From Leidyana gryllorum EB-2025a (taxonomy: Eukaryota > Protista > Apicomplexa), in assembly GCA_048772705.1 (NCBI GenBank), contig JBLWGC010000061.1, positions 13,304 through 77,303 of the forward strand: 64,000 nt of DNA. The letters run 5' to 3'. The notes below the pieces were generated by a model that saw only the letters and a list, made by a program, of their open reading frames with translations, ran no database searches and was not told where the DNA came from. The first letter of the stretch is position 1. Every line of letters begins with the position of its first letter. Below, piece by piece: positions 1 through 64,000 of this stretch. A program made the translations under genes and the position numbers.

Positions 1-36
1 GATGAGATAGAGCGTCGGGTCAACCGGCAACCAACG

Positions 37-108
37 GGGCTGTTCTGGGAATCGAACCCAGGACTCCTTCCACCCTAAGGAAGGATCATACCACTAGACC
101 AAACAGCC
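37..108 (-). tRNA. tRNA-Pro(AGG)
   Basis: GGCTGTTTGGTCTAGTGGTATGA..TT-AGG-GT..TTCGATT..AACAGCCC. Confidence 0.9.
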
Positions 109-196
109 GCCTGTCGGTCGTGCAACCCGCTAGGTACACTCGAGAGAGTGGTCATACTACGTGAAGTACCACTCAATGCGATGGGGTCTGCACAGC

Positions 197-269
197 GGGG
201 GACTAGCTCAAATAGTAGAGCGCTCGCTTAGCATGCGAGAGGTACTGGGATCAATGCCCAGGTCGTCCA
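197..269 (+). tRNA. tRNA-Ala(AGC), several substitutions
   Basis: CTCGC-TT-AGC-AT-GCGAG; D-loop, acceptor and T-loop variants. Confidence 0.7.
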
Positions 270-386
270 AAGTACGTACGGCAGCACGGGGCGGGAGCCA
301 AACCCAACCTTACATCTTTGAAGGGTCGCAGACCACAAGTGCCATTGCGAGAGCAGCGCAGTCAATGTTTAGGGTGCCTCTGAAAG

Positions 387-459
387 CGGTCCTGGCAGGT
401 TTCGAACCTGCGACTTTGTGGTTAACAGCCACACGCTCTGCCGACTGAGCTACAAGACC
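387..459 (-). tRNA. tRNA-Asn(GTT)
   Basis: TGTGG-CT-GTT-AA-CCACA; intact cloverleaf. Confidence 0.9.
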
Positions 460-576
460 CAGCTACAATAGTTCAGAGGTTAGTATAGAGATCCTCCTTT
501 TTCTACCACAAGATTCTGCAACCACGTCTTGTCAAGAGGGTACGGCTCTCGGCTAAAGCTGCAGCTGAGGGAGTTG

Positions 577-649
577 TCCACTGTAGTCTAAGTGGCTAGG
601 ATATGCGGCTCTCACCCGCATGACCCGGGTTCAAGTCCCGGCAGTGGAA
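577..649 (+). tRNA. tRNA-Glu(CTC)
   Basis: TGCGG-CT-CTC-AC-CCGCA; intact. Confidence 0.9.
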
Positions 650-726
650 ATATTGCTGAACACGCCACGGACATTCGTTCAGAAAACGGCCGTTACCGTG
701 TACGAGCTTCAACAACAAGGTGTCAC

Positions 727-797
727 GCATCTGTGGTCTAGTGGTAGAATGTCTCGTTGCCATCGAGACGACCCGGGTTCGATTCCCGGCAGATGCA
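727..797 (+). tRNA. tRNA-Gly(GCC)
   Basis: TCTCG-TT-GCC-AT-CGAGA; intact. Confidence 0.9.
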
Positions 798-872
798 GAG
801 CACACATGGTTGCTTTTCCACCATTCAGAAATTCATGCGTGAGTTGGTGTTCAACCCTCCAACCACATCGCA

Positions 873-954
873 CGACAACTGCTGGATTTGAACCAGCGCG
901 GGCCCGGCCCAGTAGATTTCTAGTCTAACCCCTTAACCACTCGGGCAAGTTGCC
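873..954 (-). tRNA. tRNA-Ser(AGA)
   Basis: TAGA-CT-AGA-AA-TCTA; long variable arm; 82 nt. Confidence 0.85.
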
Positions 955-1016
955 GCAGTCGAACTTGGCATTTGGCGGCCAGTGGCTTCAAATACGGTTC
1001 AGCAAGCTTTACTAGG

Positions 1017-1088
1017 ACTGCTCGCGGCGCCCGAACCCGCGGTTCTAACTTCAAAAGTCTTGCGCTCTACCGACGGAGTTGGGGCGGC
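1017..1088 (-). pseudogene. Degenerate tRNA-Lys (recurrent pseudogene family)
   Basis: 5' half matches Lys at 3081-3153; anticodon and T arms broken. Confidence 0.75.
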
Positions 1089-1186
1089 CAGAAAGCTCGG
1101 ACTCGGTAACAAATTCCAGTCGTATTGATGGTGGAATCTTTCCGAGACAGTTCGGCTCTCGGCCGAAGCCTAAACTCGAGCACTTG

Positions 1187-1259
1187 TCCACTGTAGTCTA
1201 AGTGGCTAGGATATGCGGCTCTCACCCGCAAGCTCCGGGCTCAAGTCCCGGCAGTGGAA
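1187..1259 (+). tRNA. tRNA-Glu(CTC), T-loop variant
   Basis: Glu body; GGGCTCAAG B-box variant. Confidence 0.65.
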
Positions 1260-1348
1260 GTCAGTGGTTGAAGTCAGTGGAATACTTGAGCAAAGTGCTC
1301 CAGTAATCCCCGTCAATAGTCACTGATTCGTGATCTTCGGCCTGCATT

Positions 1349-1420
1349 GCCTTCTTAGCTCAGGGGCAGAGCATTCGCTTAGTAAGCGAAAGGTCGCCGG
1401 TTCGTTTCCGGCAGAAGACT
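1349..1420 (+). tRNA. tRNA-Thr(AGT), mutated
   Basis: TTCGC-TT-AGT-AA-GCGAA; T-loop and acceptor substitutions. Confidence 0.65.
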
Positions 1421-1619
1421 TGACTGCATCGACTGGGCACCTGCAAAGCTTAAAGTCTCTCAAGCTCCAATCATCGTAGCTGAGCCTCGTAGCTCAGCCA
1501 GCAGAGGGTAAGTCTCGTAGCCACAAAGTCGCAGACTGGAACCTGCCAGTACCTGAGGCACCCACTAGCTCAAGGCAAACTGCGGCCGGGTCTCGGGGTG
1601 CTGAAGCTCTTTCTCAAGT

Positions 1620-1690
1620 GCACTTGTGGTCCAAGGGTAGGATGCGAGCTTCCCATGCTCGCAGCCCGGGTTCGAGTCCCGGCAGGTGCA
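1620..1690 (+). tRNA. tRNA-Gly(CCC), only intact copy seen
   Basis: CGAGC-TT-CCC-AT-GCTCG; acceptor GCACTTG/CAGGTGC. Confidence 0.88.
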
Positions 1691-1769
1691 GCCGATCGTA
1701 CAGACTTGACCATGGCTGCAACGATATATTCAACATTCCGGGGCGAAGAGCAATGCACTTTAGACGGCT

Positions 1770-1841
1770 TGTCCGAGCCAGGAATCGAGCCTGGGTTTGC
1801 ACGGCCACAACGTGCTGTCCTAACCACTAGACGACTCGGAC
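1770..1841 (-). tRNA. tRNA-His(GTG)
   Basis: GCACG-TT-GTG-GC-CGTGC; T-loop CTCGATT. Confidence 0.8.
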
Positions 1842-2184
1842 AATCTTTGAGCGAGACTGTAGAGGTAGCGAAGCATCGATCAGGATGGAATGGAACAGGA
1901 GCGTCAGACAAACTACGTTGTAAGAAGTCCACTCCTCAACTCCCGGTGGGACGGAATTTGCTCGTCGAATATCTGATGCCACCACTACCATCAGATGCGT
2001 TGCCATCTAAGCAACTCGGGCCGTTAGAGTACTTCGGGGCGGTACACCGCAGGTCGTGCAATCTTACCGGAACCCGAGTCTGGCACCTTCGAGCACCCCG
2101 AAATCCGTGCCGTACTTCTGAGCTTGAGAGCGCCACTGTTGAGGGTCTGAGGTTGAGCCTTCGAACCTCGCAGCAGTTGGACGG

Positions 2185-2264
2185 CCGGGGGTAGCTCAGT
2201 TGGTAGAGCATCTGACTGTGGTGCTGGCATCAGGTAGTCGGCGGTTTGATTCCGTCCCACGGGA
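2185..2264 (+). pseudogene. tRNA-Tyr-derived, anticodon GTG, with intron
   Basis: Tyr body with GTA>GTG, T-loop TTTGA and acceptor mismatch. Confidence 0.75.
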
Positions 2265-2776
2265 AGTAGAGTGGTGGTTGGCAGACTGCTACTCAACCTG
2301 ATGGGTTTTGGCAGACATCGTTGATGGGCCAATTGGAATGAATCTGGCGAAGAGTCCATGCATATACAACTCAAATCTTGTCTTAGCTGTCGCAGCAGCA
2401 TATCTTAGACAACCTTGAAGAGACGTGGCGTATTAAGTCAACAACTGACAGACGGGCTGTTCTGGGAATCAAACCCAGCACTCCTTCCAGCCAAGGAAGG
2501 ATCATACCACTAGACCAAACAGCCGACTGGTCGGTGGTGCGAATTGCTGGTAGAGTCGGGAGACTGGTCAATGTCAAGAACCACCAAATGCTATGGGGTC
2601 TGCACAGCGGGCGACTAGCTCAAATGATATAGCACTCGCTTAACATGCGAGAGATACTGGGATCGATTTCCAGGTCGTCCAAAGTACGTACGGCTGCACG
2701 TGGCGGGAGTCACTCTGAAGGGTCGCAGACCACAAGTGCGAGAGAAGGGCAGTCAGTGTCTGGGGTGCCTCTGAAA

Positions 2777-2849
2777 CGGTCCTGGCAGGTTTCGAACCTG
2801 CGACTTTGTGGTTAACAGCCACACGCTCTGCCGACTGAGCTACAAGACT
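2777..2849 (-). tRNA. tRNA-Asn(GTT)
   Basis: Intact except G1>A. Confidence 0.78.
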
Positions 2850-2960
2850 CAGCTACAATGTTTCAGAGGTTGGTAGAGAGACCCTCCTCTTTCTACCGCA
2901 GGATTCTGCAACCTTGCAAGAGGGTACGGCTCTCGGCGAAAGCTGCAGCTGAGGGAGTTG

Positions 2961-3033
2961 TCCACTGTAGTCTAAGTGGCTAGGATATGCGGCTCTCACC
3001 CGCACGATCCGGGTTCAAGTCCCGGCAGTGGAA
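2961..3033 (+). tRNA. tRNA-Glu(CTC)
   Basis: Intact cloverleaf. Confidence 0.9.
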
Positions 3034-3080
3034 ATCCAGCTGAGTGTGCTTCCATTCTTACTTCCAGGGAAATAGATCCA

Positions 3081-3153
3081 CACCGCCCGCGGGGCTCGAA
3101 CCCGCGACTGCAAGATTAAGAGTCTTGCGCTCTACCGACTGAGCTAGGGCGGC
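3081..3153 (-). tRNA. tRNA-Lys(CTT)
   Basis: CAAGA-CT-CTT-AA-TCTTG; intact. Confidence 0.9.
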
Positions 3154-3569
3154 AGGAAACCAAGGACACAAAACTCGATAGCCTGACATCTAAAGTGGCT
3201 TTGGTACCCGATTGTCCGGGTCGTCTAGTGCTTACAACAACCCAGCCCGAATCCTGGCTTCGATAGTATGTCCCCGATGTCTCGAATGCGAGATGTAGGT
3301 GAAGTTTGTCCGAACCCAGGATCGGGCGTAGCTGCCCTCCTCTCTTGATCGCTACACACTTCCATTTGACGGCTCCGTTAGTCGGCGCTATGGCCTAATG
3401 GATATGGCATCGGTCTACGGAACCGGGGATTCTGGGGTCGAGTCACGGTAGCGTCTGGGGGAATGACCGGGTTGCAGCCTGTTGAGTCAACAACTCAGAT
3501 CCTGTCTTAGCTGTCAGGGACGTTGTCGGGGATGGGTCGAGTGCCGTGTTGGGTCAACAACTATCAGAC

Positions 3570-3641
3570 GGGCTGTTCTGGGAATCGAACCCAGGACTCT
3601 TTCCACCCTAAGGAAGGATCATACCACCAGACCAAACAGCC
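3570..3641 (-). tRNA. tRNA-Pro(AGG)
   Basis: Pro body with 2 substitutions. Confidence 0.72.
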
Positions 3642-3905
3642 GCCTAGTCGGTGGTTCAACCTGCTGGGTACAGTCGAGAGACTCGTCTCACTATGTGAAG
3701 TATCCCTCAATGCCACGAGGTAGGCACAGAGGGAGGCTAGCCCAGATGATGAAACGGTGCTTAGTGCACGAAAGGTTGTGGGATCGATTCTCAGCCCATC
3801 CAAACTAGATAGGTGGAACCCTCGCTGGAGTAGTCTAGTTGGCCTATCAACGCTGTCTGCCAAAACCATCGGGTTGAGTAGTACTTTGCCAATCACCACT
3901 CTACT

Positions 3906-3985
3906 TCTGGTGGGACGGAATCGAACCGCCGACTATCTGATGCCAGCACTACAGTCAGATGCTCTACCAACTGAGCTACCCCCGG
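3906..3985 (-). tRNA. tRNA-Tyr(GTA) with 7-nt intron
   Basis: TCTGA-CT-GTA-G[TGCTGGC]A-TCAGA. Confidence 0.78.
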
Positions 3986-4177
3986 CCGTCCAACTGCTCC
4001 GGGGGTCCGAAAGGCTCAACCCGAGATCCTCGCCCTTTCGGACTGCGGTCTGAGCACAGCGCCTCAGACAACTCGGCCATCTTGCCACAGTGTTGTTGGT
4101 TCATCGCTCCACGCGTTTTTTGTCCGTGAGCCAAAATACAAAGACTTCTGGGATTGGAGGCCGGCGTGTTCAGAGCG

Positions 4178-4249
4178 TCCGAGATAGTATAGTGGTTAGC
4201 ATTTCCGCCTGTCACGCGGAAGACCCGGGTTCGATTCCCGGTCTCGGAG
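4178..4249 (+). tRNA. tRNA-Asp(GTC)
   Basis: TCCGC-CT-GTC-AC-GCGGA; intact. Confidence 0.9.
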
Positions 4250-4438
4250 CACAGGTGGTTTCGCTTAAGATTCTCTCCTTTGGTTCTCGCTGAAAGTTGG
4301 GAGTTACACCACCGAGGATTCACCTCAGACTTTCTGCGTGCGAAGCAGACGTCGTAACCACTAGACCATAGCTGCACGGATGGTGCCCGCAGCCCAAGAG
4401 AAGTGGCGAAGTTTCAGGAGTAGTGAGGACCAGTTCCA

Positions 4439-4510
4439 AGGTCGCGCCGGAAATCGAACCCAGGTCGGGAGATTCAAAGTCTCCAGTGCTAACCACTACA
4501 CCACGCAACC
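4439..4510 (-). tRNA. tRNA-Gln(TTG)
   Basis: GGAGA-CT-TTG-AA-TCTCC. Confidence 0.85.
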
Positions 4511-4750
4511 GAACCAGCCCTTCTTCAAGAGTTGATTGAGCCATCCGGACCGGAGCTTCCCCACACATGCAAAACGGGTTTTTCCACTAACCTCCAAATA
4601 TTCAACTGGCTCTTGTAGCGCAGTCGGCAAAGCGTGTGATTGTTAAATACCAAGTCGCAGGTCCGCGGTCTACGGCATCCTGGACCATATTGCGATGCCA
4701 AAGTCTATCCAAGGGCTACAGGGCACCCTTCATAGGTCGTAACTCGTGGC

Positions 4751-5352
4751 TGTTGTAACCCCAAGTCGCTACTCAAGGGGAACGAGGCCCAGTTCTCATC
4801 TCTGCATACTTTCGACCACAAGTCAGACTTAGAACCAAGTTAATATTTTTGCCGACAAGTCTACCACGAATATGTCGCACACGACGGCGCAAAACAAGAA
4901 CCACGACTTGTTGTACCAAGTGCAAAAGTTATCTTAGGCCGCCTCTTGCCTAGTCCAACTCTGACTTAGCCAACTTTGCTTGCGTGTGTCCCTCACTCTG
5001 GTGTCTCTCTCACTCTACCCATGTGTCAGTCGCTCGCACTCTTGCGGAGCCTCGCGCTGGACACACACGGTAGTTCTCCCCGACACCACACTCTGATCAT
5101 TCATGCGAGTGTCTGCACAGTTACACTGTCACAGAGAGTTCAGACCGCTAGGGTGCATGAGCCTTTACGCTTTAGTAGTAGTTGCTTTACGTTGGTTAAT
5201 AATGCCTTTTCACCATCTTATACATGCCCCTATATAAGTGCCAAATATGTAGGGAAGTATCCAGATGGATGTTAATTCGATTGGAAATTTCACCAAGTCG
5301 AATTTGGCAACCCGATAGGAAGTTGACCATCAGGCAAACACGAACTACAACA
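4751..5352. mobile_element. Solo LTR (602 bp), Ty1/copia-like termini
   Basis: Starts TGTTGTA, ends TACAACA (7-bp terminal IR); GTGGC direct repeat at 4746-4750 and 5353-5357; TATATAA at ~5231; absent from homologous spacers at ~12790, ~28290, ~50800. Confidence 0.9.
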
Positions 5353-5388
5353 GTGGCTAAATACCGGCAGGTGCCGTCGTACGAAGTT

Positions 5389-5461
5389 TGGACGACCTGG
5401 GCATCGATCCCAGTACCTCTCGCATGCTAAGCGAGTGCTCTACCATGTGAGCTAGTCGCCC
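5389..5461 (-). tRNA. tRNA-Ala(AGC)
   Basis: Ala body; 3' end ~36 bp from the solo LTR. Confidence 0.78.
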
Positions 5462-5549
5462 GCTGTGCAGACCGCATCGCATTTCTTGGTTCTCGACATA
5501 GTATGACCACTCTCTCGACTGCACCCAACGGATTGCACCACCGACAGGC

Positions 5550-5621
5550 GGCTGTTTGGTCTAGTGGTATGATTCTTCCTTCGGGTGGAAGAAGTCCTGG
5601 GTTCGATTCCCAAAACAGCCC
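5550..5621 (+). tRNA. tRNA-Pro(CGG)
   Basis: CTTCC-TT-CGG-GT-GGAAG. Confidence 0.8.
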
Positions 5622-5697
5622 GCTTTGTTGTATCTTGACCCAACCTGCCTGGCAGCATGGTTCTGGGTTCGGGTGATTCCTCGGAGAAATTCGGAGG

Positions 5698-5770
5698 GGG
5701 AGTGTATCTCAGTCGGTAGTGCGTAGGTCTCATAATCCTGAAGTCGGGAGTTCGATCCTCTCCACTCCCA
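5698..5770 (+). tRNA. tRNA-Met(CAT) elongator, D-arm mutated
   Basis: TAGGT-CT-CAT-AA-TCCTG. Confidence 0.62.
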
Positions 5771-5951
5771 CGGTCGGAATCGAAACCGCCGACAAACTCA
5801 TCATGCTATCGTTTTGCATCTGTCGGGAATCGCACACAGGTTATCTCGATGGCAGCGAGCGACTCTTCCACCAGATCACAGATGCAGAACACGATCTTGT
5901 GAATCTTGCGCGTGGTGACAGCCATTCCTCTTAAGCCTATCGATGCATCAA

Positions 5952-6023
5952 AGCCTTCTGCCGGAATCGAACCGGCGACTTCTCGCTGACGAAGCGAATG
6001 CTCTGCCTCTAAGCTAAGAAGGC
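5952..6023 (-). tRNA. tRNA-Thr(CGT) variant
   Basis: Loop TT-CGT-CA. Confidence 0.68.
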
Positions 6024-6243
6024 AATGCAGGCCGAAGATCACGAATCAGATACTATTGACGGAGATTGCTGGGCACTTTGCTCGAGTATTCCACCGACCT
6101 CAACCACTGACTTCCACCGGACTTGAGCCCGGAGCTTGCGGGTGAGGCCGCATGTCCTAGCCACTCAGACTACAGTGGACAACATTCCACAGCGAAGGCA
6201 GCTAGTCAGCCAAATCATCGAAGTAAAGTGCTGAGCATTTGGC

Positions 6244-6316
6244 TACCTACGGCGAGACTCGAACTCGCAGCCTTTGGATTAGAAGTCCAACGCGCTATCC
6301 ATTGCGCCACATGGGC
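6244..6316 (-). tRNA. tRNA-Arg(TCT), acceptor variant
   Basis: TTGGA-CT-TCT-AA-TCCAA. Confidence 0.75.
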
Positions 6317-6406
6317 CGCGGCTTTTCCGACTAAATTGAAATAACAACATTCACATTTTTGGACCACGCGTCAGCCGTTTCTCTGCAGCCAAAGTTGCAT
6401 GGAGTT

Positions 6407-6479
6407 TGGACGACCTGGGTATTGATCCCAGTACCTCTCGCATGCAAAGCGAGCGCTCTACCATCTGAGCTAGCCGCCC
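6407..6479 (-). tRNA. tRNA-Ala(TGC)
   Basis: CTCGC-TT-TGC-AT-GCGAG. Confidence 0.8.
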
Positions 6480-6537
6480 AGGCGCACAGATGAGAAGCTA
6501 TGGCATCCAGTGGGTGACCAAGCGCCCATACAACGGC

Positions 6538-6617
6538 TGACAAGAGTGGGATTCGAACCCACGCCCTTTCGGACTGCGGCCTTAACACAGCGCCTTAGAC
6601 CACTCGGCCATCTTGCC
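6538..6617 (-). tRNA. tRNA-Leu(AAG)
   Basis: CTGTG-TT-AAG-GC-CGCAG; variable arm; intact. Confidence 0.9.
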
Positions 6618-7223
6618 GGAGTGTGTTTGGCTCGCCGTTCCACCCATTTCCTGTCGGTGAAATCTCAAAATGCGAGGACTTCTGAGGCTGAAGGCCGGCG
6701 TGTTGACGAGCGTGCGAGATTAAGTAGTGGTCAGTATTTCCGCCTGTCACGCGGAACACCCGGGTTCGATTCTTGGAGCAGTTCCAGCCCTCACAGCTGC
6801 TGCAACTCAGATTTTGCCTCAGCTGGTCTGGACTTCATCCGGGATGGTACGAGTGGGAGCCGCGTATAGTAGCCGACCTTGGAGAGACGTGGCATTGAAG
6901 CCAGGACTTCTTCCACCCGAAGAAAGAACCATATAGCTAGACCAAACAGCCCCCTGTGGGTGCCTCAGGTACTGGCAGGTTCTAAACCTGCGACTTCGTG
7001 GCTAAGAGACTTACCTCTGATGGCTGAGCTACGATGATTGGAGTTTGCGAGCAGCTTGCAGGTGCCCAGTCGATGCAGTCGGGCCTTCTGCCGGAAAAGA
7101 ACCGGCGACCTTTCGCTTACTAAGCGAATGCTCTGCCCCTGAGCTAAGAAGGCAATGCAGGCCGAAGATCACGAATCAGTCACTATTGACGGGGATTGCT
7201 GGAGCACTTCGTGCTCCAGTAGC

Positions 7224-7296
7224 TTCCACTGCCGGGACTTGAACCCGCATCGCGCGGGTGAGAGCCGCATATCCTAGCCACTTAGACTACAGTGGA
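7224..7296 (-). tRNA. tRNA-Glu(CTC)
   Basis: Glu body, T-stem variant. Confidence 0.7.
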
Positions 7297-7436
7297 CAAG
7301 TGCCCGAGTTGAGGCTTTGGACGAGAGCCGTACCGTCTTGAGATCAGGTGGAGGGTTGGGTCAAGCGACGACGAACGGGCTCATCGGATACGTGTGTCCA
7401 AAGACACACGCCCCTTTCACAGCCCGGAAGCTCCGT

Positions 7437-7509
7437 GCAGCCATGGTCTAGTGGTCACGACGTCTGCTTTACACGCAGAAGGTCCCGAGTTCGATCCTCG
7501 GTGGCTGTA
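7437..7509 (+). tRNA. tRNA-Val(TAC)
   Basis: TCTGC-TT-TAC-AC-GCAGA; intact. Confidence 0.85.
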
Positions 7510-7568
7510 GCTCGCAACTTTCAGCGGGAACCAAAGGGGAGAATCTTAAGCGAAACCAACTAAGTGTG

Positions 7569-7640
7569 CTCCGAGACCGGGAATCGAACCCGGGTCTTCC
7601 GCGTGACAGGCGGAAATACTCACCACTATACTATCTCGGA
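7569..7640 (-). tRNA. tRNA-Asp(GTC)
   Basis: Intact. Confidence 0.88.
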
Positions 7641-7848
7641 CACTCCGAGCACGCCGGCCTCCAACCCCAAAAGTCCTTTCATTTTGAGATTCCAAGGATA
7701 GAAAACGCGTGGAGCGGCGAGCCAACAACGCCCCGTGAACATGGCCGAGTGGTCTAAGGCGCTGTGCGCACACCGGAGTCCGAGAGGGCGTGGGTTCGAA
7801 TCCCACTTTTGTCAGGTTACGCCCTAAACGGGAAAAACATAGTCTGAG

Positions 7849-7920
7849 TGGGCCCAGAGTGATTTGAACACACAACCTTCTGATCTGAAGTCAGACGCGC
7901 TACCGTTGCGCCATAGGCCC
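7849..7920 (-). tRNA. tRNA-Trp body with TCA (opal) anticodon
   Basis: TCTGA-CT-TCA-GA-TCAGA; acceptor GGGCCTA/TGGGCCC; one T-stem mismatch. Confidence 0.7.
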
Positions 7921-7984
7921 AAAAACATCCCCCGTTCCAGACTCATTGCCTTGTGGTCAGGAGTGGAGGTTTCATTCCATCTTC

Positions 7985-8071
7985 AGGGCACGCGCGGAGC
8001 TGAACCGCGGACTTGCTGATCTGCAGTCTGCTGATCTGCAGTCAACTGCTCTGCCACTGAGCTTCGTACCC
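7985..8071 (-). pseudogene. tRNA-Cys(GCA) with 15-nt duplication of the anticodon arm
   Basis: TGCTGATCTGCAGTC twice in tandem; 87 nt vs 72. Confidence 0.82.
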
Positions 8072-8427
8072 AGAACTGCCCCTCATACTCGCTCAACTCG
8101 ATTCTGTCTTCTCATTTGAAGCAAAACGGCCGTGCACGTCGTGACCACTAGACCATGGCTGCACGGAAGGTCCCGCAGACCAAGAGGAGTGGTGAGGTTT
8201 CACAAAGTAGTGCATTTGGCCATGTGGCCAGCTCGCTCTCTGTCCCGTCACTCCAACCTTTGTAGTCTGTTGGGCTGACACGCGGCTCCCACATACTACG
8301 GAAGTTCCAGCTCTGGGAGTAGAGCCACTTCACATGTCAGGCTATCGGGTTTTGTGCCCTTTGATCCATCGATAGGCTGTCTAACAACGGCTGTCACCAC
8401 GTACAAAATGCAGCAAGATTATGTTCT

Positions 8428-8498
8428 GCATCTGTGGTCTAGTGGTAGAATGTCTCGTTGCCATCGAGACGACCCGGGTTCGATTCCCGGCAGATGCA
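8428..8498 (+). tRNA. tRNA-Gly(GCC)
   Basis: Intact. Confidence 0.9.
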
Positions 8499-8562
8499 GA
8501 TGAGATAGCACATGGTTGAGTTTCATGCGTGAGTTGTTGTCTGCCCCTCCAATCAGACCACA

Positions 8563-8644
8563 CGACAACTGCTGGATTTGAACCAGCGCGGGCCAGGCCC
8601 AGTAGATTTCTAGTCTACCCCCTTAATCAGTCGGGCAAGTTGCC
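8563..8644 (-). tRNA. tRNA-Ser(AGA)
   Basis: Ser body, D-loop variant. Confidence 0.7.
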
Positions 8645-9173
8645 ACCTGTTGGACTTGGCATTTTGCGGCCAGTGGCTTCACATACGCTTCGCGCGCTGC
8701 CCGAACCCGGGGTCTGTCTCAAAAGTCATGCGCTCTACCGACGGACTTGGGGCGGCAAGGAAGCTCGGACTTAGTAACAAATTCCATTCGTATTGATAGT
8801 GGAATCTTGGGCCTTCCTCGGGTACAGGGCGAATGCGTATCAAAGATCCACTCACTTGGTCACGCCCGGGCTCCAGTCGCGGACTCAGAAGTTATCAGGC
8901 TCACGCTCTGACCGACTGGAATATGCGACCGCTTCAGAGTTGAGGTGAACAGTCACTAGCCGGAGGAGCGAGTGATGTGCTCAGCAAAACCCCATTACTG
9001 GGATTGAAGCGGCCGCTCAGACCTTCGTCCACCCCGCCAAACAGTCATTCCAGAGCCAAATACTGACATCGAGAAGGGGGTGTACCTACACCACTAAAAG
9101 TTCGCACGGGAATCCCGACGGAAGGTGCGCTGGTCCGGATGGCTGTACCGACTCTTTTAGGATGGGCCGAACC

Positions 9174-9245
9174 GGTTGCGTGGTGTAGTGGTTAGCACCG
9201 GAGACTTTGAATCTCCCGACCTGGGTTCGTTTCCCGGCGCGACCT
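9174..9245 (+). tRNA. tRNA-Gln(TTG)
   Basis: Gln body; T-loop TTCGTTT. Confidence 0.68.
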
Positions 9246-9492
9246 TGGCACTGGTCCTCCGTACTCCCTGAAACTTCGCCACTCCTCTTGGGCTGCGGGG
9301 ACCATCCGTGCAGCTATGATCTAGTGGTCACGACGTCTGCTTAACACGAAGAAGGTCCCGAGTTCAATCCTCGGTGGCTGTAACTCGCATCTTTCAGGTG
9401 AGCACCACGAAATCTAGAGGGGAAGACGATCTGTTCCCAGAGAGTGGTCATACTATGTCGAGAACCAAGAAATGTGATGCGGTCTGCACAGC

Positions 9493-9565
9493 GGGCGACT
9501 AGGTCAAATGGTAGAGCGCTCGCTTAGCATGCGAGAGGTACTGGGATCGATGCCCAGGTCGTCCA
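9493..9565 (+). tRNA. tRNA-Ala(AGC)
   Basis: One D-stem substitution. Confidence 0.78.
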
Positions 9566-10005
9566 AAGTACGTACGGTAGCACGTGGCGGGAGCCAAACC
9601 CAACCTTACATTTTTGAAGGGTCGCAGACCACAAGTGCCATTGCGAGAGCAGCACAGTCACTGTCTAGGGTGCCTCTGAAAGCGGTCCTGGAAGGTTTCG
9701 AACCTGCGACTTTGTGGTTAACAGCGACACGCTCTGCCGACTGAGCTACAAGACCCAGCTAAAGTGTTTCAGAAGTTGGTATAGAGATCCTCCTTTCTGT
9801 ACCACAGGAGTCTGCAACCACGTCTAGTCAAGAGGGTACGGCTCTCAGCCAAAGCTGCGGCTAAGTGACTTGCCCACTGTAGTCTAAGTGGCTAGGATGT
9901 GCGGCTCTTACCCGCACGATCCGGGTTCAAGTCGCGGGAGTGGAAATCCAGCTGAGTGTGCTTGTGGGCAACAGTTCAATTCTTACTCCCAGGGAAATAG
10001 ATTCA

Positions 10006-10078
10006 CACCGCCCGCGGGGCTCGAACCCGCGACTGCAAGATTAAGAGTCTTGCGCTCTTCCGACTGAGCTAGGGCGGC
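10006..10078 (-). tRNA. tRNA-Lys(CTT)
   Basis: Near-intact. Confidence 0.86.
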
Positions 10079-10454
10079 AGGAAAGCAAGGACAAAAACCC
10101 GATAGCCTGGCATCTGAAGTGGATTCGCTCCCAGAGCTGGTACCCACCAGGTCGTTGGCGTGACCGGCGGGAATATAACTTTCATACCATGTCGGAGGCG
10201 CGTGACCCCCCAACCTTAGAGCCCAGCCTTTCCATTCTCTAGCTTCGACAGACAGGGAACGCTTGGAGTGGCCGGACAGGACCCGAGCTGGTACGATGGC
10301 TGAGGGACTGCTACATCAAATGTATTGCATTCTTCCGAATGCGCTGGGCCAGCAAATGAGGTCCGACTTGGTATCACATTCAATTCATGTTGATGGTGGA
10401 ATGTTGGGGCTGCTTCGGGTTCGGGGCAATTCAGTAACAAAAATTCGGCCCACT

Positions 10455-10528
10455 TGGTCACGCCCGGGTTCGAACCGGGGACCTTGAGCTTATTAGGCTC
10501 ACGCTCTAACCGACTGAGCTACGCGACC
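10455..10528 (-). tRNA. tRNA-Ile(AAT), only intact copy seen
   Basis: TGAGC-CT-AAT-AA-GCTCA; acceptor GGTCGCG/CGTGACC. Confidence 0.9.
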
Positions 10529-10647
10529 GCCTCCGACGACAGATGGCACCGATTCACTTACTTGATGCCTCTGCCTCGCCACTGCAATCTGTAGCATGTA
10601 CTGCTGGTGTTTTGAGCCCAGCCGCCTACTCCGATGATCGCAGCACA

Positions 10648-10729
10648 CGACAACTGCTGGATTTGAACCAGCGCGGGCCCGGCCCAGTAGATTTCTAGTC
10701 TATCCCCTTAACCACTCGGGCAAGTTGCC
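10648..10729 (-). tRNA. tRNA-Ser(AGA)
   Basis: Near-intact. Confidence 0.82.
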
Positions 10730-11177
10730 GCTGTCGAACTTGGGATTTTGCGGCCAGTGGCTTCACATACGGTTCAGCAAGCTTTACTAGGACTGCTCGC
10801 GCCGCCCGAACCCGCGGTTCTCCCTTCAAAAGTCTTGCGCTCTACCGACGGAGTTGGGGGGGCAAGGAAGCTCGCCCCGTACCCGAGGAAGGCACAGGAT
10901 TCCACGATCAATACAAATGGAATTGGTTACTAAGTCCGAATTTGTATCAGAGATCCACTCACTTGGTCACGCCGACATACCAGCCTCACTTAAAGATCGT
11001 CCGGGTCGTCTAGTGCTTACAACAGCAAGTTGTGGCCGTGCATACCCAGGCCCGAATCCTGGCTTGGATAGTATGTCCACCGATGTCTCGAATGGGAGAT
11101 GTAGGTGAAGCCTGTCCAAACCCACGATCGGGCGTAGCTGCCCATGTCCTCTCTGGATCGTGACGGCTCCGTTAGTC

Positions 11178-11250
11178 GACGGTATGGCCTAATGGATATG
11201 GCATCGGTCTACGGAACCGGGGATTCTGGGTTCGAGTCCCAGTAGCGTCT
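11178..11250 (+). tRNA. tRNA-Arg(ACG)
   Basis: TCGGT-CT-ACG-GA-ACCGG; acceptor variant. Confidence 0.75.
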
Positions 11251-11528
11251 GGGCGAATGGTGGGGTTGTAGCCTGTTGAGTCAACAACTCAGATCCTGTC
11301 TTACCTGTCAGGGACATTGTCTCGGGATGGGGCGAGTGCCTTGTTGCGTCAACAACTATCAGACGGGCTGTTCTGGGAGTCGAAGCCAGCGCTTCTTCCA
11401 CCCGAAGGAAGAATCATACCACTAGACCAAACAGCCCCCTGTGGGTGCCTCAGGTACTGGCAGGTTCCAAACCTGCGGCTCCGTGGCTAAGAGACTTACC
11501 GCTTGCAGGTGCCTAGTCGATGCAGTCG

Positions 11529-11600
11529 AGCCTTCTGCCGGAATCGAACCGGCGACCTTTCGCTTACTAAGCGAATGCTCTGCCCCTAAGCTAAGAAGGC
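11529..11600 (-). tRNA. tRNA-Thr(AGT)
   Basis: Intact consensus. Confidence 0.9.
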
Positions 11601-12348
11601 AATCCAGGCCGAAGATCAAGAATCAGTCACTATTGACGGGGATTACTGAGGCACTTTGCTCGAGTAGCTTCCACTGCCGGGTCTTGAACCCGGATGTACC
11701 GGTGAGAGCCGCATAACCTAGCCACTTAGACTACAGTGGACAACCTCCTCAGCTGCAGCTTTGGACGAGAGTCGTACCATCTTGAGATGAGATAGAGCGT
11801 CGGGTCAACCGACAACCAACGGGGCTGTTCTGGGAATCGAACACAGGCCTTCTTCCACCCGAAGGAAGAATCATACCACTAGACCAATCAGCCGCCTGTC
11901 GGTCGTGAAACCCGCTGAATACAGTCGAGAGAGTGGTCATACGATGTTGAGAACAAAAAAATGCGATGGGGTCTGCACAATGGGCGACTAGCTCAAATGG
12001 TAGAGCGCTCGCTTAGCATGCGCACTACATGGAAGACCTATTGGATGTAGTGGCTGACCGACTGCCCACACAACGGCTGACAAGAGTGGGATTCGAACTC
12101 ACGCCCTTTCGCACTGCGGCCTTACCACAGTGTTTTTGGCTCGCCCTTCCACGCGTTTCCTGTACTTGGAATCTCAAAATGGAGGGTCTTCCGGGGTTGG
12201 AGGCCGGGGTGTTCACGAGCGTCCGAGATAGTATAGTGGTTAGTACTTCCGCCTGTGACGCGGAAGACCCGGACTCGATGCCCGGTTTTGGAGCACAGTT
12301 GATTCCGCTTAAGATTGTCTCCTTTGGTTGCCGCTGGCAGTTGCGAGC

Positions 12349-12421
12349 TACAGCCACCGAGGATTGAACTCGGGACTGTCTGCGTGCGAAGCAGACGTCG
12401 TAACCACTAGACCATGGCTGC
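12349..12421 (-). pseudogene. tRNA-Val body with CGC anticodon
   Basis: TCTGC-TT-CGC-AC-GCAGA. Confidence 0.7.
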
Positions 12422-12484
12422 ACGGCAGGTCCCGCAGACCAAAGCAAGTGGGGAGGTTCCACGAAGTAGTGAGGACTAGTTTCA

Positions 12485-12556
12485 AGGTCGCGCCGGGAAT
12501 CGAACCCAGGTCGGGAGATTCAAAGTCTCCAGTGCTAACCACTACACCACGCAACC
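12485..12556 (-). tRNA. tRNA-Gln(TTG)
   Basis: Intact. Confidence 0.9.
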
Positions 12557-13137
12557 GATTTAGCCCTTCTCAAAGAGTTGATAGAGCCATCCGGACTAGA
12601 GCTTCCCCACACATGCAAAACGGGTTTTTCTACTAACCTCCAAAATATTCAACTGGCTGTTGTAGCGCAGTGGGCAAAGCGTGTGATTGTTAAATACTAA
12701 GTCGCAGGTCCGCGGTCTCAGGCACCCTAGACCGTATTGCGATGCCAAAGTCTATCCAAGGGCTACAGGGCACAATCAAAGGCTCTCAACTCGGTAAATA
12801 CATAGCGGCAGGTGCAGCCGTACGAAGTTTGGACGACCTGGACATCGATCCCATACCTTTCGCATGCTAAGCGAGCGCTCTACCATCTGAGCCAGTCGCC
12901 CGACGTGCAGTCCCCATCGCATTTATCGGTTGTCAACATAGCATGACCACTCTCTCGACTCTACCCGCGGATTGCACCACCGACCAGTCAGCTGTTTGGT
13001 CTAGTGGTATGATCCTTCCTTAGGGTGGAAGAAGTGCTGGGTTCGATTCCCAGGACAGCCCGCTTTGTTGTATCTTGACCCAACCTGCCTGGCAGCATGG
13101 TACTGAATTCGGGTGATTCCTCGGAGAAAGTCGGAGG

Positions 13138-13210
13138 GGGAGTGTAGCGCAGTCGGTAGCGCGTAGGTCTCATAATCCTGAAGTCGAGAGTTCGATCCTC
13201 TCCACTCCCA
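13138..13210 (+). tRNA. tRNA-Met(CAT) elongator
   Basis: Intact; U31:U39 as in eukaryotic elongator Met. Confidence 0.9.
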
Positions 13211-13582
13211 CGGTCGGAATCGAAACCGCCGACAAACTCATCATGCTATCGTTTTGCATCTGTCGGGAATCGCACACAGGTTATCTCGATGGCAGCGAGC
13301 GACTCATCCACTAGACCACAGATGCAGAACACGATCTTGTGAATCTTGCGCGTGGTGACAGCCATTCCTCTTAAGCCTATCGATGCATCAAAGCCTTCTG
13401 CCGGAATCGAACCGGCGACTTGTCGCTGACGAAGCGAACGCTCTGCCCATAAGCTGAGAAGGCAGCTTAGCCAGAAAATCATGTGTCAGTTGTATCGACA
13501 AAAGTTAGCCGGGTGCCACGTGCACGGCGGGCTGTCCGGCGCGCATCGTGGGGGCATGCTGGGTTGTCCTGACTACAACGGC

Positions 13583-13662
13583 TGACAAGAGTGGGATTCG
13601 AACCCACGCCCTTTCGGACTGCGGCCTGAACACAGCGCCTTAGACCACTCGGCCATCTTGCC
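13583..13662 (-). tRNA. tRNA-Leu(CAG)
   Basis: CTGTG-TT-CAG-GC-CGCAG; intact. Confidence 0.9.
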
Positions 13663-14552
13663 GGAGCGTTCGCCACTTTACAGGTTTTCTGTCCGTGAAG
13701 TTCTCGAGAAGGAAGACTTTTAGGGTTGAAGACGCGGAAGACGCGGGTTCGATGCCCTGTTTTGGAGAGAGCCTGTTTCCTCGCTTTGGTGGGACTCACT
13801 TCAAAGATTCGAGCTACAGCCACCTGTGATCGAACTCGGGACCAAGTGCGTGTTAAGCAGACGCCGTAACCGCTAGACCATGGCTGCACGGAGCTTCCGG
13901 ACTGTGAGAGGGGCGTGTGTCTCTGGGAACACACATATCATGAGGAGCCTGATTGTCATCTACGGACCTGTAGCCTCACAGAAATGGGACGGGCTGGAGT
14001 AGTACTCATTACTTTGTGGTCAGGAATGGAAGTGTCACGCATCTGTGGTCTAGTGGTAGAATGTGTCGTTGCCACCGAGACGACCCAGGTTCGCTTCCCG
14101 GCAGATGCAGAGGAGATGGCACAAGGTTGATTGCGCCTTCTACGTGAACTGGTGTCTAACGCTCCAATCACATCGCACGACAACTGCTGGATTTAAACCA
14201 GCGCGGGCCAGGCCCAGTAGATTTCTAGTCTACCCCCTTAACCACTCGGGCAAGTTGCCACCTGTCGAACTCGGCATTTTGCGGCCAGTGGTTTCACATA
14301 CGGTTCAGCACTGCTCGCGCCTCCCCGAACCCGCGGTTCTCCCATCAAAAGTCTTGCGCTCCACCGACGGAGTTGGGGCGGCAAGGAAGCTCGCCCTGTA
14401 CCCGGGGAAGGCCCAAGATTCCACGATCAATACTAATGGAATTGGTTACTAAGTCCGAATCTGTATCAGAGATCCACTCACTTGATCACGCCCACATACC
14501 ATTTTTTCCAAGACGGTACGGCTCTCGGCCGAAGCCCCAACTCAACCACTCG

Positions 14553-14625
14553 TCCACTGTAGTCTAAGTGGCTAGGATATGCGGCTTTCACCCGCACGAT
14601 CCGGGTTCAAGTCCCGGCAGTGGAA
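14553..14625 (+). tRNA. tRNA-Glu(TTC)
   Basis: CT-TTC-AC; intact. Confidence 0.9.
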
Positions 14626-15012
14626 ATCCGGCAGAGTGTGGTTGTAGGTAACGGCTCCCCGAGACATTGATTTGCACCGCCCGCGGGGCTCGAACCCACG
14701 ACTGCAAGATTGAAAGTCTTGCGCTCTACGGGCTGAGCTAGGGCGGCAACGAAACTCTTAACTGGGTTACACCCTATTTGCCGTTGGGTGGAGCAGTAGA
14801 TGCATTGGACCGGTGGAACAATGAGCTTCAGTAACTTCCGTTAACATTGCCTTCTTAGCTGGTGGCAGAGCATTCGCTTTGAAAGCGAAAGGTCGCCGGT
14901 TCGATTCCGGCAGAAGGCTTTGCTTACGCACTTGAGCTTTTCTGACTGGTCTCTCAGTCTCGATAAGGATCTGAGAGGTTTGGAGGGGAATTGCAATGCA
15001 CTTTAGATTGGT

Positions 15013-15084
15013 TGTCCGAGCCAGGAATCGAGCCTGGGTTTGCACGGCCACAACGTGCTGTCCTAACCACTAGACGACTCGGAT
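15013..15084 (-). tRNA. tRNA-His(GTG)
   Basis: His body, G1>A. Confidence 0.72.
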
Positions 15085-15360
15085 AATTTTTGAGCGAGGC
15101 TGTAGAGGTAGCGAAACATCGATCAGGATGGGATGGAAAAGGAGCGTCAGACGAACTACGTTGTGAGAAGTCCACTCCTCAACTTCCGGTGGGACGGAAT
15201 TTACTCGTCGCATATCTGATGGCACCACTAGAGACAGATGCGTTGCCATCTGAGCACCCCGGGCCGTACGAGTACTTGGGGGCGTGTAGACCGCACCCAG
15301 AACGACATCGACAGTCGCAACGGAAGCCGTTCACACGCTGGAACTCTGAAGGAAAGTAAC

Positions 15361-15444
15361 GCACAGATGCCCGAGTGGTCTGAGGGGCCAGACTCAAGTT
15401 CTGGTAGGCGCAAGTCTGCATGGGTTCAAATCCCATTCTGTGCA
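15361..15444 (+). tRNA. tRNA-Leu(CAA)
   Basis: CCAGA-CT-CAA-GT-TCTGG; 84 nt; intronless. Confidence 0.85.
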
Positions 15445-15535
15445 ACGGCCATCATCCCCAAAAGTAGGCTGGAAAAGGCCACAGTGGATTCGAGTCTCCA
15501 TTTGAATAGGGTGTAACTAAGCTTAGAGCTTCCTT

Positions 15536-15608
15536 GCCGCCCTAGCTCAGTCGGTAGAGCGCAAGACTTTTAATCTTGCAGTCGCGGGTTCGAGCCCCGC
15601 GGGCGGTG
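15536..15608 (+). tRNA. tRNA-Lys(TTT)
   Basis: CAAGA-CT-TTT-AA-TCTTG; intact. Confidence 0.9.
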
Positions 15609-15668
15609 CAAATCAATGTCTCTGGGAGTAGGAATGGAACCGTTGCCTACAAGCACACTCAGCTGGAT

Positions 15669-15741
15669 TTCCACTGCCGGGACTTGAACCCGGATCGTGC
15701 GGGTGAGAGCCGCATATCCTGGCCACTTAGACTACAGTGGA
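15669..15741 (-). tRNA. tRNA-Glu(CTC)
   Basis: Near-intact. Confidence 0.86.
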
Positions 15742-15857
15742 CAACTTCCTCAGCTGCAGCTTTGGACGAAAGCCGTACCTCTTGACAAGACGTGGTTGCA
15801 GAATCCTTTGGCAGAAAAAGGAGGATCTCTATACTAACCTCTGAACCATTGTTGCTG

Positions 15858-15930
15858 GGTCTTGTAGCTCAGTCGGCAGAGCGTGTGGCTGTTAACCACA
15901 AAGTCGCAGGTTCGAAACCTGCCAGGTCCG
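15858..15930 (+). tRNA. tRNA-Asn(GTT)
   Basis: One acceptor mismatch. Confidence 0.8.
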
Positions 15931-16045
15931 GTTTCAGAGGCACACTCAACACTGAGTGCGCTGGTGTGCCAATGGCACTTGTGGTCTGCGACCCTTCAAA
16001 GATGGAAGTTTGTTTGGATCCCGCCACGTGCAGCCGTACGAACTT

Positions 16046-16118
16046 TGGACGACCTGGGTATCGATCCCAGTACCTCTCGCATGCGAAGCGAGCGCTCTAC
16101 CATCTGAGCTAGCCGCCC
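16046..16118 (-). tRNA. tRNA-Ala(CGC)
   Basis: TT-CGC-AT; intact. Confidence 0.88.
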
Positions 16119-16486
16119 ATCCGCTCATCCGCTCTACATGGAAGACCTATTGCATCCAGTGGCTGACCGAGGGCCGATACAACGGGTGACAAGAGTGGGA
16201 TTCGAACCCACGCCCTTTCGGACAGCGGCCTTAACACAGCGCCTTGGACCACTCGGCCATCTTGCCGGAGTGCCCTTGGCTCGCCACTTTACACGTTTTC
16301 TGTTCGTGATGTCTCGAGAAGGGAGGACTTTTGGGGTTGAAGGCCAGCGTATCCACGAGCGTCCGAGATACTATAGTGCTTAGTATTTCCGCCTGTCACT
16401 CGGAAGACGCGGGTACGATTCCCGGTCTCGGAGACACTTCGTTCTTTCGCTTTAGATTTCGTGGTGCTCACCTGACAAACGCGAGT

Positions 16487-16559
16487 TACAGCCACCGAGG
16501 ATCGAACTCGGGACCTTCTGCGTGTGAAGCAGACGTCGTGACCACTAGACCATGGCTGC
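16487..16559 (-). tRNA. tRNA-Val(CAC)
   Basis: TT-CAC-AC; intact. Confidence 0.88.
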
Positions 16560-16623
16560 AGCGAAGGTCCCGCAGACCAAGAGAGAAGTGGCGAGCTTTT
16601 ACGAAGTAGTAGGACCAGTTTTG

Positions 16624-16695
16624 AGGTCGCGCCGGGAATCGAACCCAGGTCGGGAGATTCAGAGTCTCCAGTGCTGACCACTACACCACGCAACC
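16624..16695 (-). tRNA. tRNA-Gln(CTG)
   Basis: CT-CTG-AA; intact. Confidence 0.88.
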
Positions 16696-16969
16696 CATTC
16701 AGTCCTTCCCAAAAAAGAGTTGGTAGAGCCATCCGGACTAGCGCTAACTGGACACATGCAACACGCGTCTCTCTACTGACCTTTGAAATATCGTAACTGT
16801 TGTATCTTAGTCGGCAGAGTGTGTGATTGTTAAATACAAACTCGGAAATTCGGGCTCTGAGGCAACCTTCACACATCCTGCGGTGCCCGAGTCTATCCAA
16901 GGGGTACAGGGCACACTTGAAAGCTCTCAACTCTGTAGCAAAATAGCGGCAGTTGCAGACTACGAAGTT

Positions 16970-17042
16970 TGGACGACCTGGGCATCGATCCCGGTACCTC
17001 TCGCATGCTAAGCGAGCGCTCTACCATTTGAGCTAGTCGCCC
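16970..17042 (-). tRNA. tRNA-Ala(AGC)
   Basis: Near-intact. Confidence 0.82.
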
Positions 17043-17129
17043 GTTGCGCAGACCCCATCGATTTTTTTGTTCTCAACATCGTATGACCACTCTCTCGACT
17101 GTACTCAGCGGGTTGCTCGACCGACAGCC

Positions 17130-17201
17130 GGCTGTTTGGTCTACTGGTATGATTCTTCCTTCGGGTGGAAGAAGTCCTGGGTTCGATTCCCAGAACAGCC
17201 C
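17130..17201 (+). tRNA. tRNA-Pro(CGG)
   Basis: One D-loop substitution. Confidence 0.8.
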
Positions 17202-17315
17202 GTCTGATGGTTGTTGACGCAACACGGCACTCGCCCCATCCCGAGACAATGTCCCTGACAGCTAAGACAGGATCTGAGTTGTTGACTCAACAGGCTACAA
17301 CCCGACCATTCACCC

Positions 17316-17388
17316 AGACGCTACTGGGACTCGAACCCAGAATCCCCGGTTCCGTAGACCGATGCCATATCCATTAGGCCATAGCGCC
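17316..17388 (-). tRNA. tRNA-Arg(ACG)
   Basis: Intact. Confidence 0.9.
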
Positions 17389-17842
17389 GACTAACGGAGC
17401 CGTCAAATGGAAGTGTGTAGCGATCCAGAGAGGACATGGGCAGCTACGCCCGATCGTGGGTTTGGACAGGCTTCATTTACATCTCCCATTCGAGACATCG
17501 GTGGACATACTATCCAAGCCAGGATTCGTGCCTGGGTATGCACGGCCACAACTTGCTGTTGTAAGCACTAGACGACCCGGACGATCTTCAAGTATGTCGG
17601 CGTGACCAAGTGAGTGGATCTCTGATACAAATTCGGACTTAGTAACCAATTCCATTTGTATTGATCGTGGAATCCTGTGCCTTCCTCGGGTACGGGGCGA
17701 GCTTCCTTGCCGCCCCAACTCCGTCGGTAGAGCGCAAGACTTTTGAAGGGAGAACCGCGGGTTCGGGCGGCGCGAGCAGTCCTAGCAAAGCTCGCTGAAT
17801 CGTATGTGAAGCCACTGGCCGCAAAATGCCAAGTTCGACAGC

Positions 17843-17924
17843 GGCAACTTGCCCGAGTGGTTACGGGGGTAGACTAGAAATCTACTGGGCATCGCCCGCG
17901 CTGGTTCAGATCCAGCAGTTGTCG
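17843..17924 (+). tRNA. tRNA-Ser(AGA) variant
   Basis: T-loop TTCAGAT; variable-arm changes. Confidence 0.62.
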
Positions 17925-18483
17925 TGCGATGTGATTGGAGGGGTCAGACACCAACTCAAGCGTGAATCCCTGGAATGGTGGGAAAACAATCATGTGTCTT
18001 CTGCATCTGCCGGGAATCGAGCCCGGGACGTCTCGATGGCAACGAGACATTCTACCACTAGACCACAGATGCACAATATCTTATTGAGCTAGTCGCCTGC
18101 TGTGCAGACCTCATACCATTCCGCGGTTTTCGCCCCTCATCAGATACCTGTTTCCAGAGACACACGCCCCTTTCACAGTCCGAAAGCTCCGTGCAGCCAT
18201 GGTCTACCGGTTACGACGTCTGCTTCACACGCACAAGATCGCGAGTTCGATCCTCGGTGGCTGTAGCTCGCAACTTTATCTGAGCACCACGAAATCTGAA
18301 GCGGAAAAACGAACTGTGCTCCGAGACCGGGAATCGACCGTGGTCTGCCGCGTGATAGGCGGAAATCCTAACCGCTATACTATCTCGGACGCTCTGGATA
18401 CGCCGGCCTCCAACCCCAGAAGTTCTTCCATTTTGAGATTCCACGGATAGAAAACGCGTGGGGCGGCGAGCCAACAACATTTC

Positions 18484-18563
18484 GGCAAGATGGCCGAGTG
18501 GTCCAAGGCGCAGTGCTCAGGCCGCAGTCCGAAAGGGCGTGGGTTCGAATCCCACTCTTGTCA
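18484..18563 (+). tRNA. tRNA-Leu(CAG) variant
   Basis: Leu body, stem substitutions. Confidence 0.7.
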
Positions 18564-18695
18564 GGCGTTGTAGTCAGGACAACCTGCGACTTCATCCCAG
18601 CATGCCCCCACGATGCGCGCGGGACAGCCGGCCGTGCACGTGGCACCCGGCTAACTTTTGTCGATACAACTGCCACATGATTCTCCAGCTAAGTT

Positions 18696-18767
18696 GCCTT
18701 CTTAGCTTAGGGGCAGAGCGTTCGCTTCGTAAGCGAGAAGTCGCCGGTTCGATTCCGGCCGAAGGCT
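18696..18767 (+). tRNA. tRNA-Thr(CGT)
   Basis: TT-CGT-AA; one acceptor mismatch. Confidence 0.78.
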
Positions 18768-18946
18768 TTGATGCATCGATAAGCTTATGAGGAATGGCTG
18801 TCACCACGTACAAGATTGACCATCGTGTTCTGCATCTGTGGTCTAGTGGAAGAGTCGCTCGCTGCCATCGAGATAACCCGTGTGCGATTCCTGACAGATG
18901 CAGAATGATAGCATGATGAGTTTGTCGGCGGTTTCGATTCTGACCG

Positions 18947-19019
18947 TGGGAGTGGAGAGGATCGAACTCTCGACTTCAGGATTATGAGACCTACGCGCTA
19001 CCGACTGCGCTACACTCCC
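18947..19019 (-). tRNA. tRNA-Met(CAT) elongator
   Basis: Intact. Confidence 0.9.
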
Positions 19020-19254
19020 CCTCCGACTTCCTCCGAGGAATCACCTGAACCCAGAACCATGCTGCCAGGCAGGTTGGGCCAAGATACAACAAAGCGGGCT
19101 GTTCTGGAATGGAACCTAGGAATTCTTCCAAACGACGGAAGTATCATACCACTACACCAAATAGCCGCCTGTCGTTCGTGCAACCCGCTGAAGACAGTTT
19201 AAAAATTGGTCATCCTATGTTGAGAACCAACAAATGCGATGGGGTCTGCACCGC

Positions 19255-19327
19255 GGGCGACTAGCTCAAATGGTAGAGCGCTCGTTTAATAAGCGAAGGG
19301 TCGCCGGTTCGACTCCGGCAGAAGCCT
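19255..19327 (+). pseudogene. Chimeric tRNA: Ala 5' half + Thr 3' half
   Basis: GGGCGACTAGCTCAAATGGTAGAGCGCTCG | TTTAATAAGCGAAGGGTCGCCGGTTCGACTCCGGCAGAAG. Confidence 0.85.
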
Positions 19328-19572
19328 TTGCTCACCAGCCGATCTATTCTAAACTGTTTCCCTTTTGCGCACACTTAGCAGTGAGTGGTTTCGATCAACT
19401 GACCTTTGGGTTATGAGCCCAACACTCTTCCAATGAGCTACACTGCTCAGTCCGCAACATGGAAGAGGTAGCCGAAATGCGATTCTTGAGATGTTAATTG
19501 CCTTGAGTGTCGACGCGGTGGCTGTGTTACTTCTAAAACTGCTTATCCCATCGGGTCAACCGACAACCAAGA

Positions 19573-19644
19573 GGGCTGTTCTGGGAATCGAACCCAGGAC
19601 TCCTTCCACCCTAAGGAAGGATCATACCACTAGACCAAACAGCC
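19573..19644 (-). tRNA. tRNA-Pro(AGG)
   Basis: Intact. Confidence 0.9.
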
Positions 19645-20613
19645 GCCTGTCGGTCGTGCAACCCGGTGAGCACAGTCGCGAGAGTGGTCATACTATGTGA
19701 AGTACCACTAAATGCGATGGGGTCTGCACAGCGGGGGACTAGCTCAAATGGTGAAGCGCTCGCTTAGCGTGCAAGAGGTACGGGATCAATGCCCAGGTCG
19801 TCCAAAGTTTGTAGTGCTACTGGCGCTATTTGCCTACAGAGTTGAGAGCTTTCAGGGTGCCCTGTAGCCCTTAGATAGACTTGGGCACCGCAGTATGTGT
19901 GAAGGTTGCCTCAGAGACCGGATCTGCGAGTTTGTATTTTACAACCACACGCTCTGCCGACTAAAGTACAAGGGCCAGTTCCAATATCTCAGAGGTTAGT
20001 AGAGATACGCGTGTTGCATGTGTCCGGTTGAGGGCTAGTCCGGATGCTCTACCAACTCTTTTTGTGAAGCAGTGAATGGGTTGCGTGGTGTAGTGGTTAG
20101 CTGTGGAGATTTTCAATCTCCCGACCTGGATTCGATTCCCGACACGACCTCGCAACTAGTGCTCACTACTTCTTGAAATCTCGCAACTCCTCTTGGTCTG
20201 CGGAAAGCTTTCGTGGACCCATGGGGTAGTGGTTACGACGTCTGGTTAACACGCAGAAGGTCCCGAGTTCGATCCTCGGTGACTGTAGCTCGCAACTTTC
20301 AGCGGCAATCTTAAGCGGAATCAGCTGTGCTCCGAAACCGGGCATCGAATCCGGGTCTTCCGCGTGACAGGCGGAAATACTGACCACTACTTCATCTCGG
20401 ACGATCGTCAACGCGTCGGCCTTCAGCCTCAGACGTCTTACCAGTTTCGAGATTCCACGGACAGAAAACGCGTGGAGCGGCGAGCCAACAACACTCCGGC
20501 AACATGGCCGAGTGGTCTGAGGCGCTGTGCTGAGACCGGAGTCCGAAAGGACGTGGGTTCGAATCCCACTTTTGTCAGGTTGCGCCCCAAACGGGAAAAA
20601 CATAGAGTCCGGT

Positions 20614-20685
20614 TGAGCCCAGAGTGATTCGAACACCCAACCTTCTGATCTGGAGTCAGACGCGCTACCGTTGCGCCATAGGCCC
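20614..20685 (-). tRNA. tRNA-Trp(CCA)
   Basis: TCTGA-CT-CCA-GA-TCAGA; intact. Confidence 0.9.
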
Positions 20686-20858
20686 AAAACCATCCCCCGT
20701 TCCAGACTCATTTACCGGCAATCGGGCCCGCTTCTTAGGCGTGACATGCGAAAATAGTAACCACTATGCTATCTCGGACGCTCTGAACACGCCACGGAAA
20801 TTCCATTCGTTCAGAAAACGGCCGTTACCGTGTACGAGCTTCAACAACAAGGTGTCAC

Positions 20859-20929
20859 GCATCTGTGTTCTAGTGGTAGAATGTCTCGTTGCCATCGAGA
20901 CGACCCGGGTTCGATTCCCGGCAGATGCA
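20859..20929 (+). tRNA. tRNA-Gly(GCC)
   Basis: One D-stem substitution. Confidence 0.8.
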
Positions 20930-21004
20930 GAGCACACATGGTTGTTTTTCCACCATCCAGAAATTCATGCGGGAGTTGGTGTTTAACCCTCCAACCACAT
21001 CGCA

Positions 21005-21086
21005 CGACAACTGCTGGATTTGAACCAGCGCGGGCCCGGCCCAGTAGATTTCTAGTCTACCCCCTTAACCACTCGGGCAAGTTGCC
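21005..21086 (-). tRNA. tRNA-Ser(AGA)
   Basis: Intact. Confidence 0.9.
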
Positions 21087-21550
21087 GCTGTAGAACTTGG
21101 CATTTTGCGGCCAGTGGCTTCACATACGGTTCAGCAAGCTTTACTAGGGCTCTCCATTGAAAGTCTACCGACGGAGCTGGCGCGGCAGGGAAGCTCGGAC
21201 TTGGTAACAAGTTCCTTTCGTATTAGTCGCAGAATGTTGTGGCGACTCTTTAGCAGAGATCCCCGCACTTGGTCACGCCCGCGCTCCAACTGGGGACCTT
21301 GAGCTTATTTGGCTCACGCTCTAACCGACTGAGCTACGCCACCACTTCTGCGACGACAGATGACACCGACCCGGATGCTGGATCCCAGAGCTGGAATCAA
21401 ACATCAGAGCCATTTAGACACTGGCGAACAGCACCCAATTTTCTAAGCTGGAGTCAGACGCGCTACATTCCGCCATAGGCCCAAAATCATCCCCCGCTCC
21501 AGACTCATTGCCTTGTGGTCCAACATCTCCGATCGTTCCAAACCATCTTC

Positions 21551-21622
21551 AGGGCACGCGCGGAGTTGAACCACGGACTTGCTGATCTGCAGTCAGCTGC
21601 TCTACCACTGACGTACGTACCC
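21551..21622 (-). tRNA. tRNA-Cys(GCA), D-stem variant
   Basis: GCTGA-CT-GCA-GA-TCAGC. Confidence 0.7.
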
Positions 21623-21933
21623 ACAAACTACCCGTCATACTCGCTCAACTCAATTCTGTTTTCTCTTCTGAAGCAAAACGGCCCGTATTTTTCACGAGCT
21701 TGAACAACGACGAGTCGTGCATCTGTGGTCTTGTGGTAGAATGTGTCGTCGCCACCGAGACGACCCAGGTTCGATTCCCGACAGACGCAGGAGGCACGTC
21801 TCAAACCGCCGTGGCAAATTAGCAGAGACGCTGACAAGCTTGGTGGGCACGAGGGCGGGGCATTCTGACACTTGATGTAACAACCCCCTGAGATAGAATC
21901 GAATGTGAGTTACGCGGTGGCACGGCGGTGATC

Positions 21934-22007
21934 GCTCCCCTAGCTCAGCTGGTTAGAGCATCGGCCTTATGTGCCGAAGGTCGAGGGTTCGATCCCCCCG
22001 GGGAGCA
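21934..22007 (+). tRNA. tRNA-Ile(TAT), intronless
   Basis: TCGGC-CT-TAT-GT-GCCGA; acceptor GCTCCCC/GGGGAGC. Confidence 0.85.
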
Positions 22008-22298
22008 AATCAACCCAATGACAGCCGAACGCGACCGCCGAGTACTCCAGCATTTGACACCTATGAGTGCCCTAGCCGGGCAGGCCGACCAGGAGGCTGT
22101 TTGGTCTGAAGGTATGATTTTTCCTCGCTTAAAAGAACATTGCAACTGGGTCTTGTAGCTCAGTCGGCAAAGCGTGTAGCTGTTCACCACAAAGTCGCAG
22201 TTTCGAAGCCTGGCAGTACCAGGAGCTGCGGCTCCCGACTCTCTGTCAGAGGTCGCAACTCTGTACTTAACTACCGCCAGGTGCCGCACTACTGAGTT

Positions 22299-22371
22299 TG
22301 GACGACCTGGGTATCGATCCCAGTACCTCTCGCATGCGAAGCGAGCGCTCTGCCATTTGAGCTAGCCGCCC
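22299..22371 (-). tRNA. tRNA-Ala(CGC)
   Basis: Near-intact. Confidence 0.82.
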
Positions 22372-22864
22372 AGAGGCACAACCTGGAAGAGCGATTGCAT
22401 TGAGTAGCTGACCGGATGACAATACAACGGTTGACAAGATTGGGATTCGAACCCACGCCCTTTCGGACTGCGGCCTTAACACAGCGTTTTAGACCACTAG
22501 GCCATCTTGCCGGAATGTTGTTGGCTCGCCGCTTTACACGTTTTCTGTTCGTGAGTCAAAATAGAAAGACTGCTGGGGTTGGAGGCCGGCATGTTCAGAG
22601 CGTCCGAGATAGTATAGTTGTAAGTATTTCCGCCTGTCACGCGGAAGATCCGCGTTCGGTTCCCGGTCTCGGAGCACAGTTGGTTTCGCTTGAGATTGTC
22701 TTTTTGGTGCTTGCTGAAAGTTGCGAGCTACAGCCACCGAGGATCGAACTCGGGACGTTCTGCGTGCTAAGCAGACGTCGTAACCACTACACCATGGGTG
22801 CACGAAAGCTTTCCCCAGGCCAAGAGGAGTTGCGAAATTTCAAGAAGTATGAGGACTAGTTGCG

Positions 22865-23497
22865 AGGTCGTATCGGGAATCGAATCCAGGTCGGGAGATT
22901 CAAAATCTCCACAGCTTACCACTGTGCCGTAGGGGGGGCAGGCTGAACAGGCGGCTGTCTGGTCTCGTGGTATAATTCTTCCTCGGGTGGAAGAACATTG
23001 TAATTGGGTCTTGTAGCTCAGTCGGCAGAGCGTGTGGCTGTTAACCACAAAGTCGCAGGTTCGAAACCTGCCAGGACCGGGTTATGCGGCACCGTACTCT
23101 CTAGACGGCAATTGTGCTCTTGGAACCCCTTTCCAAGGTCGCAGACTTAGCCGAAATGCGATTCTCTAGATGTTAGTTGCCCTGACTGCCCTACCGAGGT
23201 GGGCTAACGAGGTGGCTGTGTTGGTTCTGAGGGCAACTTGTCCCGTCGGGTCAGCCGACGACCAAGAGGGCTGTTCTGGGAATCGAACCCAGGACTCTTT
23301 CACCCTAAGGAAGGATCATACCACTGGACCAAACAGCCGACTGATTGGTGCAAATTGCTGGTAGAGTCGGGAGACTGGTCACAACATGTCAAGAACCACT
23401 AAATGCTATGGGGTGTGCACAGCCGGCGACTAGCTCAAATCATGCAGCACTCGCGTAGCATGCGAGAGATGCTGGGATCGATGCCCAGGTCGTCCAA
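22865..23497 (+). repeat. ~0.63-kb direct duplication (partner ~47057-47693)
   Basis: Same truncated Gln-psiPro-Asn-Pro-psiAla order and spacers. Confidence 0.85.
23007..23079 (+). tRNA. tRNA-Asn(GTT)
   Basis: Intact. Confidence 0.9.
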
Positions 23498-23589
23498 ACT
23501 TCTACCGGCTGCACCTCCGGTATCTGAAAACAGAGTCACGACCGAATGGAGTTGCGCCCGATCGCAACCATGTTTAGGCTGATGACTGA

Positions 23590-23661
23590 AGCCTCCTGTC
23601 GGAATCGAACCAGCGACCTTTCGCTTACAAAGCGAATGCTCTGCCCCTAAGCTAAGGAGGC
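23590..23661 (-). tRNA. tRNA-Thr(TGT)
   Basis: TT-TGT-AA; compensatory acceptor GCCTCCT/AGGAGGC. Confidence 0.78.
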
Positions 23662-23725
23662 ATTCCCTGTCCCGACCCATATGAGTTCTTGATGCTGGGA
23701 ATTGCATCATTTCCACCACATCGCA

Positions 23726-23807
23726 CGACAACTGCTGGATTTGAACCAGCGCGGGCCAGGCCCAGTAGATTTCTAGTCTACCCCCTTAACCACTCGGGCA
23801 AGTTGCC
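23726..23807 (-). tRNA. tRNA-Ser(AGA)
   Basis: Intact. Confidence 0.9.
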
Positions 23808-24270
23808 GCTGTCGAACTTGGCATTTTGCGGCCAGTGGCTTCACATACGGTTCAGCGAGCTTTACTAGGACTGCTCGCGCCGCCCAAACCCGCCGGATCT
23901 CCCTTCAAAAGTCTTGCGCTCTACTGACGGAGTTGGGGCGGCAAGGAAGCTCCCCCCGTACCCAAGGAAGGCCCAAGATTCCACGATCAATACAAATGGA
24001 ATTGGTTACTAAGTCCGAATCTGTATCAGAGATCCACTCACTTGATCACGCCGACATACCATGTTTTCCAAGCCGGTACGGCTCTCGGCCGAAGCCCCAA
24101 CTCAACCACTCGTCCACTGTAGTCTAAGTGGCTAGGATATGCGGCCTCACCCGCAAGCTCCGGGCTCAAGTCGGCAGTGGAAGACAGTGGTTGAGGTCAG
24201 TGGAATACTCGAGCAAAGTGCCCAGCAATCTCCGTCAATAGTGTCTGATTCGTGATCTTCGGCCTGCATT

Positions 24271-24342
24271 GCCTTCTTAGCTTAGAGGCAGAGCATTCGC
24301 TTAGTAAGCGAAAGGTCGCCGGTTCGATTCCGGCAGAAGGCT
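24271..24342 (+). tRNA. tRNA-Thr(AGT)
   Basis: Near-intact. Confidence 0.85.
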
Positions 24343-24635
24343 TGACTGCATCGACTGGGAAGCTGCAAAGCTTGAGTCTTTCGAGCTGAGTCTGTTAGCT
24401 CCGTCGGCAGAGGATAAGTCTTCTAGCCACACAGTCGCAAATTGGAACCTGCAGTAGTGTGACGCACCCACAAGCTCAACGCGCCCGAGTCTCGGGTGCT
24501 GAAGTCCAAGGGTAGGATGCGAGCTTTCCATGCTTGAAGCCCTGGTTCGAGTCCCGGCAGTCTCGAATAAAAAAGCCTTGCCGGGATCAACAACGCTTAA
24601 TCACCACACACATCCATTTGATGGCCCCCTTAGTC

Positions 24636-24708
24636 GGCGCTATGGCCTAACGGATATGGCATCGGTCTACGGAACCGGGGATTCTGGGTTCGAGTCCCAG
24701 TAGCGTCT
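24636..24708 (+). tRNA. tRNA-Arg(ACG)
   Basis: Intact. Confidence 0.88.
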
Positions 24709-25055
24709 GGGCAAGTTGTGGGCTTCCAGCCCCTCACAACTGCTGCCACTCAGATTTTGTCTCAGCTGGTCTGGACTTCATCCGGGATTGTACGACTGGG
24801 AGCCGCGTATAGTAGCCGACCTTGGAGGGACGTGGCATTGAGTCAACAACTATCAGACGGGCTGTTCTGGGAATCGAAACGAGGACTTCTTCCACCCGAA
24901 AGAAGAATCATATAACTAGACCAAACAGTCCGCTGTGGGTGCCTCAGGTACTGGCATTGTGGCTGAGAGACTTACGCTCTGCTGGCTGAGCTACGAGGCT
25001 CAGCAACGACGATCGGAGTTTGCGATAAGCTGCAGGTGCCTAGTCGATGCAGTCG

Positions 25056-25127
25056 AGCCTTCTGCCGGAATCGAACCGGCGACCTTTCGCTTATTAAGCG
25101 AATGCTCTGCCCCTAAGCTAAGAAGGC
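25056..25127 (-). tRNA. tRNA-Thr body with AAT (Ile) anticodon
   Basis: Single AGT>AAT change in otherwise consensus Thr. Confidence 0.75.
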
Positions 25128-25742
25128 AATCCAGGCCGAAGATCACGAATCAGTCACTATCAACGGGGATTCCTGAGGCACTTTGCTCGAGTAGTCCAAT
25201 GACTTCCACTGCCGGTACTTGAACCCGGATCGTGCGGGTGAAAGCCGCATATACTAGCCACTTAGACTACAGTTGACAAGCTCCCGAGCTGAGGCTTCGG
25301 ATGAGAGCCGTACCATCTTGATCTGAGGTGGAGCGTCGGGTGAACCAACAATAAAGGGGTTGCAGAATCCTGCGGTAGAAAGAGGAGGGTGTCTCTACCA
25401 ACCTCTGAAACATTGTAGCTAGGTCTTGTAGCTCAGTCGGCAGAGCGTGTGGCTGTTAACCACAAAGTCGCAGGTTCGAAACCTGCAGGACCGTTTCAGA
25501 GGGGCACCCCAGACACTGACTGCCCTGCTCTGGCAATGGCACCTTTGGTCTGCGACCCTTCAAAGATATAAGTTTATTTGGCACCCGCCACGTGCAGCCG
25601 TACGTACTTTGGACGATTTGGGTATCGATCCCAGTACCTCTCGCATGCGAAGCGAGCGCTCTAGCATCTGAGCTAGCCGCCCATCCGCTCTACATGGAAG
25701 ACCTATTGCATCCAGTGGCTGACCGAGTGCCGATACAACGGC

Positions 25743-25822
25743 TGACCAGAGTGGGATTCGAACCCACGCCCTTTCGGACTGCGACCCTAACACAGCGCCT
25801 TAGACCACTCGGCCATCTTGCC
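25743..25822 (-). pseudogene. tRNA-Leu body with Pro-type loop TT-AGG-GT
   Basis: CTGTG-TTAGGGT-CGCAG; one acceptor mismatch. Confidence 0.7.
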
Positions 25823-26304
25823 GGAGTGTACTTGGCTCGCCACTTTACACGTTTTCTGTTCGTGAAGTCTCGAGAAGAAAGACTTTTGAGGTTGAAGACC
25901 CGGGCCCGATGCCCGTTTCGAAACAAGGTCGATTCCGCTTAAGATTGTCTCCTTTGGTTGCCGCTGGAAGTTGCGAGCTACAGCCACCGAGGATTGAACT
26001 CGGGATCGTCTGCGTGTGAAGCAGACGTCGTAACCACTAGACCATGGCTACACGCATGGTACCCGCAGCCCAAGAGAAGTCGCGGAGTTTCAGGGAGTAG
26101 TGAGGATCAGTTCCAAGGTCGCGCCGGAGATCGAACCAGGTCGGAAGATTAAGAGTCTCCAGTGCTAAACACTACTTCACGCAACCCATTCAGTCCTTCC
26201 CAAAAAGGTTGGTAGAGCCATTCCGACTAGCGCTTCTTTAAGCAGTGGGCCCACATACGGCCGCGGTGAGTCCTTCTTTTCACCGCCTTCCATGGCTGTC
26301 TAGC

Positions 26305-26377
26305 GCCTCGGTAGCTCAGTTGGGAGAGCGCCAGACTGAAGATCTGGAAGTCCCGTGTTCGATCCACGGCCGAGGCA
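26305..26377 (+). tRNA. tRNA-Phe(GAA)
   Basis: CCAGA-CT-GAA-GA-TCTGG; intact. Confidence 0.92.
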
Positions 26378-26960
26378 GAGAGGTTGTGAAATCTGGTGTC
26401 AGAACCCCCGCGCCGGTGCGAGCGTTCTGCCCCTCAGCTAACCAGGCAGGCCCTGTCTCGATCACATGAGGGTATGGCTGAGACCGGCTGGGATATGCGG
26501 CTTTCACCCACACGGTCCGGGTTCAAGGCCCGGCAGTGGAACTCCTTGGAGTGCTTCAGCAATCTCCCTCAACGGGGTGAGATGCGTAATTTCTTTGGCG
26601 GATTTCCTTCGTAGCTTAGGGGCAGAGCGTTTGCTTCGTAAGCGAGACGTCGGCTGCTCGATTTCGACAGTGCATCCATAGGCTCTCTAAACAGCGGCTG
26701 TCACCACGTACAAGATGTAGCAACATCGTGTCCTGCATCTGTGGTATAGTGATAGAATGTCTCGTTGCTATCCGGACGGCCCGGGTTCGATTCCCTGCAG
26801 ATCCGGAACCCACGCCTCAAACCGCTGTGGCAAATTGTCAGCGAGTCAAACACGTCGCTGACAAGCTTGGTCGGCACGAGCCCGGCGCATTCTGACACTT
26901 GATGTAACAATCCCCCCAGATAGATTCGAATATGGGTGACGCGGTGGCACGGCGGTGATC

Positions 26961-27034
26961 GCTCCCCTAGCTCAGCTGGTTAGAGCATCGGCCTTATGTG
27001 CCGAAGGTCGAGGGTTCGATCCCCCCGGGGAGCA
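26961..27034 (+). tRNA. tRNA-Ile(TAT), intronless
   Basis: Same as 21934-22007. Confidence 0.85.
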
Positions 27035-27422
27035 AATCAGTTCAATGACAGCCGAACGCGACCCTGAGTGCATAGCAGGAGACCTCGGACGCTACAGTCA
27101 TAAGCCCAAAACTCTCGCACTGAGTTCCACTACTCCAGCGTCGGATATCATGAAGGAAGCCAAATGTGGTTCTTGAGATGCGGACTGATTTTACACCTAT
27201 GAGGGCAGGCCGACCAGGGGGCTGTTTGGTCTGCAGGTATGATTTTTCCTCGCTTGGAAGAAGATTGCAACTGGGTCTTGTAGCTCATCGGCAAAGCGTG
27301 TAGCTGTTCACCACAAAGTCGCAGTTTCGAAGCCTAGCAGTGCCGGGAGCTGCGATATGCGACGCTCTCTTAGAGGTCGCAACTCTATATTTACCTACCG
27401 GCAGGTGCCGCCCTACTGAGTT

Positions 27423-27495
27423 TGGACGACCTGGGTATCGATCCCAGTACCTCTCGCATGCAAAGCGAGCGCTCTACTATCTGAGCTAGCCGCCC
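27423..27495 (-). tRNA. tRNA-Ala(TGC)
   Basis: D-loop variant. Confidence 0.75.
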
Positions 27496-27850
27496 ATCCG
27501 CTCTACATGGAAGACCTATTGCATCCAGTGGCTGACTGAGCCGATACAACGGCTGACAAGCGTGGCTTCGAACCCACGCCCTTTCGGACTGCGGCCTGAA
27601 CACAGCGCCTTAGACCACTCGGCCATCTTGCCGCAGTGTTGTTGGTTCGTCCCTCCACGCGTTTCTTGTCCGTGAGCCGAAATAGAAAGACTTCTGGGAT
27701 TGGAGGCCGGCTTGTTCAAAGGGTCCGAGTTAGTATAGTGGTTAGTGTCTCCGCCTGTCACGCGGAAGACCCGGGTTCGATTCCCGGCCTCGAAACGCAG
27801 GTGGTTTCGCTTAAGATTCTGTCCTTTGGTTGTCGCTGAAAGTTGCGAGC

Positions 27851-27923
27851 TACAGCTACCGAGGATCGAACTCGGGACCTTCTGCGTGTGAAGCAGACGT
27901 CGTAACCACTAGACCATGGCTGC
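27851..27923 (-). tRNA. tRNA-Val(CAC)
   Basis: One acceptor mismatch. Confidence 0.8.
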
Positions 27924-27986
27924 ACGGCAAGTCCCGCAGACCAAAGCAAGTGGGGAGGTTTCACGAAGTAGTGAGGACTAGTTTCA

Positions 27987-28058
27987 AGGTCGCGCCGGGA
28001 ATCGAACCCAGGTCGGGAGATTCAAAGTCTCCAGTGCTAACCACTACACCACGCAACC
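27987..28058 (-). tRNA. tRNA-Gln(TTG)
   Basis: Intact. Confidence 0.9.
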
Positions 28059-29041
28059 GATTTAGCCCTTCTCAAAGAGTTGATAGAGCCATCCGGACTA
28101 GACCTTCCCCACACATGCAAAACGGGTTTTTCTACTAACCTCCAAAATATTCAATTGGCTCTTGCAGCGCAGTGGGCAAAGCGTGTGATTGTTGAATACT
28201 AAGTCGCAGGTCCGCGGTCTCAGGCACCCTAGACCGTATTGCGATGCCAAAGTCTATCCAAGGGCTACAAGGCACAATCAAAGGCTCTCAACTCGGTAAA
28301 TACATAGCGGCAGGTGCAGCCGTACGAAGTTTGGACGACCTGGACATCGATCCCATACCTTTCGCATGCTAAGCGAGCGCTCTACCATCTGAGCCAGTCG
28401 CCCGACGTGCAGTCCCCATCGCATTTATCGGCTGTCAACATAGCATGACCACTCTCTCGACTCTACCCGCGGATTGCACCACCGACCAGTCAGCTGTTTG
28501 GTCTAGTGGTATGATCCTTCCTTAGGGTGGAAGGAGTGTTGGGTTCGATTCCCAGAACAGCCCGCTTTGTTGTATCTTGACCCAACCTGCCTGGCAGCAT
28601 GGTTCTGGGTTCGGGTGATTCTTCGGAGACAGTCGGGGGGGCGTGTAGCGCAGTCGGTAGCGCGTAGGTCTCATAATCCTGAAGTCTAGAGTTCGATCCT
28701 CTCCACTCCCAGGGTCGGAATCGAAATCGCCGACAAACTCATCATGCTATCGTTTTGCATCTGTCGGGAATCGCACACGGGTTATCTTGATGGCAGCGAG
28801 AGACTCTTCCACTAGACCACAGATGCAGAACACGATCCTGTTGACTCTTGTACCTGGTGACAGCCATTCTTTATAAGCCTATCAATGCGTCAAAGCCTTC
28901 TGCCGGAATCGAGCCGGCGCCTTCTCGCTTACGAAGCGAACGCTCTGCCCCTAAGCTTCGAAGGCAATGTAAGTTGGAGATGACGAAACAGTCTCTATTG
29001 ACGGAGATTACTGGAGCACTTTGCTCGAGTATTTCAATGGC

Positions 29042-29114
29042 TTCCACTGCCGGGACTTGAACCCGGATCGTGCGGGTGAGAGCCGCATATCCTAGCCACT
29101 TAGACTACAGTGGA
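29042..29114 (-). tRNA. tRNA-Glu(CTC)
   Basis: Intact. Confidence 0.9.
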
Positions 29115-29346
29115 CAAGTCCTCGAGTTTAGGCTTCGGCCGAGAGCCGAACCGTCTCGGAAAGATTCCACCATCAATACGACTGGAATTTGTTACCAAGT
29201 CCGAGCTTTCTTGCCGCCCCAACTCCTTCGGTAGAGCGCAAGACTTTTGAAGGGAGAACCGCGGGTTCGGGCGGCGCGAGCAGTCCTAGTAAAGCTTGCT
29301 GAACCGTATGTGAAGCCACTGGCTGCAAAATGCCAAGTTCGACAGC

Positions 29347-29428
29347 GGCAACTTGCCCGAGTGGTTAAGGGGGTAGACTAGAAATCTACTGGGCCGTGCC
29401 CGCGCTGGTTCAAATCCAGCAGTTGTCG
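29347..29428 (+). tRNA. tRNA-Ser(AGA)
   Basis: Near-intact. Confidence 0.86.
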
Positions 29429-29503
29429 TGCGATGTGGTTGGAGGGTTAAACACCGACTCACGCATGAATTTCTGAATGGTGGAAAAGCAACCATGTGTC
29501 CTC

Positions 29504-29574
29504 TGCATCTGCCGGGAATCGAACCCGGGTCGTCTCGATGGCAACGAGACATTCTACCACTAGACCACAGATGC
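29504..29574 (-). tRNA. tRNA-Gly(GCC)
   Basis: Intact. Confidence 0.9.
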
Positions 29575-29747
29575 GTCACACCTCGTTGTTGAAGCTCGTA
29601 CACGGTAACGGCCGTTTTCTGAACGAATGGAATGTCCGTGGCGTGTTCAGAGCGTCCGAGATAGCATAGTGGTTACTATTTTCGCATGTCAGGCCTAAGA
29701 AGCAGGCCCGATTGCCGGTAAATGAGTCTGGAACGGGGGATGGTTTT

Positions 29748-29819
29748 GGGCCTATGGCGCAACGGTAGCGCGTCTGACTCCAGATCAGAAGGTTGGGTGT
29801 TCGAATCACTCTGGGCTCA
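29748..29819 (+). tRNA. tRNA-Trp(CCA)
   Basis: Intact; T5 run ~13 nt downstream. Confidence 0.9.
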
Positions 29820-30029
29820 ACCGGACTCTATGTTTTTCCCGTTTGGGACGCAACCTGACAAAAGTGGGATTCGAACCCACGACCTTTCGGACTCCGGTCT
29901 GAGCACAGCGCCTCAGACCACCCGGTCATCTTGCCGGGATGTTGTTGGCTCGCCGCTCCACGCGTGTTCTATCCCTGGAATCTCAAGATGGAAGGACTTT
30001 TGGGGTTTCAGGCCGGTGTGTTCGGAGCG

Positions 30030-30101
30030 TCCGAGATAGTATAGTGGTTAGTATTTCCGCCTGTCACGCGGAAGACCCGGGTTCGATTCCCGGTCTCGGA
30101 G
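30030..30101 (+). tRNA. tRNA-Asp(GTC)
   Basis: Intact. Confidence 0.9.
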
Positions 30102-30156
30102 CACAATTGATCTCGCTTAAGATTGTCTTTTTTGGTGCCCGCTGAAAGTTGCGAGC

Positions 30157-30229
30157 TACAGCCACCGAGGATCGAACTCGGGACCTCCTGCGTGTTAAGC
30201 AGACGTCGTAAGCACTAGACCATGGCTGC
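30157..30229 (-). tRNA. tRNA-Val(AAC) variant
   Basis: TT-AAC-AC; D-loop change. Confidence 0.72.
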
Positions 30230-30338
30230 ACGGAGCTTCCGGGCTGTGAAAGCGGCGTGTGTCTCTGGAAACAGGTATCTGATGGAGGCAGAAGGCTCGC
30301 ACGGGTGCGAAGAATGACACCGAATGTCACACCCTCTT

Positions 30339-30411
30339 TGCCTCGGCCGTGGATCGAACACGGGACTTCCAGATCTTCAGTCTGGCGCTCTCCCAACTGA
30401 GCTACCGAGGC
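30339..30411 (-). tRNA. tRNA-Phe(GAA)
   Basis: Intact. Confidence 0.92.
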
Positions 30412-30828
30412 GGTAGGTAGTCATGGAAGGCGGTGAAAATAAGCACTTATCGCGGCCGTATGTGAGACCCACTCCTCGCAGCATGACGCAATCGACAGTT
30501 GCCAACTTGCCCGAGTGAGGAACTAGTGTAGATCCAGCACATCTTGCGCCCTGTGGCTTCACATACGGTTCAGCAAGCTTGACTAGGGCTGCTCGCGCGG
30601 CGCGAAGCCGCGGTTTTCCCTTAAAAAGTCTGGCGCTCTACCGACGGAGTTGGGGCGGCAAAAAAGCTCGCCCTGTACCCAGGAAAGCGCAAGATTCCAC
30701 GATCAATACAAATGGAATTTGTTACGAAGTCCGAATCTGTGTCAGAGATTTATTCACTTGGTCACGCCGACATACCATTCTTTCCAAGACGATACGGCTC
30801 TCGGCCGAAGCCTCAACTCGAGTACGTG

Positions 30829-30901
30829 TCCACTGTAGTCTAAGTGGCTAGGATATGCGGCTTTCACCCGCACCATCCGGGTTCAAGTCCCGGCAGTGGA
30901 A
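30829..30901 (+). tRNA. tRNA-Glu(TTC)
   Basis: Near-intact. Confidence 0.85.
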
Positions 30902-31063
30902 GTCATTGAACTAGTCGACCAAAGTGCCACACTAATCTCCGTGAATAGCCATTCTTTCGTTATCTCCGGCTTACAGTGCCTTCTTAGCTTAGGGGCAGAG
31001 CATTCGCTTAGTAAGCGAAAGGTCGCCGGGTCGATTCCGGCAGAAGGCTTTGATGCATCAAGA

Positions 31064-31136
31064 GGGCTGTTCTGGGAATCGAACACAGTACCTCTCGCAT
31101 GCTAAGCGAGCGCTCTACCATTTGAGCTAGTCGCCC
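31064..31136 (-). pseudogene. Chimeric tRNA: Ala(AGC) 5' part + Pro T-arm and 3' end
   Basis: ..GCGAGAGGTACTGTG | TTCGATTCCCAGAACAGCCC. Confidence 0.85.
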
Positions 31137-31251
31137 ATTCAGCAAATCTCAGTACATCCAGTTCTTTTCACATGGTATGACCAATCTCCCAACTGCATCG
31201 ATCACTTTCACCAGTTTGTGCTCCACTTTGCACGAACGAAGGCACGCAGGA

Positions 31252-31324
31252 AACGGCTGGAGGGACTCGAACCCTCAACCTTTGCCTTAGGAGGGCAACG
31301 CGCTATCCATTGCGCCACAACCGC
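31252..31324 (-). tRNA. tRNA-Arg(CCT), single copy seen
   Basis: TTGCC-CT-CCT-AA-GGCAA; acceptor GCGGTTG/CAGCCGT. Confidence 0.86.
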
Positions 31325-31424
31325 ATTCGGCACGCATCCGACTTTTGACTGGGACGAACGCGGGCTGCCCCGAGGTGTCTCCTCTTTCACCCAACCAGTA
31401 TCCAGATGACCGAAGCCTATCCAT

Positions 31425-31497
31425 GGTGCGGTGGCCTAATGGATAGGGCATCGGTCTTCGGAACCGGGAGTTGTGGGTTCGAGTCCCATCCGCATCA
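31425..31497 (+). tRNA. tRNA-Arg(TCG), single intact copy seen
   Basis: TCGGT-CT-TCG-GA-ACCGG; acceptor GGTGCGG/CCGCATC. Confidence 0.86.
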
Positions 31498-32534
31498 TAG
31501 CCTCTCACTCGGAAGACGTTCCGTTTCGACCGAGGCAAGCTTGCTAGCTGTATGGGGAGCCACTGCCGCGCATGTCGAGTTGAAGTGCTAGTGATATGAT
31601 TTTCCTTCGCTTGTGGGAGTGTTCGATTCGATTCCCGAGCAGTCTGTTTTTGAGTATGTTGCAGACAGCTCAACGCAGAAAACGCCCGAGTCTCTCGGGG
31701 TGCTGCAGCTCTTACGAAATTGCACTTGTGGTCTAAGGGTAAGTTACGACCTTGGAAGGGTCCAAGAGAACAAGGGCCGTTGAGAGTGTACACCGTCGCA
31801 CAACCCGGTCCTGGCAGGTTTCGAACCTGCGACTTTGTGGTTAACAGCTTCACGCTCTGCCGACTGAGCTACGAGACCCAGTTACAATGTCCTTCCACCC
31901 GAGGAAGAATCATCCACTAGACCGAACAGCTCCCGTTACGGCACTGAGAGGTGGGAGAACTGTCCGCATCTCAACAGCCAGCGTTTCCGCTTCCTTCATC
32001 ATGTCCGCGAGTGAGATGTCAGAATCTATGATGCGGATGGGACTCGAACCCACCACTCCCGTTCCGCAGCCAGATGCCCCATCCATTAGGCCACCGCACC
32101 ATGGACAGGCTGCGCTGAGTTCGATTCCCAGAACCAGCCCGTTTTGCTCTCGATCGACCCGACACTCCACCTTTTTTAAGACGATACAGCTCTCCACCGA
32201 GGCTCCACTTCCCGGATCTTGTCCACTACAGTCTAAGTGGCCAGGTATGCGGCTCTCACCCGCACGCTTCAAGTTCGAGTAGGTCAATGCGATCCCAGTG
32301 AATTACTCCAGCATCGCCTTCTGCCCACCGGACCGCCGGACTGGAGCAGGCGTCACTGGAACTCGAGCACAGAACCCCCACTTCGGTAAAACGATACCAT
32401 ATCCATCAGGCCATGGTGCCGGTCGGCAGGGGGAGTAAGCTGAGGTACCTGGGAGAAATAACACCCAAGCTTGCGGTGGGATAGAAACGAACCGCAAGAA
32501 ATCCGATGCCACAACCATCCACAATGCGGGCGGA

Positions 32535-33440
32535 GGATCGCAACCATGTTTAGGCTGATGACTGAAGCCTCCTGTCGGAATCGAACCAGCGACTTTTCGC
32601 TTATAAAGCGCATGCTGTACCCCTAAGCTAAGGAGACATTCCCTGTCTCGACCCATATGAGTTTTTCATGCTGGGAATTGCATTAGTTCCACCACATCGC
32701 ACGACAACTGCTGGATTTAAACCAGCGCGGGCCACGCCCAGTAGATTTCTAGTCTACCCCCTTAACCACTCGGGCAAGTTGCCACCTGTCGAACTCGGCA
32801 TTTTGCGGCCAATGGTTTCACATACGGTTCAGCAAGCTTGAGTTCTCGCGCTGCCCGAACCCGCGGTCTCCCCTCAAAAGTCTTGCGCTCTATCGACGGA
32901 CTTGGGGCGGCAACGAAGCTCGGACTTAGTAACAAATTCCATTCGTATTGATCGTGGAATCTTGGGCCTTCTTCGGGTACAGGGCGAATCTGTATCAGAG
33001 ATCCACTCACTTGGTCACGCGCGGGCTCCAGTCGCGGACTCGGAAGTTATCAGGCTCACGCTCCAACCGACTGGAATATGTGACCGCTTCAGAGTTGAGG
33101 TGAACAGTCACTAGCCGAAGGAGCGAGTGATGTGCACGGCAAAACCCCCATGACTGGGATTGAAGCGGCCGCTCAGACCTTCGTCCACCCCGCCAAACAG
33201 TCATTCCGAGAGCCAAATACTGACATCGAGAAGGGGGTGTACCTACACCACTGACAGTTCGCACGGAACCCCGATGGAAGGTGCGCTGGTCCGGATGGCT
33301 GTACCGACTCTTTTGGGATGGGCTGAGCCGGTTGCGTCGTGTAGTGGTTAGCACTGGAGACTCTGAATCGCCCGACCTGGGTTCGATTCGCCGCGCGACC
33401 TTGGAACTGGTCCTCACTACTCCCTGAAACTTCGCCATGT
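32535..33440 (+). repeat. Block Thr-Ser-psiLys-psiIle-spacer-Gln; inverted copy ~55520-56425; direct partial copy ~8560-9310
   Basis: Shared unique spacer GAAGCGGCCGCTCAGACC..CCAAATACTGACATCGAGAAGGGG; mirrored sum ~88961. Confidence 0.85.
33330..33401 (+). tRNA. tRNA-Gln(CTG), mutated
   Basis: Several stem substitutions. Confidence 0.55.
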
Positions 33441-33720
33441 CTTGGGCTGCGGAGACCATCCGTGCAGCAATGGTCTAGTGGTTACGACGTCTGCTTGGCA
33501 CGCAGAAGTCCCGATTTCGATCCTCGGTGGTTGTAGCTCGCAACTTTCAGCGAGAACCGAAGCAGAGAATCTCAAGCGAAACCACCTGCGTTTCGAGACC
33601 GGCAATCGAACCCGGGTCTTCCGCGTGACAGGCGGAGGCACTAACCACCATACTAACTCGGACCCTCTGAACACGCCGGCCTCCAATCCCAGAAGTCTTT
33701 CTATTTCGGCTCACGGACAG
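33330..33720 (+). repeat. Local inverted repeat (partner ~35500-35900): Gln-Val-psiAsp
   Basis: Mirrored sum ~69220; shared private variants (GATTCGCCGCGCGACC, CCCGATTTCGATCC). Confidence 0.8.
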
Positions 33721-33753
33721 AAAACGTGTAAAGTGGCGAGCCAAGAACGCTCC

Positions 33754-33833
33754 GGCAAGATGGCCGAGTGGTCTAAGGCGCTGTGTTCAGGCCGCAGTCC
33801 GAAAGGGCGTGGGTTCGAATCCCACTCTTGTCA
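33754..33833 (+). tRNA. tRNA-Leu(CAG)
   Basis: Intact. Confidence 0.9.
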
Positions 33834-33999
33834 GCCGTTGTATTGGCACTCGGTGAGCTACTAGGATCCATATCCAGTCTTACCAGAACTTGAGTCTGGC
33901 ACCTCGGACGACCCCTAAATCTGCGGCCTAGTTGAGAGCTTGAAGTGTCACTGTCGAGGTTCTGAAGTTGAGCCTGCGAACCTCGACGCGGTTGGCCGG

Positions 34000-34079
34000 C
34001 CGGGGGTAGCTCAGTTGGTAGAGCATCTGACTGTAGTACTGGCATCAGATAGTCGGCGGTTCGATTCCGTCCCACCGGA
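34000..34079 (+). tRNA. tRNA-Tyr(GTA) with 7-nt intron
   Basis: CT-GTA-G[TACTGGC]A-TCAGA; C1-G72, A73. Confidence 0.85.
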
Positions 34080-34473
34080 AGTAGAGAGATGGTTTGAAAA
34101 CTACTACTTAACCTATGTGCCAACTGGATTTAATCTGGCGATGATTCTACAGATGTAGTTTGGATGGGCTAGGGACCGATCCAAGTACCTTTTGTACGCT
34201 AAGCGACCGCTTAACCATCTGAGCTGGCCGCCCGCCGTGCCTACCCCATACCATTGGCTTCTACTTTACATATTATGAACAGTCTCTTGATTGTAAAGCG
34301 GGTTTAAACACCGACCAGGCGGCTGTTTGATGTAGTGGTATAATTTTTCCTTCGTGTACAAGAACTCCTGAGTTCGATTCCTAGAACAGTCCCGTTGCTT
34401 GTCGGTTGGGCCGACGCTCCACCTCATCTCAAGATGGTACGGCTCTCGTCCGAAGCCTCAGCTCGGGAGCTTG

Positions 34474-34546
34474 TCCACTGTAGTCTAAGTGGCTAGGGTA
34501 TGCGGCTCTTACCCGCACGATCCGGGTTCAAGTCCCGGCAGTGGAA
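34474..34546 (+). tRNA. tRNA-Glu body with CTT (Lys) anticodon
   Basis: TGCGG-CT-CTT-AC-CCGCA; near-intact body. Confidence 0.72.
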
Positions 34547-34744
34547 GTCATTGGACCATTCGAGCAAAGTGCTGCAGTAACCTCCGTCAAGAGTGACTGA
34601 CTCGTGATCTTTGGCTTGCATTGCCTTCTTAGTTTAGGGGCAGAGCATTCGCTTAATTAAGCGAAAGGTCGCCGGTTCGATTCCGGCAGAAGGCTTTGGT
34701 CACGACCCAATCAATTCTATAGCTGTTTCCCTCCTGCGCACACT

Positions 34745-34816
34745 TAGCAGTGCGTCGTTTCGATCGACGGACCTTTGGGTTATGAGCCCAACACTCTTCC
34801 ACTGAGCTACACTGCT
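34745..34816 (-). tRNA. Initiator tRNA-Met(CAT)
   Basis: A1-U72; GGG/CCC anticodon stem; T-loop ATCGAAA. Confidence 0.9.
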
Positions 34817-35286
34817 TAGTCTGCAACATTGAAGAGGGAGCAGGAATGCGATTCTTGAGATGTTATTTGCCTTGAGTGCCGCAGTCTACTAACGAGCTGA
34901 CTGCGTTGGTTCTAGAAACTGCTTATCTCATCGGGTCAACCGACAACCAAGAGGGCTGTTCTGGGAATCGAACCAGGTCTCCTTCCACCCTAAGGAAAGA
35001 TCATACCGCTAGACCAAACAGCCGCCCGTCTGTCGTGCAACCCGCTGGGTACACTCGAGAAAGTGGTCATACTATGTGAAGTACCACTAAATGCGATGGG
35101 GTCTGCACAGCGGGAGGCTAGCCCAGATGATGAAACGGTGCTTAGTATACGAAAGGTTCCGGGATCGATTCTCAGCCCATCCGAACTACATAGATGGAAC
35201 CCTCCCCAGAGTAGTCTAGTTGGCCTATCAACGCTGTCTGCCAAAACCATCAGGTTGAGTAGTACTCTGCCAATCACCCCTCTACT

Positions 35287-35366
35287 TCCGGTGGGACGGA
35301 ATCGAACCGCCGACTATCTGATGCCAGCACTACAGTCAGATGCTCTACCAACTGAGCTACCCCCGG
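35287..35366 (-). tRNA. tRNA-Tyr(GTA) with 7-nt intron
   Basis: Intron TGCTGGC. Confidence 0.85.
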
Positions 35367-36077
35367 CCGTCCAACTGCTCCGGGGTTCAAAAGGCTTAAC
35401 CCCAGATCCTCGCCCTTTCGGACTGCGGCCTGAACACAGCGCCTTAGACCACTCGGCCATCTTTGTCGCAGTCTTGTTGGTTCGTCGCTCCACGCGTTTT
35501 TGTCCGTGAGCCGAAATAGAAAGACTTCTGGGATTGGAGGCCGGCGTGTTCGGAGCGTTCGAGTCAGTATAGTGGTTAGTGTCTCCGCCTGTCACGCGGA
35601 AGACCCGGGTTCGATTCCCGGTCTCGAAATGCAGGTGGTTTCGCTTGAGATTCTCTGCTTCGGTTCTCGCTGAAAGTTGCGAGCTACAACCACCGAGGAT
35701 CGAAATCGGGACTTCTGCGTGCGAAGCAGACGTCGTAACCACTAGACCATTGCTGCACGGATGGTCCCCGCAGCCCAAGACATGGCGAAGTTTCAGGGAG
35801 TAGTGAGGACCAGTTCCAAGGTCGCGCGGCGAATCGAACCCAGGTCGGGAGATTCAGAGTCTCCAGTGCTAACCACTACACGACGCAGACGCAACCGGCT
35901 CAGCCCATTCCAGAAGAGTCTGTTCCTCAACTGGACACACGCAACACGGGTCTCTACTGACCTCTGAAATATTTTAAGTGGCTCCTGTATAAAGCGCCCA
36001 GCGTAAGCGTTGGATTTGGGTGGGACAGAAAGCTCACTTAAATCCTTGAAGCAGTTGCGCTTTTTCTCAAATGCAAC

Positions 36078-36159
36078 CGACAAGGGTGAGATTCGAACCA
36101 ACGCGGGTGAAACCCACCGGCTTAGCAGGCCGCCGCCTTAACCACTCGGCCACCTTGCC
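36078..36159 (-). tRNA. tRNA-Ser(GCT)
   Basis: CGGC-CT-GCT-AA-GCCG; variable arm; T-stem variant. Confidence 0.72.
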
Positions 36160-36253
36160 GAGAGTGGAACGGGCTACACATTCCATCGGGAATCCCGTGC
36201 GAATTAACTTCTCGAGAATCGCATTTCGGCTACCTCTTTCATAAGGCACATTG

Positions 36254-36325
36254 AGCAGTGTAGCTCAGTGGAAGAGTGTTGGGCTCATAACCCAAAGGTC
36301 CGTCGATCGAAACGACGCACTGCTA
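36254..36325 (+). tRNA. Initiator tRNA-Met(CAT)
   Basis: Intact; eukaryotic iMet signatures. Confidence 0.9.
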
Positions 36326-36521
36326 AGTGTGCGCAGGAGGGAAACAGTTATAGAATTGATTGGGTCGTGAGCAAGCCTTCTGCCGGAATCGAACCGGCGA
36401 CCTTAGGCTTACTAATCGAATGCTCTGCCCCTACGCTAAGAAGGCAATGTTAGCTGGAGATCACGAATCAGTCACTATTGACGGAGATCACTGGAGTAAT
36501 TTGCTCGAGTACTTCAGTGAC

Positions 36522-36594
36522 TTCCACTGCCGGGACTTGAACCCGGATCGTGCGGGTGAAAGCCGCATATCCTAGCCACTTAGACTACAGTGGA
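36522..36594 (-). tRNA. tRNA-Glu(TTC)
   Basis: Intact. Confidence 0.9.
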
Positions 36595-36812
36595 CGAGTC
36601 ACAACAGTTGCACTGACGAATGAGGCGCCAGAGAACTGTGAGTCGATCTCAGGTGGGAAGTTCACCTAGGTTTGGCGAGTGGGCGGCTATCTCAAGTGGT
36701 AGAGCGGTGACTTGGCACGCGAGAGGTCAGTTTAGACACCCATCAATGCCGCAGGACAGGCTGAACATGGGGGCATTTGGTCACTCCTCGCGGCATGTCG
36801 AATTCGACAGTT

Positions 36813-36894
36813 GGCAACTTGCCCGAGCGGTTAAGGTGGTAGACTTGAAATCTACTGGGCCTGGCCCGCGCTGGTTCAAATCCAGCAGTTGTCG
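36813..36894 (+). tRNA. tRNA-Ser(TGA)
   Basis: GTAGA-CT-TGA-AA-TCTAC. Confidence 0.8.
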
Positions 36895-37416
36895 TTCGAT
36901 GTGATTGGAGGGGCAGACAACAAGCCTGAAACCCGAGAATGGTGCCTCAATCAACCATCTGCCATCTTCTCTGCATCTGCGGGAATCGTTACACCTCCAG
37001 TCCTGAATACAGAACGAAGAGTCTAAACTACTCCAGGCCGTCCAACTTAGGCCGGTACATATGAACCAGGCTCATCGGATACGCGTTTCCAGAGACACAC
37101 GCCCCTTCGGCAGTCCGGAAGCTCCGTGCAGCCATCTAGCGGTCACTACGTCTGCTTAACACGCAGAAGGTCCCGAGTTCAATCCTCGGTGGCTGTAACA
37201 CGCATCGTTCAGGCAAGCATCACGGAATCTAGAGTGGAAGACTATCTATCTCCGAGACCGGGAATCGAACCCGGGTCTTCCGCGTGAGAGGCGGCCAAAC
37301 TAACCACCATACTATCTCGGTGGCTCACAAACACACCGGCCTTCAACACCAAAAGTCCTCCCTTCTCGAGACTTCACGAACAGAAAACGTGTAAAGTGGC
37401 GAGCCAAGAACCCTTC

Positions 37417-37496
37417 GGCAAGATGGCCGAGTGGTCTAAGGCGCTGTGTTAAGGCCGCAGTCCGAAAGGGCGTGGGTTCGAATCCCACTCTTGTCA
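37417..37496 (+). tRNA. tRNA-Leu(AAG)
   Basis: Intact. Confidence 0.9.
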
Positions 37497-38058
37497 GCCG
37501 TTGTATCGGCACTCGGTCAGCCACTGGATGCAGAAGGTTTTCCATGTAGAGCGGATGGGCGGCTAGCTCAGATGGTAGAGCGCTCGCTTTGCATGCGAGA
37601 GGTACTAGGATCCATACCCAGGTCGTCCAAACTCAGTAGGGCGACCTGTCGGTAGTTAAATACGGAGTTGCGACCTCTAACAGAGCGTCGCATATCGCAG
37701 CTCCCGGCACCGCTAGGCTTCGAAACTGCGACTCTGTGGTAAACAGCTACACGCTTTGCCGACTGAGCTACAAGACCCAGTTGCAATGTTCTTCCAGGCG
37801 AGGAAAAATCATACCTGCAGACCAAACAGCCCCCTGGTCGGAGCTTGTCAGCGTCTCTGTCAATCTGCCACGGCTGTTTGAGGCGTGCCTCCTGCGTCTG
37901 CCGGGAATCGAACCTGGGTCGTCTCGGTGGCAACGACACATTCTACCACTAGACCACAGATGCATGACTCGTTGTTGTTCAAGCTCGTGCACAATAACGG
38001 CCGTTTTGCTTCAAGTGAGGAGACAGGATCGAGTTGAGTGAGTATGAGGGGCAGTTCT

Positions 38059-38130
38059 GGGTACGTAGCTCAGTGGTAGAGCAGCTGACTGCAGATCAGC
38101 AAGTCCGTGGTTCAACTCCGCGCGTGCCCT
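38059..38130 (+). tRNA. tRNA-Cys(GCA)
   Basis: Intact. Confidence 0.88.
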
Positions 38131-38267
38131 GAAGATGGAATGAAACGTTCGAAGGTGTTGGCTCAGCCATACCGTCATGTGATCGAGACAGGGCCTGCCT
38201 GGTTAGCTGAGGGGCAGAACCCTCGCACGGGCGCGAGGGATTTTGACACCAGATGCCACAACCTCTC

Positions 38268-38340
38268 TGCCTCGGCTGTGGATCGAGCACGGGACTTCCA
38301 GATCTTCAGTCTGGCGCTCTCCCAACTGAGCTACCGAGGC
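38268..38340 (-). tRNA. tRNA-Phe(GAA) variant
   Basis: T-arm substitutions. Confidence 0.68.
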
Positions 38341-39064
38341 GGTAGGTAGGCACGGGAGGCGGTGAAAATAAGCAATTATCGCGGCCGTATGTGGGGCCAC
38401 TCTTGGCCGCATGCCGGAAGACAGTTGCCAACTTGCCCGAGTGGGGAGGGGGGTAGATTGGAATTCAACTGGGCCTGGGCCGCGCTGGTGCAGATCCAGC
38501 AGTTGTCGTGCGATGTGATTGGAGGGGTCACACGCCAACTCACGCATGAATTCTGTGGTGGAAATGATGCTATTCCCAGCATCAAACCCTCATATGGATC
38601 GAGACAGAGAATGCCGTCTTAGCTTAGGGGCAGAGCACTCGCTTAGTAAGCGAAAGGTCGCCGGTTCGATTCCGGCAGAAGGCTGTGCTCGCGAGGCAAT
38701 CGATTCTATAAATGTTCCCCTTCTGCGCACACTTAGCAGTGCGTCGTTTCGATCGACGGACCTTTGGATTATGAGCCCAACACTTTTCACTGAGCTACAC
38801 TCCTCAGTCTGCAACATGGAAGTTGCCCTGACTGCCCTACCGAAGTGGGCTAATGAAATGCTGTGTTGGTTCTGAGGGCAACTTGTCCCGTCGGGTCAAC
38901 CGACGACCATTAGGGCTGTTCTGCGAATCGAACCCAGGACGCTTCCACCCCAAGGAAGGATCCAGAGCAATAGCCGAATACTTGGGTGCATGCAACCGGA
39001 TATACAAATGGACACTCGAATCCACTGTGGCCTTCTCCAGCCTACTTGCGGGGATGATGGCCGT

Positions 39065-39148
39065 TGCACAGAATGGGATTCGAACCCATGCAGACTTGCG
39101 CCTACCAGAACTTGAGTCTGGCCCCTTAGACCACTCGGGCATCTGTGC
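39065..39148 (-). tRNA. tRNA-Leu(CAA)
   Basis: Intact. Confidence 0.9.
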
Positions 39149-39775
39149 GTTACTTTCCTTCTGAATTCCAGCGTGTGAACGGCTTCCGTTGCGACTGTCG
39201 ATGTCGTTCTGGGTGCGGTGTACCGCCCCGAAGTACTCTTACGGCCCGGCGTGCTCAGATGGCAACGAATCTGTCTGTAGTGGTGACATCAGATATTCGA
39301 CGAGTAAATTCCGTCCCACCGGAAGTTGATGAGTGGACTTCTTACAACGTAGTTCGTCTGACGCTCCTGTTCCATCCCATCCTAATCGATGCTTCGCTAC
39401 CTCTACAGCCTCGCCCAAAGATTTGTCCCAGTCATCTAGTGGCTAGGACAACACGTTGATGGTCGTGCAAACCCAGGCTCGATTCCTGGCTCGCCCAATA
39501 TGTCTCCGGTGTCTCTAATGGAACTTTCTCTTGATGGCTACACACTTTCATTCGACGGCTCCGTTGATTGGCGCTATGGCCTAATGGATATGGCATCGGT
39601 CTACGGAACCTGGGATTCTGGGGTCGAGTCCCAGTAGCGTCTGGGCGAGTGGTCGGGTTCCAGCCCCTCACAATTGCTGCAACTCATTTTTTGTCTCAGC
39701 TGGCTGTCCTTGTTGTGGACAGCATCCCCGTGCACCCTTCTGACAGGAGGAGATACATCGAGAGAAGTTCCATTA

Positions 39776-39848
39776 GGGAGTGTAGCGCAGTCGGTAGCGC
39801 GTAGGTCTCATAATCCTGAAGTCGAGAGTTCGATCCTCTCCACTCCCA
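39776..39848 (+). tRNA. tRNA-Met(CAT) elongator
   Basis: Intact. Confidence 0.9.
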
Positions 39849-40277
39849 CGGTTGGAATCGGAACCACGGGTTATCTCGATCGCAGCGAGAGACTCTTCCA
39901 CTAGACCACAGATGCGGAACACGCTCCTGTTCAATCTTGTACCTGGTGATAGCCATTCTTTATAAGCTTATCGATGCATCAAAGCCTTCTGCCGGAATCG
40001 AACTGGCGACCTCTCGCTTACTAAGCGAATGCTCTGCCCCTAAGCTGAGAAGGCAATGCAAGCCGAAGATCACGAATCAGACACTATTGACGGAGATTGC
40101 TGGGCACTTTGCTCAAGTATTCCACTGACTTCAGGCACTGACTTCCACTGCCGGACTTGAGCGCGGAGCTTGCGGGTGAGGCCGCATATCCTAGCCACTC
40201 AGACTACAGTGGGCAACATTCCACGGCGAAGGCAGCTAGTCAGCCAAATCATCGAAGTAAAGTGCTGAGCATTTGGC

Positions 40278-40350
40278 TACCTACGGCGAGACTCGAACTC
40301 GCAACCTTTGGATTAGAAGTCCAACGCGCTATCCATTGCGCCACGTAGGC
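40278..40350 (-). tRNA. tRNA-Arg(TCT)
   Basis: Intact, intronless. Confidence 0.9.
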
Positions 40351-40439
40351 GGCGGCTTTTCGACTAGATTGAAATAACAACATTCACGTTTTTGGACCAC
40401 GCGCCAGCCGTTTCTCTGCAGCCAAAGTTGCATGGAGTT

Positions 40440-40512
40440 TGGACGACCTGGGTATCGATCCCAGTACCTCTCGCATGTAAAGCGAGCGCTGCACCATCTG
40501 AGCTAGCCGCCC
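40440..40512 (-). pseudogene. tRNA-Ala body with TAC (Val) anticodon
   Basis: CTCGC-TT-TAC-AT-GCGAG; inverted-repeat partner at 58156 has TGC. Confidence 0.7.
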
Positions 40513-40572
40513 ATCCGTACAACATGGAAGACCTATTGCATCCAGTGGCTGACCGAGTGCCGATACCATGGC

Positions 40573-40652
40573 TGACAAGAGTTGGATTCGAACCCACGCC
40601 CTTTCGGACTGCGGCCTGAACACAGCGCCTTAGACCACTCGGCCATCTTGCC
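40573..40652 (-). tRNA. tRNA-Leu(CAG)
   Basis: One T-stem mismatch; inverted-repeat partner at 58016 has AAG. Confidence 0.78.
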
Positions 40653-41062
40653 GGGGTGCTCTTGGCTCGCCGCTTTACACGTTTTCTGTTCGTGAGTCAA
40701 AATAGAAAGACTGCTGGGATTGGAGGCCGGCGTGTTCGGAGCATCCGAGTCAGTCTAGTGGTTAGTATTTCCGCCTGACACGCGGAAGACCCGGGTTCGA
40801 TTCCCGGTCTCGAAACGCAGTTGGTTTCGCTTGAGATTCTCTCCTTTGGTTCTCGCTGAAAGTTGCGAGCTACAGCCACCGAGGATCAAACTCGGCAACT
40901 ACTGTGTGTGAAGCAGACGTCGTGACCACTACACCATGACTGCACGGAGCTTGCGGACTGGGAAAAAAGGCGTGTGTCTCTGGAAACACGTAACCTGATG
41001 ACCTACTTGAAGGAGCGCTAGTCCGATGGCTCTACCAACTCTTTTTTGGGAAGGACTGAATT

Positions 41063-41134
41063 GGTTGCGTGGTGTAGTGGTTAGCACTGGAGACTCTGAA
41101 TCTCCCGACCTGGGTTCGATTCCCGGCGCGACCT
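41063..41134 (+). tRNA. tRNA-Gln(CTG)
   Basis: Intact. Confidence 0.9.
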
Positions 41135-41197
41135 CAAAACTAGTCCTCACTACTTCTTAAAACCTCGCCACTTCTCTTGGTCTGCGGGACCTTCGCT

Positions 41198-41270
41198 GCA
41201 GCCATGGTCTAGTGGTCACGACGTCTGCTTCACACGCAGAAGGTCCCGACTTCGATCCTCGGTGGCTGTA
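41198..41270 (+). tRNA. tRNA-Val(CAC)
   Basis: G53>C variant. Confidence 0.72.
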
Positions 41271-41325
41271 GCTCGCAACTTTCAGCGGGAACCAAAGGGG
41301 AGAATCTTAAGCGAAATCAACTGTG

Positions 41326-41397
41326 CTCCGAGACCGGGAATCGAACCCGGGTCTTCCGCGTGACAGGCGGAAATACTAACCACTATACTATCTCGGA
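41326..41397 (-). tRNA. tRNA-Asp(GTC)
   Basis: Intact. Confidence 0.9.
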
Positions 41398-41493
41398 CGC
41401 TCGCAAACACGCCGGCCTTCAGCCTCAGACGTCTTACCAGTTTCGAGATTCTACGGACAAAAACCGCGTGGAGCGACGAACCAACAAGACCGC

Positions 41494-41573
41494 GGCAAGA
41501 TGGCCGAGTGGTCTAAGGCGCTGTGTTCAGGCCGCAGTCCGAAAGGGCGTGGGTTCGAATCCCACTCTTGTCA
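41494..41573 (+). tRNA. tRNA-Leu(CAG)
   Basis: Intact. Confidence 0.9.
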
Positions 41574-42102
41574 GCCGTTGTAGTCAGGACAACCTGCGAC
41601 TTGCATCCCAGCATCCCCGCACCATGCGCGGGACTGCCCGCCGTCAGGTAACCCGGCTAATTTTTGTCGATACAACTGACACATGAGTCCCCAACTAAGT
41701 TGCCTTCCTAGCTTAGGGGCAGAGCGTTCGCTTCAAAAGCGAGCAGTCGCCGGTTCGATTCCGGCAGAAGGCTTTGATGCATCGATAGGCTTTTGAGGAA
41801 TGATTCACAAGATCGTGTTCTGCATCTGTGGTGTAGAGGAAGAGTCGCTCGTTGCCATCGAGATAACCTGTGTGCGATTTCTGGCTGCGCTACACTCCCC
41901 CTCCGACTTTCTCCGAGGAATTGGGTCAAGATACAACAACGCGGGCTGTTCTGGGAATGGAACCCCGGACTTCTGCCACACGACGGAGGAATCATACCAC
42001 TAGACCAAAGAGCCGCCTGTCATTCGTGCAACCCGCTGAAGACAGTTTAAAAAGTGGTCATCCTATGTTGAGAACCAACAAATGCGATGGGGTCCGCACA
42101 AC

Positions 42103-42175
42103 GGGCGACTAGCTCAAATGGTAGAGCGCTCGCTTAGCATGCGAGAGGTACTGGGATCGATGCCCAGGTCGTCCA
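42103..42175 (+). tRNA. tRNA-Ala(AGC)
   Basis: Consensus intact. Confidence 0.9.
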
Positions 42176-42690
42176 AAGTACGTACGGCTGCACGTGGCCG
42201 GATTCAAACCCATAGTTGTCATCTTTGAAGGGTCGCGAACCACAAGTGCCATTGGGAGAGCACCGCAGTCAATGTCTAGGGTGCCTCTGAAGCCGGTTTT
42301 GCTAGGTTCCGGACCTGCGAGCCTGTCATCAAAAGCCACACGCTCTGCCGACTGAGCTACAAGACGCCTTACAATGTTGCAGAGCTTAGTAGAGGGACCC
42401 CCTTTGTTGTAGGTTGACCCGACGGACCACGTCTTGTTAACCTCAACTGGGGAACTTGTCCACTGTAGTCTAAGTGGCTAGGATATGCGGCTCTCACCCG
42501 CATGATCCGGGTTCAAGTCCCGGGAGTGGAAGCTACTCGAGCGAAGCGCTCCAGTAATCCCCGTCAACAGTGACTGATTCGTGATCTTCGGCCTGCATTG
42601 CCTTCTTAGCTTAGGGGAGCATTGGCTTACTAAGCGAAAGGTCGCCGATTCGTTTCCTTCCCGAGGGAAGGTGTAACCAGTTACACTCTC

Positions 42691-42772
42691 GGCAAGGTGG
42701 CCGAGCGGTTAAGGCGGCGGCCTGCTAAGCCGTTGGGTTTCACCCCCGTGAGTTCGAATCTCACCTTTGTCG
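42691..42772 (+). tRNA. tRNA-Ser(GCT)
   Basis: Near-intact. Confidence 0.8.
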
Positions 42773-42885
42773 GTAGCATTCGGGGAGAGCGCAACTGCTT
42801 CAATGATTGAAATGAGGTTTCCGCCCGACTCGAACTCGCTTTACGCTGGACGCTGTACCAAGTCAATTGTACTGTCTGATGCACC

Positions 42886-42957
42886 GGCTGTTTGGTCTAG
42901 TGGTATGATTCTTCCTTCGGGCGGAAGAAGTCCTGAGTTCGATTCCCAGAACAGCCC
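42886..42957 (+). tRNA. tRNA-Pro(CGG) variant
   Basis: Loop TT-CGG-GC; T-stem change. Confidence 0.7.
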
Positions 42958-43338
42958 GTCTGATAGTTGTTGACGCAACACGGCACTCCGGCCATTCGCC
43001 CAGACGCTATTGGGACTCGAACACAGAATCCCCGGTTCCTATGACCGAGGCCATATCCGTTAAGCCATAGCGCCGACTAACGGAGCCGTCAAATGGAAGT
43101 GTGTGGCGATCAAGACGACATGAGCAGCTACGCCCGATCGTGGGTTCGGACAAACTTCACCTACATCTCCCATTCGAGACATCGGGGACATACTATCGAA
43201 GCCAGGATTCGGGCCTGGGTATGCACGGCAACTTGCTGTTGTAACCACTAGACGACCCGGACAATCTTCAAGTGAGGCTGGTGGGTACCAAAGCCACTTT
43301 AGATGTCAGGCTATCGAGTTTTGTGTCCTTGGTTGCCT

Positions 43339-43411
43339 GACGCCCTAGCTCAGTCGGTAGAGCGCAAGACTCTTAATCTTGCGGTCGCGGGTTCGAGCCC
43401 CGCAGGCGGTG
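43339..43411 (+). tRNA. tRNA-Lys(CTT) variant
   Basis: Acceptor substitutions. Confidence 0.7.
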
Positions 43412-43467
43412 TGGATCTTTTTCCCTGGAAGTAAGGAACTGTTGCCTACAAGCACATTCAGCAATAT

Positions 43468-43540
43468 TTCCACTGCCGGGACTTGAACCCGGGTCATGCG
43501 GGTGAGAGCCGCATATCCTAGCCACTTAGACTACAGTGGA
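43468..43540 (-). tRNA. tRNA-Glu(CTC)
   Basis: Intact. Confidence 0.9.
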
Positions 43541-43657
43541 CAACTCCCTCAGCTGCAGCTTTAGCCGAGAGCCGTACCCTCTTGACAAGACGTGGTTGCA
43601 GAATCTTGCGGTAGAAAAAGGAGGATCTCTATACTAACCTCTGAACTATTGTAGCTG

Positions 43658-43730
43658 GGTCTTGTAGCTCAGTCGGCAGAGCGTGTGGCTGTTAACCACA
43701 AAGTCGCAGGTTCGAAACCTGCCAGGACCG
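43658..43730 (+). tRNA. tRNA-Asn(GTT)
   Basis: Intact. Confidence 0.9.
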
Positions 43731-45015
43731 GATTCGGAGGCACCCTAGACAATGACTGCGCTGCTCTCGCAATGGCACTTGTGGTCTGCGACCCTTCAAA
43801 GATGTAAGGTTGGGTTTGGCTCCCGTCCCGTGCTGCCGTACGTACTTTGAACGACCTGGGCATCGATCGTAGTACCTCTCGCACACTAAGCGAGCGCTTC
43901 ACCATTTGAGCTAGTCCCCCGCTGTGCAGTAGTGGTACTTCACATAGTATGACCACTCTCTCGAGTGTACCCAGCGGGTTGCACGACCGACAGGTGGCTG
44001 TTTGGTCTAGTGGTATGATCCTTCGTTACCGTGGAAGGAGTCCTGGGCTCGATTCCCAGAACAGCCCTCTTGGTTGTCGGTTGACCCGACGCTCCACCTC
44101 CTTTCAATATGAAACGGCTCTCATCTGAAGCCTCAACTCGGGAAATAGTCCACTGTAGGCTGAGTGGTTAGGATATGCGGCTGTCACCCGCACGATCCGG
44201 GTTCAAGTCCCGGCAGTGGAAGTCATTGGACTGCTCGAGCAAAGTGCTCCAGTAATCCCCGTCAAAAGTGACTGATTCGTGATCTTCGGCTTGCATTGCC
44301 TTCTTAGCTTGGGGCAGAGCATTCGCTTAGTAAGCGAAAGGTCGCCGGTTCGATTGCGGCAGAAGGCTTTGCTCACGAGCTTAAGCTTTTCTGGCTGGTC
44401 TTTCAGTCTCGATAACGACCTGAGAGGGTTGCAAAATTTATCAGCTTCGAGTTTGGGTAAGACGAACCGTAGACTATTCGATGCAGGTAGTAGAGTCGGC
44501 TGCTCTGCCTGCGGGGTTACAGGCTGGCACACTCAGGCGCGACATTCGATTCCCGGTCTCGGAGCAGTTCCAGCCCTCACAACTGGTGCAACTCAGATTT
44601 TGTCTCAGCTGGTCTGGACTTCATTCGGGATTGTACGAGTGGGAGCCGCGTATAGTAGCCGACCTTGGAGAGACGTGGCATTGAACCCAGGACTTCTTCC
44701 AGCCGAAGAAAGAATCATATAACTAGACCAAACAGCCCCCTGTGGGTGCCTCAGGTACTGGCAGGTTCTAAACCTGCGACTTCGTGGCTGAGAGACTTAC
44801 CTCTGATGGCTGAGCTACGATTATTGGAGTTTGCGAGCAGCTTGCCGGTGCCCAGTCGATGCAGTCGAGCCTTCAGCCGGAATCGAACCGGCGACTTCTC
44901 GCTTACGAAGCGAACGCTCTGCCCCTAAACTAAGAAGGCAATGGAAGCCGGAGATGACGAAACAATCGCTATTGACGGAGATTAGTGGAGCACTTTGCTA
45001 GAGTAGTTCAATGAC

Positions 45016-45088
45016 TTCCACTGCCGGGACTTGAACCCGGATCGTGCGGGTGAAAGCCGCATATCCTAGCCACTTAGACTACAGTGGA
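45016..45088 (-). tRNA. tRNA-Glu(TTC)
   Basis: Intact. Confidence 0.9.
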
Positions 45089-45963
45089 CGAGTGGTTGAG
45101 TTGGGGCTTCGGCCGAGAGCCGTACCGTCTTGGAAAACATGGTATGTCGGCGTGATCAAGTGAGTGGATCTCTCATACAGATTCGGACTTAGTAACCAAT
45201 TCCATTTGTATTGATCGTGGAATCTTGGGCCTTCCTCGGGTACGGGGCGAGCTTCCTTGCCGCCCCAACTCCGTCCGTAGAGCGCCAGACTTTTGAAGGG
45301 AGAACCGCGGCTTCCCGCCGCGCGAGCAGTCCTAGTCAAGCTTGCTGAACCGTATGTGAAGCCACAGGGCGCACCAGTTCCTCACTCGGGCAAGTTGGCA
45401 ACTGTCGATTCCGTCATGTGGCGAGCAGTGGGCTCACATACGGCCACGATAAGTGCTTATTTTCACCGCCTTCCATGACTACCTACCGCCTCGGTAGCTG
45501 AGTTGGGAGAGCGCCAGACTGAAGATCTGGAAGTCCCGTGTTCGATCCACGACCGAGGCAGAGAGGTTGTGACATTTGGTGTCATTCCTCGCACCCATCA
45601 GATACCTGTTTCCAGAGACACACGCCGCTTTCACAGTCCGGAAGCCCCGTGCAGCCATGGTCTAGTGCTTACGACGTCTGCTTAACACGCAGAAGTTCCC
45701 GAGTTCGATCGTCGGTGGCTGTAGATCGCAACTTTCAGCGAGAATCTCAAGCGAAACCAACTGTGCTCCGAGACCGGGAATCGAACCCGGGTCTTCCGCG
45801 TGACAGGCGGAAATACTAACCACTATACTACCTCGGACGCTCCGATCACGCCGGCCTCCAACCCCAAAGTTGGCCGAGTTGTCTAAGGCGCTCTGCTCAG
45901 ACCGCAGTCCGAAAGGGCGAGGATCTGGTGTTGAGCCTTTCGAACCCCGGAGCAGTTGGACGG

Positions 45964-46043
45964 CCGGGGGTAGCTCAGTTGGTAGAGCACCTGACTGTAG
46001 TGCTGGCATGAGATAGTCGGCGGTTCGATTCCGCCCCACCGGA
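45964..46043 (+). pseudogene. tRNA-Tyr(GTA) with intron, anticodon stem disrupted
   Basis: CCTGA..ATGAGA mismatches. Confidence 0.7.
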
Positions 46044-46474
46044 AGTAGAGGGGTCATCGGCAAACTACTACTCACACTGATGGACAGCGTTGATAGCAAC
46101 TAGACTACTCCGGCGAGGCTTCCATCTATGTAGTTCGGATGGGCTGGGAATCCATCCCAGAACCTTTCGTATACTAAGCCACCGTTTCATCATCTGGGCT
46201 AGCCTCCTATGCCTACCTCATGGCATTGAGTGATACTTCACATAGTGATACGAGTCTCTCGACTGTACCGCCAGGCTTCGAAACTGCGACTTTGTGGTGA
46301 ACAGCTACACGCTTTGCCGACTGAGCTACAAGACCCAGTTGCAATTTCTTCTAAGCGAGAAAAATCATACCTTCAGACCAAACAGCCTCCTGGTCGGCCT
46401 GCCCGGCTAGGGCACTCATAGGTGTCAAATGCTGGAGTACTCGGCGGTCGCGTTCGGCTGTCATTGGGTTGATT

Positions 46475-46548
46475 TGCTCCCCGGGGGGATCGAACCCTCG
46501 ACCTTCGGCACATAAGGCCGATGCTCTAACCAGCTGAGCTAGGGGAGC
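46475..46548 (-). tRNA. tRNA-Ile(TAT), intronless
   Basis: Same as 21934-22007. Confidence 0.85.
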
Positions 46549-46638
46549 GATCACCGCCGTTCCACCGCGTAACTCACATTCAATTCTATCTCAGGCAACG
46601 GAAGCCGTTTGCACGCTGAAACTCAGAAGGGAAGTAAC

Positions 46639-46722
46639 GCACAGATGCCCGAGTGGTCTAAGGGGCCAGACTCAAGTTCTGGTAGGCGCAAGTCTGCATG
46701 GGTTCGAATCCCATTCTGTGCA
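46639..46722 (+). tRNA. tRNA-Leu(CAA)
   Basis: Intact. Confidence 0.9.
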
Positions 46723-47458
46723 ACGGCGATCATTACCAAAAATAGGCTGGAAAAGGCCACAGTAGATTCGAGTCTCCATCCGTATATCCGGTTGCATGCA
46801 CCGAAGTATTCGGCTGTTGTTGTGGATCCTTCCTTGGGGTGGAAGGAGTCCTGGGTTCGATTCCCAGAACAGCCCTCTTGGTCGTCGGTTGACCCGACGG
46901 GACAAGTTGCCCTCAGAACCAACACAGCATTTCATTAGCCCACTTCGGTAGGGCAGTCAGGGCAACTAACATCTGGAGAATTGCATTTCGGCTATTTCTT
47001 CCATGTTGCAGACTGAGCAATGTAGCTCAGTGAAAAGTGTTGAGCTCATAATCCAAAGGTCGTGTCGGGAATCGAATCCAGGTCGGGAGATTCAAAATCT
47101 CCACAGCTGACCACTGTGCCGTAGGGGGGCAGGCTGAACAGGCGGCTGTCTGGTCTGGTGGTATGATTCTTCCTCGGGTGGAAGAACATTGTAATTGGGT
47201 CTTGTAGCTCAATCGGCAGAGCGTGTGGCTGTTAACCACAAAGTCGCAGGTTCGAAACCTGCCAGGACCGGGTGATGCGGCACCGTACTCTCTAGACGGC
47301 ACTTGTGCTCTTGGAACCCCTTTCCAAGGTCGTAGACTTAGCCGAAATGCGATTCTCTAGATGTTAGTTGCCCTGACTGCCCTACCGAGGTGGGCTAACG
47401 AGGTGGCTGTGTTGGTTGTGAGGGCAACTTGTCCCGTCGGGTCAACCGACGACCAAGA

Positions 47459-47530
47459 GGGCTGTTCTGGGAATCGAACCCAGGACTCCTTCCACCCTAA
47501 GGAAGGATCATACCACTAGACCAAACAGCC
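47459..47530 (-). tRNA. tRNA-Pro(AGG)
   Basis: Intact. Confidence 0.9.
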
Positions 47531-47780
47531 GACTGATCGGTGGTGCAAATTGCTGGTAGAGTCGGGAGACTGGTCATAACATGTCAAGAACCACTAAATG
47601 CTATGGGGTGTGCACAGCCGGCGACTAGCTCAAATTATGTAGCACTCGCGTAGCAGGCGAGAGATGCTGGGATCGATGCCCAGGTCGTCCAAACTCCATG
47701 CAACTTTGGCTGCAGAGAAACGGCTGGCGGGTGGTCCAAAAACGTGAATGTTGTTATTTCAATCTAGTCGAAAAGCCGCC

Positions 47781-47853
47781 GCCTACGTGGCGCAATGGAT
47801 AGCGCGTTGGACTTCTAATCCAAAGGTTGCGAGTTCGAGTCTCGCCGTAGGTA
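47781..47853 (+). tRNA. tRNA-Arg(TCT)
   Basis: Intact. Confidence 0.9.
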
Positions 47854-48240
47854 GCCAAATGCTCAGCACTTTACTTCGATGATTTGGCTGACTAGCTGCC
47901 TTCGCCGTGGAATGTTGCCCACTGTAGTCTGAGTGGCTAGGATATGCGGCCTCACCCGCAAGCTCCGCGCTCAAGTCCGGCAGTGGAAGTCAGTGGCTGA
48001 AGTCAGTGGAATACTTGAGCAAAGTGCCCAGCAATCTCCGTCAATAGTGTCTGATTCGTGATCTTCGCCTTGCATTGCCTTCTTAGCTTAGGGGCAGAGC
48101 ATTCGCTTAGTAAGCGAGAGGTCGCCAGTTCGATTCCGGCAGAAGGCTCGACTGCATCGACTGGGCACCTGCAAGCGGTAAGTCTCTTAGCCACGAAGCC
48201 GCAGGTTTGGAACCTGCCAGTACCTGAGGCACCCACAGGG

Positions 48241-49431
48241 GGCTGTTTGGTCTAGTGGTATGATTCTTCGTTCGGGTGGAAGAAGTCCTGGGTTCGACTC
48301 CCAGAACAGCCCGTCTGATAGTTGTTGACGCAACACGGCACTCGCCCCATCCCGAGACAATGTCCCTGACAGCTAAGACAGGATCTGAGTTGTTGACTCA
48401 ACAGGCTACAACCCGACCATTCACCCAGACGCTACTGGGACTCGAACCCAGAATCCCCGGTTCCGTAGACCGATGCCATATCCATTAGGCCATAGCGCCG
48501 ACTAACGGAGCCGTCAAATGGAAGTGTGTAGCGATCCAGAGAGGACATGGGCAGCTACGCCCGATCGTGGGTTTGGACAGGCTTCATTTACATCTCCCAT
48601 TCGAGACATCGGTGGACATACTATCCAAGCCAGGATTCGTGCCTGGGTATGCACGGCCACAACTTGCTGTTGTAAGCACTAGACGACCCGGACGATCTTC
48701 AAGTATGTCGGCGTGACCAAGTGAGTGGATCTCTGATACAAATTCGGACTTAGTAACCAATTCCATTTGTATTGATCGTGGAATCCTGTGCCTTCCTCGG
48801 GTACGGGGCGAGCTTCCTTGCCGCCCCAACTCCGTCGGTAGAGCGCAAGACTTTTGAAGGGAGAACCGCGGGTTCGGGCGGCGCGAGCAGTCCTAGCAAA
48901 GCTCGCTGAATCGTATGTGAAGCCACTGGCCGCAAAATGCCAAGTTCGACAGCGGCAACTTGCCCGAGTGGTTACGGGGGTAGACTAGAAATCTACTGGG
49001 CATGGCCCGCGCTGGTTCAGATCCAGCAGTTGTCGTGCGATGTGATTGGAGGGGTCAGACACCAACTCAAGCGTGAATCCCTGGAATGGTGGGAAAACAA
49101 TCATGTGTCTTCTGCATCTGCCGGGAATCGAGCCCGGGTCGTCTCGATGGCAACGAGACATTCTACCACTAGACCACAGATGCACAATATCTTATTGAGC
49201 TAGTCGCCTGCTGTGCAGACCTCATACCATTCCGCGGTTTTCGCCCCTCATCAGATACCTGTTTCCAGAGACACACGCCCCTTTCACAGTCCGAAAGCTC
49301 CGTGCAGCCATGGTCTACCGGTTACGACGTCTGCTTCACACGCAGAAGGTCGCGAGTTCGATCCTCGGTGGCTGTAGCTCGCAACTTTATCTGAGCACCA
49401 CGAAATCTGAAGCGGAAAAACGAACTGTGCT
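48241..49431 (+). repeat. ~1.2-kb direct duplication (partner 17130-18320)
   Basis: Offset 31111, near-identical. Confidence 0.92.
48427..48499 (-). tRNA. tRNA-Arg(ACG)
   Basis: Intact. Confidence 0.9.
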
Positions 49432-49683
49432 CGAGTGCCATTAGCGTCTGTCTCAGTTGTCTGGACTTCATGCGGGATTGTACGAGTGAGAGCCGCATAT
49501 CTTAGCCGACCTTGGAGAGACGTGATGTGAGTCAACAACTGTCAGACGGGCTGTTCTGGGAATCGAACCCAGGACTCCTTCCACTCTAAGGAAGGACCAT
49601 ACTACTAGACCAAACAGCCGCCTCTCGGTCGTGCAAACCGCTGAGGACACTTGAGAAAGTGACACCAAATGTCACACCGTCTC

Positions 49684-49756
49684 TGCCTCGGCCGTGGATC
49701 GAACACGGGACTTCCAGATCTTCAGTCTGGCGCTCTCCCAACCGAGCTACCGAGGC
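49684..49756 (-). tRNA. tRNA-Phe(GAA)
   Basis: One D-loop change. Confidence 0.82.
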
Positions 49757-50144
49757 GGTAGGTAGCTACGGAAGGCGATGAAAATAAGCACTTACCGCGG
49801 CCGTATGTGGGGCCACTCCTCGCCGCATGGCGAAATCGACAGTAGCCAACTTGCCCGAGTGGGGAAGGGGGGTAGATTGGAATTCGTGCGTAAGTTGGTG
49901 TCTGACCCCTCCAATCACATCGCACGACAACTGCTGGATCTGCACCAGCGCGCCCAGTTGAATTCTGTGGTGGAAATGATGCTATTCCCAGCATCAAACC
50001 CTCATATGGATCGAGACAGGGAGTGCCTTTTCAGCTTAGGGGCAGAGCATTCGCTTAGTAAGCGATGGGTCGCCGGTTTGATTTCGGCAGAAGGCTTTGC
50101 TCACGACCCGATAATTCTATAACTGTTTCCCTCCTGCGCACACT

Positions 50145-50216
50145 TAGCAGTGCGTCGTTTCGATCGACGGACCTTAGGGTTATGAGCCCAACACTCTTCC
50201 ACTGAGCTACACTGCT
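50145..50216 (-). tRNA. Initiator tRNA-Met(CAT)
   Basis: One anticodon-stem mismatch. Confidence 0.8.
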
Positions 50217-50497
50217 CAGTCTACAACATGGAAAAGGGAGCCGAAATGCGATTCTTGAGATGTTAATGGCCTTGAGTGCCGAAGTGGGCTAACGAGGTGG
50301 CTGTGTTTTTGGAGCACAGTTGATTCCGCTTAAGATTGTCTCCTTTGGTTCTCGCTGAAAGTTGCGAGCTACAGCCACCGAGGATCGAACTCGGGACCTT
50401 CTGCGTGTGAAGCAGACGTCATAACCACTGCTGCACGGCAGGTCCCGCAGACCAAAGCAAGTGGGGAGGTTTCACGAAGTAGTGAGGACTAGTTTCA

Positions 50498-50569
50498 AGG
50501 TCGCGCCGGGAATCGAACCCAGGTCGGGAGATTCAAAGTCTCCAGTGCTAACCACTACACCACGCAACC
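50498..50569 (-). tRNA. tRNA-Gln(TTG)
   Basis: Intact. Confidence 0.9.
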
Positions 50570-51403
50570 GATTTAGCCCTTCTCAAAGAGTTGATAGAGC
50601 CATCCGGACTAGAGCTTCCCCACACATGCAAAACGGGTTTTTCTACTAACCTCCAAAATATTCAACTGGCTCTTGTAGCGCAGTGGGCAAAGCGTGTGAT
50701 TGTTAAATACTAAGTCGCAGGTGCGCGGTCTCAGGCACCCTAGACCGTATTGCGATGCCAAAGTCTATCCAAGGGCTACAGGGCACAATCAAAGGCTCTC
50801 AACTCGGTGAATACATAGCGGCAGGTGCAGCCGTACGAAGTTTGGACGACCTGGACATCGATCCCATACCTTTCGCATGCTAAGCGAGCGCTCTACCATC
50901 TGAGCCAGTCGCCCGACGTGCAGTCCCCATCGCATTTATCGGTTGTCAACATAGCATGACCACTCTCTCGACTCTACCCGCGGATTGCACCACCGACCAG
51001 GCAGCTGTTTGGTCTAGTGGTATGATCCTTCCTTAGGGTGGAAGGAGTGCTGGGTTCGATTCCCAGAACAGCCCGCTTTGTTGTATCTTGACCCAACCTG
51101 ACTGGCACCATGGTTCGGGGTTCGGGTGATTCTTCGGAGACAGTCGGGGGGGCGTGTAGCGCAGTCGGTAGCGCGTAGGTCTCATAATCCTGAAGTCGAG
51201 AGTTCGATCCTCTCCACTCCCAGGGTCGGAATCGAAATCGCCGACAAACTCATCATGCTATCGTTTTGCATCTGTCGGGAATCGCACACGGGTTATCTTG
51301 ATGGCAGCGAGAGACTCTTCCACTAGACCACAGATGCAGAACACGATCTTGTGAATCTTGTACGTGGTGACAGCCATTCCTCTTAAGCCTATCGATGCAA
51401 CAA

Positions 51404-51475
51404 AGCCTTCTGCCGGAATCGAACCGGCGACTTTTCGCTTACTAAGCGAATGCTCTGCCTCTAAGCTAAGAAGGC
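51404..51475 (-). tRNA. tRNA-Thr(AGT)
   Basis: Near-intact. Confidence 0.8.
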
Positions 51476-51551
51476 AATGCAAGCCGAAGATCACGAAACA
51501 GTCTCTATTGACGGAGATTACTGAACCACTTTGCTCGAGTAGTGCAAGGAC

Positions 51552-51624
51552 TTCCACTGCCGGGACTTGAACCCGGATCGTGCGGGTGAGAGCCGCATAT
51601 CCTAGCCACTTAGACTACAGTGGG
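51552..51624 (-). tRNA. tRNA-Glu(CTC)
   Basis: T1>C only. Confidence 0.8.
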
Positions 51625-52702
51625 CAAGTTCCCCAATTGAGGTTTCGGATGAGCACCGTACCCTCTTAACAACACGTGGTCCGTCGGGTCAACCTACAAC
51701 AAAGGGGTTGCAGTAGAAAGTGGAGGGTCTCTCCACTAAGCTCAGAAACATTGTAAGGGGTCTTGTAGCTCAGTCGGCAGAGCGTGTGGCTTTTGATGAC
51801 AAACTCGGAGGTCCGGAACCCAACAGAACCGGCTTCAGATGCACCCTAGACATTGAGTGCGGTGCTCTCCCAATGGCACTTGTGGTTCGCGACTCTTCAA
51901 AGATGGTAGCGATGGGTCTGAATGCGGCCACGTGCAGCCGTACGTACTTTGGACGACCTGGACATCGATCCCAGTACCTCGCGCATGCTAAGCGAGCGCT
52001 CTACCATTTGAGCTAGTCGCCCGTGGTGCAGACCCCATCGCATTTGTTGGTTCTCAACATAGGATGACCACTTTTTAAACTGTCTTCAGCGGGTTGCACG
52101 AACGACAGGCGGCTGTTTGGTGTAGTGGTATGATACTTCCGTCGGGTGGAAGAAGTCCTAGGTTCCATTCCCAGAACAGCCCGCTTTGTTGTATCTTGAC
52201 CCAACCTGCCTGGCAGCATGGTTCTGGGTTCAGGTGATTCCTCGGAGAAAGTCGGAGGGGGAGTGTAGCGCGTAGGTCTGATAATCCTGAAGTCGAGAGT
52301 TCGATCCTCTCCACTCCCACGGTCAGAATCGAAACCGCCGACAAACTCATCATGCTATCATTCTGCATCTGTCGGGAATCGCACACGGGTTATCTCGATG
52401 GCAGCGAGCGACTCTTCCACTAGACCCCAGATGCAGAACACGATTTGGTGAATCTTGTACGTGGTGACAGCCATTCCTCATAAGCTTATCGATGCATCAA
52501 AGCCTTCTGCCGGAATCGAACCGCCGACTTCTCGCTAAGCGAACGCTCTGCCCCTAAGCTAAGAAGGCCACTTAGCTGGAGAATCATGTGGCAGTTGTAT
52601 CGACAAAAGTTAACCGGGTGCCACGTGCACGGCGGGCTGTCCCGCGCGCGCATCGTGGGGGCATGCTGGGATGAAGTCGCAGGTTGTCCTGACTACAACG
52701 CC

Positions 52703-52782
52703 TGACAAGAGTGGGATTCGAACCCACGCCCTTTCGGACTGCGGCCTGAACACAGCGCCTTAGACCATTCGGCCATCTTGCC
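52703..52782 (-). tRNA. tRNA-Leu(CAG)
   Basis: Near-intact. Confidence 0.85.
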
Positions 52783-52942
52783 GCAGTCTTGTTGGTTCGT
52801 CGCTCCACGCGGTTTTTGTCCGTGAAGTTCTCGAGAAGGAAGACTTCTAGGGTTGAAGACGCGGAAGACGCGGGTTCGATGCCCTGTCTCGAAGACAGCA
52901 CGTTACCTCGCTTTGGGTGGAGCTCACTTCACATGTTCGAGC

Positions 52943-53015
52943 TACAGCCACCGAGGATCGAACTCGGGACCTTCTGCGTGTTAAGCAGACGTCGTAACCA
53001 CTAGACCATGGCTGC
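52943..53015 (-). tRNA. tRNA-Val(AAC)
   Basis: Intact. Confidence 0.9.
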
Positions 53016-53344
53016 ATGAAAGCTTTCCGCAGACCAAGAGAAGTTGCGAAGTTTCAATACGTAGTGATGACTAGTTGCGAGGTCGCGCCGGGAATCGAAC
53101 CCAGGTCGGGAGATTCAAAGTCTCCAGTGCTAACCACTACAACACGGAACCATTCACGACCAAGATTCAAAAGAGTGAGTGAAGCCATTGGGACTGGAAA
53201 TAAATGCGGTCAAGGGCTCGAATGTTTCCGTGCCATTGAGACGACCCGCGCTCGATACGAGGCGGCTTCAAATCTGGGTAAGTGCAAAAAGATCTCATCT
53301 CGAGATGGTACGGCTTTCGTCCAAAGCTGCAGCTGAAGAAGTTG

Positions 53345-53417
53345 TCCACTGTAGTCTAAGTGGCTAGGATATGCGGCTTTCACCCGCACGATCCGGGTTC
53401 AAGTCCCGGCAGTGGAA
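53345..53417 (+). tRNA. tRNA-Glu(TTC)
   Basis: Intact. Confidence 0.9.
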
Positions 53418-53745
53418 GTCATTTAAATACTCGAGCAAAGTGCTCCACTAATCTCCGTCGATAGCGCTTTTTCGTCATACCCGGCTTACATTGCCTTCTC
53501 AGCTTAGGGGCGGAGCGTTCGCTTCGTCAGCGACAAGTCGCCGGTTCGATTCCGGCAGAAGGCTTTGATGCATCGATAGGTTTAAGAGGAATGGCTGTCA
53601 CCACGCGCAAGATTCACAAGATCGTGTTCTGCATCTGTGGTCTAGTGGATGAGTCGCTCGCTGCCATCGAGATAACCTGTGTGCGATTCCCGACAGATGC
53701 AAAACGATAGCATGATGAGTTTGTCGGCGGTTTCGATTCCGACCG

Positions 53746-53818
53746 TGGGAGTGGAGAGGATCGAACTCTCGACTTCAGGATTATGAGACCTACGCGCTAC
53801 CGACTGCGCTACACTCCC
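53746..53818 (-). tRNA. tRNA-Met(CAT) elongator
   Basis: Intact. Confidence 0.9.
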
Positions 53819-53894
53819 CCTCCGACTTTCTCCGAGGAATCACCCGAATTCAGTACCATGCTGCCAGGCAGGTTGGGTCAAGATACAACAAAGC

Positions 53895-53966
53895 GGGCTG
53901 TTCTGGGAATCGAACCCAGCACTTCTTCCACCCAAAGGAAGAATCATACCACTAGACCAAACAGCC
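53895..53966 (-). tRNA. tRNA-Pro(TGG)
   Basis: CTTCC-TT-TGG-GT-GGAAG. Confidence 0.8.
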
Positions 53967-54423
53967 GACAACCCACCATCCCGGTACAGCCCCCAGTACT
54001 GTGGAAGCAGTCGGCACAGCACGCGTTTCGGCTCCCTCTTTCATGTTGGACACTGAGGAGCGTGGCTCAGTGGGAGAGTGTTGGGCTCATGACGGGAAGG
54101 TCCGTCGATCGAAACGACGCACTGCTAAGCGTCAGCAGGAGGACACACTTATAGAAATACTCCCCGATCTGGCTATCGACCCCCACACGTTTGGCGTGCA
54201 AAGTCACCTCTCTACCACTTGAAATAGCCGCCCACCCGCCAAACCCAAGTGAACTTTCCCCGCCTCGGTTCCTCAACAGTGGCACTTCGAGCTCTCAAGC
54301 TCAACACTGCGGCACAGATCGCCGGGTGGTCCGAGGTCCAAACTCGAATTTTGATGCCGCAAGTCTGCATGGCTCCGAATGTCAGCCACTCTTGTCGATT
54401 CCGCTGTAGAGCGAGACCACGAG

Positions 54424-54496
54424 AACGGTGGGCGGGACTCGAACCCACAACCTTTGCCTCCGGAGCGCAACACGCTATGCATTGCGCCACCACCGC
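54424..54496 (-). tRNA. tRNA-Arg(CCG), mutated, single copy seen
   Basis: TTGCG-CT-CCG-GA-GGCAA; acceptor GCGGTGG/CCACCGT. Confidence 0.68.
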
Positions 54497-54665
54497 ACAA
54501 TCCACAGCCTCACTGTCTGCGACGCCTGAGTCGTGATATCGCCTGGCACCGCTATTTCGATTAAGCAGTTGTCAAGTGGACGTGGTAGGCGGAGTTCGAA
54601 AGACTCCTTATCTTATTTGAGACAGGGGTTCAACTCTCCTAGACCCTCGTCAGAGCCTAGCAAAA

Positions 54666-54737
54666 GGGCTGTTCTGGGAATCGAACCCAGGACTCCTTCC
54701 ACCCTAAGGAAGGATCATACCACTAGACCAAACAGCC
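54666..54737 (-). tRNA. tRNA-Pro(AGG)
   Basis: Intact. Confidence 0.9.
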
Positions 54738-55333
54738 GACTGATCGGTGGTGCAAATTGCTGGTAGAGTCGGGAGACTGGTCATAACATGTCAAGAACCA
54801 CTAAATGCTATGGGGTCTGCACAGCGGGCGACTAGCTCAAATGATATAACACTCGCTTGACATGCGAGAAATACTTGGATCAATGCCCAGGTCGTCCAAG
54901 CTTCTAACGGCTGCTCCTCCGGTATCTGAAAACAGAGTCACGACCGAATGGAGTTGACGCCCGATCACATTACACGACAACTGCTGGATTCGAATCACCG
55001 CGAGCCAGACCCTTAATCACTCGGGCAAGTTGCCAACTGTTGAATTGGACATCCCGCGGGCAGTGACTCCACAGAGGGCTGCGGTGAGTGCCTATCTTCA
55101 CCGCGTTTCAAGGCTTTCTAGCGCCTCGGTAGCTCAGTTGGGAGAGCGCCAGACTGAAGATCTGGAAGTCCCGTGCTCGATCCACAGCCGAGGCAGAGAG
55201 GTTGTGGCATCTGGTGTCAAAATCCCTCGCGCCCGTGCGAGGGTTCTGCCCCTCAGCTAACCAGGCAGGCCCTGTCTCGATCACATAACGGTATGGCTGA
55301 GGCCAACACCTTCGAACGTTTCATTCCATCTTC

Positions 55334-55405
55334 AGGGCACGCGCGGAGTTGAACCACGGACTTGCTGATCTGCAGTCAGCTGCTCTACCACTGAGCTACG
55401 TACCC
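55334..55405 (-). tRNA. tRNA-Cys(GCA)
   Basis: Intact. Confidence 0.88.
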
Positions 55406-57094
55406 AGAACTGCCCCTCATACTCACTCAACTCGGTCCTGTCTCCTCACTTGAAGCAAAACCGCCGTGTACGTCGTGACCACTAGACCATAGCTGCACGG
55501 ATGGTCCCCGCAGCCCCAGAGGAGTGGCGAAGTTTCAGGGAGTACGGAGGACCAGTGCCAAGGTCGCGCCGGGAATCGAACCCAGGTCGGGAAATTCAAA
55601 GTCTCCAGTGCTAAGCACTACATCACGCAACCGGTTCAACCCATCCCAAAAGAGTCGGTACAGCCATCCGGACCAGCGCACCTTCCGTCGGGATTCCCGT
55701 GCGAACTGTCAGTGGTGTAGGTACACCCCCTTCTCGATGTCAGTATTTGGCTCTGGAATGACTGTTTGGCGGGGTGGACGACGGTCTGAGCGGCCGCTTC
55801 AATCCCAGTCATGGGGTTTTGCTGTGCACATCACTCGCTCCTTCGGCTAGTGACTGTTCACCTCAACTCTGAAGCGGTCACATATTCCAGTCGGTTAGAG
55901 CGTGAGCCTGATAACTTCCGAGTCCGCGACTGGAGCCCGCGCGTGACCAAGTGAGTGGATCTCTGATATAGATTCGCTCTGTGCCCGAGGAAGGCCCAAG
56001 ATTCCACGATCAATACGAATGGAATTTGTTACTAAGTCCGAGCTTCGTTGCCGCCCCAAGTCCGTCGGTAGAGCGCAAGACTTTCGAGGGGAGACCGCGG
56101 GTTTGGGCAGCGCGAGAACTCAAGCTTGCTGAACCGTATGTGAAACCATTGGCCGCAAAATGCCGAGTTCGACAGGTGGCAACTTGCCCGAGTGGTTGAG
56201 GGGGTAGACTAGAAATCTACTGGGCCTGGCCCGCGCTGGTTTAAATCCAGCAGTTGTCGTGGGATGTGGTGGAAATAATGCAATTCCCAGCATCAAAAAC
56301 TCATATGGGTCGAGACAGGGAATGCCTCCTTAGCTTAGGGGCAGAGCATTCGCTTTTTCAAGCGAAAGGTCGCTGGTTCGATTCCGACAGGAGGCTTCAG
56401 TCATCAGCCTAAACATGGTTGCGATCGGGCGTCAACTCCATTCGGTCGTGACTCTGTTTTCAGATACCGGAGGTGCAGCCAGTGGAAGTTTGGACGACCT
56501 GGGCATCGATCCCAGCATCTCTCGCCTGCTACGCGAGTGCTACATAATTTGAGCTAGTCGCCGGCTGTGCGGACCCCATCGCATTTGTTGGTTCTCAACA
56601 TAGGATGACCACTTTTTAAACTGTCTTCAGCGGGTTGCACGAATGACAGGCGGCTCTTTGGTCTAGTGGTATGATTCCTCCGTCGTGTGGCAGAAGTCCG
56701 GGGTTCCATTCCCAGAACAGCCCGCGTTGTTGTATCTTGACCCAATTCCTCGGAGAAAGTCGGAGGGGAGTGTAGCGCAGTCAGAAATCGCACACAGGTT
56801 ATCTCGATGGCAACGAGCGACTCTTCCTCTACACCACAGATGCAGAACACGATCTTGTGAATCATTCCTCAAAAGCCTATCGATGCATCAAAGCCTTCTG
56901 CCGGAATCGAACCGGCGACTGCTCGCTTTTGAAGCGAACGCTCTGCCCCTAAGCTAGGAAGGCAACTTAGTTGGGGACTCATGTGTCAGTTGTATCGACA
57001 AAAATTAGCCGGGTGCTACCTGCACGGCGGGCAGTCCCGCGCATGGTGCGGGGATGCTGGGATGCAAGTCGCAGGTTGTCCTGACTACAACGGC

Positions 57095-57174
57095 TGACAA
57101 GAGTGGGATTCGAACCCACGCCCTTTCGGACTACGGCCTGAACACAGCGCCTTAGACCACTCGGCCATCTTGCC
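57095..57174 (-). tRNA. tRNA-Leu(CAG)
   Basis: Inverted-repeat partner of 41494; one stem change. Confidence 0.82.
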
Positions 57175-57270
57175 GCGGTCTTGTTGGTTCGTCGCTCCAC
57201 GCGGTTTTTGTCCGTAGAATCTCGAAACTGGTAAGACGTCTGAGGCTGAAGGCCGGCGTGTTTGCGAGCG

Positions 57271-57342
57271 TCCGAGATAGTATAGTGGTTAGTATTTCCG
57301 CCTGTCACGCGGAAGACCCGGGTTCGATTCCCGGTCTCGGAG
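57271..57342 (+). tRNA. tRNA-Asp(GTC)
   Basis: Intact. Confidence 0.9.
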
Positions 57343-57533
57343 CACAGTTGATTTCGCTTAAGATTCTCCCCTTTGGTTCCCGCTGAAAGTTGCGAGCTAC
57401 AGCCACCGAGGATCGAAGTCGGGACCTTCTGCGTGTGAAGCAGACGTCGTGACCACTAGACCATGGCTGCAGCGAAGGTCCCGCAGACCAAGAGAAGTGG
57501 CGAGGTTTTAAGAAGTAGTGAGGACTAGTTTTG

Positions 57534-57605
57534 AGGTCGCGCCGGGAATCGAACCCAGGTCGGGAGATTCAGAGTCTCCAGTGCTAACCACTACACCACG
57601 CAACC
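57534..57605 (-). tRNA. tRNA-Gln(CTG)
   Basis: Intact. Confidence 0.9.
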
Positions 57606-58015
57606 AATTCAGTCCTTCCCAAAAAAGAGTTGGTAGAGCCATCGGACTAGCGCTCCTTCAAGTAGGTCATCAGGTTACGTGTTTCCAGAGACACACGCCT
57701 TTTTTCCCAGTCCGCAAGCTCCGTGCAGTCATGGTGTAGTGGTCACGACGTCTGCTTCACACGCAGTAGTTGCCGAGTTTGATCCTCGGTGGCTGTAGCT
57801 CGCAACTTTCAGCGAGAACCAAAGGAGAGAATCTCAAGCGAAACCAACTGCGTTTCGAGACCGGGAATCGAACCCGGGTCTTCCGCGTGTCAGGCGGAAA
57901 TACTAACCACTAGACTGACTCGGATGCTCCGAACACGCCGGCCTCCAATCCCAGCAGTCTTTCTATTTTGACTCACGAACAGAAAACGTGTAAAGCGGCG
58001 AGCCAAGAGCACTCC

Positions 58016-58095
58016 GGCAAGATGGCCGAGTGGTCTAAGGCGCTGTGTTAAGGCCGCAGTCCGAAAGGGCGTGGGTTCGAATCCAACTCTTGTCA
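58016..58095 (+). tRNA. tRNA-Leu(AAG)
   Basis: One T-stem mismatch shared with inverted-repeat partner. Confidence 0.78.
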
Positions 58096-58155
58096 GCCAT
58101 GGTATCGGCACTCGGTCAGCCACTGGATGCAATAGGTCTTCCATGTTGTACGGAT

Positions 58156-58228
58156 GGGCGGCTAGCTCAGATGGTGCAGCGCTCGCTTTGCATGCGAGAG
58201 GTACTGGGATCGATACCCAGGTCGTCCA
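58156..58228 (+). tRNA. tRNA-Ala(TGC), D-arm variant
   Basis: TT-TGC-AT. Confidence 0.7.
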
Positions 58229-58819
58229 AACTCCATGCAATTTTGGCTGCAGAGAAACGGCTGGCGCGTGGTCCAAAAACGTGAATGTTGTTATTTCAAT
58301 CTAGTCGAAAAGCCGCCGACTACGTGGCGCAATGGATAGCGCGTTGGACTTCTAATCCAAAGGTTGCGAGTTCGAGTCTTGCCGTAGGTAGCCAAATGCT
58401 CAGCACTTTACTTCGATGATTTGGCTGACTAGCTGCCTTCGCCGTGGAATGTTGCCCACTGTAGTCTGAGTGGCTAGGATATGCGGCCTCACCCGCAAGC
58501 TCCGCGCTCAAGTCCGGCAATGGAAGTCAGTGGCTGAAGTCAGTGGAATACTTGAGCAAAGTGCCCAGCAATCTCCGTCAATAGTGTCTGATTCGTGATC
58601 TTCGGCTTGCATTGCCTTCTCAGCTTAGGGGCAGAGCATTCGCTTACTAACCGAGAGGTCGCCAGTTCGATTCCGGCAGAAGGCTTTGATGCATCGATAA
58701 GCTTATAAAGAATGGCTATCACCAGGTACAAGATTGAACAGGAGCGTGTTCCGCATCTGTGGTCTAGTGGAAGAGTCTCTCGCTGCGATCGAGATAACCC
58801 GTGGTTCCGATTCCAACCG

Positions 58820-58892
58820 TGGGAGTGGAGAGGATCGAACTCTCGACTTCAGGATTATGAGACCTACGCGCTACCGACTGCGCTACACTCCC
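58820..58892 (-). tRNA. tRNA-Met(CAT) elongator
   Basis: Intact. Confidence 0.9.
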
Positions 58893-59519
58893 TAATGGAA
58901 CTTCTCTCGATGTATCTCCTCCTGTCAGAAGGGTGCACGGGGATGCTGTCCACAACAAGGACAGCCAGCTGAGACAAAAAATGAGTTGCAGCAATTGTGA
59001 GGGGCTGGAACCCGACCACTCGCCCAGACGCTACTGGGACTCGACCCCAGAATCCCAGGTTCCGTAGACCGATGCCATATCCATTAGGCCATAGCGCCAA
59101 TCAACGGAGCCGTCGAATGAAAGTGTGTAGCCATCAAGAGAAAGTTCCATTAGAGACACCGGAGACATATTGGGCGAGCCAGGAATCGAGCCTGGGTTTG
59201 CACGACCATCAACGTGTTGTCCTAGCCACTAGATGACTGGGACAAATCTTTGGACGAGGCCGTAGAGGTAGCGAAGCATCGATTAGGATGGGATGGAACA
59301 GGAGCGTCAGACGAACTACGTTGTAAGAAGTCCACTCATCAACTTCCGGTGGGACGGAATTTACTCGTCGAATATCTGATGTCACCACTACAGACAGATT
59401 CGTTGCCATCTGAGCACGCCGGGCCGTAAGAGTACTTCGGGGCGGTACACCGCACCCAGAACGACATCGACAGTCGCAACGGAAGCCGTTCACACGCTGG
59501 AATTCAGAAGGAAAGTAAC

Positions 59520-59603
59520 GCACAGATGCCCGAGTGGTCTAAGGGGCCAGACTCAAGTTCTGGTAGGCGCAAGTCTGCATGGGTTCGAATCCCATTCTGT
59601 GCA
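59520..59603 (+). tRNA. tRNA-Leu(CAA)
   Basis: Intact. Confidence 0.9.
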
Positions 59604-59983
59604 ACGGCCATCATCCCCGCAAGTAGGGTGGAGAAGGCCACAGTGGATTCGAGTCTCCATTTGTATATCCGGTTGCATGCACCCAAGTATTCGGCTATTG
59701 CTCTGGATCCTTCCTTGGGGTGGAAGCGTCCTGGGTTCGATTCGCAGAACAGCCCTAATGGTCGTCGGTTGACCCGACGGGACAAGTTGCCCTCAGAACC
59801 AACACAGCATTTCATTAGCCCACTTCGGTAGGGCAGTCAGGGCAACTTCCATGTTGCAGACTGAGGAGTGTAGCTCAGTGAAAAGTGTTGGGCTCATAAT
59901 CCAAAGGTCCGTCGATCGAAACGACGCACTGCTAAGTGTGCGCAGAAGGGGAACATTTATAGAATCGATTGCCTCGCGAGCAC

Positions 59984-60055
59984 AGCCTTCTGCCGGAATC
60001 GAACCGGCGACCTTTCGCTTACTAAGCGAGTGCTCTGCCCCTAAGCTAAGAAGGC
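59984..60055 (-). tRNA. tRNA-Thr(AGT)
   Basis: One stem change. Confidence 0.82.
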
Positions 60056-60330
60056 ATTCTCTGTCTCGATCCATATGAGGGTTTGATGCTGGGAATAGCA
60101 TCATTTCCACCACAGAATTCATGCGTGAGTTGGCGTGTGACCCCTCCAATCACATCGCACGACAACTGCTGGATCTGCACCAGCGCGGCCCAGGCCCAGT
60201 TGAATTCCAATCTACCCCCCTCCCCACTCGGGCAAGTTGGCAACTGTCGATTCCGTCATGCTGCGAGGAGTGGGTCTCACATACGGCCGCGATAAGTGCT
60301 TATTTTCACCGCCTTCCATGACTACCTACC

Positions 60331-60403
60331 GCCTCGGTAGCTCAGTTGGGAGAGCGCCAGACTGAAGATCTGGAAGTCCCGTGTTCGATCCACGGCCGAG
60401 GCA
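60331..60403 (+). tRNA. tRNA-Phe(GAA)
   Basis: Intact. Confidence 0.92.
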
Positions 60404-60846
60404 AAGAGGGTGTGACATTCGGTGTCATTCTTCGCACCCGTGCGAGCCTTCTGCCTCCATCAGATACCTGTTTCCAGAGACACACGCCGCTTTCACAGTC
60501 CGGACGCTCCGTGCAGCAATGGTCTAGTGCTTACGACGTCTGCTTCACACGCAGAAGTTCCCGAGTTCGATCCTTGGTGGCTGTAGCTCGCAACTTTCAG
60601 CGAGAACCAAAGGAGAGAATCTCAAGCGAAACCAAGTGTGCTCCGAGACCGGGAATCGAACCGGGGTCCTCCGCGTGGTAGGCGGAAATCCTAACCGCTA
60701 TACTATCCCGGACGCTCTGGATACGCCGGCCTCCAACCCCAAGAGTCCTTCCATTTTGTTGTGCAGACCCCGTCGCATTTTGTTGATTCTCAACATAGTA
60801 TGACCACTCTCGCGACTGTGCTCACCGGGTTGCACGACCGACAGAC

Positions 60847-60918
60847 GGCTGTTTGGTCTAGTGGTATGATTCTTCCTTCGGGTGGAAGAAGTCCTGGGTT
60901 CGATTCCCAGAACAGCCC
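60847..60918 (+). tRNA. tRNA-Pro(CGG)
   Basis: Intact. Confidence 0.9.
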
Positions 60919-61125
60919 CGTTGGTTGTCGGTTGACCCGACGCTCCACCTCAGATCAAGATGGTACAGCTCTCATCCGAAGCCTCAGCTCGGGAGCTTGT
61001 CAACTGTAGTCCAAGTGGTTAGGATATGCGGCTTTCACCCGTACAATCCCGAATGAAGTCCAGACCAGCTGAGACAAAATCTGAGTGGCAGCAGTTGTGA
61101 GGGGCTGCAAGCCCACAACTTTCCC

Positions 61126-61198
61126 AGACGCTACTGGGACTCGAACCCAGAATCCCCGGTTCCGTAGACCGATGCCATATCCATTAGGCCATAGCGCC
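61126..61198 (-). tRNA. tRNA-Arg(ACG)
   Basis: Intact. Confidence 0.9.
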
Positions 61199-61730
61199 GG
61201 CAAGGGTTTTTTATTCGAGACTGCCGGGACTCGAACCCGGGCTCCAAGCATGGGAAGCTCGCATCCTACCCTTGGACTTCTACCCGAGACTCGGGCGGAG
61301 TTTGCGTTGAGCTTGTGGGTGCGTCACACTACTGCAGGTTCCAAACCTGCGACTGTGTGGCTAGAAGACTTATCCTCTGCCCACGGAGCTAACAGACTCA
61401 GCTAGGCTGATTGGAGCTCGAAACACTCAAGCTTTGTAGCTTCCCAGTCGATGCAGTCCAGCCTTCTGCCGCAATCGAACCAGCGACCTTTCGCTTACAA
61501 AGCGAATGCTCTGCCTCTAAGCTAAGAAGGCTTCCCCTGTGTCGATCCATATGAGGGTTTGATGCTGGAAATAGCATCAGCTCAACCACAGGATTCATGC
61601 GTAAGTTGGTGTCTGACCCCTCCAATCATATCGCACGACAACTGCTGGATCTGCACTAGTTCCTCACTCGGGCAAGTTAGCAACTGTCGATTCCGTCATG
61701 TGGCGAGGAGTGGCCCCACACCTGAAGATT

Positions 61731-61802
61731 GTCCGAATCGTCTAGTGGTTAGGACAGCACGTTGTGGCCGTGCAAACCCAGGCTCGATTCCTGGCTCGGA
61801 CA
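61731..61802 (+). tRNA. tRNA-His(GTG)
   Basis: His body; T-loop CTCGATT. Confidence 0.75.
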
Positions 61803-62265
61803 GTATGTCTCTGGATTCTCGGATGGGAACTCTTGCCGGATCGACAACGCTTGATCCCAACACACTCTCATTTGACGCCCCCGTTGATCGGCGGTATGGC
61901 CCAATGGATGTGGCGTCGGTCCACGGAACTGGGGATTGTGGGCTCGAGTCCCAGTAGCGTCTGGGCGAGTGGTCGGGTTTTAGCCCCTCACAACTGATGC
62001 AAATCAGATTTTGTCTCAGCTGTCTAGACTTCATGCGGGATTGTACGGGGTAAGAGCCGCATATCTTAGCCGACCTTGGAGAGACGCGGAGTGAGACAAC
62101 AATTGTAAGACGTGCTGTTCTGGAAATCGAGCCCAGACTCCTTCCACCCAAGGAAGGAACATACTAGACCAAACAGCCGAACGGATGGTGGTGCAACTAT
62201 GCTATGAAGAATCACGAAATGCTGTGGCGTCTGCACACCGAGCGACTAGCGCAACAAGTTATTAC

Positions 62266-62336
62266 GCATCTGTGGTCTAGTGGTAGAATGTCTCGTTGTC
62301 ATCGAGACGACCCGGGTTCGATTCCCGGCAGATGCA
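62266..62336 (+). tRNA. tRNA-Gly body with GTC (Asp) anticodon
   Basis: Single GCC>GTC change in otherwise consensus Gly. Confidence 0.78.
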
Positions 62337-62521
62337 CAGGAGATGGCACCTGGTTGATTGTGCCACGCCAGGCCCATTCTAGTCTACCCCCTTAACCACT
62401 CGGGCAAGTTGCCACCTGTCGAACTCGGCATTTTGCGGCCAGTGATGTCACATACGGTTAAGCAAGCTTGACTAGGACCCCAAACCGTTGTGAAAAGTGC
62501 CAGCGAGTAAGAGATGTCGTC

Positions 62522-62603
62522 GGCAAGGTGGCCGAGTGGTTAAGGCGGCGGCCTGCTAAGCCGTTGGGTGCCACCCGCGTGAGTTCGAATCTCACCCTTG
62601 TCG
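62522..62603 (+). tRNA. tRNA-Ser(GCT)
   Basis: Intact. Confidence 0.86.
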
Positions 62604-62894
62604 GTAGCATTCGGGGAGAGCGCAACTGGTTGAATGATTGAACTGAGGTTTTTGCCCGACTCGAATCCAATTCTTGACGCTGGGGTCTGTATACAAGACC
62701 CGTGTTGCATGTGTCCAGTTGAGGAAGCGCCAGTCCGACTCTTCTGGGATGGGCTGAACCGGTTGCGTCCTTGGTGGTTAGCACTCGACACTTTGGATTT
62801 TGCGACCTGGGTTCGATCCCGGCGCGACCCTTGAACTGGTCCTCACTACTCCCTGAAGCTTCGCCACTTCTCTTGGGCTGCGGGGACCATCCAT

Positions 62895-62967
62895 GCAGCC
62901 ATGGTCTAGTGGTTACGACGTCTGCTTAACACGCAGAAGGTCCCGAGTTCGATCCTCGGTGGCTGTA
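62895..62967 (+). tRNA. tRNA-Val(AAC)
   Basis: Intact. Confidence 0.9.
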
Positions 62968-63022
62968 GCTCGCAACTTTCAGCGGGCACCAAAAAAGACA
63001 ATCTTAAGCGAGATCAATTGTG

Positions 63023-63094
63023 CTCCGAGACCGGGAATCGAACCCGGGTCTTCCGCGTGACAGGCGGAAATACTAACCACTATACTATCTCGGA
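63023..63094 (-). tRNA. tRNA-Asp(GTC)
   Basis: Intact. Confidence 0.9.
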
Positions 63095-63304
63095 CGCTCC
63101 GAACACACCGGCCTGAAACCCCAAAAGTCCTTCCATCTTGAGATTCCAGGGATAGAACACGCGTGGAGCGGCGAGCCAACAAAATCCCGGCAAGATGACC
63201 GGGTGGTCTGAGGCGCTGTGCTCAGACCGGAGTCCGAAAGGTCGTGGGTTCGAATCCCACTTTTGTCAGGTTGCGTCCCAAACGGGAAAAACATAGAGTC
63301 CGGT

Positions 63305-63376
63305 TGAGCCCAGAGTGATTCGAACACCCAACCTTCTGATCTGGAGTCAGACGCGCTACCGTGGCGCCATAGGCCC
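63305..63376 (-). tRNA. tRNA-Trp(CCA)
   Basis: One D-loop change. Confidence 0.8.
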
Positions 63377-63549
63377 AAAACCATCCCCCGTTCCAGACTC
63401 ATTTACCGGCAATCGGGCCTGCTTCTTAGGCCTGACATGCGAAAATAGTAACCACTATGCTATCTCGGACGCTCTGAACACGCCACGGACATTCCATTCG
63501 TTCAGAAAACGGCCGTTACCGTGTACGAGCTTCAACAACAAGGTGTCAC

Positions 63550-63620
63550 GCATCTGTGGTCTAGTGGTAGAATGTCTCGTTGCCATCGAGACGACCCGGG
63601 CTCGATTCCCGGCAGATGCA
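63550..63620 (+). tRNA. tRNA-Gly(GCC), T-loop variant
   Basis: GGGCTCGATT. Confidence 0.72.
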
Positions 63621-63697
63621 GAAGACACATGATTGTTTTCCCACCATTCCAGGGATTCACGCTTGAGTTGGTGTCTGACCCCTCCAATCACATCGCA

Positions 63698-63779
63698 CGA
63701 CAACTGCTGGATCTGAACCAGCGCGGGCCATGCCCAGTAGATTTCTAGTCTACCCCCGTAACCACTCGGGCAAGTTGCC
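63698..63779 (-). tRNA. tRNA-Ser(AGA) variant
   Basis: Copy of the 48954-49035 variant. Confidence 0.62.
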
Positions 63780-64000
63780 GCTGTCGAACTTGGCATTTTG
63801 CGGCCAGTGGCTTCACATACGATTCAGCGAGCTTTGCTAGGACTGCTCGCGCCGCCCGAACCCGCGGTTCTCCCTTCAAAAGTCTTGCGCTCTACCGACG
63901 GAGTTGGGGCGGCAAGGAAGCTCGCCCCGTACCCGAGGAAGGCACAGGATTCCACGATCAATACAAATGGAATTGGTTACTAAGTCCGAATTTGTATCAG

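What the first reader, a model, noticed from the sequence alone, without database searches (positions are those of the whole stretch)
1..64000. Combinatorially shuffled tRNA array covering all 20 amino acids plus iMet
Seen: at least 64 kb with no genes other than tRNA-derived units at ~150-200 bp spacing on both strands. All 20 amino acids and iMet are present, and most synonymous isoacceptors occur (no intact Leu TAA/TAG, Ser CGA, Gly TCC or Sec found). There is no single repeat unit; a limited set of gene+flank modules recurs in different orders and orientations. Known: eukaryotic tandem tRNA arrays such as those of Entamoeba, or Arabidopsis Ser-Tyr clusters, are homogeneous repeats of a few tRNAs. 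Inference: this is a higher-order, aperiodic 'tRNA satellite' turned over by recombination. It may work as a chromatin or structural domain (dense TFIIIC/condensin sites, centromeric or subtelomeric) or as a tRNA reservoir, rather than just supplying gene dosage.
Basis: partly seen in the sequence, partly recalled or inferred. Interest (0 to 1): 0.9.

Follow-up and report, generated by a model that had tools for sequence, protein, structure and literature searches.

The report
Scrambled megabase tRNA field in gregarine
A gut parasite related to the malaria agent appears to keep all its transfer-RNA genes as about 10,000 working and decaying copies in scrambled fields filling roughly a tenth of its genome assembly, reshuffled partly by recombination through the genes themselves and mostly lacking the usual transcription stop signal.

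Summary
Real. The window holds 418 tRNA-derived units (267 ARAGORN calls, 105 structurally undamaged, all 20 amino acids plus iMet) at a median 148 bp, on both strands, plus one solo LTR. The genome is a 15.5 Mb gregarine (actin 88% to Gregarina niphandrodes). The field spans about 96 contigs, 1.4-2.2 Mb, roughly 9,000-14,000 units; haplotype redundancy may inflate this. Order is locally fixed (blocks of 2-6 genes), aperiodic at long range; 91% of neighbour pairs recur on other contigs, so local order is not misassembly. Some shuffling runs through tRNA bodies: breakpoints are enriched at gene ends, an inversion switches inside tRNA-Ala, five chimeric tRNAs cross over in register. Single copies decay near-neutrally, yet consensus bodies stay perfect and copy number tracks amino-acid usage; no Trp, His or Ile copy was seen outside the field. 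It is probably the cell's tRNA source, in birth-and-death. Oligo-T terminators are missing, though U6 and 5S keep theirs. The field holds U6 genes, touches rDNA once and borders chromovirus belts; a centromeric role is open. The scan already noted this field on other contigs of this genome. Closest known: Entamoeba arrays, which are homogeneous.

The parts
1..64000 (.). Continuous field of 418 tRNA-derived units (336 full length, 105 undamaged) from 28 body families; part of contig C61 (77,303 bp), which is field from end to end
4751..5352 (.). Solo LTR (TG...CA ends, 5-bp target duplication at 4746-4750 and 5353-5357); other copies at different sites in C217, C129, C43, C138
19255..19328 (+). 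In-register chimeric tRNA, 5' half Ala, 3' half Thr; second copy on C4
31062..31136 (-). In-register chimeric tRNA, Ala body switching to Pro at the T arm (B box); second copy on C212
38213..42177 (.). 4-kb block duplicated in inverted orientation at 56489-60455 (98.5%); one end lies at the 3' end of a tRNA-Ala
43271..56611 (.). Segment recopied at 99.1-99.8% in C61:1-11.8 kb (left of the window), with the inner 49426-56611 part inverted
47620..47695 (+). Degenerate tRNA-Ala body, identical to the inverted one near 56489-56560 despite different flanks; the copy left of the window switches from one flank to the other inside this body
7848..7920 (-). tRNA-Trp body with UCA anticodon and 3 differences from consensus; one of 11 near-intact anticodon-switched copies in the window

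Best explanation
This is the gregarine's tRNA gene set, amplified about 200-fold into one or a few repeat fields that evolve by birth and death. Shown: blocks of 0.5-6 kb are duplicated in either orientation. About a quarter of new junctions fall at the far end of a tRNA body shared by both partners (twice the chance rate), and a few fall in register between different tRNAs at the conserved A/B boxes; the other three quarters lie in spacers or mid-gene. The order is therefore a walk through a fixed graph of gene-flank modules: locally conserved, globally aperiodic. Shown: single copies mutate near-neutrally and leave fossil slots, while family consensus bodies stay perfect. Inferred: purifying selection acts on the pool, not on each copy, helped by gene conversion among bodies. 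Inferred: the undamaged third supplies the cell's tRNA through individual Pol III promoters and, lacking oligo-T, ends by read-through to a distant T run or by a fail-safe route, with RNase P/Z trimming. Inferred: the field lies in gene-free, chromovirus-bordered chromatin where expansion is tolerated; a high RNA demand on one haploid nucleus in a very large cell (own knowledge of gregarines) may have started the amplification.
For: Breakpoints: 15 of 57 true ends of recent duplicates at a shared gene end against about 12% expected, p=0.003; 4.5-fold peak of alignment ends at the distal gene boundary; Ala-body switch and five chimera types. Near-neutral copies: stem-breaking, invariant and anticodon changes at observed/expected 0.9-1.5; gene and spacer divergence equal in >=97% pairs (0.9 vs 1.0%) but 5.6 vs 10.6% in older pairs. 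Pool constraint: a relative's contig has 100% identical Ala, Lys, Val and Glu bodies with unrelated spacers. Supply role: all 70 exact Trp hits, and the listed His and Ile hits, lie in field contigs; copies per amino acid track usage, Spearman 0.77 on 3,572 codons; shortest spacers are 87 bp head-to-head, 55 tandem, 34 tail-to-tail, as upstream TFIIIB footprints would require (post hoc Fisher p=0.02). Terminators: T>=4 within 45 nt after 15% of intact genes, the same as upstream; 2 Ile-AAT genes genome-wide within 18 nt; U6 and 5S end in T6 and T4.
Against: No RNA data: transcription of the field is not shown (one search found no RNA holder). Near-neutral decay means far more copies exist than supply needs, so supply does not explain the size. 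Three quarters of junctions are not at gene ends. Median spacer lengths do not differ by orientation. The His and Ile lists were truncated at 100 rows, and diverged dispersed tRNA genes could escape the patterns. The codon sample is small and actin-heavy.
Confidence: 0.6

Rival explanations
1. The field is kept mainly as a chromosome-structural domain: the centromere or pericentromere (or chromosome end), built of TFIIIC/condensin-binding tDNA, and tRNA supply is a by-product. Not exclusive with the best explanation.
For: On C43 the order is field (0-137 kb, interleaved with Ty3/gypsy from 68 kb), then a retrotransposon belt with a chromodomain at 152 kb, then non-repeat DNA with long reading frames by about 275 kb. 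C71 and C62 also pass from field to gypsy belt. Unit spacing of 148 bp is close to nucleosome core length. Fission-yeast centromeres are the densest tDNA regions, carry 5S genes and rearrange at tDNA clusters (10.1101/2022.12.06.519325); Entamoeba arrays cap one end of each chromosome (10.64898/2026.07.06.736064).
Against: Only one of the large contigs examined joins the field; B boxes mutate at the average rate, so TFIIIC sites are not individually protected; no canonical telomere array is in the assembly to test position.
Confidence: 0.25
2. Selection for gene dosage alone keeps thousands of copies.
For: Copy number tracks amino-acid usage; about 2,300-3,600 undamaged genes by extrapolation; U6 and rDNA are linked to the field.
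Against: Two thirds of full-length copies are damaged and damage accumulates at the neutral rate; fossil slots are copied along with live genes.
Confidence: 0.1
3. Assembly artefact: the order is mis-joined, or the size is inflated because a mixed parasite population contributes several haplotypes.
For: Field contigs are short (1-90 kb); 40% of the window has a >=99% copy in a 180-kb sample, and C212 looks like a rearranged allele of the window. No reads could be laid.
Against: 91% of the window's neighbour pairs have a full-span homologue on another contig, median best identity 97%; near-identical blocks differ by real substitutions (161 in 26.7 kb); a relative shows the same mixed layout. 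Mis-joining of local order is unlikely; size inflation by a factor of two or more is possible (about one in three), but C43 alone carries 137 kb.
Confidence: 0.04
4. A tRNA-derived SINE or a recombinase-driven cassette system produced the field.
For: Two tyrosine-recombinase-like reading frames lie in field contigs (C157 intact, C138 broken).
Against: All 29 families take part, flanks are inherited in blocks, there are no tails or target duplications and no common site at junctions; the recombinase elements are rare.
Confidence: 0.01

Closest known systems
Entamoeba tRNA gene arrays (PMC2652664; 10.64898/2026.07.06.736064)
   Same: Nearly all tRNA genes in arrays, thousands of copies (about 4,500), over 10% of a small parasite genome; some units carry 5S or snRNA.
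   Different: Entamoeba has 25-28 homogeneous arrays of 1-5 genes with short tandem repeats, no clear pseudogenes and no link to codon usage. Here all families are mixed in one aperiodic field, two thirds of copies are damaged, there are no short tandem repeats, copy number follows amino-acid usage and terminators are absent.
Fission-yeast centromeric tDNA and 5S clusters (10.1101/2022.12.06.519325)
   Same: Mixed-isotype clusters in both orientations next to LTRs, with rearrangements at tDNA clusters.
   Different: 96 centromeric tRNA genes in S. osmophilus against about 10,000 units here; the clusters there are syntenic across species; centromere identity is untested here.
Compact mixed tRNA clusters of other eukaryotes (animal-type contig L191)
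   Same: 26 genes of many isotypes in 4.5 kb on both strands, similar spacing.
   Different: Every gene there has T>=4 within 35 nt; no relics or block duplications were seen in it.
Other gregarine assemblies (PMC9250747, Table 1)
   Same: G. niphandrodes draft lists 231 tRNA genes, well above Plasmodium and Cryptosporidium (45 each).
   Different: No array is described. Porospora lists only 14, too few to read the code, which suggests (inference) tRNA genes lost in unassembled repeats.

Membership tests
Entamoeba-type tRNA arrays | Most tRNA genes in arrays making about 10% of the genome | tested here: met
   1.4-2.2 Mb of 15.5 Mb; Trp, His, Ile hits confined to field contigs
Entamoeba-type tRNA arrays | Homogeneous tandem unit of 1-5 genes | tested here: not met
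   No period; 190 adjacency types in the sample; both orientations
Entamoeba-type tRNA arrays | Short tandem repeats in spacers; no pseudogenes | tested here: not met
   TRF finds two trivial repeats; 231 of 336 full-length units damaged
Entamoeba-type tRNA arrays | Position at chromosome ends | tested here: inconclusive
   No canonical telomere array in the assembly; field contigs mostly unanchored
Centromeric tDNA cluster (fission yeast type) | Next to LTR retroelements in gene-free DNA | tested here: met
   C43, C71, C62 edges; chromodomain hit E=3e-9
Centromeric tDNA cluster (fission yeast type) | CENP-A core and H3K9me flanks, one per chromosome | not testable with these tools
   No chromatin or Hi-C data; one junction to a long arm found
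Satellite DNA with higher-order repeats | Tandem monomer with fixed period | tested here: not met
Pol III type-2 tRNA gene | Internal A and B boxes, cloverleaf | tested here: met
   29 consensus bodies pair correctly; Rfam up to 73.6 bits
Pol III type-2 tRNA gene | Oligo-T terminator close to the 3' end | tested here: not met
   15% with T>=4 in 45 nt (upstream control 13%); median distance to the first T4 is 320 nt
tRNA-derived SINE | Single master head, tail and target-site duplication, dispersed insertion | tested here: not met
   Block inheritance of flanks, all families

The most novel reading that the evidence does not exclude
Gregarines have gathered their Pol III genes (all tRNAs, most U6, with 5S/rDNA at the edge) into a self-shuffling megabase organiser that also serves as the centromere or main heterochromatin domain, and whose tRNA genes are expressed without oligo-T terminators as read-through precursors. 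That would be a centromeric satellite whose monomers are functional tRNA genes.
Probability: 0.25. Interest if true: 0.92.

Novelty: new variant of a known kind. Interest (0 to 1): 0.76.

Why it matters
Apicomplexans are known for minimal, single-copy tRNA sets (45 genes in Plasmodium and Cryptosporidium). A relative with about 10,000 tRNA-derived units in a tenth of its assembly is far outside that, and the layout differs from the only comparable case, Entamoeba. The field records its own recombination history, so it is a natural test of whether tRNA genes act as rearrangement hot spots and of how selection on a pool keeps genes intact while single copies decay. The genome-wide loss of tRNA terminators, with U6 and 5S keeping theirs, makes non-canonical Pol III termination directly testable. 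Gregarine centromeres are unknown to me, and this is a concrete candidate.

Tried and rejected
So no read support, depth or expression. The look-up of sequencing runs found no holder above 0.06. The rRNA family search failed and a 10-kb self search was not scored. Scaling from the Ile pattern (7.3 Mb) was rejected: Ile-rich modules are unevenly spread. Spurious-ORF searches for relatives' arrays gave only unrelated tRNA clusters. The recombinase had no homologue. No paper on gregarine tRNA arrays turned up in five searches. Upstream TATA-like bias: none. Conserved 5' flank sequence: none. UGA recoding by the Trp-UCA copy: not supported, it is one of many anticodon mutants. tRNA-Sec was not located.
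Full report
Observation. The window is a continuous field of tRNA-derived units. ARAGORN genes and Rfam 257. Clustering 816 calls from 209 kb of field gave 29 body families; searching with them finds 418 units in the window, 336 full length, covering 44.5% of the DNA at a median spacing of 148 bp with both strands about equal. 105 copies have no stem-breaking, invariant-base or anticodon change and no indel, and they cover all 20 amino acids plus initiator Met. GC is flat at 52-56%, and the ORFs are read-throughs of tRNA sequence. The one foreign element is a solo LTR at 4751-5352 with a 5-bp target duplication.

Organism and extent. The window is the right 64 kb of contig C61 of a 15.5 Mb, 237-contig assembly. 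One actin is 88% identical to Gregarina niphandrodes and 87% to Blabericola migrator, so this is a gregarine apicomplexan. Exact His, Trp and Ile patterns hit 112, 70 and 162 places (Ile with up to two mismatches). The contigs they and related searches mark are 95 short ones of 1-90 kb totalling 2.15 Mb, plus the first 137 kb of C43. Probes show most are field throughout. Scaling from His and Trp density gives 1.4-1.8 Mb. That is 9-14% of the assembly, 9,000-14,000 units and about 2,300-3,600 undamaged genes. A mixed parasite population could inflate this: 40% of the window has a >=99% copy in my 180-kb sample. None of the listed hits lies on another large contig; the Trp list is complete, His and Ile are cut at 100 rows.

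Order. There is no period. There are only 116 neighbour types in the window against 311 for shuffled order; 72% of triplets recur, 18% of 8-unit runs, no 30-unit run. Each family has 1-10 kinds of 5' and 3' flank. 91% of the window's neighbour pairs, spacer included, have a full-span homologue on another contig, at a median best identity of 97%. Local order is therefore biological. Long-range order could not be checked with reads.

How it shuffles. Shared blocks of 300 bp or more are direct and inverted equally often (537 and 569). Blocks at >=99% identity have a median length of 1.75 kb and hold 161 substitutions in 26.7 kb, so roughly one junction or larger indel arises per 10-15 substitutions. 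Alignment ends peak 4.5-fold at the far boundary of a tRNA gene. Among 57 true breakpoints of recent duplicates, 15 sit there with new flanks on both sides, against about 12% expected (p=0.003). One case is explicit: C61:1-11.8 kb copies window 43.3-56.6 kb, follows the flank of the Ala relic at 47.6 kb and leaves it on the flank of the inverted Ala relic at 56.5 kb; the two relic bodies are identical while their flanks are not. Five kinds of chimeric tRNA (Ala/Thr, Ala/Pro, Thr/Leu, Glu/Asp, Gln/Gly) cross over in register, mostly in the T arm. The other 42 breakpoints lie in spacers or mid-gene and look like deletions or short-homology joins. Recombination through tRNA bodies is thus one shown route, not the only one.

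Selection. Recent duplicates diverge equally in genes and spacers (0.9 and 1.0%), older ones half as fast in genes (5.6 and 10.6%). Damaging changes occur at about the neutral share (observed/expected 0.9-1.1, anticodon up to 1.5), and fixed fossil slots travel with live genes. Yet 19% of full-length copies equal the consensus, and a metagenome contig of a relative has identical Ala, Lys, Val and Glu bodies, the same mixed layout with relics, and unrelated spacers. Near-intact copies per amino acid correlate with usage in 3,572 codons of this genome (Spearman 0.77). The shortest spacers between live genes are 87 bp head-to-head, 55 in tandem and 34 tail-to-tail, the ladder expected if each gene needs room upstream for TFIIIB and little downstream; this is suggestive only (post hoc p=0.02, medians not different). 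I infer selection on the pool, with the field as the tRNA source.

Terminators. Earlier scan notes on other contigs pointed to this and I tested it. Only 15% of intact genes have four or more T within 45 nt, the same as upstream; the median distance to the first T4 is 320 nt; genome-wide only two Ile-AAT genes have T4 within 18 nt. U6 and 5S in the same genome end in T6 and T4, and an unrelated animal-type cluster has T runs after 26 of 26 genes. In yeast T-tracts are necessary but are helped by RNA structure and Sen1 (10.1101/2021.08.27.457903). Read-through to distant T runs with RNase P/Z trimming is the simplest reading; it is untested.

Surroundings. Seven U6 genes lie in the field, one about 700 bp left of the window, and one diverged copy lies outside it. 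On C157 the field runs into 5S, LSU, 5.8S and a truncated SSU, then a 2.8-kb element with 316-bp inverted ends and a tyrosine-recombinase-like frame, then field again; the other two rDNA contigs show no tRNA in the parts read. On C43 the field is interleaved with Ty3/gypsy DNA from 68 kb, ends at 137 kb, and is followed by a retrotransposon belt with a chromodomain at 152 kb and then non-repeat DNA. C71 and C62 also pass into gypsy belts. This resembles pericentromeric DNA, but the number of loci is unknown and telomere repeats are absent from the assembly.

Comparison. [quoted passage not shown] Fission-yeast centromeres hold mixed tDNA clusters that mark rearrangements, at about 100 genes (10.1101/2022.12.06.519325). 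The field works like both in part and belongs to neither. Published gregarine drafts list 231 and 14 tRNA genes without comment (PMC9250747). My paper searches found no description of this layout; the library lacks most subscription journals.

The feature is real, large and unusual. Best reading (0.6): a run-away, self-shuffling birth-and-death field that is the cell's tRNA source. A centromeric role is the main open addition (0.25). The scan has noted the same field on other contigs of this genome; new here are the breakpoint and chimera evidence, the selection tests, the spacer ladder, the contig map and the relative with the same layout. New variant of a known kind; interest 0.76.

Noticed in passing
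G000:C157:9432-12270 (L018:9432-10000 + L086:1-2270); broken relative at C138:54.8-55.6 kb (L125): 2.8-kb element with 316-bp terminal inverted repeats and one 730-codon frame with a weak tyrosine-recombinase match (Pfam PF00589, E=0.0012, below cut-off); joins a truncated SSU rDNA to the tRNA field; no homologue found. Both copies lie in field contigs.
   Followed up: partly
L002:2509-2612 (about 700 bp left of the window), L013:6211-6314, L121: U6 snRNA genes inside the field (7 copies, T6 end) and a diverged copy with a different 5' stem on C159 (T4 end).
   Followed up: partly
L084 (G000:C73:2000-6300): rDNA unit carries 5S on the opposite strand; an internal inversion places two SSU-5.8S-partial LSU copies head-on. 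Only three contigs carry this rDNA end, so the rDNA is probably collapsed.
   Followed up: no
window 5228-5318; L084:3494-3584; L085:514-606: A 90-bp stretch near one end of the solo LTR is 80-85% alike to the rDNA spacer just upstream of 5S.
   Followed up: no
window 7848-7920, 25056-25127, 34474-34546, 44149-44221, 62266-62336 and six more: Near-intact tRNA bodies with switched anticodons (Trp body reading UGA, Thr reading Ile, Glu reading Lys or Asp, Gly reading Asp); would mistranslate if expressed.
   Followed up: partly
L124 (metagenome contig Ga0116230_10145542, 1,975 bp): Relative with identical tRNA bodies, mixed orientation, relics and unrelated spacers; T4 follows Glu at about +22 but not Ala, Tyr, Lys or Val.
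   Followed up: yes
L191, L193 (contigs filed in a bacterial MAG): Animal-type eukaryotic cluster of 26 intact tRNA genes in 4.5 kb, all with terminators; a contaminant of the MAG, not a close relative.
   Followed up: partly
tRNA-Tyr family, e.g. window 3906-3985: Very short (7-nt) intron; acceptor stem has a G-A mismatch at pair 5-68 in the family consensus, shared with the relative's copy.
   Followed up: no
G000:C12:6956-6973: Only match in the assembly to three telomere-type units; canonical telomere arrays are absent or unassembled.
   Followed up: no
PMC9250747 Table 1: Porospora assemblies list 14 tRNA genes, too few for translation; their tRNA genes may sit in similar unassembled fields.
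   Followed up: no
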